From the NCBI GenBank assembly GCA_964640635.1, contig CAZXFD010000002.1, positions 26,153 to 90,152 on the forward strand: a stretch of DNA of 64,000 nt. The letters are read 5' to 3'. The stretch is from an uncultured Gammaproteobacteria bacterium (GTDB lineage: Bacteria; Patescibacteriota; Patescibacteriia; UBA1558; S5-K13). The number at the start of each line of letters is the position of its first letter. The stretch's first letter is position 1. This document shows, piece after piece, positions 1-64,000 of this stretch. Under the pieces are notes generated by a model. It had not been told where the DNA came from. It was given only the letters and a program-made list of their open reading frames with translations, and ran no database searches. The position numbers and the translations under genes are program-made.

Positions 1-132
1 AAATGACTTGGTTTAACAAAAGAAAAGATATTACTTGGATAAAAAATGAGAAAGAGGCTAAAAAATTAATTAAACAGTTTCTTATGTTCTAAGATTTTAA
101 AATATATAGGAAATAATTAAAAATAAAAAAAT

Positions 133-606
133 ATGGCATTTATTTATGAAACTAAAAATTTTATAGTTGAAGCCCCAGATAAACCTCATATCACAAGAAC
201 TGACGGTGGTCACATCAAAATTACACCAAAAATAAAAATTACTGATCGTACAGAATTAAATCCTAAATTAGCAATTGAATTAATGAGATTAACAATTATT
301 ACTGGAAAAGCTTTTAAAGTGGCAATGACAAATCTTGGTATAGAAATAATGCGCATTAATTATCAAGATATGGGAAATTGGGCATACAAAAAAAATGAAA
401 AGCCATACTTTCATATTCATTTATATGGCAGATCAAAAAATGCAAAATTTCAACCATATTATGAAGCGGTTTATTTGCCAGATAGAGATACTAAATTCTA
501 TGACAATTTTGAATCATTAAATGACGACGATATAAAAGAAATACAGAAACAAATTAAAATTATTTCACAAGAAGAAAAATATCAAAACAAAGAATGGGGC
601 TTATAG
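133..606 (+). CDS. HIT-like (histidine-triad superfamily) domain protein with a degenerate triad motif (FHIHLYGR)
   Basis: 157-aa ORF. The C-terminal PYFHIHLYGR resembles the HxHxHxx HIT motif with one His replaced by Tyr. An N-terminal TDGGHIKITPK beta-strand region precedes it, as in HIT folds. A terminator hairpin follows. Confidence 0.4.
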   Translation: MAFIYETKNFIVEAPDKPHITRTDGGHIKITPKIKITDRTELNPKLAIELMRLTIITGKAFKVAMTNLGIEIMRINYQDMGNWAYKKNEKPYFHIHLYGRSKNAKFQPYYEAVYLPDRDTKFYDNFESLNDDDIKEIQKQIKIISQEEKYQNKEWGL

Positions 607-622
607 GCCCTGTTTTTTTGTG
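594..622 (+). terminator. Rho-independent terminator candidate (GGGC-ttatag-GCCC stem then T-run)
   Basis: A GC stem overlaps the TAG stop and is followed by tgtttttttg. Confidence 0.4.
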
Positions 623-795
623 TGCCACAAACTATTTACAAAACATGTCATGTGTGGTATAAATTTTTATTATTTGCAACTATCATAATAAACATCGAGC
701 TAATACAACGAAAAATCAAAAATAAACTTGATATAAAATAAATATATCGAACAAAAAAACAGTGTCTATAAACTCTGTTTTTTAATACCCTATAT

Positions 796-824
796 TTGAC
801 AAAACAAAAATATAGTGATATAGT
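796..824 (+). promoter_or_regulatory. Sigma70-like promoter: TTGACA, 17 nt spacer, TATAGT, overlapping an inverted repeat tagtgatat/atatcacta
   Basis: TTGACA at 796-801 and TATAGT at 819-824. A GGGAGG RBS lies 6 nt before the ATG at 857. The inverted repeat could be an operator. Confidence 0.5.
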
Positions 825-856
825 CAAATATCACTAAAAGATTCTGGGAGGAATAG

Positions 857-1396
857 ATGAAAGAATTCATAAAAAAGCTATTTGCGTGCTTTTTTTGTTG
901 GCGTAGAGAACATATCACAAATGATGAATTGGCTGGATCACCCATTATCGTTGCCTTTTCATTTGGTGGAAGATTTTATGGAACTGGAAAAAGCAATAGA
1001 TTTTTAATCGATTTTGCCTCTAGCTTATTTGAACAATACAGAACGCCTATAATAGCCCAGTGGGAAATAGGTGAATATGTTAAAAACGGTATAATCCAAA
1101 CAATAAAAAAAAGCCGAGTTGCTGGTCAATATTTAGATACATATGAAGTTGCCTATCAAGCAACTGAAGTATGCGAGAAACTTGGAATTAAAAAAGTCCT
1201 TGTACTAGCCCATCCGCATCACACATTAAGATGCAAATGGACATTAGAAAAATTAGGATTAAAGGCCTTCTTGATAGACACTACCAACTGTCCATATGAT
1301 CCAAAATCAAATCAGACATGGACAAGAAATGCCTTAAAGTTTATACCGAGAGAAATCCTTGCCAGATTAATGTATCTGGTAAAAGGATATATATAA
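857..1396 (+). CDS. DUF218/YdcF-like protein (SanA/ElyC superfamily), function unknown
   Basis: 179-aa ORF with a strong RBS. SFGGRF and LVLAHPHHTLRC segments resemble YdcF/DUF218 conserved blocks. The call is tentative. Confidence 0.4.
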   Translation: MKEFIKKLFACFFCWRREHITNDELAGSPIIVAFSFGGRFYGTGKSNRFLIDFASSLFEQYRTPIIAQWEIGEYVKNGIIQTIKKSRVAGQYLDTYEVAYQATEVCEKLGIKKVLVLAHPHHTLRCKWTLEKLGLKAFLIDTTNCPYDPKSNQTWTRNALKFIPREILARLMYLVKGYI

Positions 1397-1408
1397 TTTA
1401 AAAACACA

Positions 1409-1445
1409 AAGGGCAAGTCGAATGACTTAATGCCCTTTTTTTGTT
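1409..1445. terminator. Bidirectional intrinsic terminator between convergent genes (agggca...tgccct hairpin, T-run on + strand, A-run upstream)
   Basis: The hairpin 1409-1437 is followed by ttttttttg on the + strand and preceded by aaaaacacaaa, which gives the minus strand a T-run. Confidence 0.5.
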
Positions 1446-1454
1446 TATAAAAAA

Positions 1455-2411
1455 TTATTTTACTAAATCTTCTTTTTCAAGCAACCACATTATAATAGCT
1501 TTTTGAATATGCATTCTATTTTCAGCTTGATCAAAAATTACTGAATTTTTATGATGAATTGCGTCACTTGTTATCTCATAATCAATATGACATGGCATGC
1601 AATGCATTATCTTTACATTACTACAATATTTATCAACCATATCTGCATTTATCTGATATGGTAAAAAAACTTGTTTTCTTCTTTCAAATTCTGTTTCATA
1701 TTCTGGTTTTATTTTTCCGTTTTCAAAAAACTCCATATCCATCCAAGTATCAGTATGAATATAATCCGCATCTTTAAGAGCACTTTCTAAATTTAAATCA
1801 TTAGATACCAACCCTGTATCATTAGCAATTTTATTTAATTCTTCATCAATGCTTATTTGATGCGCCTCTGGGGAACACAATACAAAATTAATTCCGAGTT
1901 TGACACAAAGTAGTTTCAAAGTATTAGAAACATTATTTTCTATTCCAAGCCACACCACCTTTTTTATATTTTCTATATCACCTGAATGTTCAATCATTGT
2001 AAGCATATCCCCAAGTGCTTGGCATGGATGATACTTTTCACTACAAGCATCAATAACTGGTATTTGATTAAAAGATGATGCTTTTATTACACTTTCTACT
2101 TTTTGAGCTCTCATCATAATAATTTGACCAAATCTCATAACAGCTTGAATCTCATCTCCATAATCAGTAAGGGCAAACTGTGTTGTTTTTTGATCCAAAA
2201 AAATTGCATGCCCACCAAGCTCTGTCATTCCAGCTTCAAATGAAAGTCTTGTTCTTGTAGAAGATTTTTGAAAAAGCATCAAAAGGGTTTGATTTTCTAA
2301 ATAATTTGTTAACTCTCCTCTATTTCTTTTTTCTTTTATTTTTTGAGCGAGCTCAATAATTTTTAAAAGATCTTCTTTGGTTTGTTCTTTTAACGATATT
2401 AAATGTCTCAT
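1455..2411 (-). CDS. Ornithine-carbamoyltransferase-family transcarbamylase (divergent; SMG ornithine-binding motif replaced by MDM)
   Basis: STRTR carbamoyl-phosphate motif, HPCQ, an HCMP(C) motif resembling OTCase HCLP, and a C-terminal ENRMHIQKA helix. The DxxxSMG motif reads DTWMDME. The gene lies 24 nt downstream of pyrI. Confidence 0.75.
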   Translation of the reverse strand: MRHLISLKEQTKEDLLKIIELAQKIKEKRNRGELTNYLENQTLLMLFQKSSTRTRLSFEAGMTELGGHAIFLDQKTTQFALTDYGDEIQAVMRFGQIIMMRAQKVESVIKASSFNQIPVIDACSEKYHPCQALGDMLTMIEHSGDIENIKKVVWLGIENNVSNTLKLLCVKLGINFVLCSPEAHQISIDEELNKIANDTGLVSNDLNLESALKDADYIHTDTWMDMEFFENGKIKPEYETEFERRKQVFLPYQINADMVDKYCSNVKIMHCMPCHIDYEITSDAIHHKNSVIFDQAENRMHIQKAIIMWLLEKEDLVK

Positions 2412-2435
2412 TTTATTAGCTTAAATTATTTTTTA

Positions 2436-2900
2436 TTATATACTTATTTCAACCTCATCTATAATATATTTTTTCTCACAATAGGTACATCTTACTTTTA
2501 TGGGATTTTTTTCTGGAATAAAAAACCTGGATTTAATATGTTCCGTATTTGTAATACATTTTGGATTTGGACAAATAATAAATCCTTCAATCAAATTTGG
2601 AATATCTGCTTTTAATTTTTTTACTACAGCACTATTTTCAATAATTGAAACTGTAACATCTGGTGCAATAAGTGCTATTGTATCAAATTCATCTTTTGAT
2701 AATTCTTTGTCTGATATCTTTATCAAATCTTTTTTTCCAAACTTAGTACTTTCTAAATTGATACCAACTATTACCTGATTATCATTTTTTAGGCTTAACA
2801 ATTTTAAAACTTTCATAGCACAATTTTCTGGAATATGATCTATAACAGTTCCATTTTCTATTGCGCGAGCAACGTTTTTGACATCATTTAATTCACTCAT
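2436..2900 (-). CDS. pyrI: Aspartate carbamoyltransferase regulatory subunit
   Basis: NGTVIDHIP N-terminal motif and C-terminal zinc-binding CxxxxC...CxxC (ICPNPKC...CTYC). The gene sits 2 nt downstream of pyrB. Confidence 0.85.
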   Translation of the reverse strand: MSELNDVKNVARAIENGTVIDHIPENCAMKVLKLLSLKNDNQVIVGINLESTKFGKKDLIKISDKELSKDEFDTIALIAPDVTVSIIENSAVVKKLKADIPNLIEGFIICPNPKCITNTEHIKSRFFIPEKNPIKVRCTYCEKKYIIDEVEISI

Positions 2901-2902
2901 AT

Positions 2903-3823
2903 TTATATTCCTTTCAATAAAATAGAAATTATAGCTTGACGCATATAAACTCCATTTTTTACTTGTTCAAAATAATACGCATACTTTGTCTTATCAACTG
3001 CAAGAGTAATCTCATTTACCCTTGGTAGTGGATGCATGATCTTAAAACTATCTTTCACATTTTTAAGAAGTGGCGTATCTACAATATACAAATTTTTTAC
3101 TTTTTCATATTCTTCTGGATCTGTAAATCTTTCTTTTTGAATTCGTGTAACATACATAATATCTAATTTATCAATTACATCTTCTATTTTATCGTGTTCC
3201 GAAAAATTAACATTTTTTAATTTTAAATCATTTTTTATATGCTCTGGCATTTTCAAATGTCCTGGAGAAATAAAATATAAGTTTGGCGAAAAATCAGATA
3301 GTGCCTGAGAAAGAGAATGAACAGTGCGCCCAAATTTCAAATCTCCAACCATGGCAATATTAAGATTATCTAGCCTTCCTTGTGTTTTCATTATTGAATA
3401 CATATCTAAAAGTGCTTGTGTGGGGTGTTGATTTGCACCATCTCCTGCATTTATAACTGGAATATTTAAAATCTCTGACGCATAACGAGCTGAGCCCTCA
3501 ATAGGAGATCTCATTATCACAAGATCAACATACTGACTTATAGTCATCAATGTATCGTGCAGTGATTCACCTTTTTTCAAAGATGTTTGTTCTGCGTCTT
3601 TAAGAGATAATGCCGTACCTCCAAGTTTTTTCATTGCTGTTTCAAAAGAAAATTTTGTTCTTGTAGATGGCTCAAAAAACAAAAGCGCTGCAAGCTGACC
3701 ATTTAGATCTGGGGTAAGCTTACCGCTTTCTATTTTCTCTGCCACATCCACAAAATGCAAGATATCTTCTTTTGAAATATCCTGCATTGAAATAAGATGT
3801 TTCATTTTTTTCTTGTTCCACAT
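2903..3823 (-). CDS. pyrB: Aspartate carbamoyltransferase catalytic subunit
   Basis: STRTKFSFE, HPTQ and YVTRIQKERF motifs. The true start may be the second Met at 3805 (MKHLISMQDIS). Confidence 0.9.
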   Translation of the reverse strand: MWNKKKMKHLISMQDISKEDILHFVDVAEKIESGKLTPDLNGQLAALLFFEPSTRTKFSFETAMKKLGGTALSLKDAEQTSLKKGESLHDTLMTISQYVDLVIMRSPIEGSARYASEILNIPVINAGDGANQHPTQALLDMYSIMKTQGRLDNLNIAMVGDLKFGRTVHSLSQALSDFSPNLYFISPGHLKMPEHIKNDLKLKNVNFSEHDKIEDVIDKLDIMYVTRIQKERFTDPEEYEKVKNLYIVDTPLLKNVKDSFKIMHPLPRVNEITLAVDKTKYAYYFEQVKNGVYMRQAIISILLKGI

Positions 3824-3849
3824 TGTGCGGAAAATTAATTATTATGTAT

Positions 3850-3875
3850 AAAAAAATAACCCTCTTACAGAGGGT
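3850..3875 (-). terminator. Candidate intrinsic terminator on the minus strand (accctct-tac-agagggt hairpin plus T-run)
   Basis: The hairpin 3859-3875 has a T-run on the minus strand (RC of aaaaaaata 3850-3858). It lies downstream of gatB and upstream of pyrB. Confidence 0.35.
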
Positions 3876-4043
3876 AAATAAATAAAGACAATGTGCCTAC
3901 AGGAATTTGATTGATTTTATGTCTATTTATATTCATATTAAAAATAATTATAGCACAAATATTTACTTACAAAAAGAAAGTTATCCACAACAAAAAACAA
4001 CCCCCATATAGAGATTGTTTTATATTGTAATTCATCGAGATTA

Positions 4044-5531
4044 CTAGCTCAATTTATCCTTAAACAGTTTCTCTACCATAACTGGATTTGCTCGTCCACG
4101 AGTTTCTTTCATAGCAACACCTACAAAATATTTCATCAAATTTTCCTTACCAGATTTATACTGACTAACCTGTTCTTCATTGTCTAAAATAATTTTATTC
4201 ACCAAAGATTCCAATATACCCTCATCACTTTCCTGTAATAAGTCTTGTTCTTTCGCAAATTGAAGTGGATCTACTCCAGTTTCAAACATTTGTTTTAATA
4301 TAAGCTGTCCTGCAGAACTATTTATTTGATTTTCATACAACATTGCTATCATCTGACCCATGTTCTCAGCACTAATCTTCATATTTTCAAAAGTAGTCCC
4401 AGATTGATTAACAAGCTTAAAAATTTCTGAACAAATCCATCCACTTATAATTCTAACACAATCCTTTTTTATTAATTTCCAATCTCTTTTGTCTCCTAAT
4501 TCCAAAATCCATTCTCTAAATTCTGAAATAACAGCTTCAAAATAATCCGCTACATTTTTTGAAACTATCAAAGCTTCTGCTGATTTAATATCTAATTCGT
4601 ATTGACTAACAAATCTTTCAAGTTTTTGATATGGAAGCTCTATCATATCTGATTTTATCTTTTCTATTTTTTCATCACTAATTATAAGGGCCTTTAAATC
4701 TGGTTCCTTAAAATATCTATAATCATTTGCCTCTTCTTTAGAACGTTGCAATACTGTAATTTGTTTATTTTCATCCCAACCTCTTGTTGTTTGCTCACGT
4801 GGAATTTTATTATTATTCCAAGAAATACTTTGTCTTTCTATTTCGTATTTTATCGCCCCCTCCACAGAACGGAAAGAATTGAGATTCTTTACCTCTGTTT
4901 TTGGATAAAGATTATCATCCCCCACTGGACGAAGCGACACATTGACATCACATCTCAAATTACCCTTCTCCATGTCAGCATCTGAAACTCCTAAATATCT
5001 ACAAATTTGCCTCAAGTCTTGTAAAAAAATTCTTGCTGCTTCAGCACTTTTAATACTAGGGCGAGTTACAATTTCAGCAAGCGGTGTTCCTGCACGATTA
5101 AAATCAATCAAAGAGTGATTATCTTTGTGTAAATTTTTAGCAGAATCATTTTCTATATGCAATTTTTCTATTTCAACTCTTACTTTTTTATCACCATCTT
5201 TTATAATCAAAAATCCATCTCTAGATAGTGGCTCATCAAGCTGAGTAATTTGATAGCCCTGAGGAAGATCTGGATAAAAATAATTTTTTCTTTCAAACAC
5301 ACTTTTTTGATTTATTTTCAAATTAAGTGCTAGGGCAAGTTTCACTCCCAAATCTACAGCAGACTCATTTAGCGTAGGAAGTGTTCCTGGATGTCCCATA
5401 CAAATTGGACAGACAACACTGTTTGGTTTAATGTCGTCAGCTACATTGGAACAACTACAAAACATTTTTGACTTTGTTTTTAGCTGAACATGTATTTCTA
5501 ATCCTATTATTGGCTCTAACTTTGTATTCAT
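4044..5531 (-). CDS. gatB: Asp-tRNA(Asn)/Glu-tRNA(Gln) amidotransferase subunit B
   Basis: The EPIIGLEIHVQL N-terminal signature and length fit GatB. No gatA or gatC is adjacent. Confidence 0.9.
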   Translation of the reverse strand: MNTKLEPIIGLEIHVQLKTKSKMFCSCSNVADDIKPNSVVCPICMGHPGTLPTLNESAVDLGVKLALALNLKINQKSVFERKNYFYPDLPQGYQITQLDEPLSRDGFLIIKDGDKKVRVEIEKLHIENDSAKNLHKDNHSLIDFNRAGTPLAEIVTRPSIKSAEAARIFLQDLRQICRYLGVSDADMEKGNLRCDVNVSLRPVGDDNLYPKTEVKNLNSFRSVEGAIKYEIERQSISWNNNKIPREQTTRGWDENKQITVLQRSKEEANDYRYFKEPDLKALIISDEKIEKIKSDMIELPYQKLERFVSQYELDIKSAEALIVSKNVADYFEAVISEFREWILELGDKRDWKLIKKDCVRIISGWICSEIFKLVNQSGTTFENMKISAENMGQMIAMLYENQINSSAGQLILKQMFETGVDPLQFAKEQDLLQESDEGILESLVNKIILDNEEQVSQYKSGKENLMKYFVGVAMKETRGRANPVMVEKLFKDKLS

Positions 5532-5594
5532 AATATTTTTTAAAATTATATTATCTCACTTGCATTCAATATTCGTATAATTAGCATGCATTAG

Positions 5595-5618
5595 TACCTG
5601 CCTACCGGCAGGCAGGTA
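5595..5618. repeat. GC-rich near-perfect palindrome tacCTGCCTaCCGGCAGGCAGGta
   Basis: It has one mismatch relative to the perfect copy at 7356-7375. It lies between the argS stop and the gatB start, so it probably acts as a terminator or attenuator. Confidence 0.6.
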
Positions 5619-5631
5619 TTAGCATCGCTTG

Positions 5632-7317
5632 CTACATCTTATCCACTGTCTCAATTCCAAGAAGTTCTAATCCATTTTTTATTACCTGAGAAACACAGAA
5701 AACAAGTAAAATTTTGTTCTTCATTTCCTTTTCAGATCCTGATAAAACTCTACAATTATTATAAAATTCATTAAAAATCTTTGCCAACTCTATCAAATAA
5801 TTTGCTAAGTGACTTGGCCTATAACTCTCTGCAGATTTTATAATTATTTCCTTAAATAAGCTAATCTGTTTTATTAAATTAATTTCTTCTTTTGTGGTGA
5901 AGCTAAAATTTATATCAACATCTGGAATTAATTTATATTCTTTCTTTGCTTTCTCTAAAATACTACAACACCTGACAAATGTATATTGTAAATATACAGA
6001 ACTATCTCCATCAAAAGACAACATTTTAGACCAATCAAATATAACATTTCTTGCCCTGTCAGTTGATAAATCATTAAATATCACAGCACCTATTCCTATT
6101 TTTTTTGCAGTATCGTCAATATTTTTGACTTGAGATTTCTTTTCCTCTAGTATCTTGGTAGATAATTTTATTGATTCATCAAGAACTTCTTCAAGTGCAA
6201 TAGTCTTGCCATCGCGCGTAGACATCTTTCCATCTTTAAAAGCAAACATTCCAAATTCAACATGAACAAATCTATTTTTATTCATACCCATAAGATCAAG
6301 CACCCTAAACAATTGCTCAAAATGAAGTTTTTGATCTATCCCAACAACATACAAAAGCTTTTCTGGTTTATATTGCTCTAATCTATACAAAGCAGCTGCG
6401 AGATCTCTAAGATGATAACTACTCGTTCCATTTGATTTAATTGCAAAAAATGGTGGCATGCCATAGTTTTCTAAATCGACTATTAAAGCTCCTTCAGAAA
6501 CAACTGTTTGTGTTTTTTTCTTTAAAGTTTTCAAAGTGCTCTCAAGTTTTGAAATATAAAAAGCCTCTCCATCATAATGATCAAATTTTATCTTTAACAT
6601 CTTATAAATTTTATCAAACTCTTCTAAGCTTAATTTTCTGAACTCTTTCCATAGCTCTAGATTTTTTTTATCATTGTTCTCTAATTTCTGAAATTCATCT
6701 CTTGCTAGATCATCTAGTTTTGGATTGTCTTTTGCTTCTTGATGAAATTTCACATATAAAAATAATAGGTGTTTAATTGCGTCTTTTTTTAATTCCTTCA
6801 CATTGCCCCAATTTTTATAGGCATAAATTAATTTGCCAAATTGAGTTCCCCAATCTCCCAAATGATTTACAGAAATTGTTTTATAACCAAGGTTTTTGTA
6901 AATTTTATAAAGTGATCCGCCTATCACAGTGCTTCGCAGATGCCCTATTCCAAGTGGTTTTGCAATATTAGGACTAGAGATATCCATAACAACTGTTTTG
7001 TTTTTTCCTATATTTTGTTTTCCAAAAACATTTTTTTCTGTATAAATTTCTTTTAACAGCGTTTTTGCATATTTATTATAATCAATAAAAAAATTTAAAT
7101 ATGGGCCAGTTGCTTTAATTTCTTTCAAAAAAATAGGTTTTTTTATTTTCTGACATAATTCAATCGCAATTTCAGCTGGTGATTTTTTCATTGCTTTAGA
7201 AAGCTCAAAACAAGGAAAAGCAAAGTCACCCAATTCATTATTTGGTGGAAGCTCCACTGATGGATTTTTAATTCCAGAATATTGTTCTATTAATTTTTTT
7301 ATTTTTTCTTGAAACAT
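5632..7317 (-). CDS. argS: Arginine--tRNA ligase
   Basis: 561 aa with an N-terminal GDFAFP motif, a class I catalytic core (GHLRS) and a C-terminus ending in M, as is typical for ArgS. Confidence 0.9.
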   Translation of the reverse strand: MFQEKIKKLIEQYSGIKNPSVELPPNNELGDFAFPCFELSKAMKKSPAEIAIELCQKIKKPIFLKEIKATGPYLNFFIDYNKYAKTLLKEIYTEKNVFGKQNIGKNKTVVMDISSPNIAKPLGIGHLRSTVIGGSLYKIYKNLGYKTISVNHLGDWGTQFGKLIYAYKNWGNVKELKKDAIKHLLFLYVKFHQEAKDNPKLDDLARDEFQKLENNDKKNLELWKEFRKLSLEEFDKIYKMLKIKFDHYDGEAFYISKLESTLKTLKKKTQTVVSEGALIVDLENYGMPPFFAIKSNGTSSYHLRDLAAALYRLEQYKPEKLLYVVGIDQKLHFEQLFRVLDLMGMNKNRFVHVEFGMFAFKDGKMSTRDGKTIALEEVLDESIKLSTKILEEKKSQVKNIDDTAKKIGIGAVIFNDLSTDRARNVIFDWSKMLSFDGDSSVYLQYTFVRCCSILEKAKKEYKLIPDVDINFSFTTKEEINLIKQISLFKEIIIKSAESYRPSHLANYLIELAKIFNEFYNNCRVLSGSEKEMKNKILLVFCVSQVIKNGLELLGIETVDKM

Positions 7318-7355
7318 GGGATAGTGTTTAGTATATATTCTAATCTTTTGACATT

Positions 7356-7375
7356 CCTGCCTGCCGGCAGGCAGG
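7356..7375. repeat. Perfect 20-bp GC palindrome CCTGCCTGCCGGCAGGCAGG
   Basis: The sequence is its own reverse complement. It sits between the glycosyltransferase stop and the argS start and is a sister copy of 5595-5618. Confidence 0.7.
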
Positions 7376-7376
7376 C

Positions 7377-7411
7377 GTCATTTGTCATTTGTCATTTGAC
7401 ATTTGTCATTT
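7377..7411. repeat. Tandem heptamer repeat (GTCATTT)x5 abutting the palindrome
   Basis: gtcatttgtcatttgtcatttgacatttgtcattt. It overlaps the stop of the upstream glycosyltransferase gene. Confidence 0.7.
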
Positions 7412-8578
7412 GAAATTAACAATGTGCTCCATCATTTGATCTACCTTTTTTTTCCAAGTATGTTCTTTTATAGCATCTAGTCTTGTTTCAATTTTCTCTG
7501 GGCTATTATTTAATTCTTCATTAATGCATGCATTAAATCTTTCAAAGTCATTAGCAACACTTACGACACTTCTAAATTGTTCTATACCCGGAGCATCTGT
7601 CGTAACAACTGGAATTCCACACGCCAAATATTCATATAATTTCATAGGACAGGTATATTTTATAAAATCATTTATATAGTGCGGAATTATTCCCACATCA
7701 AATCTACTTATATAATCCGGAGCCTCATTGTATTCTTTTGCTCCCAAAAGATAAATATTGGAAAATCTACGAAGTCTCTCTTCATCTTCTTTTCTCCAAA
7801 TAGGTCCAACAAGCACAATCGATTTATCTAAATTCTTTTTTGCAATATACTCAATCATGTCTAAATTAACCCTATTTTCTTGAATTATTCCCAAATAACC
7901 AATAATTGGTCTAGAAATCTTGGCTATATCATTATTTATTACCTTGTTTTTATTTGCATAATGAGCAAGATCAATTCCTTGAGTAATGTGATATATTTTA
8001 TCTGTTCTTGGATAAAAAATCTTTTCACTCTCTTCCGACAAAACAAAAATAATATTTGCTTTATCTCTTATTGTTTTATAGTTTTCTTCTAATTTTGTTT
8101 TTATATTTTTATAACTAGCATGTTCTGCCCAATTATCTACAGTATCAAAAACTGAGATGTCATATTCTATTTCATTAAAATATTCAACGTCAATAGGATA
8201 ATATGACCATAAAATAATATTTTTATAATTTTCTTTTTTTAAATATTCATCTATTTCTTTTAAATATTTTTTATGACCAAAAATATTTTGCACAGTTGAA
8301 TATACAAACACATTTTCTTCTGGACTATAAATCCTTGTAAAAGGTGATAATTTTATAGTTTTTCCTATATTATTTAAAAATATATTTTCCTTCCAATTAC
8401 GTAATGCTCTTTTTTTGGTTTGAGGAAGATAGTCAATTAGAAGTATTCTATTTACAAAATTATTAGATTTCAAAGAATTAAAAACTTGGAAGTTTCTATT
8501 ACTTATTCCTCTTTCCCAGTCTGTAAAACTAGACATAGAAAACATTACAATGTCATATTTCTTATCTTTTCTTATCAT
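7406..8578 (-). CDS. Glycosyltransferase family 1/4-like (GT-B fold)
   Basis: The C-terminal EYLACGIPVVTTDAPG block is typical of GT1/GT4 donor-binding domains. Its start overlaps the upstream gene by 4 nt (ATGA). Confidence 0.65.
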   Translation of the reverse strand: MIRKDKKYDIVMFSMSSFTDWERGISNRNFQVFNSLKSNNFVNRILLIDYLPQTKKRALRNWKENIFLNNIGKTIKLSPFTRIYSPEENVFVYSTVQNIFGHKKYLKEIDEYLKKENYKNIILWSYYPIDVEYFNEIEYDISVFDTVDNWAEHASYKNIKTKLEENYKTIRDKANIIFVLSEESEKIFYPRTDKIYHITQGIDLAHYANKNKVINNDIAKISRPIIGYLGIIQENRVNLDMIEYIAKKNLDKSIVLVGPIWRKEDEERLRRFSNIYLLGAKEYNEAPDYISRFDVGIIPHYINDFIKYTCPMKLYEYLACGIPVVTTDAPGIEQFRSVVSVANDFERFNACINEELNNSPEKIETRLDAIKEHTWKKKVDQMMEHIVNFK

Positions 8579-9699
8579 AAATTACTTTCTAATTTTTTAT
8601 AAATACCTTCCCACAAAAAACTATTTACTATTCTTTTATATGCATTTTCTCCTAATTCATTTCTAAATATAGGGTCATTCAATAAATACAAAATAGCATT
8701 CATTGCCTCTTCTTGATTATTTTCATCTATCAAAATCCCTGTCTTTCCATCTACAACAGCTTCAGCTCCTCCGCCAACCCTTGAAGCAATGCATGCTTTT
8801 TTAAATATACCAGCTTCAAGGTACACTATTCCAAAACCCTCTACATCTTCTTTACTTGTGCGACTTATCATTGCAAAAATATCTGATATAGCATAAAAAT
8901 ATGGAAGGTCTTCATCAACGACATTATCTAAAAATAAAATATTCTTTTCTAAATTTAAATCTTTTGCTTTTTGTTGCAAATATTGTAAATTTTCTCCACA
9001 CCCTATTATTAAATAAACCAAATCTTCTATATCTTTGTGGCGTCTTATCAAATTAATTGCATCAATAATAAGTTCATGATTTTTTCTTTTTACAACTCTG
9101 CCTACAGATAAGATGATTTTTTTATTTTTCAAATTATATTTATTTATAAGATTTTCTTTTTTGATTTCATCAATACGAAAAAAATCTTGACTAATACCTG
9201 GATAAAGTAATACTATTTTTTTAATTCGACCGGATAACTGGGTGAATCTATTCACCAATTCTAATGTTGTTTGACTATTTACAGTAATAAACTCTGCGTT
9301 TTGTAAAATTATTTTTGTAAGCACTTTTTTTCTACTACTGCTAGATGCTAACTTTATATCTAATCCATGAAGTGATACAAAATATGGAACTCTAAAAAAT
9401 ATTTTTAGTAAAAATGCACAAAAACCCAGTGGCAAAATATTGCCCACCCAAACTATTTCTATTTTTTCTTTTTTTGCTGTTTTTATAAGCTCAAAAAAAG
9501 ATTTAAGCCATTTTGGCCAAATAAATCTATATAATAGTTTTTTATATATAATCTTAAAACCTACCCCTCCACTTGGTTTTATATTAGACAAAACAACTAT
9601 TTTGTCTTTTGGGAACAACCTTGCTAGATTATAATAATAATTGCTTACTCCGCCTATATTTGGCCAGAAATCTAGGCTAATGAGAAGAGTTTTCTTCAT
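8575..9699 (-). CDS. Glycosyltransferase family 4
   Basis: EGFGIVYLEA (EX7E motif), GKTGIL, and an N-terminal DFWPNIGGVS like the GT4 N-domain. Confidence 0.8.
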   Translation of the reverse strand: MKKTLLISLDFWPNIGGVSNYYYNLARLFPKDKIVVLSNIKPSGGVGFKIIYKKLLYRFIWPKWLKSFFELIKTAKKEKIEIVWVGNILPLGFCAFLLKIFFRVPYFVSLHGLDIKLASSSSRKKVLTKIILQNAEFITVNSQTTLELVNRFTQLSGRIKKIVLLYPGISQDFFRIDEIKKENLINKYNLKNKKIILSVGRVVKRKNHELIIDAINLIRRHKDIEDLVYLIIGCGENLQYLQQKAKDLNLEKNILFLDNVVDEDLPYFYAISDIFAMISRTSKEDVEGFGIVYLEAGIFKKACIASRVGGGAEAVVDGKTGILIDENNQEEAMNAILYLLNDPIFRNELGENAYKRIVNSFLWEGIYKKLESNL

Positions 9700-9762
9700 T
9701 TGTATTAAAAAATTCTTTGTTAAAGACCTTTTTATTATATCATACCAAAAATCTTTCAGCTA

Positions 9763-9791
9763 TTGACAAATTATTTTTTTATTGTTAATAT
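9763..9791 (+). promoter_or_regulatory. Sigma70-like promoter (TTGACA, 17 nt, TAATAT) driving a non-coding transcript
   Basis: -35 at 9763-9768 and -10 at 9786-9791. No ORF with an RBS lies downstream before the terminator at 9999-10030. Confidence 0.4.
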
Positions 9792-9797
9792 GCATAT

Positions 9798-10030
9798 TAA
9801 TTAAGGTTCTTCCTCCTCCTTATTCTTAATTAGAGCCTAAATTAAAACAGGTCTTAGAACAAAAGGCCCAAAAGGCTGGGTATTGTCTATGACCGAGAGA
9901 AGCAACCAAGCTAAAATTTGCTGATATTGCGTTATTTTAATGCGATTAAAGCAATTTATGCTCAACCTCCTCCTTACTGCTTCGGCAACTTCTCGCGTGG
10001 GGTTCTAAATTAGAACCCCATTTTTTATTT
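9798..10030 (+). ncRNA. Candidate ~230-nt small RNA, promoter-to-terminator, with two CCUCCUCC(UU) anti-Shine-Dalgarno-like motifs
   Basis: The GC content is above the local background. There is no ORF longer than 22 codons and no RBS. CCUCCUCC occurs at 9812-9820 and 9967-9975. The transcript ends in a strong intrinsic terminator. Confidence 0.3.
9999..10030 (+). terminator. Strong intrinsic terminator (GGGGTTCTA-aat-TAGAACCCC then ATTTTTTATTT)
   Basis: Perfect 9-bp stem, 3-nt loop and a T-run. Confidence 0.7.
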
Positions 10031-10068
10031 GAAAAAATCTCGCGCATAAAGCGAGCTTTATACTTTTA

Positions 10069-10077
10069 TGATATAAT
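10069..10077 (+). promoter_or_regulatory. Extended -10 promoter element TGATATAAT only 6 nt upstream of the ATG (leaderless or near-leaderless mRNA)
   Basis: TGnTATAAT at 10069-10077 with the ATG at 10084. There is no room for an SD. A ctcgcgcataaagcgagc hairpin lies at the -35 position. Confidence 0.35.
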
Positions 10078-10083
10078 ATATAT

Positions 10084-11103
10084 ATGCAAAAAGCTTTATT
10101 ATACAAGAAAATAAAAAGTGGCGCTGTCCAATGTAGATTGTGCAATCATTTTTGTAAAATAGAAAATGCTTGTCTTGGTTTTTGTTGTACAAGAAAAAAT
10201 ATAGATGGTGACTTATATGTTCTCAATTACAACAAATTAATAGCAAAAAATGTCGACCCTATTGAAAAAAAACCACTCTTTCATTACATGCCATCTTCTC
10301 TTACTTATTCAATAGCTTGTATGGGTTGTAATTTAGCATGTTCCAATTGTCAAAACTGGCAAATATCACAAATAAATAAAATTGAAAAGCTTGATGAAGA
10401 ATTTCCAGGGGAAAATATTGAACCGTGTGATATTATTAATCTTGCAAAAAAAGAAAATTGCCCAACAATAGCATACACTTACAGCGAACCAACCATTTTT
10501 TTAGAAACAGCACTACCCATAATGAAGCTTGCACATACCAGTGGCCTCAAAAATATATGGGTTTCAAATGGATTTATGAGTAAAGAATGTCTTGATCTTA
10601 TATGTCCATATTTAGATGCCATAAATATAGATCTCAAATTTTTTAGTGAAGCAAAATACAAAAAAATAACAAACGCATCTTTGAAGCCAATACTAGATAA
10701 TCTAAAATATTTAAAATCAAAAAAAATATTTATAGAAATAACAACACTTCTTATTCCTGGAGAGACAAATACAAACAAACAATTGGAAAAAATAGCAAAA
10801 TTCATATACACAAATATTGGAAAAAATACCCCTTGGCACATATCCGCCTTTTCTCCAGAAATATCATTCAAACTACTTTCTAAAAAATCTAGTTCCATGA
10901 AAGAATTAGAATCCGCTTACCAAATAGGAAAAAATGCCGGATTAGAATTTGTATATCTTGGAAATATAGCCTCTGATACAAGAGAAAATACATATTGTCC
11001 CGCATGTGGATTTTTAAATATAGAAAGACAAGGATACATTATAACACGAGATGACAATAGTGGGCTTTGTCAAAACTGTAAATATAATTTAAACATCATA
11101 TAA
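10084..11103 (+). CDS. AmmeMemoRadiSam-system radical SAM enzyme
   Basis: VQCRLCNHFCKI...GFC N-terminal Cys motif, DPIEKKPLFHYMP, and a GCNLACSNCQNWQIS radical-SAM CxxxCxxC cluster. Together these match the family signature closely. Confidence 0.8.
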   Translation: MQKALLYKKIKSGAVQCRLCNHFCKIENACLGFCCTRKNIDGDLYVLNYNKLIAKNVDPIEKKPLFHYMPSSLTYSIACMGCNLACSNCQNWQISQINKIEKLDEEFPGENIEPCDIINLAKKENCPTIAYTYSEPTIFLETALPIMKLAHTSGLKNIWVSNGFMSKECLDLICPYLDAINIDLKFFSEAKYKKITNASLKPILDNLKYLKSKKIFIEITTLLIPGETNTNKQLEKIAKFIYTNIGKNTPWHISAFSPEISFKLLSKKSSSMKELESAYQIGKNAGLEFVYLGNIASDTRENTYCPACGFLNIERQGYIITRDDNSGLCQNCKYNLNII

Positions 11104-12530
11104 TGAAAAAAACGTTTATAATATCAATAGCAATTTTATCTATTTTTTTTGTAAAAAGTGCAAACTCGCAATGGTTTGATCCAGACTTTAATCCAAACTA
11201 TATTATATCCGACTTTGAACTTACGGATTATTCTTCCATGAGTATAAATGACATAAGATATTTCTTAAATCAAAATAATGGAATCCTAAAAAAATACACT
11301 GTTAAAAATCCGTCAAATGGGAAAACTATTGATGCTGCTGAAGTAATTTATAATGCATCAAAAGCATACAAAATAAACCCAAAATATATACTAGTATTAC
11401 TACAAAAAGAACAAAGTCTCATAACAGATCCAAGCCCAACACAAAAACAACTCGACTGGGCAACTGGATATGCTGTCTGTGATTCTTGTCTTATGACAGA
11501 TAATGAAATACAAAAATACAAAGGATTTTATAATCAAGTTACAAACGCTGCAAAAAGAAATAGATTTTATATAGACAACAAAAATACTCCTTGGTTTTTC
11601 CAAGCACAAAGCTATTACTCAATAGACGGACAAAGTGTTTCTCCTATAAACCAAGCTACAGCAAGTTTATATAATTATACCCCACATATAAATGGTAATT
11701 ATAATTTTTGGAAAATATGGCAAAAATGGTTTGCAAAAAAATACCCAAACGGATCCATAATCAAGGAAAATGGATCTCAAACAATCTGGCTTATAGAAGA
11801 TGATAAAAAAAGACCCTTTACAACATGGACATCTTTTATAAGTAGATACAAAAAAAACGATGTAATCAATGCAAATCATAGCGATCTTGCACAATATCCA
11901 ATAGGAATATCAATAAATTTTGAAAATTATTCATATCTTAGAACGCCCGATAAAAAAATTTACATGCTCGATAATGACAAGCTTCGAGAATTTGAATCAA
12001 GTGAAGTAAGTCGTTACTTTGGGATAAATCCTGAGGAGTTAATAGACATAACCTGGGAAGATTTCTATTATTATAGTCTTGGTGATAAAATTACTATGAA
12101 AAGCACGTATCCTAGCGGAGCCGTTATAGAAAATAAAGATGACAAAAAATTATATTATGTTAAAAATGGTTATAAGCACGAAATACAAGACAAAAGAATA
12201 TTAGAAACAAACTTCTCAAATCAATTCAAGTTAATATTAAGTAAAGATGAGGTAAATAATCTAGAAAATGCAGAACCCATAAAATTCAAAGACGGAACAC
12301 TAATCAAATCAAATATGGGTAATATAGTATTTATGGTCTCTGAAGGAAAAATCAAACCCATTAAAAACGAAAATAGTTTCAATGGACTTGGATATAAATG
12401 GACAAATATAATATCAGTTAGTGATAATCTATTAAAACAATATGAAGTCGGAGAAACAATAGAAATAAAAATAGAAGAGATAAAACCAGAAGATTTACTT
12501 CCTGAGACTAAAACAGAAAAACCATTATGA
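11103..12530 (+). CDS. Secreted hypothetical protein (signal peptide; weak lytic-transglycosylase-like LLQKEQS motif)
   Basis: The MKKTFIISIAILSIFFVKSANS signal peptide. The ATG overlaps the upstream stop (TAATG) and the downstream ATGA overlap indicates translational coupling. No AMMECR1 RGCIG motif is present. Confidence 0.6.
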   Translation: MKKTFIISIAILSIFFVKSANSQWFDPDFNPNYIISDFELTDYSSMSINDIRYFLNQNNGILKKYTVKNPSNGKTIDAAEVIYNASKAYKINPKYILVLLQKEQSLITDPSPTQKQLDWATGYAVCDSCLMTDNEIQKYKGFYNQVTNAAKRNRFYIDNKNTPWFFQAQSYYSIDGQSVSPINQATASLYNYTPHINGNYNFWKIWQKWFAKKYPNGSIIKENGSQTIWLIEDDKKRPFTTWTSFISRYKKNDVINANHSDLAQYPIGISINFENYSYLRTPDKKIYMLDNDKLREFESSEVSRYFGINPEELIDITWEDFYYYSLGDKITMKSTYPSGAVIENKDDKKLYYVKNGYKHEIQDKRILETNFSNQFKLILSKDEVNNLENAEPIKFKDGTLIKSNMGNIVFMVSEGKIKPIKNENSFNGLGYKWTNIISVSDNLLKQYEVGETIEIKIEEIKPEDLLPETKTEKPL

Positions 12531-13336
12531 CAAAAATTAAAACAATATTAATACCACATAACCCACTTGTTATTTCAAAAATTGGAGGTAAGTATTCCGA
12601 CACATTGAAATCCTCTATGGATGCAATGAAAAAAATTAGACAATCCATATATGAATTCAAACCAAAAAAAATAATTATAATAACTCCCCCAATAAAAGAT
12701 TTACAAAAAATATCAATACACCAAAAAGAAAAATATCATATTAATCTTAAAGATTTTGGTGATTTATCTATGGAGTTTGAAGTAAGTGGAGATATGGATT
12801 ATTCCACAAGACTAAAATATTTCTTAAGAAAAAATAATTTTGATGTCAATATGTTCTCTGGTGAAAAAACATATTATCAAAGCTTTGTACCATTGTATTA
12901 CTTGAATCAATTTCATATATCCTCAAAAGGCTTTGAAAATGAACTCAAAAAAGATGAAACTCTCAAGTCTGAATTTATAATAATCCACAGTTCAAATGAC
13001 ACAATAGATTATCATCTAAAATTTGGCAATTTGCTTTATGAATTCTTAAGAGACACAAAAGACAATATTTTAATTATAGCTTGCGGTGATTTCGCAAAAA
13101 AATCAGCACACGAGGAAAATGAAGATCTACCCAAATTAAGCTACAAACTTATAGACCTCATAAAATCAAAAAGCTTTGATGAAATCCTAAACATGAAAGA
13201 AGAATTAAAAAATGGCTATCCGTGGATAAAACCATTTGCTTCTATACTTCATTTTATAAACAAAAGCAAACGAAAACCCGTTATTTTATCTCTAGACAAA
13301 GAATTTCAAGAAATGTATATAACTATAGAGTTTTAA
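12527..13336 (+). CDS. Memo-like (AmmeMemoRadiSam protein B-like) protein, apparently degenerate
   Basis: IPHNPLVISKIGG resembles the vPHAGyvYSG block, KKIIIITPP resembles vvilGPsH, and FIIIHSSNDTIDYH resembles vvSSDlSHy. Several presumed metal ligands are substituted. Confidence 0.45.
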   Translation: MTKIKTILIPHNPLVISKIGGKYSDTLKSSMDAMKKIRQSIYEFKPKKIIIITPPIKDLQKISIHQKEKYHINLKDFGDLSMEFEVSGDMDYSTRLKYFLRKNNFDVNMFSGEKTYYQSFVPLYYLNQFHISSKGFENELKKDETLKSEFIIIHSSNDTIDYHLKFGNLLYEFLRDTKDNILIIACGDFAKKSAHEENEDLPKLSYKLIDLIKSKSFDEILNMKEELKNGYPWIKPFASILHFINKSKRKPVILSLDKEFQEMYITIEF

Positions 13337-14186
13337 GTTTTTTTGAAGAAGGGCAATTAGGAGGAAAAACTTTTCCTCTATTTTTTTTGATATAATAAAG
13401 CCAGCTTTTTATATGCGCTCTTGTAAGCTTATTAAACAAAATTGAAAACAATACATTTGTTTTGTTTTTTGAAGCTTGTTGATGCAAATGAATAGCGCAA
13501 ACACCACCCAAATAATACACCGAATATCCAGATTCCCACATTCTTCTGCAAACATCTATATCCTCTAAATACAAAAATATTCCTTCATCAAAATAATTGA
13601 TGTTTTCATAATTCTTTTTTCTTGTCATATAGCATGATCCCATGACCCAATCCACTTCTTGAATAGACTCATGATTTACATCTCTCATCAAAAAATTATC
13701 TAACCATTTTTTGCCTACATTTGTTTTTGATAAAATAGTTCTTCTAAATAAAGGGTAAAAAATATTTGGAAATCTAAAACATGTTTCTTGAAGTGTAGAA
13801 TCTCCATTCGTAAGTCGCGGAGCAACAATCCCGACCTTATCATGATTTTTCAAAAAATTATACATATACTCAATAGTCTCTTTTGATATCCTAATATCTG
13901 GATTTAAAATCAAAATATACTCACCCTTGGCTTGTTTTATGGCTACATTATTACCAGCACCACAACCCTTATTTACTCCTGTTTGAATAAATTTCACCCC
14001 TTCAAACTCCTTCATTACGATGTCTATATTGTCATGGGAGTTATTATCTACAACAATAATTTCTACATCAAAATAAAAGCTATAAGTAACCAATTTTCTT
14101 AATTGATACTTTATCAGATTTGCTAACTTGTAATTTAATATTATGATTGACAACATATATTTAATGAAGAAGTACAAAGTTATCAA
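13323..14186 (-). CDS. Glycosyltransferase family 2
   Basis: VEIIVVDNNSHD, a GxGxGNN segment and a YLEDID (DxD-like) motif. The N-terminal extension is atypical, so the true start may be internal. It overlaps the convergent + strand gene by 14 nt. Confidence 0.75.
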   Translation of the reverse strand: MITLYFFIKYMLSIIILNYKLANLIKYQLRKLVTYSFYFDVEIIVVDNNSHDNIDIVMKEFEGVKFIQTGVNKGCGAGNNVAIKQAKGEYILILNPDIRISKETIEYMYNFLKNHDKVGIVAPRLTNGDSTLQETCFRFPNIFYPLFRRTILSKTNVGKKWLDNFLMRDVNHESIQEVDWVMGSCYMTRKKNYENINYFDEGIFLYLEDIDVCRRMWESGYSVYYLGGVCAIHLHQQASKNKTNVLFSILFNKLTRAHIKSWLYYIKKNRGKVFPPNCPSSKKLKTL

Positions 14187-14230
14187 GTAAGAATTTTATT
14201 CCTTAAAACTTTATACTTTAAACTTTTTAC

Positions 14231-15247
14231 TTATTTATACCATTTATAAAGCTCTCTGCTTCTAATCTTCACGATATTTTTGAAAATAAACTTTCTTTTT
14301 TTAAACATTTTTTTATATTTATCATGACTTTTCCAAAAAAATTTTAGCGTGCTTCTTTCAAAAAGCAATACATAAATAAACTTTTTAAACTCATAGATAA
14401 ACAATGGGAAAAAACATCTAATAAAATTCATTGTAGACTCATTTTTAATAAGCAAATAAATATGATTTCTATAAGAATACTCATTTACCCAAGATGACTT
14501 GTTTTTTCTATTCTCTACCACACTCAAACCCCCACGAACAGATCTATCATGATAACAAATCATATCTGCTAAAAAATAGCTCTTGAATCCTGCTAAACGC
14601 AATCTAAATGCCAAATCAACATCTTCTTTATAGCTAAAAAAATCTTCATCAAAATATTCATTATTAATCTTAACATCTTCTAGTGCTTTTTTTGCATATA
14701 TGGGGCAAGCACCACATGGACCAAATATTTCTCTAGTTCTTGAAAATTCAACAGAATCCTCTTTCAATTGACCAAAATCTACAACCTTATGATTCTTAAA
14801 AACTTCAAAGCCACATGTATCTATAATATTTGTTTTTCCTTGCTTATCTGCATTGTATGGATCTTCATTATTGAACTTCCACTGATATAGTTTTGGCTCT
14901 ATTGATCCAATAGAATCCTTATCTTCTTGATTATCTATGAAATAAAATAGATTATCTAAAAAATCAGACTCAATAATCATATCTTGATTGAGGCACATTA
15001 TATAATCCGACTTTGCCCAATTCATTAATCTATTATGGGCTTTTGCAAAGCCAATATTTTCTTTATTTATAATTACTTTAAATTGAGGAAAATATTTATT
15101 TATCACAGCTACCGTATTATCATTTGAGCCATTATCCATTATGTTGAGCTCAAAATCTTTAAAATTTTGCTTTAAAACAGAATTAATACAGTGTTTAATG
15201 TATTTTTCTCCGTTCCATGTAACTAAATTTATACTTATTCTAGACAT
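14231..15247 (-). CDS. Glycosyltransferase family 2 (rhamnosyltransferase-like)
   Basis: ISINLVTWNGEKYI...DNGSNDNT N-terminal GT2 signature and an internal DxD-type region. Confidence 0.8.
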   Translation of the reverse strand: MSRISINLVTWNGEKYIKHCINSVLKQNFKDFELNIMDNGSNDNTVAVINKYFPQFKVIINKENIGFAKAHNRLMNWAKSDYIMCLNQDMIIESDFLDNLFYFIDNQEDKDSIGSIEPKLYQWKFNNEDPYNADKQGKTNIIDTCGFEVFKNHKVVDFGQLKEDSVEFSRTREIFGPCGACPIYAKKALEDVKINNEYFDEDFFSYKEDVDLAFRLRLAGFKSYFLADMICYHDRSVRGGLSVVENRKNKSSWVNEYSYRNHIYLLIKNESTMNFIRCFFPLFIYEFKKFIYVLLFERSTLKFFWKSHDKYKKMFKKRKFIFKNIVKIRSRELYKWYK

Positions 15248-15251
15248 TATT

Positions 15252-16724
15252 TTAGCTTGCAGCTGTCAGCTCTCGACCTTCAGCTAATTCGATTATACAA
15301 ATTATTAAAATCACAAAACCAATTCCTAGTGGATGATCTAAGTAAGGTGAAAAAATGTGAACCGCCAAAACGGCTAAAAAAGAAAGTAATAATGAAATAA
15401 AAATTACATTATTAGTCCTTATCAATCTAACAGAATCTCGCATTATTTTCAAGCTCAGAGAAATATAAAATATAAGCCCAAAAATACCCATTTTAAGCCA
15501 AAAGCTAAGCCATCCCCATTCAAAACTATATGTTGTTGTAAGTCCTGTTGGGTTGAAAACATTTTTATTTCTTGGGTCAAGGGAATAATAACTAATTTCA
15601 TGACCCATGCCGTATCCAATTATTGGAGAATTTTTTATATCCCTTAGCATGGGGTGCAATAATTCCATTCTTGAGTTACTACTAGAGTCTCCTTCACTTA
15701 CACGACCAGAGAGCATATCTGCAAAATTAATATGAGTATTTGGAATTTTCAGTAATATAAAAATTAATAATATTGAAAGAACAATAACCCCAAACAATTT
15801 TATATAATTTAAAAAAATTATTTTTATCTTTTGTTTTTGAAAAACTAGAATAAAAAATAAAAAAATAAATGCAATCACGACTCCAAGCCAATAACTACGA
15901 GAAAAACTAACAATAATTGCTGACAAATTTAATATCGATAAAGTATAAAAAAATATTTTATCTTTCTTTTGTAATTTAGAGGTCATTAAAACGACTGAAC
16001 TAATTACAAATGAAATCATTAAATATATTTGACTCTGAAAAAATATTCTATAAAAATGTTCATTCATCTTTGTAATCTCCCCCACCCTTGTATCTCTAAG
16101 CCATTTGTACAAAGTTGTATAGTCTATAAAACTAAATTGTTGAGAGAATAAATAAAATACAATAATTGTCTTTAGTGAAAAGAAAAGTGATGCGGAAAGA
16201 AATATATAAAACAAATTTGCGAAAACTTTCTTATCTTTTATAATTTGATAATAAATTGGCAGTATCAAAAAGAATAAAAAGTTATTAATATCAAAAAATA
16301 TGTTTGAGGGTTTTGTTTTGTTAAGCAGTGCTATTAAAACACCAAATACTAAAACTAAAATATAAACAACATAAAACCATATATACTTACTTTTTATAAA
16401 GTCTAACTTATTTTTTTTATATAAATAAATAAGTCCGGCTATAAAGGCAATTATAAAAATAAGCATTCTAAGAGACAATGAAAAACCAAACATATCAACA
16501 CTTATCAATCGTCCCTGAGATCCCACAAAAAGCTCTATAAAGCTTAAATATACCGCCCATTTAATATCTCTCGCTATTAAATATATAATACTTAATGCAA
16601 TTAATATAAAAGCAATAATTCCAAAAACATAAAATTGATGCGCAAAGAAAAATACTGAGTCCATTATTATAAGACCCAGAAATGTGATACGGAAATAATT
16701 GTTTTTTAAAATGTTAAAACTCAT
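15252..16724 (-). CDS. Polytopic membrane protein, O-antigen ligase / Wzy_C-like (could be a polymerase, ligase or O-oligosaccharyltransferase)
   Basis: About 11-12 predicted TM helices with a large loop containing NxxxG and H motifs, consistent with the Wzy_C family. Confidence 0.5.
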   Translation of the reverse strand: MSFNILKNNYFRITFLGLIIMDSVFFFAHQFYVFGIIAFILIALSIIYLIARDIKWAVYLSFIELFVGSQGRLISVDMFGFSLSLRMLIFIIAFIAGLIYLYKKNKLDFIKSKYIWFYVVYILVLVFGVLIALLNKTKPSNIFFDINNFLFFLILPIYYQIIKDKKVFANLFYIFLSASLFFSLKTIIVFYLFSQQFSFIDYTTLYKWLRDTRVGEITKMNEHFYRIFFQSQIYLMISFVISSVVLMTSKLQKKDKIFFYTLSILNLSAIIVSFSRSYWLGVVIAFIFLFFILVFQKQKIKIIFLNYIKLFGVIVLSILLIFILLKIPNTHINFADMLSGRVSEGDSSSNSRMELLHPMLRDIKNSPIIGYGMGHEISYYSLDPRNKNVFNPTGLTTTYSFEWGWLSFWLKMGIFGLIFYISLSLKIMRDSVRLIRTNNVIFISLLLSFLAVLAVHIFSPYLDHPLGIGFVILIICIIELAEGRELTAAS

Positions 16725-16727
16725 TTA

Positions 16728-19700
16728 TTATTTACTTCCCCTTATTATAACTTCATGCATTGTATCATTTCCCACCATATAGGTATTTGTCTCTTTTGCT
16801 TCAAACTTGACCCCTGTATCTTTACTTAGTTTTTCAAGTTGTTTCATAATTATCTGATATGATGTTTGCTCTCTAAATTGAGCAAATATAGGAATTATAT
16901 TATCTTTTTCAATATAATTTACCTTGTATGCTTCTACAAAAGCTAATATTAATGATCCTCCCGCTCTAGAATTTCCATCTGAAGCAAGATCTGATACATA
17001 TACAATATTTTCCGAATCCTTATCGTCTTTGTCCATTTTACCTTCATAAGCAAGAATATAGCCGTGCATTTTTTTGTCTTCTCCGGTATATTTAAAACTC
17101 ATCTCTGGTCTATTTTTTATCATATTATTAACATCTTTTGCAATGAGGGCATTTTCCATATTATGCAAATATTGAATCAATTTTTGATTATCTTTATATG
17201 CCTTTCCCTCAATATACGCAACCTTTATTGAATCTTGAAATGTAAGACTACTAATACCCCTTGGTAACTTCAATTCTAATCTTTTTAAATTTATTTTTTT
17301 CTTTTCTTGCATACCAGTAACTCTTGATAAAATAATCCCTTCTTTTTCCTCCTTAGATATATCTAACAACATTGATTCACCAAAATTTACATTATCACTA
17401 TAACCAACCGGAGCCTCTGGTACGGTTGTGTTTGCTATTCTATCAAGAGATATATTTGCATCAGTATACCCAAGACCTACTAATACCTTATTTTCATCTA
17501 AATTATATTTTTTTGCGAATCTTCTTATATATTCTTTAAAAAAATTAGCGTATAGAATTTTTAATACCTCTGTATTATTTCTTTGTGATTTAAAATTAGG
17601 TGCAACCTCTATATTATCGCATGTAATTATGCTCTGTTTATCTATTAAAACATCGTCGCTTACAATATCATGCATATGGGCCTCGAATTTATTTAGTTGG
17701 GCCACTACTTCTAATATATTTTTTTCTATATCAATATTTTTTGTAAGGACACTTTGAGCAATAGTTCTCCAATTTTTTTGTTTATTATTATCGCTAGATT
17801 CGGTCAATCTTTGAATAGTAAATAAAGAACATATGGGATTGAATGTGTATACATTACTTTTTCCGCTTCCAAATGGCATACAACAAGAAGTATCATTTCC
17901 AGCAACCACTCCATTAGGGTCTGATTTTAAATTTATTTTTGCACGATACTCTTCAATTATTCTATCATCTTCAAGTCCACTGTTCTGATTATATATTATA
18001 TTTAATATCTGATCCTTAATACTTTCTAATACCTGGGCTTTGTCTTCTTCTATTTTTCCAGACTGAAGATAAGGAACAATATTAATTTTGTTTTCTTTAA
18101 AAATCTTTTGTAGTTCAGAAAATAATTTATCCGGATTTTTTGCTTCCCCTAGCACACCCTCTCTTCTTTTTCCGATTGCTTTTAATATTAATTCGTTTAA
18201 TTCCAAGCTTCCGTATTTACCGCTAGATATCATTAATTTATAATCTATTTCTAAAGGTTCAAATACTTGTAAATTATCATAATCCCCCTCCACAAGAGCA
18301 TCTCTTAAATCATCCGAGGATAAATCTAGGTGTGAAATTACTATATAATTTGATGGCTTTTTTCTATCATGAACCTCTCTTGGTGTATGACTATCTGATA
18401 ACTGCAAAAATCTTCCTGAATTTTTCCAAAACTCCATCACTTTTTGCATTTCAATATTAGGATGAAACGCGAGTTTTTCAATATAATTATATAAATTTAT
18501 TTTTCCAATACTCTTCAACTCTTTTAGCTGATCCAATATTTCTTTTCTATTTAAAATTTGACATAAATCATTATATTTCCTAAGCATTTTCCAAGAAGAA
18601 AATACATCTCCAACGCTTCGTATTTCTTTTAGTAATTTATCTAGAGTTGGCAAACCGTATTCTTTTGCTTGAGACAATGTTTCTTCTAAATTGGAATTAA
18701 TATTGCGAGAAATGCTATTTAATACATGATATGAGCTACCAATTTCATAAACAGCTGTATCATCTTTTATTTGTTTTAATATATTATTATAAAATTCATT
18801 TGCAGATAATCCAGAAACATTGTATAAGTCTATTATTTTCAAAAAATTATGAAGAGCATCATGCTTAGAAATATTGGGCCTTTCAATATAATTGAACATT
18901 TTAGAATAACCAAATATCTTAGCCCCTGTTTCAAAAGGAATTAATATATTTTGTTCATCTATCCAGTTTTCATGTTTTCTTTTCAGTTTGTCAAATATAT
19001 ATTGACTTTTCACCTCACTTCCCATTGTTCTTATCTTATCTAAATCATCTTTAATGAAATAGAGCTCCGATGGTAATAAATTTAAATTCTTTGCATCATC
19101 AAATATGTAATCGCAATCTTTTGAAAAAAATCCATGTCCATTATCAATGCTCTTAAAATAAGATTTTTCAATGCAATAATCTAAATCACCCTTAGATAAA
19201 ACCACATTAAACTCTTCTTTAATTTTTGAGGCTTTATCTATATATAGCAACAAACACCTTATCATACCCTCTTTAGCAGCCTCAATGACAAGCTCTTCTG
19301 ATACATTAAATTTATCTTTTATTAAAATACCTGCATCAAAGTTTCCCTCAGAAAATCTATTTACCATTCCTTCTTTTGCATATTGTTGTATTTTTGAAGA
19401 TGCAATCATTTCATCGCTAATATTATATTTCTCTATTATACTTATTGCATTATAAATCATTCTCGAAGCTACGGAGATTTTCGATATCGCTTGAACTACA
19501 GCATCCAAAATAGTTTCTTCATTTAGATGAAACGTGTCTATTATTTCCTGTACAAAATCACGCCTTAAATCATTCGATAGAGCCCACGCAATTACTTCTT
19601 TTGCGGCATCCGAAACAATTTCTTCATTTACATGAAACCTATTAATTAGCTCTATAGTCTCCTTTATTCCCTTTGTCCGAAGTAAATCTATTACTATTGG

Positions 19701-22493
19701 TAACATTAATTTTTGCGTTTCTTCAGATTCTAATACTTGGGGAGAAACTTTAAATATATCTATAAAAATTAAGGGGTCTTTTGTTTGTGCATTTTTTAAG
19801 CAACATGATAATCCATTTTGGATAGCAGTCTGAAAGTCTTGAGATTCAAAAAATTCATTAGGAAAATTATATTCCCTTTGTATATCAATTGCAGTAAATA
19901 CATCTACTAGGTTACACATTGGGGACAAGAGCGTTATCATTTTTAATTTTATTACATCTTGCACTTCTTGAGACTGCAATATATCACTCGACAAATTAAA
20001 TTCTTTTTTTAATTTTACTAAATTGTGAGTATCTAAATATACTGATGTATTGAGTATTCTAGCCTTAATAGCAAATTGTATTTCTTGGGACTGTAGAATA
20101 TCATCTGACGCTGATAATATTTGTCTTATATGAATTGCTCTATCTATTCTATTATCCGAAAACTCTGCTATTATTGCCGATTTTATAGCATTTATAATTT
20201 CTTGAGACTGCAATACATCCTCTGATACATAAAATTCTTCTTTTATTCTTAATATACCGTTTATATTTTTACTCAATAAAAACTGTAACATACATATTTT
20301 TACAGCGTCCTGCATTTCTTGAGACTGCAATACATCCTCTGATACATAAAATTCCATTTTTATATTTATTGCTTCATCTATGTCTCCGACAGAAATTTGT
20401 CTTATAATTTGTTCTTTGGCGGCTTCTTGAATCTCAGAAAATTTACAAATTCTCTCTACAGATGGTTCACTTTCTACATTATCATTTATTAACTCTTCAT
20501 CAATAAGGCCCTCTGCTTCTACTATAATAGGATCATCTATTACTATAAATCGTTTCTTAATTTTTATTGCTTCATATACTTTTCCTGATGATAAATATTG
20601 TATTATTCCTATTTTTACCGCATCTTGCATTTCTTGAGATTGTAATATCTGAAAAGAGAGATGAAATTTATCTTGTATGTTTATTGCCTCGTATAAGCCT
20701 CCCGATGACAAAAGGTGAATTATTACTAATTTTACACAATCATCCATATCATCTTTTGAAATGCCCACTTTTTCTTGAAGTTCTCTGGCTCTATATAAAT
20801 CTCGATGAGGATATAAAAAGCTACGTATTATTTTTTTTGCAATATTTTGAAAAACTTCTTCTGATATTCTAAGTTTTTCTTTAATTTTTATTGCGCTATC
20901 TATAGAATTATTGTGCATAAGACGTGATATTGCATTTTCTCCAGCATACTGCACTTCCTTAGAAAATAATATTTCATCCGTAATTTGAAATTTTTCAAAA
21001 AACCCAATTACTGTATCTATATAATATGAAGCTTCATTTAATAATCCTATCAATCCAATTTTTACGGCATCCTGCACCTCTTTAGAAAGTATCACCTCGC
21101 TAGAAACTTGAAACTTATCTATAATTTTGATTGTTTCATGTGTAAACTTCTTCGTAAGAGAATTTATTAACCCTTTTTTTATTGCATCATCAATTCCATC
21201 TGTTATTTCTATGTCAGTAGATAATTTAAATACACTTCTTAGTCTAATAACTAAATCTGAATTATAACCACTAGATAAAATATTTATTACATTTTGTTTT
21301 GCAAGCGATTGAAGATCTTCAGATAATATAACCTCCTCTGATATTTGAAATTTTTCTATAATTTGAAGGACTGTATTTACATAATTTGTTGACTTTCCAA
21401 GTAGGCTAATTATTGTTTGTTTTGCTGAATCTTGAATTTCTTTAGACTTTATTACTTCGTCTGGGATTTGAAATCTATTTACAAATTCTACTGCATGATC
21501 GACGCCATATGCACTAGATAACTTATTTGCCATTCCTTTTCTTGCAGCATCTTGAATTTCTTTAGACTTTATTACTTCTTCTGAGATTGGAAATTTTGTT
21601 ATAATTTCTAAAGCTCGAACAATGTTAAAATTCCAATTAGATAAACACATCATTATTGCTTGTTTTGTATATTTTAATATAGAATCTTTAGAGATACTTA
21701 ATTTTTCTAACAACTTCTCCAGATCATCTAAATTACTATAATATAAAGCATTAGCCATACCCTTATCCGCTGCATCTCTGAGCTTTTTAGATGTTAATAT
21801 TTTTTCTGATACATCAAACTCTTCTATAAGTTCTAGAATTTTATTTGCATCAGCCCCTACTGATAACTCGCTTATAATTTTATTAACCACAGCCTTTTGA
21901 ATTTTCTCTAAATATGTATTTTCTTGTATATTAAATTTCTTTTTTAGCTCTATTACACCGTGAACATAGTCCCCTTTACCAGTTTCAAGTGAATCTATAA
22001 TAGATTTTTGCGTGGCCTTTTGCATACTTGACTGTTTTATAACATCTTCTGAAATATTAAATTCTTCTTTAATTTTTATTGCATTTTCTAAATCATTATT
22101 CGACAAACGATTTATTATTTCTTTACTAGCCATGCTCTGTATTTCTTGAGATTCCAATACCTCTGGCGATATATTAAATTTTTCTTTTATATTTAAAGCA
22201 CCCCATATATATCCTTCCGATAAACAGTTTATTATTCCCTTTTTTGCAGCATCCTGAACCATTGGGAAATTAATTAGAGTTTCAGAAAAATTATTTTTTT
22301 CTAATATATCTATGGCATTTTTGTTTTCTCCCCAATCTGATAATTTTGAGATCATTTCTTCTAAATCTTCTTTTTGTTCTTCTGACAAACTTAAATATTC
22401 ATCTAATTCATAGAGGCTTTTAGGCGTATCATCTTTTTCTAAGTTTTTTAATTCTATGTCCTCAATATTTATTTGTTGTGGCTTTTCTAACAT
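16728..22493 (-). CDS. Giant (1,921 aa) cytoplasmic tandem-repeat protein of unknown function; ~25-30 copies of a 39-40-aa helical repeat plus a ~700-aa non-repetitive C-terminal region
   Basis: Repeat consensus roughly F-[NQ]-[IV]-S-E-[ED]-V-[IL]-x-S-[KQ]-E-[IM]-Q-D-A-x-K-x-G-[MI]-[IA]-N-x-L-S. DNA repeats with periods of 117 and 120 bp occur, e.g. 20198-20237 vs 20315-20356. There is no signal peptide. The C-terminal tail has a GNAT-like Rx(x)GG segment, which is weak evidence. Confidence 0.8.
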   Translation of the reverse strand: MLEKPQQINIEDIELKNLEKDDTPKSLYELDEYLSLSEEQKEDLEEMISKLSDWGENKNAIDILEKNNFSETLINFPMVQDAAKKGIINCLSEGYIWGALNIKEKFNISPEVLESQEIQSMASKEIINRLSNNDLENAIKIKEEFNISEDVIKQSSMQKATQKSIIDSLETGKGDYVHGVIELKKKFNIQENTYLEKIQKAVVNKIISELSVGADANKILELIEEFDVSEKILTSKKLRDAADKGMANALYYSNLDDLEKLLEKLSISKDSILKYTKQAIMMCLSNWNFNIVRALEIITKFPISEEVIKSKEIQDAARKGMANKLSSAYGVDHAVEFVNRFQIPDEVIKSKEIQDSAKQTIISLLGKSTNYVNTVLQIIEKFQISEEVILSEDLQSLAKQNVINILSSGYNSDLVIRLRSVFKLSTDIEITDGIDDAIKKGLINSLTKKFTHETIKIIDKFQVSSEVILSKEVQDAVKIGLIGLLNEASYYIDTVIGFFEKFQITDEILFSKEVQYAGENAISRLMHNNSIDSAIKIKEKLRISEEVFQNIAKKIIRSFLYPHRDLYRARELQEKVGISKDDMDDCVKLVIIHLLSSGGLYEAINIQDKFHLSFQILQSQEMQDAVKIGIIQYLSSGKVYEAIKIKKRFIVIDDPIIVEAEGLIDEELINDNVESEPSVERICKFSEIQEAAKEQIIRQISVGDIDEAINIKMEFYVSEDVLQSQEMQDAVKICMLQFLLSKNINGILRIKEEFYVSEDVLQSQEIINAIKSAIIAEFSDNRIDRAIHIRQILSASDDILQSQEIQFAIKARILNTSVYLDTHNLVKLKKEFNLSSDILQSQEVQDVIKLKMITLLSPMCNLVDVFTAIDIQREYNFPNEFFESQDFQTAIQNGLSCCLKNAQTKDPLIFIDIFKVSPQVLESEETQKLMLPIVIDLLRTKGIKETIELINRFHVNEEIVSDAAKEVIAWALSNDLRRDFVQEIIDTFHLNEETILDAVVQAISKISVASRMIYNAISIIEKYNISDEMIASSKIQQYAKEGMVNRFSEGNFDAGILIKDKFNVSEELVIEAAKEGMIRCLLLYIDKASKIKEEFNVVLSKGDLDYCIEKSYFKSIDNGHGFFSKDCDYIFDDAKNLNLLPSELYFIKDDLDKIRTMGSEVKSQYIFDKLKRKHENWIDEQNILIPFETGAKIFGYSKMFNYIERPNISKHDALHNFLKIIDLYNVSGLSANEFYNNILKQIKDDTAVYEIGSSYHVLNSISRNINSNLEETLSQAKEYGLPTLDKLLKEIRSVGDVFSSWKMLRKYNDLCQILNRKEILDQLKELKSIGKINLYNYIEKLAFHPNIEMQKVMEFWKNSGRFLQLSDSHTPREVHDRKKPSNYIVISHLDLSSDDLRDALVEGDYDNLQVFEPLEIDYKLMISSGKYGSLELNELILKAIGKRREGVLGEAKNPDKLFSELQKIFKENKINIVPYLQSGKIEEDKAQVLESIKDQILNIIYNQNSGLEDDRIIEEYRAKINLKSDPNGVVAGNDTSCCMPFGSGKSNVYTFNPICSLFTIQRLTESSDNNKQKNWRTIAQSVLTKNIDIEKNILEVVAQLNKFEAHMHDIVSDDVLIDKQSIITCDNIEVAPNFKSQRNNTEVLKILYANFFKEYIRRFAKKYNLDENKVLVGLGYTDANISLDRIANTTVPEAPVGYSDNVNFGESMLLDISKEEKEGIILSRVTGMQEKKKINLKRLELKLPRGISSLTFQDSIKVAYIEGKAYKDNQKLIQYLHNMENALIAKDVNNMIKNRPEMSFKYTGEDKKMHGYILAYEGKMDKDDKDSENIVYVSDLASDGNSRAGGSLILAFVEAYKVNYIEKDNIIPIFAQFREQTSYQIIMKQLEKLSKDTGVKFEAKETNTYMVGNDTMHEVIIRGSK

Positions 22494-22497
22494 ATAT

Positions 22498-23394
22498 TTA
22501 TAAGTATTTTTTCTTTTTAGGTAATATTTTTAGTTTTGCGCCCACTACAACAAGTCGGACAATAAACCAATTTAAAACAATAAAAAATTGCAAAATTAAA
22601 ATCTGTAATTTACTTTTATGCTTTTTGAAATATACTGATAAGCTTTTATTAAATGTTTTTTGATTTTTTAATATTTTTTCTTGTTTAAAGCTTTCGCCTT
22701 TGTGATGCTTAATAGAGGTAATCGGTGTAAAAATTATATCAAGACCAGCCTCTTTAATTCTTGCACAGAGATCTACTTCTTCAAATAAAAGCCAGTAATC
22801 CTCGTCTAAAAGTCCTCCGACTCGCTCAACAACATCCTTTCTTGTTAGTAAAAATGCACCCATTACTTGTTCTACTTTTTTTTCACTATTATAATCAAAA
22901 TCCAGCATATAATATTTTTTTATAGCTGGAATAAGATATGGAAAAAAATTGTGCAGTTTTAATAACACAAAGATCTGAGATGCTAATGTAGGAAGTCTAC
23001 GGCAAGATGATTGAAGTGTAGAATCACTATTTAATAATTTACATGCCACTGCTCCAATATCAACGCGCGAGTCAAATAACTCAACAAGTTTCTTTAAGCT
23101 TCCATCTTCTATAAATTCTGTGTCTGGATTAAGTAGTAATACATGTTCATGTTTTGATAGTTTATAGCCAATATTATTTGCCTTTGCAAAACCAAGATTC
23201 CCACCTGATTGTATATATCTAGCTTGAGGATATTTACTATTTACCATGTCCTCGCTTCCATCATTTGAGTCATTGTCAATTACAATCACATCTAAATCAA
23301 TGTCAGTATTAAATCTAAACAAAGATTCAAGAGCTTTGTCTAGTAAATCTTTTACTTTATAATTTACGATAATTACAGATATTTGATTCAACAT
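22498..23394 (-). CDS. Glycosyltransferase family 2
   Basis: ISVIIVNYKVKDLL and IVIDNDSNDGS motifs, with a DxD region. Confidence 0.8.
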   Translation of the reverse strand: MLNQISVIIVNYKVKDLLDKALESLFRFNTDIDLDVIVIDNDSNDGSEDMVNSKYPQARYIQSGGNLGFAKANNIGYKLSKHEHVLLLNPDTEFIEDGSLKKLVELFDSRVDIGAVACKLLNSDSTLQSSCRRLPTLASQIFVLLKLHNFFPYLIPAIKKYYMLDFDYNSEKKVEQVMGAFLLTRKDVVERVGGLLDEDYWLLFEEVDLCARIKEAGLDIIFTPITSIKHHKGESFKQEKILKNQKTFNKSLSVYFKKHKSKLQILILQFFIVLNWFIVRLVVVGAKLKILPKKKKYL

Positions 23395-23417
23395 ATTTTA
23401 AGTAATTTGAAATTAAT

Positions 23418-24416
23418 CTACAATCTCTCACACAACTCAATCATCCTATTACTAAATCCCCACTCATTGTCATACCACGCAATAAGTTTTACTAAATTTC
23501 CATCCATTACATTTGTAAGTGACAAATCAAAAATTGATGAGTATGGATTTCCTATAATATCAGATGATACAATTTTATCAGTCGTTGTCATTAGTATTCC
23601 CTTGAATTTTTTATCCTTAGACATCTTTATAAACAATTCATTTATTTTTTCAATACTCGTATTTTCTTTTATCTTTATTGTGACATCAGAAAGTGAACCA
23701 TCGACAACTGGAACTCTTATTGCAAGTCCATCAAATTTTCCCTTGAGCTTTGGAATAGCATTTGTAACAGCTATCGCAGCACCAGTTGAAGTAGGAACAA
23801 TGTTTTGCGCTGCTGCCCTTGCGCGACGTAAGTCGCTATGAGGACCGTCAACAAGATTCTGATCTGCAGTATAAGCATGAACTGTTGTCATAAAAGCTTT
23901 TTCTATTGTAAAATTATCACTCATTATTTTCATAACAGGTGCAATACAATTTGTTGTACAAGATGCTAGATCATATACATCAATTGTTTTCTTAATTTTT
24001 TCATCATTTACACCAAGAACTATTGTCTGAACATTTTCACCTTTTGCAGGAGCTGAAATTATAACTTTTTTTGCCCCAGCTTTCATATGCTTTTGTGCAT
24101 CCTCATACGTTCTAAATATTCCTGTGCACTCTAGTACTATATCAACTTTCAAATCCTTCCATGGTAAAAGCGTAGGATCTTTTTGAGCATAAACTGGATA
24201 TAGTTTTCCATCAACAACAATTCCGTTCTTATTTGATGATACTTTATTCTCAATTCTCTTTTGCGCAGTGTCATACTTTAATAAATGAGCAAGAGTTGCA
24301 CTGTCTGTAAGATCATTGATAGCAACTACTTCAATATTTTTTTTATTTAGTGCGATTCTAAATGCAGCACGACCTATACGACCGAAGCCATTAATTGCTA
24401 TTCTTTTTTTTGCCAT
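23418..24416 (-). CDS. gap: Glyceraldehyde-3-phosphate dehydrogenase
   Basis: INGFGRIGR Rossmann motif and ASCTTNCIAP catalytic-Cys signature. Confidence 0.9.
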   Translation of the reverse strand: MAKKRIAINGFGRIGRAAFRIALNKKNIEVVAINDLTDSATLAHLLKYDTAQKRIENKVSSNKNGIVVDGKLYPVYAQKDPTLLPWKDLKVDIVLECTGIFRTYEDAQKHMKAGAKKVIISAPAKGENVQTIVLGVNDEKIKKTIDVYDLASCTTNCIAPVMKIMSDNFTIEKAFMTTVHAYTADQNLVDGPHSDLRRARAAAQNIVPTSTGAAIAVTNAIPKLKGKFDGLAIRVPVVDGSLSDVTIKIKENTSIEKINELFIKMSKDKKFKGILMTTTDKIVSSDIIGNPYSSIFDLSLTNVMDGNLVKLIAWYDNEWGFSNRMIELCERL

Positions 24417-24572
24417 ATAATTTTATTTTTAATAATTATTTAATTTTATAATAAATTTTTGCCACACTATGTATATCGTCATCCTGAATTTATTTCAGGA
24501 TCTTTAGGTGATTGCCTATAATTAAGAGATTCTGAGATAAACTCAGAATGACAACAAGGCAAAAATTTTTAA

Positions 24573-25139
24573 TTATTTTATCAAACCATACCCAAGTCCA
24601 ATCGCCTTATCATTTAACACTTTTAGCTCTGGTTTCTGCACATATTTACTTTCAAACTTATGGTCAATTGATTTTTGTGCGTCTTTAATATCAACAAACT
24701 CTTTTATTGTTTTGATAATTGCACCCAACACTATCATATTCATAACGCGCTGAGATCCCACTTCTTTTGATAGAGTATCAAATGCAAATCCAGATGAGTT
24801 TTTTATTTTCTTAATTTCTGGATCTTTTATCAAATCAGTATTATAAATTACAATAGAGTCTTTATTTATATAGTCATCTGCACGCTTGAAAGCGCGCTCA
24901 GATAAAATTATCATAATGTCCGCCTTTAAAAATTTTGGGTAATATATATTTTTATTTGCTTCATCCCGCCTTGGCGGGATAAATTGTATATAACCGAGAG
25001 ATACACCACCGCGTTGTTCTACTCCGTAATTTGGCACAAAACTAATTTGATAATTTTTTGTATTTAGTATATCAAGCAAAATTTTACTAATTGTTTGAAC
25101 TCCTTGACCACCCTCACCTGCAATAAGAATTTTTTTCAT
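24573..25139 (-). CDS. 2-oxoacid:ferredoxin oxidoreductase gamma subunit
   Basis: IAGEGGQG N-terminal motif typical of PorG/KorC-type gamma subunits. Confidence 0.8.
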   Translation of the reverse strand: MKKILIAGEGGQGVQTISKILLDILNTKNYQISFVPNYGVEQRGGVSLGYIQFIPPRRDEANKNIYYPKFLKADIMIILSERAFKRADDYINKDSIVIYNTDLIKDPEIKKIKNSSGFAFDTLSKEVGSQRVMNMIVLGAIIKTIKEFVDIKDAQKSIDHKFESKYVQKPELKVLNDKAIGLGYGLIK

Positions 25140-25269
25140 AATATTTTAATTTTATGTTTATTTTAAAATTCTAATATCGAAACTCTAAATTATAAACAAA
25201 TTTCAATATTTAAATTCTAATGTTTCAAATTTACTATTTATTATTTTGAATTTGTTTAGAATTTAATGC

Positions 25270-25998
25270 TTATAATTTCGTGCTTAATTCCCCAATAGGA
25301 TAAAATTCTTTAAGTTTCTTCATAAAATCCAATGTATTTTTAGCATCTGTTTTCCAGTTTGTAGGACAAAATGACAATATTTCAACAAATGAAAATCCCT
25401 TCCCTTGCATCTGAAATTCAATTGCTTTTTTAATAAAACCTTTAAGTTGTATTGGGTTATCAACAGAGCCTCTTGCTATATAAGCAGGCGTTTTAGATGC
25501 ATTAAAAAGCAATTCAGGGCCCTGCAAGAAGTATTCATCTGCACCATGCTGAGTTGTTGCTGTAATCTGCCCCTTAATTGTAGTTGGTGCTTCTTGTCCT
25601 CCTGTCATGCCATAATTTGCATTATTTACAATAATAACAGTAATATTTTCATTTCTTATTCTTGCGCTTATCAAGTGTTGCATTCCTATTGCATATGCAC
25701 CTCCATCTCCCAAATATGCAATTGCAACAATATCTTTTTTTGCTCTCTTTGCACCTGTTACGACTGGTATTGTTCTTCCATGATGGGTTTGAATTGTGTC
25801 AACATTAAAAAAATTCCAAGCCAAAAGTGAGCACCCAATATCTATTCCAAATAAAGTATTATTTTGGATACCGAGCTCATCAATAATAAATCCCAAATTT
25901 TTTAGAATTATAGGATGACCACAACCAGGACAAAAATTATGTGGCTTAGAAGATTTTTTCCAGCATATTGGCCAAGCTAATGTATTTTCTTTATTCAT
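25270..25998 (-). CDS. 2-oxoacid:ferredoxin oxidoreductase beta subunit (TPP-binding)
   Basis: CPGCGH, and GDGG...NNANYGMTGGQ TPP-binding motif. Confidence 0.85.
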   Translation of the reverse strand: MNKENTLAWPICWKKSSKPHNFCPGCGHPIILKNLGFIIDELGIQNNTLFGIDIGCSLLAWNFFNVDTIQTHHGRTIPVVTGAKRAKKDIVAIAYLGDGGAYAIGMQHLISARIRNENITVIIVNNANYGMTGGQEAPTTIKGQITATTQHGADEYFLQGPELLFNASKTPAYIARGSVDNPIQLKGFIKKAIEFQMQGKGFSFVEILSFCPTNWKTDAKNTLDFMKKLKEFYPIGELSTKL

Positions 25999-26075
25999 AA
26001 TAATTATAATTATTTTATAACAATCCCTTTATAAACGTATTTATTGAAATTTTGAAGTTTGAAATTTATTTGTCA

Positions 26076-26146
26076 TTTTTCGCCAGAGGCGAATCAGCCT
26101 TTGGCTGAGAAATTTACCTATCTCGCCAAAGCTTTAGCGAAGGCGG
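26076..26146. repeat. Diverged member of the GC-rich intergenic repeat family (ttttcgccagaggcgaatcagcctttggctgag...gcgaaggcggat)
   Basis: It shares ttttcCGCCAG...GCGgATCAGCCTTTGGCTGAag with the copies at 29013 and 39311 but lacks their central hairpin. It lies between the alpha and beta oxidoreductase genes. Confidence 0.5.
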
Positions 26147-26147
26147 A

Positions 26148-27209
26148 TTATTTGGAATTTTTAATGACTTCTATTATTTCTTCAGATGTTATTCCAAACG
26201 CTGGCTTGTTATAAGTTTTTATAGGAATATTTAATCCATACAGATTTTCTTTTACAAGTTTTAATAATTGATTTTCCGCTGACTCTGTTACAATAATTTG
26301 TTTTATTCCTTTTAATTCTTTCTTTAATGCGTCTACCGGAAATGGATTAAGGGTTATTGGTCTAAACAATTTTACAGATTTTTTCTTAGTGTCTGAAAGC
26401 GCTTGCTTTACAGATGATGCAACTATTCCATGAGCTATTATAAGAGTATCTTTTGCCGACTTGTCATAAGAGAAAACTTCATGCTCGCTTATCTCACTTT
26501 TTATTTTATTCCACTTTTCGATTAAGATTTTATTGTTATCAAAACACTCTTCTTCTACTGAATATGTGTTTCTAAGATTTACATAATTTGATTCTTGGCG
26601 ATTATTTCGTTTGAGGGATTTCAAAACTATTGGTTTACTTATTTCTAATTTTGTAGGCTTTTTTAATTCAACATTTGTTCTAGTCTTTAAAGTATAACCA
26701 TCAGTAAGTACAAAAGTTGGAATCATATAGTGCCATGCTGTATTAAATGCCTTAATTGTATAATCATATAATTCTTTTATGCTTGATGGTGAATAAACAA
26801 TACGATATCCCTCTCCATTTCCACCAAATGCAGTGAGTGTTACTTCTTGCTGAGAATATATTACTGATGCAGTAGATGGCCCTCCACGCTGACCAATAAT
26901 AGCAACTATTGGCAATTGCATTGCTTCAGCCATTGAAAAGGCATCTTGCATTAATATGTTTCCGGGACCAGCTGTTGCCGTAAAAGCTTTGATACCAGTC
27001 AAAATTGCACCTATTGTTGCAAAACCCGCAGACATCTCATCTTCTGTTTGTAAAAAAATTAATTTCTCAGGATTCTTTTCGTAATTTGTATCCCACTCTG
27101 ACATAATTTCTGTTGTTGGTGTAATAGGATAACCAAAAAAAGCACTTACACCTGCATCAAGCGCAGCACGCACAACCACTTCATTTCCTGTTAATAGTTC
27201 TTTTGCCAT
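26148..27209 (-). CDS. 2-oxoacid:ferredoxin oxidoreductase alpha subunit
   Basis: The N-terminal GNEVVVRAALDAGVSAFFGYPITPTTEI matches alpha-subunit signatures. Confidence 0.85.
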   Translation of the reverse strand: MAKELLTGNEVVVRAALDAGVSAFFGYPITPTTEIMSEWDTNYEKNPEKLIFLQTEDEMSAGFATIGAILTGIKAFTATAGPGNILMQDAFSMAEAMQLPIVAIIGQRGGPSTASVIYSQQEVTLTAFGGNGEGYRIVYSPSSIKELYDYTIKAFNTAWHYMIPTFVLTDGYTLKTRTNVELKKPTKLEISKPIVLKSLKRNNRQESNYVNLRNTYSVEEECFDNNKILIEKWNKIKSEISEHEVFSYDKSAKDTLIIAHGIVASSVKQALSDTKKKSVKLFRPITLNPFPVDALKKELKGIKQIIVTESAENQLLKLVKENLYGLNIPIKTYNKPAFGITSEEIIEVIKNSK

Positions 27210-27240
27210 ATATATTTATATAAATTTTAATAAAAAATTT

Positions 27241-27275
27241 GCCTGAAAGCTGATAGCTAATCGCTAATAGCTAGT
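27241..27275. repeat. Intergenic repeat gcctgaaagctgatagctaatcgctaatagctag, related in inverted orientation to 32111-32143
   Basis: Its reverse complement is about 80% identical to tagctgttagctattagcttttagctttcaggc at 32111-32143. Confidence 0.5.
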
Positions 27276-27864
27276 TATAAAGAATCTCATCATCATCACT
27301 TTCCTCTTCACTATCTACTAAGTTGTCATTATCCTCTCCAATTACTGGAATCTTATAACTAACATCTTCTCTATTTATATCATTAATGTCATCATCTAAA
27401 ATTTCTTCATCTTCTACAACGCTCTCTGCATCCTCTTCTTCGTCACTTATTTCCTCTTTTTCTTCTTCATAAATATTATTGTCTATATTTTGAAAAGATC
27501 TTCTTCTATAAGAGTCCATTTGTTCTTTCATTTCCCCAAGGCGTTTAAATAAATTTATAAGAATAAGAAAGATCAAAACAACTGAAACGAGAAGAACCCA
27601 AAAATGAACTTTGGTATAATCAAAATAATCCTCGAAATTAAAAGAATCTTCAGAGGTAGTATCCTCTGGAATGTTGCTCATATCAGTACCTAATTTTCCA
27701 TCTTCTAACTTATTATAAAAATTATCTATTTGTTCTGTTGTGCTGGCATCTAATTCACTTGCTTCTAAATTGGCTTCGCTATATGCTGCCATACAATTAA
27801 AAGACATGGCCAAAAACAAAACTAATGAAATTGGAAGTATATATAATTTTATTTTATTTTTCAT
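27271..27864 (-). CDS. Membrane protein with signal peptide, one internal TM helix and a highly acidic (Glu/Asp-rich) C-terminal tail
   Basis: N-terminal signal peptide, TM FWVLLVSVVLIFLILINLF, and a C-terminal EEEKEEISDEEEDAESVVEDEE...SEEESDDDE tail. Confidence 0.55.
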   Translation of the reverse strand: MKNKIKLYILPISLVLFLAMSFNCMAAYSEANLEASELDASTTEQIDNFYNKLEDGKLGTDMSNIPEDTTSEDSFNFEDYFDYTKVHFWVLLVSVVLIFLILINLFKRLGEMKEQMDSYRRRSFQNIDNNIYEEEKEEISDEEEDAESVVEDEEILDDDINDINREDVSYKIPVIGEDNDNLVDSEEESDDDEILYN

Positions 27865-27893
27865 ATATTTACTTGTCCCACAAAATGGCGGGA

Positions 27894-29009
27894 TTATTTA
27901 TTTAAAGAGAGTACCATATTTTTTTCTTCATCACAGGACACGACAATGACTTTTAATCTATTAAAATGCTTATTACTCATTATCAAATCTCTTATATCAC
28001 TATTTCTCTCCCCTATTCCACCTGAGAAAACAACCGCATCAACATTATCTAACAATGTCATATATGAAGAAATATATCTTTGTATTCTATAAATAAACAT
28101 ATCCAAGGCTAATTTAGCCATTTTTTTGTTTTCTCTATTACCTATCACATTTGATTTGTATCCTGGAATTTTGTAAGCATTTAAAATCATAACATCACGA
28201 AGATCAGAAATTTGACTTATTCCTTTTATACCTGAATTAAAATTTAATTCATTGAAAATAGACTCAATATCATTTCCATATGATAATAAATATTTCACTA
28301 TAGAAGCGTCTATATCACCACATCGCGTCATCATCATAAGACCTGATAACGGAGAAAAACCAAGTGACGTATCAATAGCCTTGCCATTTTTTATAACTGA
28401 TATACTAGATCCCCCTCCCAAATGACAAGTTATGATATTTGTATTAGATATTTTTTTCTTTAATTCCTTAGATGCCTCAACAAGCATTCCTTGATGAGAA
28501 AACCCGTGAAAACCATATTTTCTTATTTCCTTATATTTATTTAAATATTTTTGAGATATAGGATAAGAGAAAACACGTTCTTCTAAATCACAAAAAAACA
28601 TTGTGTCAAATACTCCAATGTGTTTTGCCTTTTTCCAAATACCAATAGATGACTTTGCAACTGACAAATTAATAGGGTTGTGAAGTGGTGCTAAGTCATT
28701 ATATTTTGATATTTTAGAAATGATAGATGAATTCAATATAACTGGCTTTGTAAATTCTATTCCACCATGAACGATTCTATGAACTATTTTTTCTATATCT
28801 TCTTTTAGATTAATCTTCAAAAAATTATAAACAACGTCAAGCGCTTCTTTGTGTGATAAAATTTCTTGATTAGACAATAAACCATTTAAATTAATTATAG
28901 AATTATTACTTCCTATTTTTTCTATTAAGCCAAAATAAATCTGATTTAATTTTTTATCAAATAATTTAAACTTCAGTGATGTGCTCCCACTATTTAAAAC
29001 TAGTATCAT
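27894..29009 (-). CDS. ackA: Acetate (or propionate) kinase
   Basis: VLNSGSTSLKFKLF N-terminal ASKHA motif and the internal H..FHGFSHQ segment. Confidence 0.85.
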   Translation of the reverse strand: MILVLNSGSTSLKFKLFDKKLNQIYFGLIEKIGSNNSIINLNGLLSNQEILSHKEALDVVYNFLKINLKEDIEKIVHRIVHGGIEFTKPVILNSSIISKISKYNDLAPLHNPINLSVAKSSIGIWKKAKHIGVFDTMFFCDLEERVFSYPISQKYLNKYKEIRKYGFHGFSHQGMLVEASKELKKKISNTNIITCHLGGGSSISVIKNGKAIDTSLGFSPLSGLMMMTRCGDIDASIVKYLLSYGNDIESIFNELNFNSGIKGISQISDLRDVMILNAYKIPGYKSNVIGNRENKKMAKLALDMFIYRIQRYISSYMTLLDNVDAVVFSGGIGERNSDIRDLIMSNKHFNRLKVIVVSCDEEKNMVLSLNK

Positions 29010-29012
29010 TTG

Positions 29013-29095
29013 TTTAGTATTTAGTGTTTAGTATTTTCCGCCAGCCAGCCCCGCTACGCGAAGCATGACCGGGGAGGCGGATCAGCCTTTGGCTG
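29013..29095. repeat. GC-rich ~83-bp structured intergenic repeat (copy A), bounded by agtgtttag direct repeats
   Basis: About 96% identical to 39311-39392. It contains a ccccg-16nt-cgggg hairpin and a cagcc-ttt-ggctg hairpin. It lies between pduL and ackA on the strand opposite to both genes. Confidence 0.7.
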
Positions 29096-29129
29096 AAGTG
29101 TTTAAAAATTACTTATTTACATTAAACTG

Positions 29130-29711
29130 TTAGTCGATTAAAATAATTCCTTGCTCTCCCTGAGATATTCCACAAGCATTTGCTTCATCTAAATCAATAT
29201 GTGCTCTTGAATTAAATTTTTCATCAACTCTTACTATAACATTATCAAATATAACTCCTCTTTCTCTGCCAACCTTCAATTTTACAATTGCCCTATGTTC
29301 TATTCCCAGGCTCTGAGCCTCTAGACTAGATATATGAATATGTCTCTTTGCAACTATGACACCACTTTCCAAATTAACCTCATCTATTGGGCCAACGACT
29401 TTTAATCCAGGAGTATCATCTATATCTCCAGAAACTCTTATTGGGGCCTTTATTCCTAGCTTAAAAACGTCTGACAACAATATTTCTATTTGTGTTTTTT
29501 CTCTCTCGGGCCCTATCATTCTAACATTTTCTATAGACCCGTTTGGTCCTATTAACTGGACTACTTCTTGTGCTGCAAAATCATCCCCTTGAGATAATTT
29601 CTTTTCGCTTTGAAGCTCATACCCCTCTCCAAATAATTTTTCAACTAATTCTCGACTAGGGTGTATGTGCCTATTTGAATACTCGACTTCAATATTAAAT
29701 TCTTTTGCCAT
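29130..29711 (-). CDS. pduL: PduL-type phosphate acyltransferase (phosphotransacetylase/propanoyltransferase)
   Basis: Two PduL half-domains, each with an RHIH motif (SNRHIHPS and AKRHIHIS). Confidence 0.8.
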   Translation of the reverse strand: MAKEFNIEVEYSNRHIHPSRELVEKLFGEGYELQSEKKLSQGDDFAAQEVVQLIGPNGSIENVRMIGPEREKTQIEILLSDVFKLGIKAPIRVSGDIDDTPGLKVVGPIDEVNLESGVIVAKRHIHISSLEAQSLGIEHRAIVKLKVGRERGVIFDNVIVRVDEKFNSRAHIDLDEANACGISQGEQGIILID

Positions 29712-29721
29712 ATTTTTATAG

Positions 29722-30741
29722 TTATATTTTAAATTTTATTAATTGTTTTTTGTTTAGAAGACCTACCTGTGCTCCGATTTTTGTAATTACATTACAACTT
29801 CTTATCATAGCCAATCTTAAACTTTTTTTGATATCATAATCTAGAATAAGTCCAGATACAAAACTTGAACCAAATGCATCTCCTGCTCCTGTTGTATTTA
29901 TACTTTTTACCTTTAGTATTTTTTCATGAATCACTTCTTTGCCATCATAGACATACGCACCCCTATGACCACATGTAATACTAACAATCTTAGGTCCCCA
30001 AGAATAAATAGCTTCTAACAGAATATCTATTTCGTTGACTTTTTTAGAGCTTGATCCACACAAAGCTCTTGCTTCTTCTATATTTATATTAAAAAATTCT
30101 ATTTGCTTTAAATATTTTTTAAAATATTTACTACCCTTTTCTAATTGTAAGACACCCGGATTCCATGCTACTTTTATTTTTTTCTTTTTTGCATACGACA
30201 AAATAGTTTTGATATTTTTTTCAACCAATGAATCTTTACCACTAAGGGACGCAATATAAAACCATTTTGTGTCGATACCTTTCAAGTCATATGGCGTAAT
30301 ATTTAAAACCGAATTAGCTCCACGATGTGTAAAAAGAACATGTTCATGATAATTTCCATAATTTACAATAAAAGAAAAACCAGAATGTATTCCGCTGAAA
30401 ATCTGTAAATTATCTGTATTGATATTATTTTTCTTAAGTTCTTTTACTATAGAGCTAGCAAACCAATCATCTCCCAAACTAATAAAAGATGCTGTTTTTA
30501 AACCCATCAAAGAAAAACTAACGGCCGTGTTCATTCCACCTCCGCCATATGTAAAACTCACATCTTCTGAAGAAATCTTTGAACCATATCGAAAAGCCAA
30601 AAACTCTTCTAGGTTTTTACCATGTTTTATAAGCTTAGCATCATCAGTATAATACATTATATCCTGCGTTGCTCCACCAAATGTTACAATGTCAAATTTA
30701 GGCATAAATAATACAAAAAATGTTAATAAATTATTTATCAA
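29722..30741 (-). CDS. PfkB-family carbohydrate/nucleoside kinase
   Basis: The C-terminal TTGAGDAFGSSFVSGL anion-hole motif and the N-terminal GGG..N motif. The start may be Met13 (30705). Confidence 0.8.
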   Translation of the reverse strand: MINNLLTFFVLFMPKFDIVTFGGATQDIMYYTDDAKLIKHGKNLEEFLAFRYGSKISSEDVSFTYGGGGMNTAVSFSLMGLKTASFISLGDDWFASSIVKELKKNNINTDNLQIFSGIHSGFSFIVNYGNYHEHVLFTHRGANSVLNITPYDLKGIDTKWFYIASLSGKDSLVEKNIKTILSYAKKKKIKVAWNPGVLQLEKGSKYFKKYLKQIEFFNINIEEARALCGSSSKKVNEIDILLEAIYSWGPKIVSITCGHRGAYVYDGKEVIHEKILKVKSINTTGAGDAFGSSFVSGLILDYDIKKSLRLAMIRSCNVITKIGAQVGLLNKKQLIKFKI

Positions 30742-30827
30742 TACCTTATTATTATATCAAAAATTGAACAATAAATAAAACAAGTAAAATTGTCTTTACT
30801 TGTCTACATAATAAGCCTAAAATTGGG

Positions 30828-31331
30828 TCAATTCTTTAAAAACCACTGCATTGTATAACCATTTGGAGCGTCACTTACAAAGTCTTTTTTTGGACAAGAT
30901 CCAGAACCATGATTGCTGCTTTCTGTTTCAAAAGAAGATACTTGAAATATGGCAAAGCTTTCCTCACAACCATATTCTCCAGCATTAAACTTGTGATATC
31001 TATAATAATATTTATGATCATTTAATGGATCAAAAATAGGAGAATCAAAAATACCTTTTTCAAACAAATTATATAAAACAAATTTTGATTCGTTTTTTAG
31101 CTTATATCCATAGTCCCAAGCATCTAAACTAATATTATCTGGCAAAGCATTAAAATCTTGAACATACACACTTATAGCCATTTGTATAGTTGAAATATCT
31201 GTGCTTCTTCTAATATCTCTTATATGCTTCCATTGATTGGTCATATAAATACCCATAACAATAGACCAAAAAGCGATCATAAAAACTAAAAAAGTTGTAG
31301 TAAAAAATAAATTTATCTTTTTTTCTATCAT
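30828..31331 (-). CDS. Hypothetical N-terminally membrane-anchored protein
   Basis: 167 aa. The N-terminal hydrophobic helix FTTTFLVFMIAFWSIVMGIYM is followed by a soluble domain. Any pilin-like character is speculative. Confidence 0.5.
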   Translation of the reverse strand: MIEKKINLFFTTTFLVFMIAFWSIVMGIYMTNQWKHIRDIRRSTDISTIQMAISVYVQDFNALPDNISLDAWDYGYKLKNESKFVLYNLFEKGIFDSPIFDPLNDHKYYYRYHKFNAGEYGCEESFAIFQVSSFETESSNHGSGSCPKKDFVSDAPNGYTMQWFLKN

Positions 31332-31460
31332 GGTATTATTATATCTAAATATATCTCTAAATACAAAACCTCCTCCATAAAAATATTACGATACGAAAAA
31401 AACACGGCTCATTGTTATGAACCGTGTTTTATAAATACTGTTTTTTCTATAAGTGAATAA

Positions 31461-32105
31461 TTATTTTTTTTCTTCTGTCTTTTCTTCTGTCTTTTCTTCC
31501 TTAGGAGCTTCTGTGCTTACAAGAGTTTCTTCAACAACAACCTTTTCTTCTTCATAAGGAACTGCTGATGCAATTGCCTGATCTTCTGGATTTAATATCT
31601 TAATTCCCTTTGGAACCTTGATACTTGATACAAAAATAATATCGTTTATATTTTCAAGCATAGAAAGATCTATTTCTATTTCATGAAGCATGTCTTCTGG
31701 AAGACATTCAATTTCTATATGATCTATGTCTCTACTAAGAACAGCTCCAAGCTCTTTTACAGCCTTTGATTCCCCAATAAATTTCAAAGGAATTTCTGAC
31801 TTAAGTTTGTGTAACTTACTAAATTCATAAAAATCTGCATGTAAAATCTTATTTGTTCTTGGATCTCTAAAAACATCGTGAATAAAAACAGGAACTACTT
31901 TATCTTCTAAATTAATACTTATTATAGTATTTTCACCAGCATCAGAAAGTGATTTCAAAAAATCATGCATTTTGATCTTTATAGTCTTGGTTTCTTTCTG
32001 AGGTCCATATATAACTCCTGGCAAATATCCTTCTTCAATCAAATGTTTTGCCTTTTTATCTGTTTTAATGTCTCTTATTTCTGCTTTTAATGTTAGTTCT
32101 GTCAT
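31461..32105 (-). CDS. rplY: 50S ribosomal protein L25 / general stress protein Ctc
   Basis: bL25 N-terminal fold pattern (LKAEIRD...GYLPGVIYG) and a long-form C-terminal extension ending in KTEEKTEEKK repeats. Confidence 0.85.
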   Translation of the reverse strand: MTELTLKAEIRDIKTDKKAKHLIEEGYLPGVIYGPQKETKTIKIKMHDFLKSLSDAGENTIISINLEDKVVPVFIHDVFRDPRTNKILHADFYEFSKLHKLKSEIPLKFIGESKAVKELGAVLSRDIDHIEIECLPEDMLHEIEIDLSMLENINDIIFVSSIKVPKGIKILNPEDQAIASAVPYEEEKVVVEETLVSTEAPKEEKTEEKTEEKK

Positions 32106-32110
32106 TGTAT

Positions 32111-32177
32111 TAGCTGTTAGCTATTAGCTTTTAGCTTTCAGGCCTGATGGCTGATTGCTGATGGCTGATTGCTGATT
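32111..32177. repeat. Inverted copy of the 27241 repeat followed by a 14-bp tandem repeat (ctgatggctgattg)x2.5
   Basis: 32111-32143 is the inverted copy of the 27241 repeat; 32144-32177 is the 14-bp tandem. The element is intergenic between tgt and rplY. Confidence 0.5.
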
Positions 32178-32241
32178 AATAATTGTTAGTCATATCATTG
32201 TAAAACAAGTTTGATTTTATGTCAAGCTAAAATAAATCATT

Positions 32242-33342
32242 CTAAAATTTACCTGCCTTTATAGATACCCTTATTTTTTTCATCATTTCAAGATAAAATT
32301 CAATATTATTTAAGGTAGAAAGACGAAGAGCTAGTGGATCTTGAACTCTAAAAATATGATGTAAATAAGCCTTTGAATAAGTTCTTAATTCTTCTATTTT
32401 GGAGTTACTATTTATAGAGCTTTTGTCATTTGCAAATTTTGCATTGGTTATGTTTATTGTTTTATAAAAACCTTTGTTTAAATTATCATTCTTAAAAAAA
32501 TACATTCTTCCATGTCTTGCTTCGCGACTTGGTATAACGCAGTCAAACATATCAACTCCATTTTTTACAGCTTCAATAATATTTTCTGGATATCCTACTC
32601 CCATTAGATATCTTGGACTTTGTTGAGGAATTTCTTTTACTATGTGATTTAAAATTTCATACATTTCATCGTTGGTTTCTCCGACTGCAAGTCCTCCAAT
32701 TGCATAGCCATCAAAATCAATATCAACAAGTTCCCTAAGGCTTTTAGATCTCAATTCTTTATTTAATCCCCCCTGCACTATTCCAAAAAGAAGATTTTTG
32801 TTCTTTGGGTCTAATTTTTTCTTAGCAACTTTACATTTTTTTGCCCAAAGACTTGTTATCCTAAGCGCTTCTTCTAATTTCTTTTTATCTGATTTTGAGT
32901 CCAGACAAACATCTAATACCATCTGAATGTCTGAGTCCAGCACACTTTGAGTTTTCATAACCGACTCTGGTGTAAAAAAATGCTTTGAGCCATCATATGT
33001 TGACTGAAATTCTACACCACCCTCCATTAATTTCCTTATTTTTGAAAGAGAAAAAACCTGAAAACCACCTGAGTCTGTTAGCATTGGTTTTTTATAATTC
33101 ATAAAATTTCTAATTGATCCAAATTTTTTGATGATTTGAAGTCCTGGTCTTAGGTATAAATGATATGTATTTGCCAAAATAATTTCTGGATTTAATTTTT
33201 TTATATCCAAATAACTAAGAGATTTTATTACCCCTCGAGTAGCAATTGGCATAAAAACAGGCGTATGAATTTCGCCTGATTTTGTTTTGAGTATTCCAAG
33301 TCTTGCATTACTAATTTTTGATTTTTTTAAAATCTTGTACAT
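32242..33342 (-). CDS. tgt: Queuine tRNA-ribosyltransferase
   Basis: LTDSGGFQVFSL signature, and VGYP...DMFDCV with its catalytic Asp. Confidence 0.9.
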   Translation of the reverse strand: MYKILKKSKISNARLGILKTKSGEIHTPVFMPIATRGVIKSLSYLDIKKLNPEIILANTYHLYLRPGLQIIKKFGSIRNFMNYKKPMLTDSGGFQVFSLSKIRKLMEGGVEFQSTYDGSKHFFTPESVMKTQSVLDSDIQMVLDVCLDSKSDKKKLEEALRITSLWAKKCKVAKKKLDPKNKNLLFGIVQGGLNKELRSKSLRELVDIDFDGYAIGGLAVGETNDEMYEILNHIVKEIPQQSPRYLMGVGYPENIIEAVKNGVDMFDCVIPSREARHGRMYFFKNDNLNKGFYKTINITNAKFANDKSSINSNSKIEELRTYSKAYLHHIFRVQDPLALRLSTLNNIEFYLEMMKKIRVSIKAGKF

Positions 33343-33349
33343 ATTTAAT

Positions 33350-35362
33350 TTAATTTACAACTTTTCCTTTCGGAGAAGCTTTCTTGTCAGAAAAGCACTC
33401 TGTTGTTAATGGATTCTTTTTTATAATAACTGGGGAATTAGAAAACACGTCCGTTGCTGAAAAATAAATAATTGAGCTAAGTGGAGCGAATTTAGAAACA
33501 TCCCCCTTGCCAGGAGTAACCATCAAATTGAAGGTTATTGTATTGTCCTTATTCTTATCTGAACTAGAAACCTGCCAACTCAATTGTCTATTATTTTCAT
33601 CAAATTTTATATTTTGACCATCCTGTATACCAACACTTTCAAAATCAACATTTGCTGGGAGGGTTGTTTTTATCAATATATCTTTTATATTATTCAATTT
33701 CGAGTTAAATTTCCAAACAACTCTATAGCCTGTGAGTTCTCCAACCATTGGTGGAAGTGGTCCTGAACCAATCTGAGCGCCTGATTCATCATAATACCTA
33801 CAATCACTAAAAAAATCAATTGGCGTATTAATCTTACTACTTATTATATTTGATTGAACTTGAGATTCATCACCGCCATAATATAAAGAAGACATAGACT
33901 GAATTGTATAATTATTTTTATCTATAAAATCTGTTTTAAATCCCAAGATTTTTATCTTGAAGCTGAGTCTAGATTCTTGACCTGGCTTTATTTGAGCAAG
34001 CGATGCAACGGAGTTTTCGTCCCAAGTGATTGTTTTATTTTCTTTATCTATTACTGCATTATAATTATTAGAAACCAAATCAAAATCAACATATTGCGAA
34101 TCTATTTTAGTAACTATTCTGACATTATTCATAGCACTCTCTCCTGAATTTCTATAAATAACTTGATAACTCAACTCATCTCCAAAATTATACGCTTCAT
34201 CTGTAAATTTTTCATTTATAAGTGTTTTCAAATTAATTTTATTTGCAATAAGATTAATTTGTTTTTTAGCTTCTTTATAAGGAATCCAGGTAGAATTATC
34301 GCCATCACTAACTGATATTTCTTGAGCTAATGATTTTATCTCCAGTATCGCCTTTATGCTAGAAGAACTACTTAAATCAGAATTAAAAAATCCAGAAATT
34401 GTAATATTTTTTTCTTCATTACTTTTCAAGTTATCTATAAACCAAATATTATCTGATATCAATTTAGCATCGCCACCTGACTCTATTGCTATAAAATTAT
34501 CTCCATAATCTAATTTAATACGAAAATTATCAAGACTATTTTTGGAAATATTTTTATATTTTATTTTATATTCGACCTTATTATTACTTTGAACTTGCTC
34601 TGGGGCTTCTAATGAAAAATCTATTAGTGTGTCTGATATAGACACCTCCTTTGAAGCTTTGCTTTCTAAAATAGAACTAAAATTGGCAGGCTCATAATAA
34701 AGAACTGCATCTAATAAAAGTTTTTGATCCTTGTCTCCTATAAGCTGTGCGTACAAATCCACTTCTCCCGACTGACCTGGACGCAAATCTTTCAATTTCC
34801 AAACGTTCAAAGACAAGGTGCTTGCGCTTGGATCTGCTTTTATATAATTAAAACCACTTGGGTAGCTAATTCTAAGCTCTAGATTTTTTATTTTTATATT
34901 TTGTTTGTTGTAATATTTAATTTTATATTTTGCTTGAGTTCCCGAAACAAAGCTATCGTCAGATGTAATTTCTACAATAACCCCTTCACCCTCAACAGTT
35001 TTTGTATTATTAAAATAAACTATAGTAAAAAATATTCCTGCAAATATTGCCATAAAAATAAGAAAGGAAATAAGTTTCCCTTTGCTTTTTTTTGGTGTTT
35101 CAAAATTTTCAAGACTTGTCTTGTTTTTCCAAATATTATCTATATCTTCTGTAAAATTAACCCTGTCTTTATTGAAATCCCTTATATTTTCAGTCTTTTT
35201 TCTTATTGGAATACGGGGTTTTATATCATAATTTTTCCTTTGAGTTTTTTCAATTTTTACAACATTTACTCCTTCACTTAAATTTGGCTTAGCATCTCGA
35301 AGATTTAGTACGTGATCTTTTTTCAATCCATTAGATATTCCTTTGTTTTTTATTTCTATCAT
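33350..35362 (-). CDS. Membrane-anchored protein with a Lys-rich N-terminal tail, one TM helix and ~4 DUF11/CARDB-like Ig-fold repeats
   Basis: TM LISFLIFMAIFAGIFFTIVYF. Recurring blocks [KE]Y[KQ]I.Y.N.....[LN].......[ID] are spaced about 100 aa apart. Confidence 0.6.
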   Translation of the reverse strand: MIEIKNKGISNGLKKDHVLNLRDAKPNLSEGVNVVKIEKTQRKNYDIKPRIPIRKKTENIRDFNKDRVNFTEDIDNIWKNKTSLENFETPKKSKGKLISFLIFMAIFAGIFFTIVYFNNTKTVEGEGVIVEITSDDSFVSGTQAKYKIKYYNKQNIKIKNLELRISYPSGFNYIKADPSASTLSLNVWKLKDLRPGQSGEVDLYAQLIGDKDQKLLLDAVLYYEPANFSSILESKASKEVSISDTLIDFSLEAPEQVQSNNKVEYKIKYKNISKNSLDNFRIKLDYGDNFIAIESGGDAKLISDNIWFIDNLKSNEEKNITISGFFNSDLSSSSSIKAILEIKSLAQEISVSDGDNSTWIPYKEAKKQINLIANKINLKTLINEKFTDEAYNFGDELSYQVIYRNSGESAMNNVRIVTKIDSQYVDFDLVSNNYNAVIDKENKTITWDENSVASLAQIKPGQESRLSFKIKILGFKTDFIDKNNYTIQSMSSLYYGGDESQVQSNIISSKINTPIDFFSDCRYYDESGAQIGSGPLPPMVGELTGYRVVWKFNSKLNNIKDILIKTTLPANVDFESVGIQDGQNIKFDENNRQLSWQVSSSDKNKDNTITFNLMVTPGKGDVSKFAPLSSIIYFSATDVFSNSPVIIKKNPLTTECFSDKKASPKGKVVN

Positions 35363-35422
35363 ATAATTTTTGTTTTTGTATATTTTGAAGATAATTTACA
35401 AATTATAATTATCCAATAAATT

Positions 35423-36058
35423 TTAACTAAAGCTATTTAATTTGTGTTCCAAAATAGATTCAAAATAATGTCTCAACCATTTTTTTATTAATATCAAATC
35501 ACTAGTCTCTATATCTAATTTTAGCATGAGCTCAATGTTTTTTAAATAGTCATTTTCTGCAAATACACTTAATTCATTTCCATATTTTTCTATACCAAAA
35601 AAATTATTTGGCATAAATCCAAAATGCTTTAAAATAGAAAAAAAATAAACTATTTGAAGTTTTAATTTATCTAACAAATCCTTGTGAGAAATAAAATCCT
35701 CCAAAAAAACTATAGTATCGTTGTATAAATCTGTCTCCTCTAAATCTTGTTTTAAAAAGCCCGTTAATATTTCTGATACTTGTGAAAAAAACTTGAAATC
35801 TACATTATCAAAAAAACTCGCGAAATAGCTCTTCACGGTTTTAACTTGAGCTATTTTATCAATGTCATTGCCATGGGCCAACATAAAAATACACAAATTA
35901 CCAGGTATTAAAAATCCAGATAATTTACTCTTGGCAGATGCCACGGATTTTCCTACAGCTACAACAAGGCCTCGCTCGAAAGAAAATATATGATAAAGTC
36001 TGTCTTCATTTCTAAACTTTTTGGCAGATAAAATAATTCCTTGAGTTATGTATTCCAT
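35423..36058 (-). CDS. recO: DNA repair protein RecO
   Basis: The N-terminal OB-fold pattern (GIILSAKKFRNEDRLYHIFSFERGLVVAVGK) resembles RecO. Its length is right and the context is housekeeping. Confidence 0.55.
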   Translation of the reverse strand: MEYITQGIILSAKKFRNEDRLYHIFSFERGLVVAVGKSVASAKSKLSGFLIPGNLCIFMLAHGNDIDKIAQVKTVKSYFASFFDNVDFKFFSQVSEILTGFLKQDLEETDLYNDTIVFLEDFISHKDLLDKLKLQIVYFFSILKHFGFMPNNFFGIEKYGNELSVFAENDYLKNIELMLKLDIETSDLILIKKWLRHYFESILEHKLNSFS

Positions 36059-36102
36059 GGGGATAATTAGGAAATTAGTAGGATTAGGAAATTAGGAAGT
36101 TA

Positions 36103-36153
36103 GCCCCGCCTCCATATAGTTTATAATTGTTGCGGGATCCCGCTTCGCGGGAG
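36103..36153. repeat. GC-rich palindromic element (ccccgcctcc ... gcgggatcccgcttcgcggga), a distant relative of the 29013/39311 family
   Basis: It shares gcttcgcg and ggaggcgg-type cores in the opposite orientation. It is intergenic between ileS and recO and flanked by attaggaaa repeats. Confidence 0.4.
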
Positions 36154-36199
36154 AAACTAGGAGATCAGGAGATTAGGAAAATTATGAGATTGAAAAAGA

Positions 36200-39088
36200 T
36201 TACTTACCTATGGAGATATCCATTTCTATTTCATTTGATTTGATTCTCTTTGAAATAATAATATTCTCTAGACTTTCGTTAAATACAATATTATCTGCTA
36301 AAACATCTCTCATCAATGACTCTCTATTATCATTTATAAGCTGAACAAAATTATTGTTCAATATATTTATATAAACAATTACTCTGTCTGAGATAGTAAG
36401 ACCCGCTTCTTTTCGAAGAGAATTTATATTTCTTACAAGTTCTCTCAAATCACCCTCATCCTTTAGCTCTTTATTAATATTTGTATCCAAATATGTATCT
36501 TCAATACCTTTGTCATACTCAACAGATTTTACATTGACCTCACTAGCTATAATGTCTTCAAACTCTTTTCTTAGTTTTTTACCAAAATTATACTTTAGCA
36601 AAAATAGTGGCTGTCTTACTTTTATAGCTGATTGATCTCTCAAATTATGAGTCTTTTCAACGACAAGTCTTGCTCTTTTCATTTCATCCAATACTTCTAT
36701 TTGTTTTGGATCAAGTTCAGATGTCTTTGGCCAGACTTCCAAATGAACGGACTCTTTCTTTCCATAGACTTCTTTATATAAATATTCTGCCGTAAAAGGA
36801 ATAAATGGTGCTATTATCTTACTAAATTCTAAAAATACTTTATTTAAAGTTTTGGGTGCGTTTTCGTCTCCATCTTTGAATCTATCCCTTGATCTTCTTA
36901 AATACCATGTTGAAAGTTCTAATATAAACTCTGAAATATTGTCTGATGCTTTTTTGAGGTCATACAAATCCAAAGCGTTTGTAACGTCTATTTTTAATTC
37001 CTCTGTTTTTATAAGTATCCATTTGTCCAAAATATTATCGCTATCTACAAACTCTGTATCACTTTCTTTTTTATACATATTATAAAAAGATACAATGTTC
37101 GAAAGTGTCAAAAAATATCTTGCATAAGTACCACTTAAATCTTTTTCACTAAAACACAAATCCCCGCCACGTACAACTGGTGAGCTAAGAAGATAAAACC
37201 TCAAAACATCTGCGGAGTATTTCTTTATCAAATAATTTGGTTCTGGATAATTCTTTAAGCGCTTTGACATTTTCTTTCCGTCTTCTGCTAAAACCATTCC
37301 ATTTACTACAACGTTTAAAAAAGCTGGTTTATTAAATAATGCAGTGGCTAACACCATAAGCGTATAAAACCAACCACGTGTTTGATCTTGTCCCTCTGCT
37401 ATAAACTGTGCAGGAAAATTATCTTCAAACCATTTTTTATTCTCAAATGGGTAGTGAACTGATGCATAAGGCATAGACCCCGACTCAAACCAACAATCAA
37501 ATACCTCTGGAATTCTAGTAGCCACGCCACCACACTTTGGACAAGTTATTTCAATATCATCTACAAAATGCTTATGTAAATCATCTATTTTTTGACCACT
37601 AGCTATCTCTAACTCTTCTTTTGAACCATATACAATTACTTCTCCACAAGAACACTTCCAAACAGGAATTGGTGTTCCCCAAAAACGATTTCTAGATATT
37701 GACCAATCTCTTGCACCTTCAAGCCATTTTCCAAATCTTCCTTCTTTAAAGCTGTCTGGAATCCAATTTGTTTTTTGATTTGCTTTTACTAAATTATCTT
37801 TAATTTTTGTAACTTCTACAAACCAAGATCCTGTTGCATAATTTAGTAGTGGTGAGTCACACCTCCAACAATGTGGATATGAGTGTTCGTATTTTTCTTT
37901 TGAAAAAACAAAGCCTTTCTGAGATAAATATTTAAGTATCTCTATGTCAGCACCTTGATGATCATCCTTTTTCTTTACATCAATCCCTGCAAAATCAATT
38001 ACATCACTAGTAAATTTTCCCTCTGGAGATACATGCTGGATAAATGGTAAATGATTTTCTTTTGCAAGATTCATATCATCTTCACCAAATGCAGGAGCAA
38101 TATGTACAATTCCTGTTCCATCTTCCGTAGTAACAAAATCAGCTCCATAAATTTTATAAATATTTTCATAGTTATCTAATTTTTTATTCACAAAATAATC
38201 AAACAATGGCTTGTATGATTTTCCAACTAGTTTTTTGCCCTTAAACTCTTCAACTACTTCATCACCTTCAAAATTGTTTTTCAAAAATTCATATCTTTCC
38301 TTTGCAATAATATAATATGAATCACTTAATTTAATTTTTATATATTGTATTTTTTCGTTTATCGCAAGCGCTACATTTCCAGGAAGTGTCCATGGAGTTG
38401 TAGTCCATGCAAGTATATATGTTTCTGGTTCATCGACAAGTTCAAATTTTGCAGTGACTGAAATATCTTTTATATCTTTATATCCTTGAGCAACTTCAAA
38501 GTTTGATAATGTTGTACCACATCTTGGACAAATATGCATTGACTTGTAGCCTTCATATATAAGTCCTTTTTTATGAAGTTCTTTGAAGACCCACCAAACA
38601 GACTCCATATAATTTATATCCATTGTCTTATAATCATCTTCCATATCAACGAAACGGCCAATCATAGGAACAAATTTTCTCCACTGGTCTGCATATTTCA
38701 TCACACTGGTTCTACATAGCTCATTAAATTGGGAAATAGAGTATTTATCCAAAATTTCTTTTTTTCCATTTAATCCCAATTCTTTTTCAACTTCATTTTC
38801 AACGGGAAGTCCATGACAATCCCATCCCCATTTTCTTCGGACGTTATATCCATTCATTGTCTTGTAACGTGGAATAACATCTTTTATAACTGATGCGACA
38901 ATATGACCATAGTGAGGAAGACCATTTGCAAATGGAGGTCCATCATAGAAAGAAAAATCTCCTTTTTCTCCTTTATTTAAAGACTTTTTAAAGATTTCAT
39001 TATCTTCCCAAAATTTCAAAATTTCCTGTTCTTTTTGAAACAATTTTGATTGTTGACTGTTTTCAGTATCTTTGTTTTTTTCAGACAT
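36200..39088 (-). CDS. ileS: Isoleucine--tRNA ligase (type 2-like)
   Basis: PFANGLPHYGH (HIGH-class motif in IleRS form), KMSKR (KMSKS), the CP1 editing domain and a WCISR-like segment. The protein is 962 aa. Confidence 0.9.
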   Translation of the reverse strand: MSEKNKDTENSQQSKLFQKEQEILKFWEDNEIFKKSLNKGEKGDFSFYDGPPFANGLPHYGHIVASVIKDVIPRYKTMNGYNVRRKWGWDCHGLPVENEVEKELGLNGKKEILDKYSISQFNELCRTSVMKYADQWRKFVPMIGRFVDMEDDYKTMDINYMESVWWVFKELHKKGLIYEGYKSMHICPRCGTTLSNFEVAQGYKDIKDISVTAKFELVDEPETYILAWTTTPWTLPGNVALAINEKIQYIKIKLSDSYYIIAKERYEFLKNNFEGDEVVEEFKGKKLVGKSYKPLFDYFVNKKLDNYENIYKIYGADFVTTEDGTGIVHIAPAFGEDDMNLAKENHLPFIQHVSPEGKFTSDVIDFAGIDVKKKDDHQGADIEILKYLSQKGFVFSKEKYEHSYPHCWRCDSPLLNYATGSWFVEVTKIKDNLVKANQKTNWIPDSFKEGRFGKWLEGARDWSISRNRFWGTPIPVWKCSCGEVIVYGSKEELEIASGQKIDDLHKHFVDDIEITCPKCGGVATRIPEVFDCWFESGSMPYASVHYPFENKKWFEDNFPAQFIAEGQDQTRGWFYTLMVLATALFNKPAFLNVVVNGMVLAEDGKKMSKRLKNYPEPNYLIKKYSADVLRFYLLSSPVVRGGDLCFSEKDLSGTYARYFLTLSNIVSFYNMYKKESDTEFVDSDNILDKWILIKTEELKIDVTNALDLYDLKKASDNISEFILELSTWYLRRSRDRFKDGDENAPKTLNKVFLEFSKIIAPFIPFTAEYLYKEVYGKKESVHLEVWPKTSELDPKQIEVLDEMKRARLVVEKTHNLRDQSAIKVRQPLFLLKYNFGKKLRKEFEDIIASEVNVKSVEYDKGIEDTYLDTNINKELKDEGDLRELVRNINSLRKEAGLTISDRVIVYINILNNNFVQLINDNRESLMRDVLADNIVFNESLENIIISKRIKSNEIEMDISIGK

Positions 39089-39310
39089 AAAATTAAAATA
39101 TAAGTGATTATTGGCTTATTTTACTATATTTAGAAATAAAATCAACTAAAACAACAGAGATCTAATATACTCAAAAACACCCCTATCTGGTCTCTTTACA
39201 TTTCTCGAAATAACTCGTGTTCTATTTCTCATCTCTTGCTTCATCCAGTCAAAATTTTGACATCTTGAATAGTTTAGCATTTGTTTTGATTCGTTTTTTT
39301 TCATACATTT

Positions 39311-39392
39311 AGTGTTTAGTCTTTTCCGCCAGCCAGCCCCGCTACGCGAAGCATGGCCGGGGAGGCGGATCAGCCTTGGGCTGAAGTGTTTA
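39311..39392. repeat. GC-rich ~82-bp structured intergenic repeat (copy B)
   Basis: Near-identical to 29013-29095, with 3-4 differences. It lies between the small merR-like gene and ileS. Confidence 0.7.
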
Positions 39393-39438
39393 GTAATTAG
39401 AACAAGTCTAAATCCTAATTACTAAAAACTAAAATCTT

Positions 39439-39663
39439 TTATTTATTTTTAAAATAATTTTTTATTTCTTGTATTGTCCACCTTTTTTGGGTTTGTAATT
39501 TTTCTATTTCTCTAACTTTTTGTAAGGCATTATTTTTTTCATATAAACGATACCCGCCTTGAGTATATGAGTCGGGTTTTAATAATCCTTCCTGAGTATA
39601 AAAATGAATGGTCGAAGGCAACCTATTTAATTCTACCGCTAGTTCTCCTATTTTTAATAACAT
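39439..39663 (-). CDS. MerR-family HTH-only transcriptional regulator (74 aa, no effector domain)
   Basis: LKIGELAVELNRLPSTIHFYTQEGLLKP...GGYRLY matches the MerR HTH consensus. The protein ends after the first coupling helix. Confidence 0.7.
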   Translation of the reverse strand: MLLKIGELAVELNRLPSTIHFYTQEGLLKPDSYTQGGYRLYEKNNALQKVREIEKLQTQKRWTIQEIKNYFKNK

Positions 39664-39679
39664 TATTTTAATTTCTCAG

Positions 39680-39695
39680 CTGCGTAGCTACGCAG
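39680..39695. promoter_or_regulatory. Perfect 16-bp palindrome CTGCGTAGCTACGCAG 17 nt upstream of the merR-like start, a candidate operator
   Basis: The sequence is its own reverse complement. Its position in the 5' region of a MerR-type gene suggests autoregulation. Confidence 0.4.
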
Positions 39696-39854
39696 TTAAT
39701 TGAGTAATTATGTAAATACTTAAAAACACTTGATTAACTATGAAACCACGAGACTAACAAGCTAACCACTTTTCCACAGTCCTCTGCATTAATTATATAG
39801 TAAAATTTATAAAGTGTGAAGTATAAAGTAATGCTTTATAGTTCATAGTTTAAT

Positions 39855-39890
39855 AAAACAAAAAACCCAGCTCTGAAATAGAACTGGGCT
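39855..39890 (-). terminator. Intrinsic terminator for the 39907-40419 gene (cccag...ctggg hairpin, T-run on the minus strand)
   Basis: The hairpin 39866-39888 is preceded on the + strand by aaaacaaaaaa, which gives a T-run on the minus strand. Confidence 0.45.
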
Positions 39891-39906
39891 CTTTAAAAAA
39901 TAAACT

Positions 39907-40419
39907 TTATTTTACTGCTTTTTGATCTTCTATGTATTTTTCAATTGCTTTTACAACTTTTCCATCTGTCTTTAGATCTTCTATAAATAATACGTGATCT
40001 CTATTTATCTTCATTTCGTCTTTTGGACCATGGAGTTCATTGCCAAGCTTTACAAGTGAAAGCTCTCCTTGTTGTTCTGTTGATGGTGTTCCATCTGGTT
40101 GTAATGCTTGAGTTACTTGAAGATAATAAATGTTTTTAACGGTAATTGTATCATTGTTTATACTTGATGCTTGACCAAAATAAACCTGGCCATTTGATAA
40201 AAATACTGCTTGCCACTGACCACCGTTCTTATCAAGTCCTAGAATGTTTAGCTTTGTCATCTTTGAAATGCCATAAAGGCCAGCAAAGATTACAAGAACT
40301 ACAACAACTAAGACGACTGCCCATCTTACAATAGATGGCTTTTTTTTCTCAGAAACTGTTGGTTTTTCTAGTTCCATTTCTGAAACAGAATCTGTTTCTG
40401 ACCCAAATTTTCTGTCCAT
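39907..40419 (-). CDS. Hypothetical single-pass membrane protein
   Basis: 170 aa with a charged N-terminus, TM WAVVLVVVVLVIFAGLYGI and a C-terminal soluble domain. Confidence 0.55.
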   Translation of the reverse strand: MDRKFGSETDSVSEMELEKPTVSEKKKPSIVRWAVVLVVVVLVIFAGLYGISKMTKLNILGLDKNGGQWQAVFLSNGQVYFGQASSINNDTITVKNIYYLQVTQALQPDGTPSTEQQGELSLVKLGNELHGPKDEMKINRDHVLFIEDLKTDGKVVKAIEKYIEDQKAVK

Positions 40420-40653
40420 ATTTTTGTCCTTTCTTATTACTTATATCCCATTGGATTATACAATAATTATATCATTTTTCATCTATTTTTCAAAGGTTTT
40501 GTATGTGCACATTATTGGCTTGTTTAAGAGAAAATACGAATACAAAACGATGTCAATATACAAATGTGGGTTAGTAAGATTAGAAAACTAGAATAATTAG
40601 AAAATAGGTTAAATTTATTTTTCTAATTACCCGATCCTTCTAATCCTACTAAC

Positions 40654-43600
40654 CTAATTAAATTTTATTGCACTACCAGCATAGTCTAACTTAACTTGTT
40701 CTGGAGTAAATGCATAATTAAATATTTTTAAATCATCTATTTTTCCACTAAAAAAATCTCCGTGAATACGTCCTTTATAAGAAGCTCCTATAAGCATTTC
40801 GTCGGACACTTTATAAATATCAGAATCAACCAAAAATTGATCAACGCCATCAACATAAATTTTTTTGTTTGCGACATCCAGAACAGCATAATGCCATAGA
40901 CCATCATTAAATTTATTTATTGTTATTTTTGCATAATTATTTTGAGAATAAAAAATAAGACCCTTATCCAAACCAATGCTATCTAAAACATCCGTACCAC
41001 CGGCCCCATTTGCAAAAATTACCATTTCAGAATTATTTGAAGTCGTATTGAACCAAAAAGAAACACTAATATTGCTAGTATACCCATTTGTTGTAATATC
41101 AACGTAATCATCACTTCCGTCAAAGTTTAAACTTGCCTTACGTTTTCCATTTCTTCCATTGTACCATGCAGAAGCTGTGTTATTATCAGTACAAGTACCA
41201 GCGGCACTTTGAGACCCATCTGTGCCAATTGTAATAGTACCATCTAGACCATTTCCTGATTCATCATGAAGAACAACATCCGAACATTCATCAAATTTGT
41301 AATGAGCAATTGGGGCTCCCTTATTATAATCCCAAGCAATTTGCGCTGGTGTGCGAGCATAATTATAAATACGCACATCATCAATATCCCCATTAAAACC
41401 AGAACTATTATTATACCTTATAAAAAAATTACTCCTTGCAACAGGATCTTCGGTTGAAATTGTAGCATCCGCGGGAATGTTATTATTATCAATATATAAT
41501 TTTGAATTTAATATGTCAGGAGGCTTTGTTCCAGCAATATATACTACCAAATGATGCCACCTGCCATCAAGATAATTTTGAGCAGAAGAATTAAAATATC
41601 TAAAATTATTATTGGCTAAATACAATATTGGTCTATTATTAAGCCAATTAAAAGCAAAATGACCACGACTATTAGTTCCATTTATATCAAAAATAATCTT
41701 TTGAGATTCAGCGTCGGAATTTTTGAACCACATTGATACTGTAATTTCTCCACTAGTTGCAATAGTTCCACAATTTATATAATCATTACCATCAAAACTC
41801 ATAGCACTACCAAATTTACCCATTACTGAATTAGCACCAAAGATTTCTCCGTTCTTATTATTTCCACTTGTATCATATGCAAGGGTTCCTGATTTTTTTT
41901 CAAACTTATATTCTGCTACAGGGGGTGCACAAAAGCTCGTATCTCCTGGAATACAATAATCTGAACTGGCGCTCGTGTTTGTTCCGGTAGAACCCATTAC
42001 CATTGTCATGCCCTGATTATAATCTACCTTTACTTGACTCTCTGATAAAGCATAATCATAAACCCTTACTTCATCTAGCAAACCATATATTCCAAGACCA
42101 TCATCATGAAATTTTCCTAAATACATAATTGAACCTACATTCATATTTCCAACCGTACCAATATAAATTGTTAAAAGCTTTCCATCTATATAAACATTTA
42201 GATTATCTCCTACACCTGTTTTTGCAATAACAATATGATACCACCTACCCAATGTAAAATCATACGGATAGGTTCTCCAATCATAGTTTATAATATTATT
42301 TGGAACATATGAAACATCAAGACCACTCCTAGTTAACTTAATAAAACTATAAGCATCTTGCTCATTTCCACCCATATCAAACATAACCCCGTCAGATGTT
42401 GGTTTTACCCAAAAAGAAATTGTATGTGTATTATCTCCAGAAATAACATTTGGAATAGATACATAGTTATCGGCACGCTCATAAAAACTAAGCGCCTTTC
42501 CAAATTTTCCATCACTTGTCCAAGAGGCTCCGTATATTGTTCCACTATTTGTAGTTGTTCCATAATTATAAGTAGTTGTCCCATATCCTTCATCAAAATT
42601 ATAATACAAAATTGGTGGTGTAAGTGTCTCAATACGTGATCCAAGTTTTGCACTAACCCCTGCTATTCCAAGTGCCAATTCTTGACCACTGAAAGCTCCC
42701 ACACTTACATCATCATATGAGAGATAATCTTCTTTGATATAAATATTTTCTATCTTTGAAGTCATATTCATATCATTACAAGACAATCCTAGCGCTGGGC
42801 CACTAACGCTAGTTCTATTTTTTCTTCTACTTATCAATTCAAATGATCTTTCGCTTACTACATTATATATCCCGTAATTTTCTGCTGTATCATCACAACG
42901 TGTAAGAGGTGGAATAACAAATTGAGGATCTTCACAAGATAAAACACAATTTTGAACAACATCAGTACCGACTAAAAAAGTTTCTAAATTACTATTTGTT
43001 CTCTGTCCTCCATAATTTCCTGTTCCATCCATTGACCAACAATAAGACTTTCCATTGACTAAACTATGTTTTGCCCTTACTTTATCCCATTGAATAGTAC
43101 TTGTAACTTGTACCGTAGCTCCCGTATCATTATTATCACAACCAACATCTTGATGAGTAAATATATAAAACACCCCACCATTTGAATCTGTTTCTGTGTG
43201 AACTTCAACATATCTTGAAATAACTGAAGAAATCATTTCTGGTTCAACAAGCATCCAGCCTCCATCATTATCAGTCATATCACAATACACTTCTTGTTCA
43301 TCAGCTAAATATCCATTTGTAAAATCTACAAAATAAGCTCCTGATCCTGTAGAACTGCCACTTGCAAGTATTGATTTACAACTTAGGGCTGGAAAACTAG
43401 ATGTTCCTATGATTGATTTTCCAGGACTCGCAATAGAATTTCCATAATACATATACACGCTTATTCCTGACTCTGGAATACTTGCAATCCTCAACCATAC
43501 ATCTACACTCGTTGAAGTAGTATCTTCTATCCAATATGAAAGTAAATTTCCATTTATATCTGTGAATCTAAGATCATTTAAATTGTCTTGAATTTTTCCT

Positions 43601-43836
43601 AAACTAATCTCTGATGACAAATCTAGATTATTAAAAATCTGGACCTGATAATTAACGAGAGGGGTTCCTGATGAGTTTGTAATTCCAATTGATTTGCGAT
43701 AAAGCCAAGAAGCATCCCACCAAGAAGCTTGGACTGAATTATTAACGCGGAGTAAATAAATCACGCCGAAGACAATCATGATGCCGATGACTATGGCTGA
43801 GATGTAGAATTTGTAATTTATTGATTTTAATTTCAT
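40654..43836 (-). CDS. Secreted/anchored DUF2341-domain protein with three LamG-type (concanavalin-A-like lectin) domains
   Basis: N-terminal TM/signal, then WLYRKSI...LRFTD..GNLLSYWIED (DUF2341 signature). Three LamG_3-type blocks each end in D[DE]VR[VI]Y[DN]YA.[ST].EQ[IV]..DY. Confidence 0.75.
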   Translation of the reverse strand: MKLKSINYKFYISAIVIGIMIVFGVIYLLRVNNSVQASWWDASWLYRKSIGITNSSGTPLVNYQVQIFNNLDLSSEISLGKIQDNLNDLRFTDINGNLLSYWIEDTTSTSVDVWLRIASIPESGISVYMYYGNSIASPGKSIIGTSSFPALSCKSILASGSSTGSGAYFVDFTNGYLADEQEVYCDMTDNDGGWMLVEPEMISSVISRYVEVHTETDSNGGVFYIFTHQDVGCDNNDTGATVQVTSTIQWDKVRAKHSLVNGKSYCWSMDGTGNYGGQRTNSNLETFLVGTDVVQNCVLSCEDPQFVIPPLTRCDDTAENYGIYNVVSERSFELISRRKNRTSVSGPALGLSCNDMNMTSKIENIYIKEDYLSYDDVSVGAFSGQELALGIAGVSAKLGSRIETLTPPILYYNFDEGYGTTTYNYGTTTNSGTIYGASWTSDGKFGKALSFYERADNYVSIPNVISGDNTHTISFWVKPTSDGVMFDMGGNEQDAYSFIKLTRSGLDVSYVPNNIINYDWRTYPYDFTLGRWYHIVIAKTGVGDNLNVYIDGKLLTIYIGTVGNMNVGSIMYLGKFHDDGLGIYGLLDEVRVYDYALSESQVKVDYNQGMTMVMGSTGTNTSASSDYCIPGDTSFCAPPVAEYKFEKKSGTLAYDTSGNNKNGEIFGANSVMGKFGSAMSFDGNDYINCGTIATSGEITVSMWFKNSDAESQKIIFDINGTNSRGHFAFNWLNNRPILYLANNNFRYFNSSAQNYLDGRWHHLVVYIAGTKPPDILNSKLYIDNNNIPADATISTEDPVARSNFFIRYNNSSGFNGDIDDVRIYNYARTPAQIAWDYNKGAPIAHYKFDECSDVVLHDESGNGLDGTITIGTDGSQSAAGTCTDNNTASAWYNGRNGKRKASLNFDGSDDYVDITTNGYTSNISVSFWFNTTSNNSEMVIFANGAGGTDVLDSIGLDKGLIFYSQNNYAKITINKFNDGLWHYAVLDVANKKIYVDGVDQFLVDSDIYKVSDEMLIGASYKGRIHGDFFSGKIDDLKIFNYAFTPEQVKLDYAGSAIKFN

Positions 43837-43850
43837 TGATTTGCTAAGAG

Positions 43851-43887
43851 CCCAACCCTGGGTTGCCGAATAGTCAACCCAGGGTTG
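43851..43887. repeat. Perfect 14-bp inverted repeat CCAACCCTGGGTTG - 9 nt - CAACCCAGGGTTGG between the giant gene stop and the LamG gene start
   Basis: A GC-rich hairpin in a 59-nt intergenic spacer, with no clear T-run. It may be an attenuator, an RNA-processing site or a stabilising structure. Confidence 0.5.
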
Positions 43888-43895
43888 GTGTTATA

Positions 43896-46800
43896 TTAGT
43901 TGTTATTTTTATTACTATTTCCGCTTGCTAAATCTCTTCTATAAACATATTCTACTGTAATCGTAAGTTGTGATGGACCTTCAGATTCCTCTCCTCCGCC
44001 TGATATTTGAGTTACTACAACATGCATTCCATCTTCACTTGTTAGATTTATATTTAAATCACCAGATTCAATATTTGCATAACCATTTGAACAATTTCCA
44101 CCAGATATTATTGCAAGCTCACTATTGTTTTTGTCTTCTAATCTGAGAGTTATACTTCCACCATCACCACACTTGTACTGTGCTTTAAGTTTCAAAATCT
44201 TAATATCCTCAGCCGGTTTCCATGAGTTTTCACCATTTCCCCAAACGCGAGTATCAACACGTGGTACATCAACATAAGCAGTGATAGTATCTCTTACCGC
44301 TGAATCAGGTAATATATAAGCAACCCCTTCAACATTTAGATCAACTGTATCTCCAGATTTTCCAACCTGCAACTTGTTTCCATTTGCTGAGATTACACCG
44401 TCAGAACTAAACATAAGTTCTGCAATACCAGATGACGTTCCACTTGCATTAAGTGTTGGCGAAATTACGACTCTTCCAAAAAAGTTTGCAGCAATATTAT
44501 TTTCACTAGCAACGACTGTCAAAGTAGTTGATGAAATATTTTGTGACATTGAAAAACTATCTAGAGCAACATTTTGTGGACTCATTAAAATATTTCCATT
44601 TCCATTTACCGACATTATTCTTGAACCATTGTTTTGTAAGACCCATAAATCATCATACTGTGCAACATTTCTATTGAAATCGTTTAGAATAAGCGCATTT
44701 GACCCTACAACTTTTCCATAATTGTCATGGCTTGTTGTAAGCTTTGTGCCACTTCCTAAATCAAAACTTAAATTACTTCCTGAATATAAATTGTAAGAAG
44801 ATGAAATAAGTGAAACTGCATTTATTGTTTCAAGATATTCAGTTGAACTTATGATATCACCAGTAAATGCTCTTGTTCTAATATCAGAATAATTTGAAGA
44901 TAAACGAGAATTCGAGATATCAATATGACTTAACAATCTTGAAGTTGAAGTTGCGCTCCAATTTTCATCATATAAATTCCAATTGATTGCAATGTCAGCA
45001 TTTCTTGTTTCAACAGAATTTAATTTCAAATCAACTAGACTTACGCTTGAAGTTGAGCCGGATGATAGATTTTCATTATCAAGTCCTGAGGTAATTTTTA
45101 TAGCAGATGATGAAGCATAATTTGGTGCAAAAGAAGATTTGTTATAATCAACTAATACGTTTGTCATTGCAAAACTAAATTTATCATATTCCGTGCTTGT
45201 TACTGATACTGCATTTATACTAACAACTTCTTGACCAATTTCGTCAGCATAGTTTGCAAGAGTAATGTTTGAAATAGAAGACTTGCTTGCTGCGACAACA
45301 GCTGGACGATTGATCTGGGTAATTCTTGTATTTTCTCTGCCTGAACCGACAATGTCAACAAATGGAATAAGTGTAACTTGTTCATTATATATTCCCGGCT
45401 TTACTGTAATGAGCCAACGATTGTTTGCACTGTTTAATTTTATCTTTGACAGAGCTTCACTGATACTTGTATAATCTCCACCTTGTTTTGCAACTACAAC
45501 TTCGTTTTGTCTATCGTTTGAAATAGCAAGAATTGAAGATGCGTCTGTTTTTGCAGTTGAAAGCAATACTTTATTTTCATCACTTCTCTCGCTAGTTACA
45601 AGTATTTCTCCAAGATTACTTATATAAATATAATTATCAACATTTGGAAGTAATGTAATTTGTTTAATTGGTTTTATAGAAATATGCGTTCCATTTACAT
45701 AAGCTTCGCCAGATGACAAGCTAGCTACAAGTGAATTTATACTCGTGGACTCCAACATAAATCCATCAATTACATAATGAGCAAGCTTGTTTCCATTTCC
45801 TGTAAAATCAATAAATGTTCCTATGTTTTCTAGAGTTTCAAACTTATCATTGGTGCTAAATAATTTTCCATTCTCACCAATATTTATATCAACGAGCATT
45901 CCTTTGAAAATATTACCACTTGATGTGATAACTCCATTTAAAGTTGCAATAGCAGATCCTGTTACATTTTGAATATTGTTGTTCATCACAATCATATCGT
46001 TGTCAGATGCAAAATTTACAATACCCTGACTCATCGAACCAATAAATTCATTTTCTGAAATTACAGGAGAAATTTTTCCAGCTGTTGTGTTTTCAATATT
46101 TATACCAACACCACTAGCTACTTCAGATATTATTCTATTATTGTTTATTACTGGGCCTGATCCTGCTATAGATACGACTGAAACATTACTTGCGGAGCCA
46201 ATTGACTTTAGAGAACAATTTTCAATTCTTGAATTATTTGCACCTATTACTGCTGGTGCGCTACTGCCAATAATTATTGTGCTAGAACTATTTTCACAAA
46301 TTACATCAACATAAGGTTTTAGAGTTATTGTTTCGCTATATTCACCTGATTTTATATTTATTACATATCTCTTTGATTCGCTATTGTCTGTAATTGATGA
46401 CATAGCAGACAAAATATTATCAAAATCTCCGCCAGTTTTTGCAACCTCTATTGTGTTTACATGATTGTTGAAATATCCAATTTGAACACTTATTGCAATT
46501 TGATCATGACCGCCCTCCATATCTTCCATTGCGATACCAATAACTCCTGCACCAAGCTTACTTGCCTTTTGAGCTTTTCCAGGTTCATTTGATGTAGTCA
46601 AATAATCACCCTTTTTAATAAGCCCATTTGATGCTGTAACATTTACCAGGCTTGCGCCCATTGTAACTATTGGCTTACCGGTTTCAGAATTTCCAGAAAT
46701 AAATGCCGGCTTCTCAGCTATTATTCCCAAAATATTTGAACTATTTGCGCGATCAGAAAGTTTTACACTATTGCCTTCATTAAGAACTACTACATCACCA

Positions 46801-49800
46801 TACTCAAAGTTTGAGTTCGTAAGCTCCATCATCTGAGCATAACCTGAGTTTGATGATTTAAACGATCCACTAGAGTATATATCACCGATTACAAGTAAAT
46901 CACCTAAAAATTCTGCATTTCCTTTGACACTCAAAGCACCATCTACAAACATATTTCCACCAATTCCAATATCACCCTTAACAAATAAATCATCGCCAGT
47001 CATATTAAACTCAGTCCATGATAATACTGGCACCTCTGATCCTACTAATACGTTATCACCAAAGTAAGATTTGCCACCAAGGTTGTCTACAAATATTGCC
47101 CAGTTGGTTGTAGATGCACTATTTAGATTTATGTATTGACCAATTTGAGTGCCAGCCTTTGAGTCACTAGCTGAGACAATATAAGATCCATAATTTACAT
47201 CTACCTCATCAGATGTTTGAAGCTCTGTGTAATTTCCAAACGCTGTTTGAGCTTTTCCGTCATACACTGTAGATAGTTTATTGTAAATTGAATATCCTGT
47301 TGCATTTTCTCCGGTTACATATATGTCATTAAAATCTCCAAATCCATAGCTATTTGCTGTCTGTAAGTTTACTTGATAAAGATTTCCCATTGAGCTAGCG
47401 TCACTTATAAAGTCCCAAACATTTGTCTTATAATCAAGTCCTTTTAATTTATTTATTTCATCTGCCAAAATTGCAACAGTATCACTGGTTTGATCTAGTG
47501 AGCTATAAACAGTAGCTAAAGAATCATTTATTAATATTTGTGTTGTGCTTGCAAAGTTATAAGAACCTATTGCATTTGAAATCATAATTGCAACTTCATC
47601 TTCTATTTCCATATTTGCAATTCTATCAGTAATTTGAGATTCAATTTGCTCTACTGTAAGAGATTTGTTTCTTCTTGAAATAAGCACATTAATACTTCCT
47701 TCACTGGCACTGAGTGATTCAAGCGCAATTCCTACTGTAGAGTCGCCTGGGTTTGCCTTCATTAAATATCCTGAACGTGAGCCAGATGTAAGTGAGTCAC
47801 CTGGATTTATATTTCCATTTTCGTTTGATACGCGACCTGGAATCTGACCAAGAAGAGCTATCATCTTGTAATTATTATTGTCACGATATTCTTCTTTTGC
47901 ATTTCCTAATAACGCTGGTTTGGTTGAAACAACTCCCATGATATTTGTATCACTTGATCTGTTACATCTTATTACAGAATTATTTCTTGAGACATCAATA
48001 CAAACTACTTCGCCAGATACCAAATCAATATTGGTTGTATAAAAATATTCTGCATAATCGGCGGATGGCGAAGATCCAGTTCCATCATAAAAATAATCCC
48101 CTTCTGCATCGACAGAAAATCTTGATGCATTTCCAGATGTACCTATATTAAATAATCTTTGATTTGCACTTGGCGAAGCTACATATACATCTAGTTTTGA
48201 TGATGGACTAGAAGTTCCAACTCCCAAATTTCCATTTACTGCTATTGCTCCTGCAGTAGTTCCAGATAAATATGCTGTTGAATTTAAATATAAATTGTCA
48301 CTATAAGTATTTAACCAATAAGCAGTTGATGTACCTAAATTATATGTGCTATCAGCACTTGTATACAAATTATTACTTGTAATATTTCCACTTACAATAA
48401 CAGACCCAGAAACAGTTCCACCAGATACCTGTAAATATCTATCATCATGGGTATGAGTGGATGTAACTGCAAGGCTAATTTTTGTATCAATATCTTCTAA
48501 TCTTAAATCGAGGGAACCAAATATTCCATAGGAAGAAGAGTTTCTTGCCTGGAGCACTTCTGTTTCTACAGTGTTTGATCCTTCTCCTGCCCAAGTATCC
48601 CCATCAAAAGCTGTCACAGTAATTCCTCTGATAATAGGTGTGGTTCCGACTCCCGCAGTCATCACAGCTTTTGCTTTCACTTGAGTTCCAATATTTGTAA
48701 ATTCCCACAAAACATTTGGCGTAACAGGTCCTTCCCAATGAACCCCATTATCAGCAGATAAATACCAATTAATGCTATTACCCGTACCAACTCCACCACT
48801 ATAGGTAAGCTTTGCACTTGTAATATTATTTGCTGAACTTACGATAACATTTGTTTCAAATATATTACTTGCTTCATAGGCGAGTTGACTCTTATAAATA
48901 TCTGCGAAAGCATAAATAGAAAAGTAATAATATCCATTATAGTATAAAGGTCTTTGATGATAACTTGAAGTAAATATTGCATTTCCCAAAATCTTTTGAG
49001 TACCTGAAATAACAAAATAATTTTCCGCATTTAAATCATATACCAAATATCCATCTGGCCTATAAGAAGAATATCCACCAAACCATAGCTGACCTCCTAT
49101 TTTTCTTATCCAATACAAAGAAGTATTCAAACTAATTTCTTGATCTACTCTATGAAATTCTTGCCAACCATTTGTTTTTGAAAGTTTTTGCCAAGAAGAA
49201 GCACTAGAAAGCCAAACAATATCTGAATCATCTGGATCCTGCCAAGAAGAATAGATAACATTTGTATAATTATACAATCCTTGAGGACCGTTTGAATAAT
49301 ACCTCTTTACAAGCGTATCTGTATCCATATTCCAAATATAAAAACCTACTGAAGTTGAAATATGTAATTCATTTCCATAGGCTTGCACATCATAATAACT
49401 ACCAGATGGTAAACCGCTATCAGGACTGTTGTCGTAATCTGTAAATGTTCCACTTACTACATTAAACACCTGCATATAACTTCCCGATGGAAATAAATAC
49501 ACCTTACCATTGTAATACTGCATCACGTTTCCAAGCTGATTACCAATAGTATTTGATTTTAAGCCGTTTGCTGTTGTATATGTTGTAATAGTATTTGCAT
49601 CTACATCTATCTTAACAAGTCCAGGACCAGCTGAATAAAACCCTGCATAAATATCATTTCTATCATAATCATAAGCTATACTCGTAAAATTGACCTGAGC
49701 AAGAGAAGGTGTAGAGGTTGCGGTCCATTGACCGACAATGGCCTCTGTATCAAGATTAAGCACTTTTATACCATAACCATAAGTAGCTACATATAATTTA

Positions 49801-52800
49801 TTTCCATAAACGATTGTTCCTGAAATTGATCTTATATTATCTCCCGTTCCATAATTAATATCAATTTTTGTCCATGCATCGGTATTATTTTGTATTGTGC
49901 CTATCATAGAATTATATGCTGCTGTTGTATTTGATGTATTTACATTAGTAGTCGTCTGAAAACTATCACTAAACAAAGATGCGTTAGAGAGTATTGAAGA
50001 ATAATTTGCTGTGATAGCATTGAATCTATCATTTAAAGAATTGTAGGTGCTTCTTCCAGAGACTACTTCGTCCACCCTATCACCAGATATATTTCCCAGA
50101 GCATTAACTACCGTGGTATTTCCAACAGCAAAACCATTTGAACTTGTGACTGTTCCTCCGACATTTATACTTGTATTAAAATTTACTACTGTATCTGCCA
50201 TGATATTTCCATCACCATCAAATTGTATATTTCCATTTAGTGTAAGTGCCTGAGATGGTGTAGTTGTTCCTATTCCCAAATACCCCGTATCAGTCATCAC
50301 AAATTGCGAGATACCATTTCCACTAGGATTAAATGACAAATAATTACTTGTTGTGCTATATCCCAAAAGTGCATAATTCCCTGCTACTCCAATATTAATA
50401 CTATTTGGTCCAAGATATAAATCTTTCCATCTATTGGTATCTGATCCTAGAGTATAAATATTATCAGCTGATGGTAAAATATTTCCAGTAAATGTTGCAT
50501 TTCCACCCACTGATAAATCTCCACTTATTGAGATGCTGTTATTTGAAAGCGTTAATAAATTTGCATTACTAGCTAATCCAATATTATTACCTGCAATTTG
50601 TACATTTCCGAAAGTAGATGTTCCAGCGACTGTCAAATCAGAGAATAAATTTACATTTCCACTTACAGCAAGCGTTCCTGATGCTGATATTTTTCCAACT
50701 GTCGTAATGTCACCACTTGACGCAGTAATAGTTGCACGTCCTCCTACTGATATATCTCCAGAAAAATTGGCACCCGAAAGAAGCGCATATGAAGAAGATG
50801 CAGCCATCCATATAGGATCTGATTCTGCTCCTGAGCCAACAGCACTTCCATTCCAATAAAGATTTCCTCCCAAATTATACAATGTATTTGTTGTTATTAT
50901 TGGTGTAGATGATGAAATACTTACGCCATTGTTTGATGCTATTAATCCCGTTACTGTTGTAGTTGCAAATGTTGCTATACCAGTAGATGTAATAGTTGCA
51001 CCACTTCCTATTATTAAGTTATTAGAAAATAAAGAATTACTATTTGCTTCATCTATAAGTAAAGCTCCATTTCCATATGTATAAGTTTGATCTGTTATAT
51101 TAATTTCAGCTAAAACTTGATCGCCCGTGCTAGAATACAGACCAATTATATTTTTGCCAGTTCCCTGAATATCTCCGACTATATTTACACTATCTACAGC
51201 AGCCGGCGCAAAAGTAATCATATTTCCACTTGGACTAATTACTAGATTTCCATAATTATCTGTTGCAAGAGTTGAATAATTTGAACTGTCATAACCCAAT
51301 GTTAATTGTGTTGTTGAAGTTACAATGTGAAGTCCTGCGTTTGGAGTAGTTGTTCCTATTCCGACATTTCCAGTATTGTAATAAATACTATTTCCATTTG
51401 ATGTCCATTGAGATCCTATATACTTAGAACCATTTACGTATAGATCTGTTGCATTTACAATACCATTTACGTCAAGTGTAAATGCTGGTGTGGTTGTTCC
51501 TATTCCTACGTTTCCAGTGCTTGGATTTACAGATATATTATTATAATGTATTACATCGTTCATTGAATCAGGTGAAGCTTCATAAACTACTAGTGGCATA
51601 TCTCCACCAGCATCATACAAACCAAATTCATCAGTAGAATATGAATTGTTATTACCCAGATATAAACCACCTCTACTAGAATCAAAACTTGTAAATCTAG
51701 CAGCTATTGAATCACTACTTGAAACATGTAAAGTGTTGCCAGGATCTACGGTTCCTATTCCAACATATCCATTTAATGGATTTACATATAACTGATTTGT
51801 GTTAACGCTAAAGCTTCCTGCGATCGTTGTAGAAGCAAGTGTTGTATTTCCAAGCATTACCAAACTATTTGTGCCAGTAGCATTTGTAAATGCAAGATTT
51901 GATATTGTTGATGAACTAAAATATCCATTTCCTATATCGACTCCGTTTAATATAAACGATCCTGTAATAGTTGTGCTAGCTAAATTTGTAATACCAAGAA
52001 CTGCTAAATTTCCAGTTGTAGTTGCGTTTGTTACTTGTAAATTAGCAAGAGTTGAAAGTCCTGAGACATTTAATGCTGACCCAATATAATAAGATCCCGT
52101 CGTTGTTCCATTTCCATATAAAAGCGCGTCTCCAGACACTGTTAATCTTGATAATGGCGTTGTTGTTCCTATTCCAATATATCCAGAATTAATATTTACA
52201 GAGATACCCGCATCGTCACTATATCCACCAAACTTATAAGCAGTTTGAGCTGAGTTCACACCAACTATTAATTCATCATTTACATTCCAACTCATGCCAA
52301 TCTCGCCACCTAATATATCATATCCAACATTTACATAATTACTTGTATATCTGTCACCAAAAATTCCATGATTAGCACGTAACTGACCTAAATAGTTATC
52401 TGATGAATAAACATCTAATGCATATTGTGGGCTTGTAGTACCAATACCCACATAACCATTTAATGGATTTATATATAACTGATTTGTATTTACTGCGAAA
52501 GCGCCCGTCACCGTTGTACTAGCAAGAGTTGATACTCCTAATACATTTAGATTATTTCCTACCACTAAATTATTAGTCACATTACTATTAGTTGAAGTAA
52601 CAACACCGCTAATGTTTAATCCACTTGTTAAAAGTGTTAATAAATTTGCATTACCAGATAGTCCAATATTATTTCCTGCAATTAACATATTACCCAGTGT
52701 CGATGTACTTGTTACTATTAAGTTTGTTGTTGTTACTGTATTTGATACCGTTAAAGAGTCAAGCATTGAAACTCCACTTACATTAAGTGATTCTGTTATT

Positions 52801-55800
52801 AAATTATTAATATAATGACTTCCTGTTGTTGTAGCATTTCCATATAAAAGCGCATCTCCAGACACTGTTAATTTAGATGTTGGTGTTGAAGTTCCAATTC
52901 CGACGTTACCATTATTGATAAATAGTCCGTCGCTAGAACTAAATGCTCCCCCATATTGATAAATACCTGTATTATAATTTTTACCAGCTATCATAAAATC
53001 ATTTGATACATCATAAAGACCGAGATCATCTCCATAAAAATCCCCACCAATATATAATTCTCCGACATAAGGATTTCCAACAAGAGCACTTGCTCCTGTA
53101 ATATTTCCTCCTTGTCCATCAAGCGTTATAAAATCTCCCACTGATAAAACAGCTGCAACCTTAAGATTATTATTAATCTGAAGATTATTACTAATAAATT
53201 GATTGCCCGTTATCGTAGAATTTCCCGTTATTGATAAATTGCCTGTGATTGTCGTACTAGCAAGCTTTGTAAATCCTGAGACTACTAAATTTCCAGTCGT
53301 TGTTGCATTTCCATATAACAGTGTGTCGCCAGATACTGTCAGTTTAGATGTTGGTGTTGAAGTGCCAATTCCAATATCTCCTAAGTTGATAGTTAATGCC
53401 CTACCTCCATACACAAATCTATTATCATCATAATCAAATCCAGCTATAACACCATCTCCATTGACCTCATAAAATCCTCCCTCATTTATATCTGAAAAAC
53501 TCCCAATATCTAATCCATCATTACTATTAAAACTAAATCTAGTGTAAGGATGATTTACTGCTGGTGCATAAGTATGAATATCTAGTCCACCACCACTATT
53601 CTGAAAATTTGTATAATTTAAAGAATCATAACCTAATTTAAGTTGCGCATTAGCGTTTAATATGTGAAGTGCTGATGATGGCGTTGTTGTTCCTATTCCA
53701 ACATATCCATTTGAATGATTTACGAATAAATCATTTGCACCAACTAAGAAATTATTTACTACCGTAGTTGTGTTTCCATTAAATATTGCATTACCATTTA
53801 CTGTAGTTGTGGCAAGAGTTGTATTTCCTAATATTACTAAACTTTGTGTTCCAGTTGCATTTGTAAATGCAAGATTTGATATTGTTGATGAACTAAAATA
53901 TCCATTTCCTATATCTACTCCGTTTAATATAAACGATCCTGTAATAGTTGTGCTAGCTAAATTAGTAAATCCAAAAACTGCTAAGTTTCCAGTTGTAGTT
54001 GCGTTTGTCACTTGTAAATTGGCAAGAATTGAAAATCCTGAGACATTTAATCCATTTGTTACTGCAAGTTGAGAAATTGTTGAAGTTGCAAGTGTACTAG
54101 TACCAACGACTGTTAATGTTCCTGTAAAGTTTGCGGAAGACGAAATTGTTTGACCATTTATAAGACCTGAGCTTATTGTTCCAATATTTACAAGATTACC
54201 ACTTGCATCAATTCTTTGTGTTCCAGAGTCTGCTCCAGTATTAATTCCTGTTGTACCATTGATTACAGATCCAGTAATTGTATTATTTGTAAGTATGGTT
54301 CCAAATCCTGTATTAATAGATCCTGAATTTAATACTCCTACTCCAGTTAAAGATGAATTTACAATATTTGACGGCAATGTTGTTGTGCTAAACCATGTTG
54401 ATAATGATAAATATATTGTAGAGGCCGTAGAGCCTAATAAGTATCCTGCATCTGCATGATTGCCCCATCCATATGCACTATTCCAGTTCATTGAATTACC
54501 GCCAAAAGCAGAAATAATTCCAGTTGCATCAAATGTTCCTGCGACTGATGTGCTAGCTAAACTTGTATTTCCTGATACATATAGATTGGTACCGGTTGCA
54601 CTTCCAAATGTTAAATTAGTAAATGTTGATGATGTGCTAATAAACGACCCATTAATAGTTCCGCCCACCGTTAAATTTCCACTTACCGCTTGATTACCAG
54701 TTGTCGTTGCATTACCATTTACTACCAATGTTCCATTTATTGTAGTCGTAGCTAGAGTTGAGGTTCCAGTGACAATAAGTGTATCATCAACTATTACATC
54801 ACCCAGGTTTGCAGCTGATAAGACAAGATTCAAATCAAGATATGCAGAATTCGTTTGAACATATAATGCTGACTCGCTCTTTATATAACTTGCACTGCTA
54901 TTTGTAAATATCAAATCATTTGCAATTGCAACATTTCCTACCGCTTCAAATGATACAGGATTAAACATACTTATTTGAGTATCTGATATTCTCATTGCTT
55001 CATTACTTCCTGCTGTAATACTTATTGTATTATCAGAGTATCTATAGAATCCTGTATCAGGATCTCCTATAAACGCAATTGAAGGAGTTGTTGAAGAACC
55101 ATCACTTACAAAAAGCGTTCCCGCTACTACCGCATTACCACTTACATACATTTGAGTTGAAGTAACTATTCCATCTATTTGAAGGCCACTATTTGCAAGT
55201 GTTAGTAAATCTGCATTTCCTACTAGTCCAATATTATTTCCTGTAATTTGTACATTTCCTAGTGTACTTGTTCCTACAACTCTTAAATCAGAATGCATAG
55301 TTGCATTTCCAGTTACTGCGAGCGTTCCTGATGCTGATAAAGTTCCTAGTGTTGTAATATCACCCGATGAAACTGTAATTGTTGCGCGTGAGCCAAGTCC
55401 GATAATTGTTCCATTGTCATATACTGATGAAGTTGCTGTTGTAGTTGCCGTGACATATCTTAATAAATAATTTGCGACTCCTGCTCCTGATAGTTTGTTA
55501 TTAAACATTGACCAATCAGAATTTTGAAGCTGACCAGTATTTACGGATGATGCTATTGGCATATTAAATGTATGAGTAGAACCAGATGAGACAATGTTAA
55601 AAATATTTCCGCTTGTTCCTGTTGCAAAATTCTGAGCTGAGCTTGTAAGACCATTTAAATTAACTAGTGCATTTCCTCCTACTATTGTAGAAGTAGATAC
55701 CCACTGCGTGCTAGTTCCTGTAGATCTTAAAACCATGCCATCTGATCCCGCACTATTTGTCGAATCATTGAGTGACCCTGAAAGTGACAAAGATGCAATT

Positions 55801-58800
55801 GTCGTCGTAGCTAAAGTTGATATCCCAGATACATTTAGATTTCCAGAGACTATTTGATTTCCTGATGTTGTAGCATTGCCTGATACTACTAATCCTGATG
55901 TTATTCTAAGAGATCCTACGATTGTTGAACTTGCACCACTTGGACTTACTGTCAAAAATCCATTCGCATTTGTATTTATATTTGTATAATTTCCTGCACT
56001 ATTTTCTAATGTCAATTGTGTTGTTGTTGTAACCACATGAAGACCTGCATTTGGAGTAGTTGTTCCTATTCCTACATTGCCAATATTATAATAAATACTT
56101 GCTCCGTTTGTAGTCCATTGAGATCCTATGTAAGGTGATCCATTTACATATAATGCTGTTGCATTTACAACTCCATTTACGTCAAGTGTAAATCTAGGAG
56201 TAGTTGTTCCTATTCCTACATTGCCATCACTATTTACTACAAATATTCCTTGATTTGTAGTTGTTGCAATTTGTAATAGATTTTCAGTTGAGCTAGAGCT
56301 TACTACTGATAATTTGTAATTTGGTGTAGTTGTGCCAATGCCTATAAAACCTGTTGATCCAGCAGTATCTGCATATAACACATCTGTAACAGAAGTTCCG
56401 TTATATCCTCTTATTCTAAAATCCGCATTAGGAGAATATGCTCCCCAAACACCAGACGACAAATATCCCATTCTAGATCCACCCGTATCACTAACATATC
56501 CATTTGCTCCAACTCTTATAGATCCATTAATCTCTAATGCTAGCGCTGGATTGGCGATACCAATTCCAACTCTATTATTTACACTATCAATAACTAAGGT
56601 ATTTGAATCAAAATTAACATCTCCACCTATCGTAGTTGTTACCGTTCCATTTATTACTACGGCTCCCGCGATAGTTGTGCTAACTAAATTCGTAAATCCC
56701 AATACTACTTGATTACCAGTTGTTGTTGCATTTCCATTAACTTGTAATGTTCCATTTATTGTAGTCGATGCAAGTATTGTATTTCCTAAAACCATTAATG
56801 CTCCTGAGTTATAAATTCCAGTAGATGTGACAACTCCACCTATTGCAATTCCTGTATTTGATAATGTTAATAAATTTGAATTTCCGCTCACTGCGATATT
56901 TAATCCATTAAACAATAAACCGTTGATTGTTGTTGTAACTCCTCCATCAACAATCAAATTTGAAATAGTGGTTGTTGCAAAATCACTTGTTCCATCTACT
57001 ATTAAATTTCCTGTCATTGTATCACCTGAGACATTTACAAATAATGAATCTGCGGAACTCGTTGTATGATATCTATTATCTAAACTTGTTGAAGAAATTG
57101 TTGATATATGACCATAGTTATCAAGAGCTATACTTTGAATTACTGTGCCACCCAAATTTGTCTGTCCTAGTGCAGAAGAAACCGCGTGATTTATTGCAAT
57201 TGATCCTGCGCCATTTACTATTGAAATAAGTGACCCCTGAGTAAGCGTTCCTATAGTAGGGGCTCCCGTTCCATCTCCAATTAATAATTCACCATTTGCA
57301 AACACTCTTGTTGCATTTATTTCACCCGTTCCATTTCCTAATAATATTCCGCCAGACGTAAATGTTGTTGTTCCTGTTCCACCGTATGGAACCCCTATAA
57401 TATTTCCGCCCCAAGTAGCGTTTGTAATTGTTCCAGTAACTGACAAACTACCATGAATATTTGTGGTGCCATATAAGTCAATCGTTGGAGCTGTAAGTGC
57501 TATTCGTAAACCAGCACGACTTAAGATTTGTGAAGATCCATCAAGAGCTGATAAAGTAATACTTCCCCCAGAAGAATTTGTTTGTATAGATATTCCCTTA
57601 CCATCCAAATCATTTGGAACTAAAAGACTTATACTCTCTTTTGAATTCATTGAAAGAGTGCTACTAGAGTTTAATGATATTGTATGTTGAGATTCCAATC
57701 CCAAAGCTCCAAGATTTCCAGATGTTATAACTTTCAAAGATTGATCCGGACTTGTTGTGAAATTCATAACATTAGAATTGTCTTGAATAACCTTTTTTCC
57801 ATTTACATATAAAGAGCTTGGTCCTAAATGTAATTCATCAGTGTAAATATCTTTAAACTGATGTGTTTCATCACCCAACATTATAAGAGACACATTTGTT
57901 GTAACACTTCCTGTCATGTCAGGTATTACATTTCTTGTAAGGGTTGTTGTTGCAAGTGTCGTGTATCCCGTCACTACCAAACTTTGTGTTCCAGTTGCAT
58001 TTGCAAAAACTAGATTATTAATCGTAGATGAGGTAAATAATCCAGTTCCAATAACCGTTCCATTGATTGTTAAATTTCCATTAATTGTTGTAGTTGCTAA
58101 ATTGGTAAATCCTACTACTGCAAGATTTCCAGTTGTTGTAGCATTTGTAACTTGTAAATTTTGTAAATTACTTGTTCCAGTTACAAATAAATTACTTGCC
58201 AAGGTTGTTGTTCCACCATTTGGGGTAACGCGTAAATCGCCGAATGAATTTGTTCCAAATGTTACATATTTACTTTCGCTATACCCTAGCGTAAATTGTG
58301 TTGTTGAGTTTGATACAACATGAAGGGTTGAAGATGGTGCTTCTATACCTATTCCAATTCTGCCACCTACAATTGGCGTTGGGTTTGTTGCATCATGATT
58401 ATATATTCCTGTTCCATATAATACATTTCCAATATTTAATTGTCTCTCTGCGCTATTTGCTGTTCCACGACCAATAGCAATACTATCTGAATATCCTCCT
58501 GTAGAAGTGTATCTGCCTATAAGAATTGATGTTCCGTAATTTTGGGTGTTATCAACTCCATCATTATTACCTGCATTTGTTCCTATAAAAATAGAGTCGC
58601 TTGCATTTATTGCTCGAGAACCTGCATAATAACCCAGAAAGTTTGAGTTAGATGCATTTGTTGCTTCAGCACCAGCAGCCTGTCCAAAGAAGTTTGAGTT
58701 AGATGCATTTGTTGCTTCAGCACCAGCAGCCTGTCCAAAGAAGTTTGAGTTAGATGCATACTCTGCACGAGCACCAGCAGCCTGTCCAAAGAAGTTTGAG

Positions 58801-61800
58801 TTAGATGCATTTGTTGATCTATCACCAGAATATTGTCCGAAGAAGTTTGAATCAGCTGCATTTTCTGCACGAGCACCTGAATATTGCCCAAGAAAATTTG
58901 AGTTAGATACACTTGATGCACCAAAGCCAGCATCACTACCAACAAATAAATTTGTGCCGTCTGCTGATATATTTACTATTGTATTTCCTAGCAATATCTT
59001 TCCACTAGCTGAGGTTGCTACAAGATCTCCACTTGAGTTTGTTGAAAGAGTTGAATAATTTGAACTGTCATAACCTAATGTTAATTGTGTTGTTGAGGTT
59101 ACAATATGTAGTCCTGCATTTGGAGTAGTTGTTCCTATTCCTACATTTCCAGAATTATAATAAATACTATTTCCAAATGTTGTCCATTGAGACCCTGTAT
59201 ACTGAGAACCGTTTACGTATAAATCTTTTGCATTTACAATACCATTTACATCAAGTGTAAATGCTGGAGTAGTTGTTCCTATACCAATTCTTCCATTTAA
59301 TACATTTGCAAATAATAAACTTGTTCCAACTAAGAAATTTCCAGTAACTGTAGTAGATGATAATGTTGTTGTTGCAAGCGTACTTAATCCGGTAACTGTT
59401 AAATTAGAAATTGAGGTGCTAGCTAAAGTTGAGGTTCCAAATACATTTAAATTATTTCCCACTATCAAATTATTTGTTACATAACTATTTGTTGAAGTAA
59501 CGACACCAGTAATATTTAATCCACTATTTGAAAGCGTCAATAAATTTGCATTTCCAGATAAACCAATACTACTTCCTGATATTTGAATATTTCCCAATGT
59601 GCTTGTTGACACAACAGAAAGAGATCCTACTGTTTCAATATTTCCACTAATTGCAGAAATTGTTGCATTTGCTCCTATGATTAAGTCAGAGGACGCATAT
59701 AATTTTCCTGTTATATATGTATTAAGCCCCGATGGTGCAATTGTAAGATTTCCAGTACTGCTTACAGTAAACGAAGAATAATTTGATACATCATAGCTAA
59801 GTCTTAGTTGTTCTGTCGTACCACCAACATTAAGTCTTGCAAGGGGTGTTGCAACGTTTACACCAACATTTCCATTTGAATCAACTTTTATTCCTTCATT
59901 GCCACCATCACCAGAAAGCCAATAATTTCCAAGTCTAATATTTTGAGTTGCTATATGAGTTCCAAAATCATCACCAGTTGAAGTTGCAGTTCCACAATCT
60001 CCCGATTTTGCCAAAATATCTCCATCTGGACTAACATACAAACAACGATTTCCTAATCCTTCACCAGCAAGATCTGTTGTTCTAATAGTTCCAGCAACAT
60101 TTAATGCTTGAACCAATGAACTTGTTCCAATACCAACCTTATGATTTACTGAATCAACATAAAGCGTATTATTATCAACTACAAATAACGTCCTCGTTAT
60201 AGTAGCATTTCCACCTATGTATGCTGAATTAGTTACAGACAATTGTGAAATTGTTGTACTAGCTAAATTTGTAAATCCTAATACTACAAAGTTGTTTGAT
60301 ATTGTTGAACTTGCAACTGTAAGTTCGTTTAAGTTTGTTGACCCTGAAATATTTAAACTTGTTCCCGAAATAGCTGCAAGATTTGATGTACTTGATACCG
60401 TAAGACTTGATAGTGCAAGTGTTGTTCCTGTTGCGCTTGTATAAGTTAATGATTGAAGTGTTGTATTTCCTTGAATTTGTAAATCACCAGAAGCAATAAT
60501 ATTTCCTGCTAAATTAATTGTTCCTGTTGCAACTATTCCACTAGTAACCGCTAATTGTCCGTTTACTGTTGTGCTTGCAAAAGTAGCAATTCCATTTAAT
60601 AGGATAGAATAATTATTTGCTAATATAGAATTATTACCAATTTCTAAATTATTATTAAATGTCGATACTCCATTAACTAATAAATTTGAAATTGTTGTAG
60701 ATGCCAATGTGCTTGTTCCATTTACCGTTAGGTTTCCAGAAATTGTTCCACCACCTAATCCTAAATACATTGAACTAGCTGTAGCTACTGTTAAGTAATC
60801 TGCATCATTTGTCCATTGTCTAATTGTTGATGTTGCAAAATTTGAAACTGATAAGCTTGTTGAGACGGCAGACCAATATGGATCTGATTCTGTATATGAT
60901 GTTAAGTATCCTGCGAGTGAATGGTCACCCCAACTATATGCATCGTCCCAAAAAGATGAAGATGCTGAAACTATATTATATGACTCATTCCATTGTAATG
61001 AATTACCACCTATTACTGATATAAGATTTGATACATACAGATTTGTCCCTGTTGCAGATGTGAAGTTTAGTGTTGTAAGTGTAGTAGATGATAATGTTGT
61101 AGTAGCTAAATTCGTAATTCCAAGTGAGGTAAGTGATGAAGTAACTGTTGCGGTTCCTGCAACTAATTCTGTTGATGTTGTATGCTCTGATTCTAAATTT
61201 GTAAATCTTCCGATTAATGCTGTGATGGTGTTTTCTATTGTTGCATTTACTGCTCGTAGTATAGAAGCAAATAAATTTGTTGAAGTTACGCTTATTCCTG
61301 ATGCATTTCTAAATGTTAAAGTATCTATATTTAAATTTGTTCCTGTTGCTGAATTGAATGTAAGGTTTGTAATTGATGTAGATGCAATTGTAATATTTCC
61401 TAAATTTAGACCTCCTGTGATTGCAAGATTGTTTAATGTTGTTGTGCCAAATACATTCAAGTTTCCTGATACAACTTGATCTCCTGTTGTTGTTGTATTA
61501 CCTGATACTATTAAACTTGAAATAGTTGTGCTAGCTAAATTTGTAACTCCTAATACTACAAAGTTGTTTGATATTGTTGAACTTGCAACTGTAAGTTCGT
61601 TTAAGTTTGTTGACCCTGAAATATTTAAACTTGTTCCCGAAATAGCTGCAAGATTTGATGTACTTGATACCGTAAGACTTGATAGTGCAAGTGTTGTTCC
61701 TGTTGCGCTTGTATAAGTTAATGATTGAAGTGTTGTATTTCCTTGAATTTGTAAATCACCAGAAGCAATAATATTTCCTGCTAAATTAATTGTTCCTGTT

Positions 61801-63977
61801 GCAACTATTCCACTAGTAACCGCTAATTGTCCGTTTACTGTTGTGCTTGCAAAAGTAGCAATTCCATTTAATAGGATAGAATAATTATTTGCTAATATAG
61901 AATTATTACCAATTTCTAAATTATTATTAAATGTCGATACTCCATTAACTAATAAATTTGAAATTGTTGTAGATGCCAATGTGCTTGTTCCATTTACCGT
62001 TAGGTTTCCAGAAATTGTTCCACCACCTAATCCTAAATACATTGAACTAGCTGTAGCTACTGTTAAGTAATCTGCATCATTTGTCCATTGTCTAATTGTT
62101 GATGTTGCAAAATTTGAAACTGATAAGCTTGTTGAGACGGCAGACCAATATGGATCTGATTCTGTATATGATGTTAAGTATCCTGCGAGTGAATGGTCAC
62201 CCCAACTATATGCATCGTCCCAAAAAGATGAAGATGCTGAAACTATATTATATGACTCATTCCATTGTAATGAATTACCACCTATTACTGATATAAGATT
62301 TGATACATACAGATTTGTCCCTGTTGCAGATGTGAAGTTTAAGTCAGAAATAGTGGTTGAAGCAAATGTTAAATTCCCAAGAGTTGTATTTCCATTAATA
62401 ACTAAATTATTTAAAGTTGTTGTTCCACTGACTGTCAAGTCCGTAATTGTTGTTGTTGCAAGAGTGCTCGTTCCAGTTACGGTAAAATCTCCATCAACAA
62501 AAGATGAAGAAGCAACTCCAGTTCCAACTCCAACAGGATCTCCATTCCAATAAAGAATTCCGTTTATATTATAAAGTGTGTTTGCTGTAACAAGTGGCGT
62601 TGAAGATGCAATTGTAATTCCATTTTGCATCACACTAATTTCTGATGCAATTATATTTGCAAAAGTTGAAGTGCCACTTACTGTCAAATCATTACTTATG
62701 CTTGTTGTAGAAAGATTCGTTATTCCAGAGACTGCCAAATTTCCAGAAATATTTTGGTTGCCAGAAATATTTATAGCATTTGCAAATGTAACATTTCCAT
62801 TAAATATTACATCGTCTTCAAATCTAGCACGAGCTGTTACTATAACCCCTGCATTTGTATCGCTTGATACTGTAAGCGCATCTGAAACAGATAAGTTTTC
62901 TACTGCTAAAAAACGCGAAACGCTCAAATCCCGCATTAGAACTTGAGCTGTATATGTATTTGTATTAGTCCATGTATTATTTGACTCCAGTGACGCACCA
63001 TTTTGAATAATAGTTGTAGAACCACCACCTGACCCACTAGGTCCCATTGGACCCGCCGGACCAGTAGCACCAATATCTCCTTTTGCTCCTTTATCTCCTT
63101 TGGTGCCATTATTACCTGCAACTCCTCTTGGTCCCATTGGACCAGCAATACTAATTCCCTCAGATTTAACAACATTTTGAATAATTGTATCTCCATAACT
63201 ATTACTATAATAATTTTGAATAATAGGAGCATCTGGATTATATGAATAAAAATTTTGAGATTTTTCTAAATCTGCAAGATCAGTTATTGAATTTGCAAAG
63301 TTTTTCCAAAAAGCTAAATTTGCATTCTCACTTCTTTTTGTAAGTTGTATAGAAAATCTATAAGGACTCTGTCTATAAAAATTAATTTTATCTAAAATAT
63401 TTAAAACTATATTTGTCTGACTAAGCTTTACACCATTTTTAGAAAAAACTGATTCTTTCATTCCCAATACTCGAGATTTATTTTGATCGTTTTCTAGATT
63501 AGAGCTATAAGATAAAAATTTATTTTGTAATTTATTAACATTAACTTTTCCATTTTCAAGAACATTAAAATCTTCTGAAATTTTTACAAGATTATTTTTA
63601 TAAGAATCAATTTGATAATCAGATGAATTAAAAACAAAATATACTTGCTCTGGAGTTTCAATATATTTTGATTTTAGAGATTCATTAAACAAACCAACTT
63701 TCTCAAATAAATTTTCTAAATTATTTTTATAAGAATAAAAAAGTTTGTCTACTGCAACCTGAGTAGATTCTTTTATTGAGTTTTCATTTTTGGAGAAACT
63801 TGCAATTGCAAGGGGAGAAAAAGTTTTTGTGATAATAAGAATTGCAACAAGTGCAACAGAAAAATTTAGAGATCTAATAAATTGATCTAGGGAATAATTT
63901 TTATTAAATTTAAAAGTTGGTAATTTTTTATCTTGAGAGATTTTTGCAAAACTAATATTTCTAAAATTATTACCCAA
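43896..63977 (-). CDS. Giant (~6,693 aa or more) cell-surface fibre/adhesin-like protein: N-terminal signal anchor, collagen-like Gly-X-Y segment, very long Thr/Ser/Gly/Asn-rich beta-helical repeat array with tail-fibre-like motifs, a beta-propeller-like region, and C-terminal pectin-lyase-fold (PbH1) beta-helix domains
   Basis: A single uninterrupted 20,082-nt ORF. The annotated start is a TTG at 63977, but the frame stays open to the window edge, so the gene may begin beyond 64000. Also: TM LNFSVALVAILIITKTFSPLAIASF; GPMGPRGVAGNNGTKGDKGAKGDIGATGPAGPMGPSG; recurring NVGIGTTTPNAGLHIV...LTLGYDSSNYS modules; C-terminal GGD[FY]..I..A......[ST]....R[WY][LV]I.[IV]K.G.Y.E.[IV]TL and NNNRII...G.GI.I.N pectate-lyase-like turns. 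Confidence 0.85.
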   Translation of the reverse strand: MGNNFRNISFAKISQDKKLPTFKFNKNYSLDQFIRSLNFSVALVAILIITKTFSPLAIASFSKNENSIKESTQVAVDKLFYSYKNNLENLFEKVGLFNESLKSKYIETPEQVYFVFNSSDYQIDSYKNNLVKISEDFNVLENGKVNVNKLQNKFLSYSSNLENDQNKSRVLGMKESVFSKNGVKLSQTNIVLNILDKINFYRQSPYRFSIQLTKRSENANLAFWKNFANSITDLADLEKSQNFYSYNPDAPIIQNYYSNSYGDTIIQNVVKSEGISIAGPMGPRGVAGNNGTKGDKGAKGDIGATGPAGPMGPSGSGGGSTTIIQNGASLESNNTWTNTNTYTAQVLMRDLSVSRFLAVENLSVSDALTVSSDTNAGVIVTARARFEDDVIFNGNVTFANAINISGNQNISGNLAVSGITNLSTTSISNDLTVSGTSTFANIIASEISVMQNGITIASSTPLVTANTLYNINGILYWNGDPVGVGTGVASSSFVDGDFTVTGTSTLATTTITDLTVSGTTTLNNLVINGNTTLGNLTFASTTISDLNFTSATGTNLYVSNLISVIGGNSLQWNESYNIVSASSSFWDDAYSWGDHSLAGYLTSYTESDPYWSAVSTSLSVSNFATSTIRQWTNDADYLTVATASSMYLGLGGGTISGNLTVNGTSTLASTTISNLLVNGVSTFNNNLEIGNNSILANNYSILLNGIATFASTTVNGQLAVTSGIVATGTINLAGNIIASGDLQIQGNTTLQSLTYTSATGTTLALSSLTVSSTSNLAAISGTSLNISGSTNLNELTVASSTISNNFVVLGVTNLASTTISSLIVSGNTTTTGDQVVSGNLNVFGTTTLNNLAITGGLNLGNITIASTSITNLTFNSATGTNLNIDTLTFRNASGISVTSTNLFASILRAVNATIENTITALIGRFTNLESEHTTSTELVAGTATVTSSLTSLGITNLATTTLSSTTLTTLNFTSATGTNLYVSNLISVIGGNSLQWNESYNIVSASSSFWDDAYSWGDHSLAGYLTSYTESDPYWSAVSTSLSVSNFATSTIRQWTNDADYLTVATASSMYLGLGGGTISGNLTVNGTSTLASTTISNLLVNGVSTFNNNLEIGNNSILANNYSILLNGIATFASTTVNGQLAVTSGIVATGTINLAGNIIASGDLQIQGNTTLQSLTYTSATGTTLALSSLTVSSTSNLAAISGTSLNISGSTNLNELTVASSTISNNFVVLGFTNLASTTISQLSVTNSAYIGGNATITRTLFVVDNNTLYVDSVNHKVGIGTSSLVQALNVAGTIRTTDLAGEGLGNRCLYVSPDGDILAKSGDCGTATSTGDDFGTHIATQNIRLGNYWLSGDGGNEGIKVDSNGNVGVNVATPLARLNVGGTTEQLRLSYDVSNYSSFTVSSTGNLTIAPSGLNTYITGKLYASSDLIIGANATISAISGNIETVGSLSVVSTSTLGNIQISGSSIGLSGNANLLTLSNSGLNITGVVTSTNSYVTNNLIVGNNLNVFGTSTLASTSISNLTVTGLSTLATTTLSSTTVTGNFLVGTSLLFANVLNGRIGIGTTTPAFTLDVNGIVNAKDLYVNGSQYTGSQWTTFGNSIYYNSGNVGIGTTTPNAGLHIVTSTTQLTLGYDSSNYSTLSTNSSGDLVATSASGKILLGNTIVNISADGTNLFVGSDAGFGASSVSNSNFLGQYSGARAENAADSNFFGQYSGDRSTNASNSNFFGQAAGARAEYASNSNFFGQAAGAEATNASNSNFFGQAAGAEATNASNSNFLGYYAGSRAINASDSIFIGTNAGNNDGVDNTQNYGTSILIGRYTSTGGYSDSIAIGRGTANSAERQLNIGNVLYGTGIYNHDATNPTPIVGGRIGIGIEAPSSTLHVVSNSTTQFTLGYSESKYVTFGTNSFGDLRVTPNGGTTTLASNLFVTGTSNLQNLQVTNATTTGNLAVVGFTNLATTTINGNLTINGTVIGTGLFTSSTINNLVFANATGTQSLVVTGYTTLATTTLTRNVIPDMTGSVTTNVSLIMLGDETHQFKDIYTDELHLGPSSLYVNGKKVIQDNSNVMNFTTSPDQSLKVITSGNLGALGLESQHTISLNSSSTLSMNSKESISLLVPNDLDGKGISIQTNSSGGSITLSALDGSSQILSRAGLRIALTAPTIDLYGTTNIHGSLSVTGTITNATWGGNIIGVPYGGTGTTTFTSGGILLGNGTGEINATRVFANGELLIGDGTGAPTIGTLTQGSLISIVNGAGSIAINHAVSSALGQTNLGGTVIQSIALDNYGHISTISSTSLDNRYHTTSSADSLFVNVSGDTMTGNLIVDGTSDFATTTISNLIVDGGVTTTINGLLFNGLNIAVSGNSNLLTLSNTGIAIGGVVTSTGIYNSGALMVLGNTILASTTINGTLQVNGNATTTGNQVVLGFTNLVSTTIAGAVVINGTVTTTIGGDVNFDSNTLVIDSVNNRVGIGIANPALALEINGSIRVGANGYVSDTGGSRMGYLSSGVWGAYSPNADFRIRGYNGTSVTDVLYADTAGSTGFIGIGTTTPNYKLSVVSSSSTENLLQIATTTNQGIFVVNSDGNVGIGTTTPRFTLDVNGVVNATALYVNGSPYIGSQWTTNGASIYYNIGNVGIGTTTPNAGLHVVTTTTQLTLENSAGNYTNINTNANGFLTVSPSGASSTIVGSLRITSGLVVSGNATTSGNQIVSGNLNVSGISTLATTTIASLSLSGSLNDSTNSAGSDGMVLRSTGTSTQWVSTSTIVGGNALVNLNGLTSSAQNFATGTSGNIFNIVSSGSTHTFNMPIASSVNTGQLQNSDWSMFNNKLSGAGVANYLLRYVTATTTATSSVYDNGTIIGLGSRATITVSSGDITTLGTLSASGTLAVTGNATMHSDLRVVGTSTLGNVQITGNNIGLVGNADLLTLANSGLQIDGIVTSTQMYVSGNAVVAGTLFVSDGSSTTPSIAFIGDPDTGFYRYSDNTISITAGSNEAMRISDTQISMFNPVSFEAVGNVAIANDLIFTNSSASYIKSESALYVQTNSAYLDLNLVLSAANLGDVIVDDTLIVTGTSTLATTTINGTLVVNGNATTTGNQAVSGNLTVGGTINGSFISTSSTFTNLTFGSATGTNLYVSGNTSLASTSVAGTFDATGIISAFGGNSMNWNSAYGWGNHADAGYLLGSTASTIYLSLSTWFSTTTLPSNIVNSSLTGVGVLNSGSINTGFGTILTNNTITGSVINGTTGINTGADSGTQRIDASGNLVNIGTISSGLINGQTISSSANFTGTLTVVGTSTLATSTISQLAVTNGLNVSGFSILANLQVTNATTTGNLAVFGFTNLASTTITGSFILNGVDIGNGYFSSSTISNLAFTNATGTQSLVILGNTTLATTTVNGNAIFNGNTTTVVNNFLVGANDLFVNHSNGYVGIGTTTPSSALHILNANAQLKLGYDSLNYTNFQNSGGGLDIHTYAPAVNHPYTRFSFNSNDGLDIGSFSDINEGGFYEVNGDGVIAGFDYDDNRFVYGGRALTINLGDIGIGTSTPTSKLTVSGDTLLYGNATTTGNLVVSGFTKLASTTITGNLSITGNSTITGNQFISNNLQINNNLKVAAVLSVGDFITLDGQGGNITGASALVGNPYVGELYIGGDFYGDDLGLYDVSNDFMIAGKNYNTGIYQYGGAFSSSDGLFINNGNVGIGTSTPTSKLTVSGDALLYGNATTTGSHYINNLITESLNVSGVSMLDSLTVSNTVTTTNLIVTSTSTLGNMLIAGNNIGLSGNANLLTLLTSGLNISGVVTSTNSNVTNNLVVGNNLNVLGVSTLASTTVTGAFAVNTNQLYINPLNGYVGIGTTSPQYALDVYSSDNYLGQLRANHGIFGDRYTSNYVNVGYDILGGEIGMSWNVNDELIVGVNSAQTAYKFGGYSDDAGISVNINSGYIGIGTTTPLSRLTVSGDALLYGNGTTTGSYYIGSALNVSGLSTLANLQVTNATTTGNLAVLGITNLASTTITGSFILNGVDIGNGYFSSSTISNLAFTNATGTNSLVMLGNTTLASTTIAGSFSVNTNQLYVNPLNGYVGIGTVDPGNTLHVSSSDSIAARFTSFDSSRGGLYLGNNNSYSTDEFGLYDAGGDMPLVVYEASPDSMNDVIHYNNISVNPSTGNVGIGTTTPAFTLDVNGIVNATDLYVNGSKYIGSQWTSNGNSIYYNTGNVGIGTTTPNAGLHIVTSTTQLTLGYDSSNYSTLATDNYGNLVISPSGNMITFAPAAVDSVNIVGDIQGTGKNIIGLYSSTGDQVLAEINITDQTYTYGNGALLIDEANSNSLFSNNLIIGSGATITSTGIATFATTTVTGLIASNNGVSISSSTPIITTNTLYNLGGNLYWNGSAVGSGAESDPIWMAASSSYALLSGANFSGDISVGGRATITASSGDITTVGKISASGTLAVSGNVNLFSDLTVAGTSTFGNVQIAGNNIGLASNANLLTLSNNSISISGDLSVGGNATFTGNILPSADNIYTLGSDTNRWKDLYLGPNSINIGVAGNYALLGYSTTSNYLSFNPSGNGISQFVMTDTGYLGIGTTTPSQALTLNGNIQFDGDGNIMADTVVNFNTSINVGGTVTSSNGFAVGNTTVVNALGNISGDRVDEVVSGRSTYNSLNDRFNAITANYSSILSNASLFSDSFQTTTNVNTSNTTAAYNSMIGTIQNNTDAWTKIDINYGTGDNIRSISGTIVYGNKLYVATYGYGIKVLNLDTEAIVGQWTATSTPSLAQVNFTSIAYDYDRNDIYAGFYSAGPGLVKIDVDANTITTYTTANGLKSNTIGNQLGNVMQYYNGKVYLFPSGSYMQVFNVVSGTFTDYDNSPDSGLPSGSYYDVQAYGNELHISTSVGFYIWNMDTDTLVKRYYSNGPQGLYNYTNVIYSSWQDPDDSDIVWLSSASSWQKLSKTNGWQEFHRVDQEISLNTSLYWIRKIGGQLWFGGYSSYRPDGYLVYDLNAENYFVISGTQKILGNAIFTSSYHQRPLYYNGYYYFSIYAFADIYKSQLAYEASNIFETNVIVSSANNITSAKLTYSGGVGTGNSINWYLSADNGVHWEGPVTPNVLWEFTNIGTQVKAKAVMTAGVGTTPIIRGITVTAFDGDTWAGEGSNTVETEVLQARNSSSYGIFGSLDLRLEDIDTKISLAVTSTHTHDDRYLQVSGGTVSGSVIVSGNITSNNLYTSADSTYNLGTSTAYWLNTYSDNLYLNSTAYLSGTTAGAIAVNGNLGVGTSSPSSKLDVYVASPSANQRLFNIGTSGNASRFSVDAEGDYFYDGTGSSPSADYAEYFYTTNIDLVSGEVVCIDVSRNNSVIRCNRSSDTNIMGVVSTKPALLGNAKEEYRDNNNYKMIALLGQIPGRVSNENGNINPGDSLTSGSRSGYLMKANPGDSTVGIALESLSASEGSINVLISRRNKSLTVEQIESQITDRIANMEIEDEVAIMISNAIGSYNFASTTQILINDSLATVYSSLDQTSDTVAILADEINKLKGLDYKTNVWDFISDASSMGNLYQVNLQTANSYGFGDFNDIYVTGENATGYSIYNKLSTVYDGKAQTAFGNYTELQTSDEVDVNYGSYIVSASDSKAGTQIGQYINLNSASTTNWAIFVDNLGGKSYFGDNVLVGSEVPVLSWTEFNMTGDDLFVKGDIGIGGNMFVDGALSVKGNAEFLGDLLVIGDIYSSGSFKSSNSGYAQMMELTNSNFEYGDVVVLNEGNSVKLSDRANSSNILGIIAEKPAFISGNSETGKPIVTMGASLVNVTASNGLIKKGDYLTTSNEPGKAQKASKLGAGVIGIAMEDMEGGHDQIAISVQIGYFNNHVNTIEVAKTGGDFDNILSAMSSITDNSESKRYVINIKSGEYSETITLKPYVDVICENSSSTIIIGSSAPAVIGANNSRIENCSLKSIGSASNVSVVSIAGSGPVINNNRIISEVASGVGINIENTTAGKISPVISENEFIGSMSQGIVNFASDNDMIVMNNNIQNVTGSAIATLNGVITSSGNIFKGMLVDINIGENGKLFSTNDKFETLENIGTFIDFTGNGNKLAHYVIDGFMLESTSINSLVASLSSGEAYVNGTHISIKPIKQITLLPNVDNYIYISNLGEILVTSERSDENKVLLSTAKTDASSILAISNDRQNEVVVAKQGGDYTSISEALSKIKLNSANNRWLITVKPGIYNEQVTLIPFVDIVGSGRENTRITQINRPAVVAASKSSISNITLANYADEIGQEVVSINAVSVTSTEYDKFSFAMTNVLVDYNKSSFAPNYASSSAIKITSGLDNENLSSGSTSSVSLVDLKLNSVETRNADIAINWNLYDENWSATSTSRLLSHIDISNSRLSSNYSDIRTRAFTGDIISSTEYLETINAVSLISSSYNLYSGSNLSFDLGSGTKLTTSHDNYGKVVGSNALILNDFNRNVAQYDDLWVLQNNGSRIMSVNGNGNILMSPQNVALDSFSMSQNISSTTLTVVASENNIAANFFGRVVISPTLNASGTSSGIAELMFSSDGVISANGNKLQVGKSGDTVDLNVEGVAYILPDSAVRDTITAYVDVPRVDTRVWGNGENSWKPAEDIKILKLKAQYKCGDGGSITLRLEDKNNSELAIISGGNCSNGYANIESGDLNINLTSEDGMHVVVTQISGGGEESEGPSQLTITVEYVYRRDLASGNSNKNNN
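58590..58900. repeat. 51-bp tandem repeats (~6 units) inside the giant gene encoding the 17-aa repeat NSNFFGQAAGAEATNAS
   Basis: Units start at 58641, 58692 and 58743; adjacent units are nearly identical. The protein reads DSNFLGQYSGARAENAA / DSNFFGQYSGDRSTNAS / NSNFFGQAAGARAEYAS / NSNFFGQAAGAEATNAS x2 / NSNFLGYYAGSRAINAS. Confidence 0.8.
60217..62760. repeat. Tandem direct duplication of ~1,272 bp (two ~424-aa protein repeats) inside the giant gene, near-identical
   Basis: The identical antisense pseudo-ORFs 60824-61024 and 62096-62296, and 60259 vs 61531, are all offset by exactly 1272 nt. There is one visible substitution (VNPNTT vs VTPNTT). Confidence 0.8.
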
Positions 63978-64000
63978 GTCTGAAAATAATTTTTGTGACA

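What the first reader, a model, noticed from the sequence alone, without database searches (positions are those of the whole stretch)
43896..63977. 20-kb single gene for a ~6,700-aa collagen-anchored, tail-fibre-like beta-helical surface fibre ending in pectin-lyase-fold domains
One ORF fills a third of the window. Reading N to C it has five parts. (1) A positively charged N-terminus plus a hydrophobic helix, which looks like a signal anchor. (2) About 40 residues of perfect Gly-X-Y collagen triplets at roughly 63020-63150, suggesting a trimerisation stalk. (3) Thousands of residues of short T/S/G/N/L/I-rich beta-strand repeats (TGNLTVSGTSTLASTTISNL...), punctuated more than ten times by the module NVGIGTTTP.AgLHv...LtLGYdssNYs. 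I recognise this motif from phage L-shaped tail fibres and from chlorovirus and Bacteroidetes fibre proteins. (4) A region with YYNGKVY and WQKLSKTNGW-type strands that looks like a beta-propeller. (5) At least two C-terminal right-handed parallel beta-helix (pectate-lyase / tailspike-like) domains. Collagen stalk, tail-fibre modules and a tailspike-like beta-helix together resemble a cellular version of a phage receptor-binding fibre. For a small-genome, possibly episymbiotic bacterium this is a plausible host-attachment or host-surface-glycan-degrading organelle. Spending about 20 kb of a presumably ~1 Mb genome on one protein is remarkable. The TTG start at 63977 lies in an ORF that stays open to the window edge, so the gene may be longer still.
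Basis: partly seen in the sequence, partly recalled or inferred. Interest (0 to 1): 0.85.

Follow-up and report, generated by a model that had tools for sequence, protein, structure and literature searches.

The report
Giant phage-tail-fibre-like surface fibre gene
One uninterrupted gene of about 20.7 kb in an ultrasmall (CPR/Patescibacteria, Komeilibacteria-like) bacterium encodes a 6,890-residue membrane-anchored fibre built from the same trimeric modules as phage tail fibres and Bdellovibrio prey-recognition fibres, which makes it a strong candidate for how such bacteria find and hold their host cells.

Summary
Window 43896-63998 (minus strand) is one stop-free frame of 6,700 codons. It is the C-terminal 6,700 residues of a 6,890-aa NCBI protein (P0011), which matches residue for residue, so the true ATG lies 570 nt beyond the window and TTG 63977 is not the start.
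- a single membrane-anchor helix;
- 14 Gly-X-Y triplets;
- a ~4,300-aa mosaic rod with 19 xVGIGTTTPxxxLxV modules, whose profile hits only Bdellovibrio MAT fibre crystal structures in the PDB (E 1e-12);

The pectinesterase catalytic motifs are absent.

Neighbouring genes are housekeeping, not phage. Collinear intact relatives exist in Komeilibacteria and other Patescibacteria.

Best reading: a trimeric host-recognition fibre, a giant membrane-anchored variant of the MAT / phage tail-fibre kind. The function is inferred, not shown.

The parts
43896..64000 (-). Giant fibre gene. The window holds codons 191-6890 plus the stop (TAA 43896-43898). The true ATG is about 570 nt beyond the window edge.
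   Evidence: the window translation is identical to P0011 residues 191-6890. P0011 lies on the same 305,536-bp NCBI contig as the window's IleRS.
63867..63998 (-). End of the cytoplasmic N-terminal region (window residues 1-44, K/R-rich). The two HTH_17-like repeats lie just outside the window (P0011 residues ~16-61 and 76-121).
   Evidence: Pfam HTH_17 E 3.5e-4, below the curated cut-off; more than 160 CPR proteins share the repeat at 60-88% identity, several with precomputed PF12728.
63795..63866 (-). Single transmembrane anchor helix (residues 45-68, FSVALVAILIITKTFSPLAIASF).
   Evidence: Kyte-Doolittle scan. Too far from the true N-terminus to be a cleaved signal peptide (inference).
63144..63794 (-). 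Juxtamembrane K/N/E/S-rich spacer (residues 69-285). No family match.
   Evidence: P0163 covers 96% of the 475-residue N-terminal query (HTH repeats, anchor helix and this spacer) at 41% identity.
63018..63143 (-). Collagen-like Gly-X-Y run, 14 triplets (residues 286-327).
   Evidence: regex. Pfam Collagen E 4e-5, 23.7 bits against a cut-off of 27.2; collagen-like tail-fibre PHROGs and Scl/Lcl models.
50079..63017 (-). Mosaic rod (residues 328-4640). T/S/G/N-rich beta-strand repeats punctuated by 18 of the 19 MAT/S74-type capping-loop modules xVGIGTTTPxxxLxV; the 19th lies at residue 5258, just before the first G2 domain.
   Evidence: the module profile hits 8OND/8OJN/8OML/8ON4/8OL4 (E 1e-12 to 5e-3) and weakly MyRF 7DC3; tail-fibre PHROGs; two phage tail-fibre tblastn hits.
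60276..61069 (-). Copy 1 of a perfect 794-nt direct repeat (residues ~977-1241).
   Evidence: 0 mismatches over 794 nt at an offset of 1272 nt; the flanks diverge gradually.
61548..62341 (-). Copy 2 of the perfect 794-nt direct repeat (residues ~553-817).
58581..58937 (-). Tandem 51-nt repeats (6 offset register positions of a 102-nt reference copy, i.e. about 7 units) encoding 17-aa units NSNFFGQAAGAEATNAS.
   Evidence: (family D4). Structural class not tested.
48558..49871 (-). Seven-bladed beta-propeller followed by a beta-sandwich (residues ~4710-5147).
47619..48101 (-). Peptidase-G2 / phi29 gp12-type intramolecular chaperone domain, copy 1, with an intact S-A-D-Y-A-E-Y-F motif (D at residue 5314).
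   Evidence: profile E 1.4e-4 to 6QZ9 and 5.9e-4 to 3GQH, aligned at DFAEYFES..
46449..46886 (-). G2-type domain, copy 2. The motif is degenerate (GYAQMM). This is the first element of the conserved C-terminal cassette.
   Evidence: Pfam XM1_gp53_minor_capsid E 7e-5. alignment; hundreds of relatives of this stretch.
45804..46460 (-). Right-handed parallel beta-helix 1 (residues ~5847-6065).
44703..45761 (-). Small beta domain plus right-handed beta-helix 2 (residues ~6080-6432).
   Evidence: Pfam Pectinesterase positions 2-84 of 298 at residues 6167-6249 (E 6e-12); the CE8 catalytic motifs are absent.
43932..44300 (-). C-terminal tip domain (residues 6567-6689), a beta-sandwich with two invariant cysteines.
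   Evidence: pLDDT 80-91; invariant C66/C92; no PDB sequence relative.
43852..43888 (-). Perfect 14-bp inverted repeat just after the stop codon (terminator-like hairpin). It precedes the next gene's ATG at 43836.
   Evidence: sequence read directly. No T-run follows, so terminator function is not shown.

Best explanation
The gene encodes a homotrimeric cell-surface fibre of a Komeilibacteria-like CPR bacterium.

Topology. About 234 N-terminal residues, including two HTH_17-like repeats, stay in the cytoplasm. One helix anchors the chain in the membrane. Some 6,600 residues project outward.

Assembly. Three chains would be brought into register by the 14-triplet collagen segment and by interdigitated MAT/S74-type beta-helix modules, each closed by a VGIGTTTPxxxL capping loop. 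One or both phi29-gp12-type chaperone domains would assist. Scaling from Bd2133 (142 Angstrom for 370 aa), the rod would be on the order of 150-250 nm long.

Distal end. It carries, in order, a 7-bladed propeller with a beta-sandwich, two tailspike-like right-handed beta-helices, and a small disulfide-bonded tip domain.

Proposed role. These distal domains bind surface polysaccharide or protein on a host or partner cell, so the fibre works like a phage receptor-binding fibre or a Bdellovibrio MAT adhesin.

Shown here: gene integrity, architecture, folds, sequence kinship to MAT fibres, CPR taxonomy, non-phage context.

Inferred: trimer state, length, surface exposure, host binding, any enzymatic or self-cleaving activity.
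For: - One intact ORF, identical to an NCBI 6,890-aa product.
- The orthologue in Ca. Komeilibacteria S5_K13 is collinear and stop-free over 3,881 aa at 70-96% identity, with whole-module indels in the rod.
- The module profile hits only Bdellovibrio MAT fibre structures (8OND E 1.2e-12, 8OJN 3e-9, 8OML, 8ON4, 8OL4). MAT proteins are surface-located trimeric prey-binding fibres that share this motif with T5 pb1, K1F endosialidase and MyRF (PMC10769870).
- Collagen run.
- G2 chaperone domain related to phi29 gp12.
- Propeller and beta-helices resembling phage tailspikes and depolymerases.
- Family members at 32-35% identity in other Patescibacteria keep the C-terminal cassette at the end of ORFs of more than 2,000 to at least 4,100 aa. 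One of them (L005) has a collagen-like run inside the same ORF; in L006 the collagen run lies in a separate upstream ORF in another frame.
- Partial proteins P0192 and P0259 show HTH, membrane helix, collagen, then capping loop.
- Neighbours are IleRS, RecO, TGT, L25, acetate kinase and glycosyltransferases. No phage genes.
- Very large surface proteins are already proposed as host-attachment factors in CPR predators and epibionts (PMC8080830; PMC13059738).
Against: - No expression, localisation or binding data exist.
- Trimerisation was not modelled.
- Both structure models are of moderate confidence (pLDDT 62-65) and rest on shallow alignments.
- The C-terminal cassette is the most conserved part between species (88-96%), which is unlike a fast-evolving receptor-binding tip.
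- The CE8 catalytic motifs are absent, so depolymerase activity has no support.
- The collagen run is short and below Pfam's cut-off.
- The host of this organism is unknown. An episymbiotic lifestyle is assumed from the lineage only.
- A perfect 794-nt internal repeat leaves the exact length unverified.
Confidence: 0.7

Rival explanations
1. It is a structural envelope component: a self-protective coat, spacer or matrix fibre of the bacterium's own surface, not a host-recognition device.
For: The gene sits in a region rich in glycosyltransferases and a Wzy/O-antigen-ligase-like gene. It lies next to other surface proteins (DUF2341/LamG, DUF11). The distal cassette is highly conserved. The composition is low-charge and T/S/N/G-rich, typical of structural fibres.
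Against: The closest sequence relatives with known function are prey-binding adhesins. Propeller and tailspike-type domains at the distal end are ligand-binding folds. The module shuffling between close species is typical of adhesin and receptor-binding proteins.
Confidence: 0.12
2. It is a pro-protein. The first G2-type domain cuts the chain at Ser/Ala-Asp5314, as phi29 gp12 does. This frees or loosely holds a ~1,387-aa tailspike-like module that acts as a secreted polysaccharide-binding or -degrading factor, or is discarded as a giant assembly chaperone. The propeller would then be the mature fibre tip.
For: The profile match to the gp12 autocleaving domain aligns exactly at its cleavage motif DFAEYFES. 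Copy 1 keeps D-Y-A-E-Y-F while copy 2 has lost D and E. The cassette after it is a conserved unit across the family. The cassette is more conserved than the propeller.
Against: In gp12 the domain is C-terminal to the beta-helix, whereas here it precedes the helices. Pfam Peptidase_G2 itself was not hit. The match is modest (E 1e-4). No cleavage data exist.
Confidence: 0.1
3. It is a phage or tailocin gene (a prophage tail fibre) rather than a cellular gene.
For: Tail-fibre PHROG hits, two phage tail-fibre tblastn hits, and tailspike-like folds.
Against: No capsid, terminase, portal, tail or integrase genes appear anywhere in 64 kb. The neighbours are housekeeping genes. The protein has a cytoplasmic domain and a membrane anchor that is widespread in CPR cellular proteins. 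The downstream gene sizes and order (about 1,100-1,300 aa, then about 970 aa) recur in a sister species.
Confidence: 0.03
4. The great length is an assembly artefact, or the gene is a decaying pseudogene.
For: A perfect 794-nt internal repeat and many 40-90% repeats. Relatives in the databases are mostly fragments.
Against: 6,700 codons without a stop have P about 1e-240. An independent assembly of a related species gives a collinear stop-free orthologue. With unique flanks, U1-R-U2-R-U3 is the only consistent path through the repeat; only its copy number is uncertain (inference).
Confidence: 0.05

Closest known systems
Bdellovibrio bacteriovorus MAT (mosaic adhesive trimer) fibres, e.g. Bd2133 (8OND), Bd3182 (8OJN), Bd2439 (8OL4); Caulton et al. 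2024, PMC10769870
   Same: Both share the repeated capping-loop module (GNVGIGTxxPxxxLxV), aligned without gaps and significant at sequence level. Both are cellular rather than viral. Both are long rods with swappable distal domains. Both belong to bacteria that live off other bacteria.
   Different: MATs are about 1,000 aa, with a signal peptide and a conserved ~130-aa beta-rich N-domain. This protein is 6,890 aa, with twin cytoplasmic HTH repeats, a membrane helix and a collagen segment. Its distal set (propeller, G2 domains, two beta-helices, Cys tip) is not among the described MAT tips. No S74 SDxxxK motif is present.
Phage S74-type tail fibres and spikes (T5 L-shaped tail fibre pb1 4UW8; K1F endosialidase 3GW6) and MyRF
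   Same: The same intertwined beta-helix with capping loops, according to the MAT paper. There is a weak Pfam End_tail_spike hit at residues 4424-4535 and a marginal MyRF hit.
   Different: No Peptidase_S74 chaperone-protease domain. Not part of a virion. About six times longer.
Bacillus phage phi29 pre-neck appendage gp12 (3GQ7/3GQH/6QZ9; peptidase family G2)
   Different: The domain order is reversed: here the G2 domains precede the helices. There are two copies, one degenerate. Pfam Peptidase_G2 was not matched. Cleavage is untested.
Giant surface proteins of CPR predators and epibionts (Vampirococcus lugosii, up to 4,163 aa, PMC8080830; Absconditicoccaceae, PMC13059738)
   Same: Very large, membrane-associated, proposed host-recognition proteins in small-genome CPR bacteria.
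   Different: Those are described with WD40/TPR/PKD/FN3/integrin-type domains. A phage-tail-fibre/MAT rod, collagen, G2 and tailspike cassette is not described there. No sequence comparison was run.
CE8 pectin methylesterases (1XG2, 1QJV)
   Different: The catalytic QDT, DFIFG and GRPW motifs are absent from both helices. This is fold kinship only.

Membership tests
MAT (mosaic adhesive trimer) superfamily | Repeated capping-loop motif (V-G-G/N-small-x-x-P-x-x-x-L) on beta-helix modules | tested here: met
   19 copies. The profile hits five MAT crystal-structure sequences, best E 1.2e-12, with ungapped alignment of GNVGIGTxxPxxxLxV.
MAT (mosaic adhesive trimer) superfamily | Signal peptide followed by the conserved ~130-aa beta-rich N-terminal domain | not testable with these tools
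   No MAT N-domain sequence was available, because the PDB entries cover only the tips. The architecture here differs visibly: 234 cytoplasmic residues, a membrane helix, a spacer, then collagen.
MAT (mosaic adhesive trimer) superfamily | Intertwined homotrimer | not testable with these tools
   No multimer prediction was available. Gly-X-Y triplets and a G2 chaperone domain are consistent with a trimer.
Peptidase S74 tail-fibre chaperone-protease | C-terminal S74 domain with SDxxxK | tested here: not met
   No SD...K anywhere. No Pfam Peptidase_S74 hit in any tile. The relative P0015 does have one.
Peptidase G2 (phi29 gp12 autochaperone) | Sequence similarity to the gp12 C-terminal domain, including the D-F-A-E-Y-F cleavage motif | tested here: met
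   Profile A4 against the PDB: 6QZ9 E 1.4e-4 and 3GQH E 5.9e-4, aligned at the motif. DYAEYF is at residue 5314. Copy 2 is degenerate.
Peptidase G2 (phi29 gp12 autochaperone) | Pfam PF11962 match, and a position C-terminal to the beta-helix | tested here: not met
   No Peptidase_G2 hit at E<0.1. The domains lie N-terminal to both beta-helices.
Peptidase G2 (phi29 gp12 autochaperone) | Autocatalytic cleavage | not testable with these tools
   Needs protein chemistry.
CE8 pectin methylesterase | Right-handed parallel beta-helix fold | tested here: met
CE8 pectin methylesterase | Catalytic motifs QDT, DFIFG, GRPW, and a full-length Pfam match | tested here: not met
   Regex finds none after residue 5600. 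The Pfam match covers model positions 2-84 of 298 only.
Bacterial/phage collagen-like proteins | Uninterrupted Gly-X-Y repeats | tested here: inconclusive
   14 triplets are present, but Pfam Collagen scores 23.7 bits, below the 27.2 cut-off. NCBIfam Scl/Lcl scores are far below their cut-offs.
Prophage tail fibre | Location within a phage gene cluster | tested here: not met
   All annotated neighbours across 64 kb are cellular housekeeping or envelope genes.
WD40-like 7-bladed beta-propeller | Seven four-stranded blades | tested here: met

The most novel reading that the evidence does not exclude
The fibre is also a transmembrane signalling device. Engagement of the ~200-nm phage-like ectodomain with a host surface would be relayed to the twin cytoplasmic HTH_17 repeats, either by force or by regulated proteolysis. 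The topology resembles ToxR/CadC, and the logic resembles MyRF, which shares the same beta-helix motif. Host contact would thereby reprogram transcription in a bacterium that has few conventional regulators. The same HTH-plus-membrane-helix module on more than 160 other CPR proteins would then define a CPR-wide class of membrane-tethered regulators.
Probability: 0.07. Interest if true: 0.9.

Novelty: new variant of a known kind. Interest (0 to 1): 0.62.

Why it matters
How ultrasmall CPR/Patescibacteria identify and bind their hosts is largely unknown. The abstract of PMC12206443 (listed) says so, and work so far centres on type IV pili.

This locus gives a concrete, conserved candidate family: membrane-anchored fibres several thousand residues long, built from the modules that phages and Bdellovibrio use for cell recognition. 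It has separable domains (propeller, beta-helix cassette, tip) that can be expressed and screened against candidate host envelopes.

It also extends the MAT / S74 tail-fibre module to a third lifestyle and a deep-branching lineage. In addition, it exposes a highly conserved cytoplasmic HTH-plus-membrane-helix anchor that appears to be undescribed.

Tried and rejected
- Single-sequence PDB searches of the whole protein found nothing. Only profiles of internal repeats or of homologues did.
- The word-indexed homologue search with the C-terminal 860 aa returned nothing. This was an index limitation, not orphan status: the exhaustive search found 3,482 relatives, including the protein itself.
- Looking up the contig by exact protein failed for IleRS and for P0011, so the upstream DNA and promoter were not seen.
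A 4-sequence alignment worked.
- A literature search for the motif as a text string gave only microcin and AMP papers.
- A profile of the HTH repeat against the PDB gave only spurious ankyrin matches.
- A profile of the tip domain against the PDB gave nothing.
- Rejected as best explanations, though each keeps a small residual probability under the rivals: pectinesterase enzyme (catalytic motifs absent), prophage tail fibre (context), pseudogene or artefact (ORF statistics and orthologue).
- A diversity-generating retroelement target was considered. No Pfam reverse-transcriptase match was found among the roughly 30 window ORFs scanned, but small ORFs and template repeats were not searched.
Full report
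OBSERVATION. The minus strand of window 43896-63998 is a single frame of 6,700 codons ending in one TAA. With the local base composition a stop is expected every ~13 codons, so the chance of such a run is about 1e-240. An exhaustive HMMER search returned a 6,890-aa protein, P0011. Its residues 191-6890 are identical to the window translation. It lies on the same 305,536-bp NCBI contig as the window's IleRS, TGT and acetate kinase. The gene is therefore 6,890 codons (about 20.7 kb), and its ATG lies 570 nt beyond the window. I number residues from the first in-frame window codon; add 190 for full-length numbering.

CONTEXT AND ORGANISM. G+C is 27-36%. The neighbours are cellular: IleRS, RecO, TGT, L25, a PfkB kinase, acetate kinase, PFOR subunits, GatB, ArgRS, PyrB/PyrI, several glycosyltransferases and a Wzy-like protein. 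There are also other surface proteins (DUF2341 with three LamG domains directly downstream, and DUF11). No phage genes and no tRNAs were found. Named relatives of pieces of the protein come from Candidatus Portnoybacteria, Komeilibacteria and 'Patescibacteria group'. The closest genome locus (86% identity over the last 542 aa) is Candidatus Komeilibacteria bacterium S5_K13. The CPR/Patescibacteria attribution is thus supported. The genome size and episymbiotic lifestyle are assumed from the lineage.

ANATOMY, N to C.
(i) Outside the window, P0011 begins with two ~48-aa repeats (ISLxEAxxxCSYTQEYLSLRARQGKLxSVKIGRNWMTxxEWVEEY). They score as Pfam HTH_17 below the cut-off (E 3.5e-4). More than 160 proteins from many CPR lineages carry the same repeat at 60-88% identity, several with a precomputed PF12728 assignment. 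The repeat is N-terminal and is followed by one hydrophobic helix in all seven relatives whose sequences I read.
(ii) Residues 45-68 are the only strongly hydrophobic segment near the N-terminus. Because about 234 residues precede it, it is a membrane anchor, not a cleavable signal peptide (inference).
(iii) A 217-residue polar spacer follows.
(iv) Fourteen uninterrupted Gly-X-Y triplets occupy residues 286-327 (nt 63018-63143).
(v) Residues ~328-4640 form a mosaic rod that is 46% T+S+G+N overall, with almost no charge or cysteine. It consists of modules repeated at 40-50% identity. There are 21 STLAxTTI-type strands and 19 xVGIGTTTPxxxLxV motifs, against 0.1 and 0.16 expected. Classical tail-fibre motifs are also present: VSGDTMTGNL, YGGTGTTT and HTHDDRYLQVSGGTVSG (their tail-fibre association is from my own knowledge).
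(vi) Residues ~4710-5147 form a propeller plus a beta-sandwich.
(vii) Two G2-type domains lie at ~5300-5460 and ~5705-5850.
(viii) Two right-handed beta-helices lie at ~5847-6065 and ~6165-6432.
(ix) A ~130-aa low-confidence stretch is followed by a ~120-aa tip domain with two invariant cysteines.
A perfect 14-bp inverted repeat follows the stop codon.

WHAT THE ROD IS. Pfam, NCBIfam and single-sequence PDB searches are almost blank. PHROGs give weak tail-fibre hits. A tblastn of one module against 50,697 phage records gives only two weak hits, both annotated as tail fibre. The decisive result is a profile built from the 19 internal modules (A3). In the whole PDB it matches only the Bdellovibrio MAT fibre structures: 8OND/Bd2133 E 1.2e-12 with three stretches, 8OJN 3e-9, 8OML 1e-4, 8ON4 8e-4 and 8OL4 5e-3. 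MyRF matches marginally. The alignments are ungapped across GNVGIGTxxPxxxLxV. Caulton et al. 2024 (PMC10769870) describe exactly this element as the 'capping loop' of the intertwined trimeric beta-helix. They report it as shared with S74 phage proteins (T5 L-shaped tail fibre 4UW8, K1F endosialidase 3GW6) and MyRF. They show that MAT proteins sit on the predator's surface and that one binds prey glycans.

DISTAL DOMAINS.
G2 domains. A profile of the domain and its homologues (A4) hits phi29 pre-neck appendage gp12 (6QZ9 E 1.4e-4; 3GQH E 5.9e-4). The alignment falls at the very start of the autocleaved chaperone fragment, DFAEYFES. The phi29 head-fibre C-terminus is also hit. Copy 1 keeps S-A-D-Y-A-E-Y-F at residues 5312-5319. 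Copy 2 reads G-Y-A-Q-M-M.
Tip. The tip domain has no PDB sequence relative and could not be fold-searched on its own.

FAMILY AND EVOLUTION. The exhaustive search found 3,482 relatives of the last 1,200 aa. Most of the listed hits match the G2-type domain or the beta-helix cap. Five long proteins of 1,487 to 6,890 aa share the whole cassette; three are distant (33-35% identity), from Komeilibacteria, a Patescibacteria bin and an unnamed ENA metagenome record. Six genome loci were retrieved. They carry the cassette at the 3' end of open frames of at least 3,881, at least 2,127, at least 4,129, 3,477 and 3,219 aa. One (L005) has a collagen-like run inside the same frame; in L006 the run lies in a separate upstream frame, which may be a frameshift or a second gene. 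L007 has FG-GAP-like repeats inserted. Against the S5_K13 orthologue the alignment is collinear. The cassette is 88-96% identical, the propeller about 70%, and some rod segments only 28-54%, with whole-module indels. Partial proteins P0192 and P0259 show the same N-terminal order of HTH, helix, spacer, collagen, then capping loop. This is therefore a recurrent CPR architecture, not a one-off.

MECHANISM (inferred). The elements that are trimeric wherever they have been studied are the collagen triplets, the MAT/S74 helices and the G2 chaperone domains. Phage tailspike beta-helices, the closest structural matches to the two helices here, are also trimers (my own knowledge). Together these point to a homotrimer anchored by three membrane helices. 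Bd2133 measures 142 Angstrom for 370 residues. Scaling from that, the rod would be about 165 nm and the whole ectodomain up to about 250 nm, comparable with the size of a CPR cell (my own knowledge). The distal propeller, helices and tip are ligand-binding folds. I rate a host or partner recognition and attachment fibre at 0.70.

RIVALS. The alternatives are a self-directed envelope fibre (0.12), a G2-cleaved pro-protein that releases the cassette (0.10), an assembly artefact or pseudogene (0.05), and a prophage gene (0.03). The high conservation of the cassette is the main observation that the simple 'variable receptor-binding tip' picture does not explain. It fits either a conserved target, an assembly-chaperone role, or the cleavage model.

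ASSEMBLY CAVEAT. The segments 60276-61069 and 61548-62341 are identical over 794 nt. Their flanks are homologous but diverged, as expected for a real tandem duplication with a homogenised core. The order of the unique segments is forced, but the number of 1272-nt units is not verifiable without long reads.

NOVELTY. Very large surface proteins in CPR have been reported and proposed as host-attachment factors (PMC8080830, PMC13059738). MAT fibres and phage tail fibres are known kinds. What appears new, within the limits of the held literature, is the following. First, the sequence-level link of CPR fibres to the MAT/S74 module. Second, the scale (6,890 aa). Third, the combination of collagen, MAT rod, propeller, two G2 domains, two tailspike-type helices and a Cys tip. 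Fourth, the twin-HTH plus membrane-helix anchor shared with many CPR proteins. I class it as a new variant of a known kind, with interest 0.62.

Noticed in passing
just beyond window 64000 (P0011 residues 16-121); relatives P0164-P0282: A ~48-aa HTH_17-like repeat (YISLxEAxxYCxYSQEYLSLRARQGKLKxVKIGRNWVTKKEW) is 60-88% identical in more than 160 proteins from many CPR lineages. In the seven relatives whose sequences were read it is N-terminal and followed by one membrane helix. Most of the listed relatives are 260-330 aa, and the four of that size that were read share a conserved C-terminal SFSDEVKVE...YLYIxVP domain. It looks like a generic CPR membrane-anchor or regulator module of unknown function.
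   Followed up: partly
window 60276-61069 and 61548-62341: A perfect 794-nt direct repeat inside the giant gene, with a 1272-nt period. It is either a recent duplication or gene conversion, or a point where the copy number could be mis-assembled.
   Followed up: partly
window 58581-58937: Tandem 51-nt repeats (about seven units) encode 17-aa NSNFFGQAAGAEATNAS units. They are reminiscent of YadA-head-type adhesin repeats. The resemblance comes from memory and was not tested.
   Followed up: no
window 40654-43836 (-): The gene directly downstream is a 1,060-aa membrane-anchored protein with DUF2341, three LamG/ConA-like domains and a weak fibrillar-collagen C-terminal (COLFI) hit. The sister-species locus L002 has a 1,287-aa ORF and then a 972-aa ORF in the same positions, which suggests synteny. 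Homology was not tested.
   Followed up: partly
window 16728-22493 (-): A 1,921-aa ORF with no Pfam match and no obvious membrane segment at its N-terminus. It is rich in ~35-40-aa acidic helical repeats (IKEEFNISE...) and is embedded among glycosyltransferase and Wzy-like genes. It is present as a singleton cluster in NCBI.
   Followed up: no
window 33350-35362 (-): A 670-aa protein with a long basic N-terminus, one membrane helix and a DUF11 domain. It is a third anchored surface protein within 30 kb.
   Followed up: no
window 1455-3823 (-): Two aspartate/ornithine carbamoyltransferase paralogues flank a PyrI regulatory-chain gene. This is unusual for a lineage said to lack nucleotide biosynthesis.
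   Followed up: no
window 43852-43888: A perfect 14-bp inverted repeat (CCAACCCTGGGTTG ... CAACCCAGGGTTGG) lies between the giant gene's stop and the next gene's start. It is terminator-like but has no T-run.
   Followed up: no
L003 (CAZWVD010000055.1) and L007 (CAYRHT010000002.1): These records are titled 'uncultured Gammaproteobacteria' but have 33-35% G+C and carry this CPR-type fibre cassette at 57-88% identity. They are probably mislabelled bins. L007's fibre also contains FG-GAP-like repeats and a masked run of N.
   Followed up: no
L001 (JGI Ga0377186_006667) 1382-5746: A 1,454-aa relative (P0001) has a signal-peptide-like N-terminus, then the same propeller module at 57% identity, then capping-loop modules. 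It is flanked by cupredoxin-domain genes. This shows the propeller is a portable module placed near the N-terminus in a shorter fibre.
   Followed up: partly

Follow-up and report, generated by a model that had tools for sequence, protein, structure and literature searches.

The question raised by this locus is how a base-identical repeat came to lie inside one very large reading frame, and what it would mean for the encoded protein. The DNA analyzed, hereafter the window, comprises 64,000 nucleotides, and all positions refer to it. The features required for the argument are the following.

43896..64000, minus strand: part inside the window of a putative giant surface-protein gene (ORF list; no stop up to the window edge)
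63798..63866, minus strand: hydrophobic segment NFSVALVAILIITKTFSPLAIAS, presumed membrane anchor (read from the translation)
63024..63143, minus strand: collagen-like G-X-Y stretch, residues 279-318 (Pfam, PHROG and regex map)
61548..62341, minus strand: copy A1 (N-proximal), perfect 794-nt tract (0 mismatches to 60276-61069)
61518..61547, minus strand: linker copy V-TNLASTTIS, directly C-terminal of A1 (27/30 identical to 60246-60275)
61070..61517, minus strand: spacer B, single-copy, 448 nt, between the 824-nt matches (offset profile, alignments and blastp)
61089..61118, minus strand: linker copy ITNLATTTLS, closing spacer B on its C-terminal side, just N-terminal of A2
60276..61069, minus strand: copy A2 (C-proximal), perfect 794-nt tract (residues 970-1234)
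60246..60275, minus strand: linker copy F-TNLASTTIS, directly C-terminal of A2 (carries all three mismatches of the 824-nt match)
53796..54614, minus strand: A3, an old paralogue of the same module type, ~30% identical (blastp of the unit against the giant protein)

The full product of the gene, P0034, is 6,890 aa long. The window ORF matches the C-terminal part of this NCBI-derived protein exactly and lacks only the first 197 aa, which are encoded past position 64000; P0034 holds both copies of the repeat and forms a singleton cluster found on one contig. Features recognized in P0034 are a collagen-like stretch, motifs resembling those of phage tail fibres and a presumed membrane anchor. The transmembrane role of NFSVALVAILIITKTFSPLAIAS is presumed from the translation, and this hydrophobic segment is also kept in an orthologue, P0028. 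The G-X-Y stretch matched Pfam Collagen at E = 9e-5, which is under the gathering score, and gave weak PHROG matches to tail-fibre and collagen-like minor-tail families. The PHROG matches were weak and local (E = 1e-7 to 1e-8), being driven by the collagen-like stretch and a WGDH motif. A fibre-like product had been proposed in the original prediction, and the collagen G-X-Y stretch, the weak tail-fibre PHROG matches and the WGDH motif, which is common to tail-fibre-like proteins, are consistent with that proposal; given that the domain matches are weak and sub-threshold, the fibre and surface assignment is treated here as putative.

The window is cellular DNA, encoding ileS, tgt, ackA, gap, argS, gatB and recO, and its IleRS does not exceed 58% identity to those of Patescibacteria MAGs. 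At a 90% identity threshold, the AckA, ArgRS, GatB and TGT of one closely related NCBI MAG cluster with the proteins of the window (P0010, P0012, P0016 and P0018). The neighbours of the giant gene are housekeeping and glycosyltransferase genes. A phage or prophage origin was rejected on the basis of these housekeeping neighbours, together with a blastn search of 59800-62800 against 50,697 phage records that gave no DNA match and an IMG/VR search that gave no relative of the module.

Self-comparison of the window DNA revealed a perfect tract (60276-61069 = 61548-62341) of 794 nt with 0 mismatches, in direct orientation and with a start-to-start offset of exactly 1,272 nt. An extended match (60246-61069 = 61518-62341) covered 824 nt at 99.6% identity, with all three mismatches (60252, 60258 and 60275) confined to the terminal 30 nt. 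The next-best DNA repeat inside the window was 246 nt at 91%, and the 794/824-nt repeat is far beyond chance. The prediction was correct in that the giant gene contains a very recent internal repeat, identical base for base and with a period of 1,272 nt, and in that the frame is preserved, since 1,272 = 3 x 424 and the giant minus-strand ORF is intact. The extent of the repeat had been overstated, however. Two consecutive near-identical blocks of ~1.27 kb had been described, forming a 1,272-bp unit duplicated in tandem, whereas near-identity covers only 794-824 nt of the 1,272-nt period and the 448-nt remainder is single-copy. The range given for the duplication, 60217-62760, overshoots, because 60217-60245 and 62342-62760 are not repeated. 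Two pairs of antisense ORFs had been put forward as offset by 1272 nt; this holds at both ends for 60824-61024 / 62096-62296, but only at the right end for 60217-60444 / 61528-61716. Similarly, the 424 aa taken to be the duplicated unit is the period, and the duplicated peptide itself is 265 aa (LNFTSATGT...NNFVVLG), or 275 aa when the linker motif is counted, the other 149 aa of the period being the unique spacer.

The offset-1,272 profile showed that identity outside the tract drops at once to about 20-45%, roughly the level of unrelated DNA with this base composition. Gapped local alignment of the 448-nt spacer (61070-61517) with either outer flank produced chance-level scores only, and by the same alignments and blastp spacer B was not a diverged copy of either flank. 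The 149 aa encoded by spacer B (residues 821-969; coding coordinates 61071-61517) gave only low-complexity blastp matches of ~30%. Because the intervening 448 nt and both outer flanks are unrelated, the layout is A-B-A and not A-B-A-B, with copy number and order as in one assembly. Copy A1 accounts for window-ORF residues 546-810 (LNFTSATGTNLYV...WGDHSLAGYLTSYTESDP...NNFVVLG). Simple duplication in tandem by unequal crossover was rejected, as it requires identity over the whole period and only 794-824 of 1,272 nt were found to be shared. It could be that such a 1,272-bp tandem duplication first gave A-B-A-B and that the second B was then precisely deleted or replaced, as the period is divisible by 3 and both steps could have gone through the linkers that mark the A|B and B|Y junctions. 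However, two independent in-frame rearrangements would be needed while the 794 nt still had no substitution, and a second B leaves no trace in either flank, so that this sequence of events is considered quite unlikely.

The edges of the repeat were informative as to its origin. A recurrent linker motif, ...G-x-TNLASTTIS..., separates the modules of the giant protein, and the A module is bounded by it on both sides. The three differences between the copies (T/A, A/G and A/C) all fall inside this motif, and the chance of all three lying in the terminal 30 nt under random mutation after duplication is about 1e-4. The linker at 61518-61547 matches unrelated copies elsewhere, at 51963 (28/30) and at 53940 (27/30), with the edge 30-mer being 26-28/30 identical to the copies at these two sites. 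Because the 30-mer recurs elsewhere at equal similarity, the 27/30 edge was not necessarily copied recently and is probably not part of the recent copy. The linker at 61089 is 25/30 identical to the 60246 motif. On the N side, identity between the linkers is only ~57% at the DNA level, which is weak homology for RecA-type exchange. At the protein level, in-register similarity of the flanks persists for ~30-50 aa on each side, with 30% and 43% of residues identical where the background is 9% (P = 0.004 and 0.0009), and the two copies therefore occupy equivalent motif-bounded slots.

One interpretation of these data, and the one that is probably, though far from certainly, correct, is that one 265-aa shaft module was copied, non-reciprocally and very recently, within a 6,890-aa fibre-like, membrane-anchored surface protein of a Patescibacteria (CPR) bacterium. 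The A-type module would now fill two slots 424 residues apart, with the unique 149-aa segment between them. The second copy may have arisen when a neighbouring slot underwent gene conversion, or by duplicative insertion through template switching, and in either case the exchange would have been resolved in short homeologous (similar, non-identical) linker motifs. An origin by conversion or template switching appears most likely because the ends of the perfect tract abut linker motifs and the spacer is single-copy; the mechanism is one that we infer from where the identity ends. The giant gene contains many further dispersed, gapless, in-frame internal repeats at 72-92% identity, none in tandem except for one 51-nt array, so that copying of modules to dispersed places is the usual way in which it evolves. 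The finding amounts to one recently copied module in a gene rich in repeats; it is real and fairly ordinary, and this way of evolving is common among such proteins.

The module itself was characterized by sequence searches. Each copy is one module with a WGDH..GYLTSYTESDP motif, the A type spanning LNFTSATGTNLYV to NNFVVLG and including the phage-tail-fibre-like motif W-x-x-AYSWGDHSLAGYLTSYTESDP. The third copy, A3 (residues 3122-3394; E = 1e-27), begins at LTFGSATGTNLYV and contains WGNH, and its low identity to the unit indicates that the module type is old. The PHROG tail-fibre family 9729 (phrog_9729) matched module residues 32-144 at E = 3e-7, and 818 cluster representatives matched the module at E <= 1e-3, many with multiple motif copies. 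The best database matches were restricted to the WGDH motif, and a homologue search detected no relative of the rest of the 265-aa module outside this protein family. Neither Pfam nor NCBIfam named anything within the module, and for the WGDH motif there is no Pfam family and no solved structure. Searches of PDB sequences with the module gave nothing significant, the best being an LpxD beta-helix at E = 0.33, and a single-sequence AlphaFold2 model was unusable (mean pLDDT 38.9). The tail-fibre-like proteins P0001-P0008 and phrog_9729 carry arrays of NW[DN]xAYxWGDHxxxGYLTSYTE[ST]DP, a motif that the duplicated module shares in one copy; unlike phage tail-fibre-like proteins, the gene studied here lies in a segment of a cellular chromosome.

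A search with the N-terminal 545 aa returned a sole match, the 39%-identical orthologue. In GCA_028692545.1 and GCA_028708725.1 this orthologue has its own WGDH module repeated in tandem, with a 423-nt unit and 97-99% identity between units, and the array is broken by 100-N scaffold gaps in contigs JAQUXC010000008.1 and JAQVYI010000015.1. In searches with the unit, homologues were matched at the level of the motif only, and the unit plus spacer had no relative in GTDB species representatives or JGI metagenomes; across the homologue, GTDB, JGI and IMG/VR searches, an ancestral or sister allele of the repeat was not found. Because the orthologue has its own near-identical 423-nt array, recurrent lineage-specific amplification of the WGDH module is suggested. 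The independent array in so distant an orthologue also lends indirect support to the earlier notion of ongoing concerted evolution. A broader possibility, tentative and on balance rather doubtful, is that frequent intragenic recombination keeps the WGDH shaft modules of these giant fibres near-identical within each genome while they diverge between lineages. If true, A-B-A here and the 423-nt array of the orthologue would be two snapshots of one process, and episymbionts could change how long a host-attachment fibre is or how far it reaches, in a periscope-like manner.

The perfect tract with sharp edges in short conserved motifs resembles intragenic gene conversion and concerted evolution in bacterial adhesins, as does the high divergence of older paralogous modules, with each lineage homogenized independently.

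The array in the orthologue also bears on how far the assembly can be trusted. It could be that the genome itself carries more units, in a high-identity tandem array X-(A-B)n-A-Y (n >= 2) that would be periscope-like and of variable length and that an assembler collapsed to A-B-A. The observed A-B-A is exactly one traversal of an assembly-graph loop, every exact repeat of at least 31 nt interrupts the short-read contigs of this population, and in two other MAGs the near-identical WGDH modules of the orthologue form a true tandem array that is bridged only by N gaps. However, no direct evidence of extra copies was obtained, the deposited contig is 305 kb and gap-free at this locus within the window, and the other repeats of the gene are dispersed save for the 51-nt array. 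A collapsed array is therefore judged unlikely.

The giant-gene repeat region is contained in a single assembly only, and no contigs were retrieved when the 1,060-aa neighbour, IleRS and P0034 were looked up as exact sequences. Short-read contigs from Logan, which are independent assemblies, were 100% identical to the window; they terminate at exact repeats of at least 31 nt, and those retrieved cover about 8 kb of the gene from its 3' end, far from the repeat. The second copy could in principle be an assembly artefact, produced by wrong joining or over-expansion of a repeat or by fusion of two strain variants into a chimera, as the source is a metagenome-assembled genome, the 794-nt repeat is longer than typical short reads and only one assembly has the second copy. 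Note, however, that identical repeats are normally collapsed and not expanded by assemblers, that the frame is kept exactly with both junctions at biologically sensible motif boundaries, and that flanking sequence is identical in the Logan assemblies. Furthermore, because unique B is joined to A on both sides, a linear genome with B needs two copies of A. An artefact is very unlikely on these grounds.

CPR genomes often encode diversity-generating retroelements (DGRs) and variable surface proteins, and the identity of the copies might accordingly have been kept for a function in programmed variation, for example as a DGR template/variable repeat pair or a site-specific cassette. A DGR pair would be expected to span ~100-150 nt, to differ at adenines and to lie near a reverse transcriptase. 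The data spoke against this: the 794-nt tract is perfect, the three differences are not adenine-specific and lie in a linker motif, Pfam detected no reverse transcriptase or recombinase domain in the giant protein and 20 neighbouring ORFs, and an Rfam scan of the window returned 0 matches. This reading is effectively refuted.

Under the preferred reading of a recent module copy, an extracellular fibre would carry two identical modules. Homologous recombination would act efficiently on the 794 bp of identity, and each exchange would lose or regain exactly 1,272 bp (424 aa) without a frameshift, giving length variants and not on/off switching. The term 'phase variation', used in the original prediction, is thus the wrong one, as in-frame gain or loss of 1,272 nt would alter length and not expression state. 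Any length variation in the population is inferred from the repeat itself. Giant surface proteins are prime candidates for host attachment in CPR bacteria and, to our knowledge, almost nothing is known of their variation. The idea of a variable-length surface stalk has been documented so far mainly in cultured pathogens, and would extend to the candidate phyla radiation if the copies recombine.

Periscope Proteins (PMC8201768) are variable-length bacterial surface stalks that include SasG/Aap, Rib and alpha C, Sgo_0707, Esp and CdrA, for which long DNA repeats of ~100% identity are argued to enable intragenic recombination and repeat gain or loss. P0034 is likewise repetitive and putatively elongated, is putatively surface-exposed judging from its anchor, collagen-like stretch and tail-fibre-like content, and has a 794-nt repeat at 100% DNA identity within a frame-preserving unit; the adjacent, near-identical 423-nt tandem array of the orthologue is an even better fit. 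In P0034, however, there are only two copies, which are non-adjacent and separated by the unique 149-aa segment, and strain-to-strain variation in repeat number is undocumented for this gene, found on one contig. The presumed anchor is a membrane segment at the N-terminus and not a wall anchor at the C-terminus, the module does not correspond to a recognized globular Pfam domain, and the host is an uncultured CPR bacterium and not a pathogen.

Giant membrane/surface proteins of 1,392-4,163 aa have been described in Vampirococcus lugosii (PMC8080830). These and P0034, compared here by their described features, are very large and (putatively in the case of P0034) membrane-localized, fibrous surface proteins of reduced-genome Patescibacteria with a presumed role in host recognition or attachment. 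P0034 is larger than the proteins listed in that study and has collagen-like, tail-fibre-like (WGDH and GIGT motifs) and pectinesterase-like beta-helix regions, whereas those of V. lugosii contain WD40, TPR and PKD domains. Perfect intragenic repeats of 0.8 kb make copy number unreliable in short-read MAGs, which matters for the annotation and comparison of giant genes.

A minus-strand ORF that spans positions 43896-63977 and is open up to the window edge contains the repeat. An exhaustive HMMER search recovered the full product, P0034 (6,890 aa), encoded on an NCBI contig of 305,536 bp. The window ORF matches the C-terminal part of P0034 exactly; P0034 holds both repeat copies, and the gene therefore starts ~590 nt past the window end. 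The window DNA is cellular, has a GC content of ~30% and carries genes for IleRS, TGT, acetate kinase, a PFOR subunit, GAPDH, ArgRS, GatB, RecO, an aspartate/ornithine carbamoyltransferase-family protein and many glycosyltransferases. The IleRS is at most 58% identical to that of any GTDB species representative, its top matches being Patescibacteria MAGs (Falkowbacteria, Magasanikbacteria and Parcubacteria), and no phage DNA match to the repeat region was found. The giant protein has the following features.

Features of the giant protein
Window-ORF residues 38-60: hydrophobic anchor
Residues 279-318: collagen-like G-X-Y stretch (Pfam Collagen E = 9e-5, below threshold; weak tail-fibre PHROG matches)
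58581-58937, minus strand: 17-aa tandem array of six 51-nt units (65-80% identity), encoding ...SNSNFFGQAAGA[RE]A.NA...
Thousands of residues: S/T/G/N-rich region with recurring short motifs
45252-45500, minus strand: match of pectinesterase type (right-handed beta-helix) close to the C-terminal end (in two stretches; Pfam PF01095, E = 3e-11)

The 17-aa array had no Pfam match and resembles, by eye, the YadA-head or Hep_Hag repeats of trimeric adhesins. The pectinesterase-like region may be a carbohydrate-binding or -degrading tip domain. 'Giant fibre' is a reasonable, but inferred, label for P0034; in CPR epibionts, giant membrane proteins are thought to mediate host attachment (PMC8080830).

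A repeat search, an identity profile at offset 1,272 and self-BLASTN revealed a single outstanding direct repeat across the window. Positions 60276-61069 (A2, the C-proximal copy) and 61548-62341 (A1, the N-proximal copy) are base-identical over 794 nt, the longest exact repeat of the window. Leftward extension to 60246 and 61518 gives 824 nt at 99.6% identity, with all three mismatches (60252, 60258 and 60275) inside the 30-nt extension. Beyond these limits the offset-1,272 identity falls abruptly to ~20-45%, approximately that of unrelated DNA of the same composition, and gapped local alignment of the 448-nt spacer B (61070-61517) with both outer flanks, X and Y, showed no relation. Because identity stops at the tract limits and B is unrelated to either flank, the order on the plus strand is Y-A-B-A-X, without two abutting 1,272-bp blocks. 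The original prediction of a near-perfect 1,272-bp tandem duplication was right as to period, direct orientation, preserved frame and near-perfect identity; its extent of 1,272 nt (424 aa) contracts to 794-824 nt (265-275 aa) in the identity profile and self-BLASTN, and 'tandem duplication' is a misnomer, B being single-copy with no match in the flanks. The repeat is real: a module was copied very recently within a giant CPR gene for a fibre-like surface protein.

The perfect tract encodes window-ORF residues 546-810 and 970-1234; with the adjoining linker motif, the 275-aa units are P0034 residues 743-1017 and 1167-1441 (window-ORF numbering plus 197). Each 265-aa module runs from LNFTSATGTNLYV through NNFVVLG and has one FWDDAYSWGDHSLAGYLTSYTESDP motif. 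In an index of 5.8 billion proteins the module matched only eight short tail-fibre-like proteins, all via the FWDDAYSWGDHSLAGYLTSYTESDP motif alone (one with Mtd_N, another with Phage_cement_2). In a library of 1.84 billion representatives, 818 proteins matched at E <= 1e-3, in most cases across module residues ~30-75 and frequently with many matches in one protein. PHROG 9729 (tail fiber) matched residues 32-144 (E = 3e-7), and no relatives were found in Pfam, NCBIfam or the PDB. A single-sequence AlphaFold2 model was unusable (pLDDT 38.9). The gene holds one further module of this type.

53796-54614 (residues 3122-3394): third, old copy, ~30% identical, with WGNH replacing WGDH

The mismatch-bearing 30-nt edge encodes [V/F]-TNLASTTIS, a linker motif found throughout the giant protein. 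The edge at 61518 matches linker copies at 51963 (28/30) and 53940 (27/30), and that at 60246 matches both at 26/30; the two edges match each other at 27/30, comparable to their match with the distant copies. A further linker copy (25/30) at 61089 adjoins the other edge of A2. Since the 30-nt edge is equally similar to linker copies elsewhere in the gene, the recent event is best delimited as the perfect 794 nt, with pre-existing linker motifs on both sides; if substitutions after the duplication were random, the chance of all three lying within a single terminal 30 nt would be ~1e-4. Past both edges, ~30-50 residues retain in-register protein similarity (30%, P = 0.004, and 43%, P = 0.0009, against a 9% background), and both copies therefore occupy equivalent motif-bounded slots.

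A single unequal crossover is disfavoured, because the whole period would be doubled, yet B is single-copy. The pattern favours a non-reciprocal copy, either by gene conversion overwriting an older module in the neighbouring slot or by template switching that inserted the module; in both cases the exchange would have been resolved within linker motifs. The alternative, a tandem duplication after which the second B was precisely lost, would arrive at the same layout but requires two very recent in-frame events. The pattern of differences, together with the lack of any reverse transcriptase domain among the scanned ORFs, excludes a DGR or other programmed system. Dispersed module copying appears to be the gene's habitual mode of evolution, with a long history, because the remaining internal repeats, too, are dispersed, gapless and in frame (72-92% identity, 200-250 nt), among them the following.

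51261-51506 and 59040-59285: dispersed repeat pair
51835-52074 and 53812-54051: dispersed repeat pair

No close relatives of the module, spacer or N-terminal region were found in GTDB representatives, JGI metagenomes, IMG/VR or the protein index, and P0034 forms a singleton cluster. The sole orthologue found, P0028/P0184 from the Patescibacteria MAGs GCA_028692545.1 and GCA_028708725.1, shares 39% identity across the N-terminal 545 aa. In this orthologue the WGDH module is repeated in a genuine tandem array, whose period is 423 nt (141 aa) and whose copies share 97-99% identity. The array is broken in each assembly by a 100-N scaffold gap, which falls at different repeat positions in the two.

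L083 (orthologue-bearing sequence), 12423-12522: 100-N gap
L084 (orthologue-bearing sequence), 6846-6945: 100-N gap

The orthologous gene is therefore annotated as 'partial' fragments; such arrays defeat short-read assembly. Two long-diverged lineages thus each have their own near-identical WGDH-module copies, the hallmark of recurrent amplification within each lineage or of concerted evolution. Module copying in a giant gene is an ordinary kind of event; the one extra point, and a suggestive one, is that modules of the same type have been homogenised independently in a distant orthologue.

Logan short-read contigs from SRR10083296 and SRR10083310 match the window at 100% identity, over 11.1 kb and 4.6 kb, and one terminates exactly at exact repeats of at least 31 nt (39322-39355 and 51880-51938). 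This shows that the population is real and that such repeats break de Bruijn assemblies. Because the shortest path through an assembly-graph loop gives A-B-A, the real copy number could be higher than assembled; any B-containing genome needs at least two A copies, since B adjoins A at either end.

With a spacing of 1,272 bp, the two identical direct repeats of 794 bp are a good substrate for RecA-type recombination, and recO is present in the window. Recombination between the copies would cause in-frame loss or gain of 424 aa, altering protein length and not switching it on or off, so the proposed 'phase variation' does not fit. In Periscope Proteins, high identity between long repeats at the DNA level allows their number to change, and with it how far the protein projects from the cell surface (PMC8201768). 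The repeats here would allow length change in the same way. Unlike in Periscope Proteins, the A copies are non-adjacent and only two; membership is not established because of this and because length variation was not observed.

The cytoplasmic N-terminus (P0034 residues 1-197), past the window end, holds two ~64-aa segments (…ATRYCSYTQEYLSLRARQGKLKSVKIGRNWMT…). In the orthologue (L084 4001-4600) the two copies are 86% identical at the DNA level, and the segment gives a weak Pfam HTH_17 match below threshold (E = 1e-3); it would be unusual to find a DNA-binding-like domain attached to an extracellular fibre of this size. Three further features were observed in the window.

29019-29111 and 39307-39399, minus strand: GC-rich ~75-nt element at two intergenic sites, 94.6% identical to each other
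16728-22493, minus strand: second very large ORF (1,921 aa) with its own short internal repeats (20197-20702 and 21422-21610)
40654-43836, minus strand: 1,060-aa protein directly downstream of the giant gene, with DUF2341 and three Laminin_G_3 (concanavalin-like lectin) domains

The GC-rich element, which contrasts with the ~30% GC genome, lies just upstream of ackA at one site and between a 74-aa MerR-like gene and ileS at the other. It folds as a strong hairpin pair on the genes' strand (-35.9 kcal/mol, z = -2.9) and had no Rfam match at gathering thresholds; it may be a regulatory or terminator element that recurs in the genome, or else a small mobile palindromic repeat. The 1,921-aa ORF had no Pfam match and is surrounded by glycosyltransferase and O-antigen-ligase-like genes. 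The 1,060-aa protein may be a surface lectin partner of the fibre.
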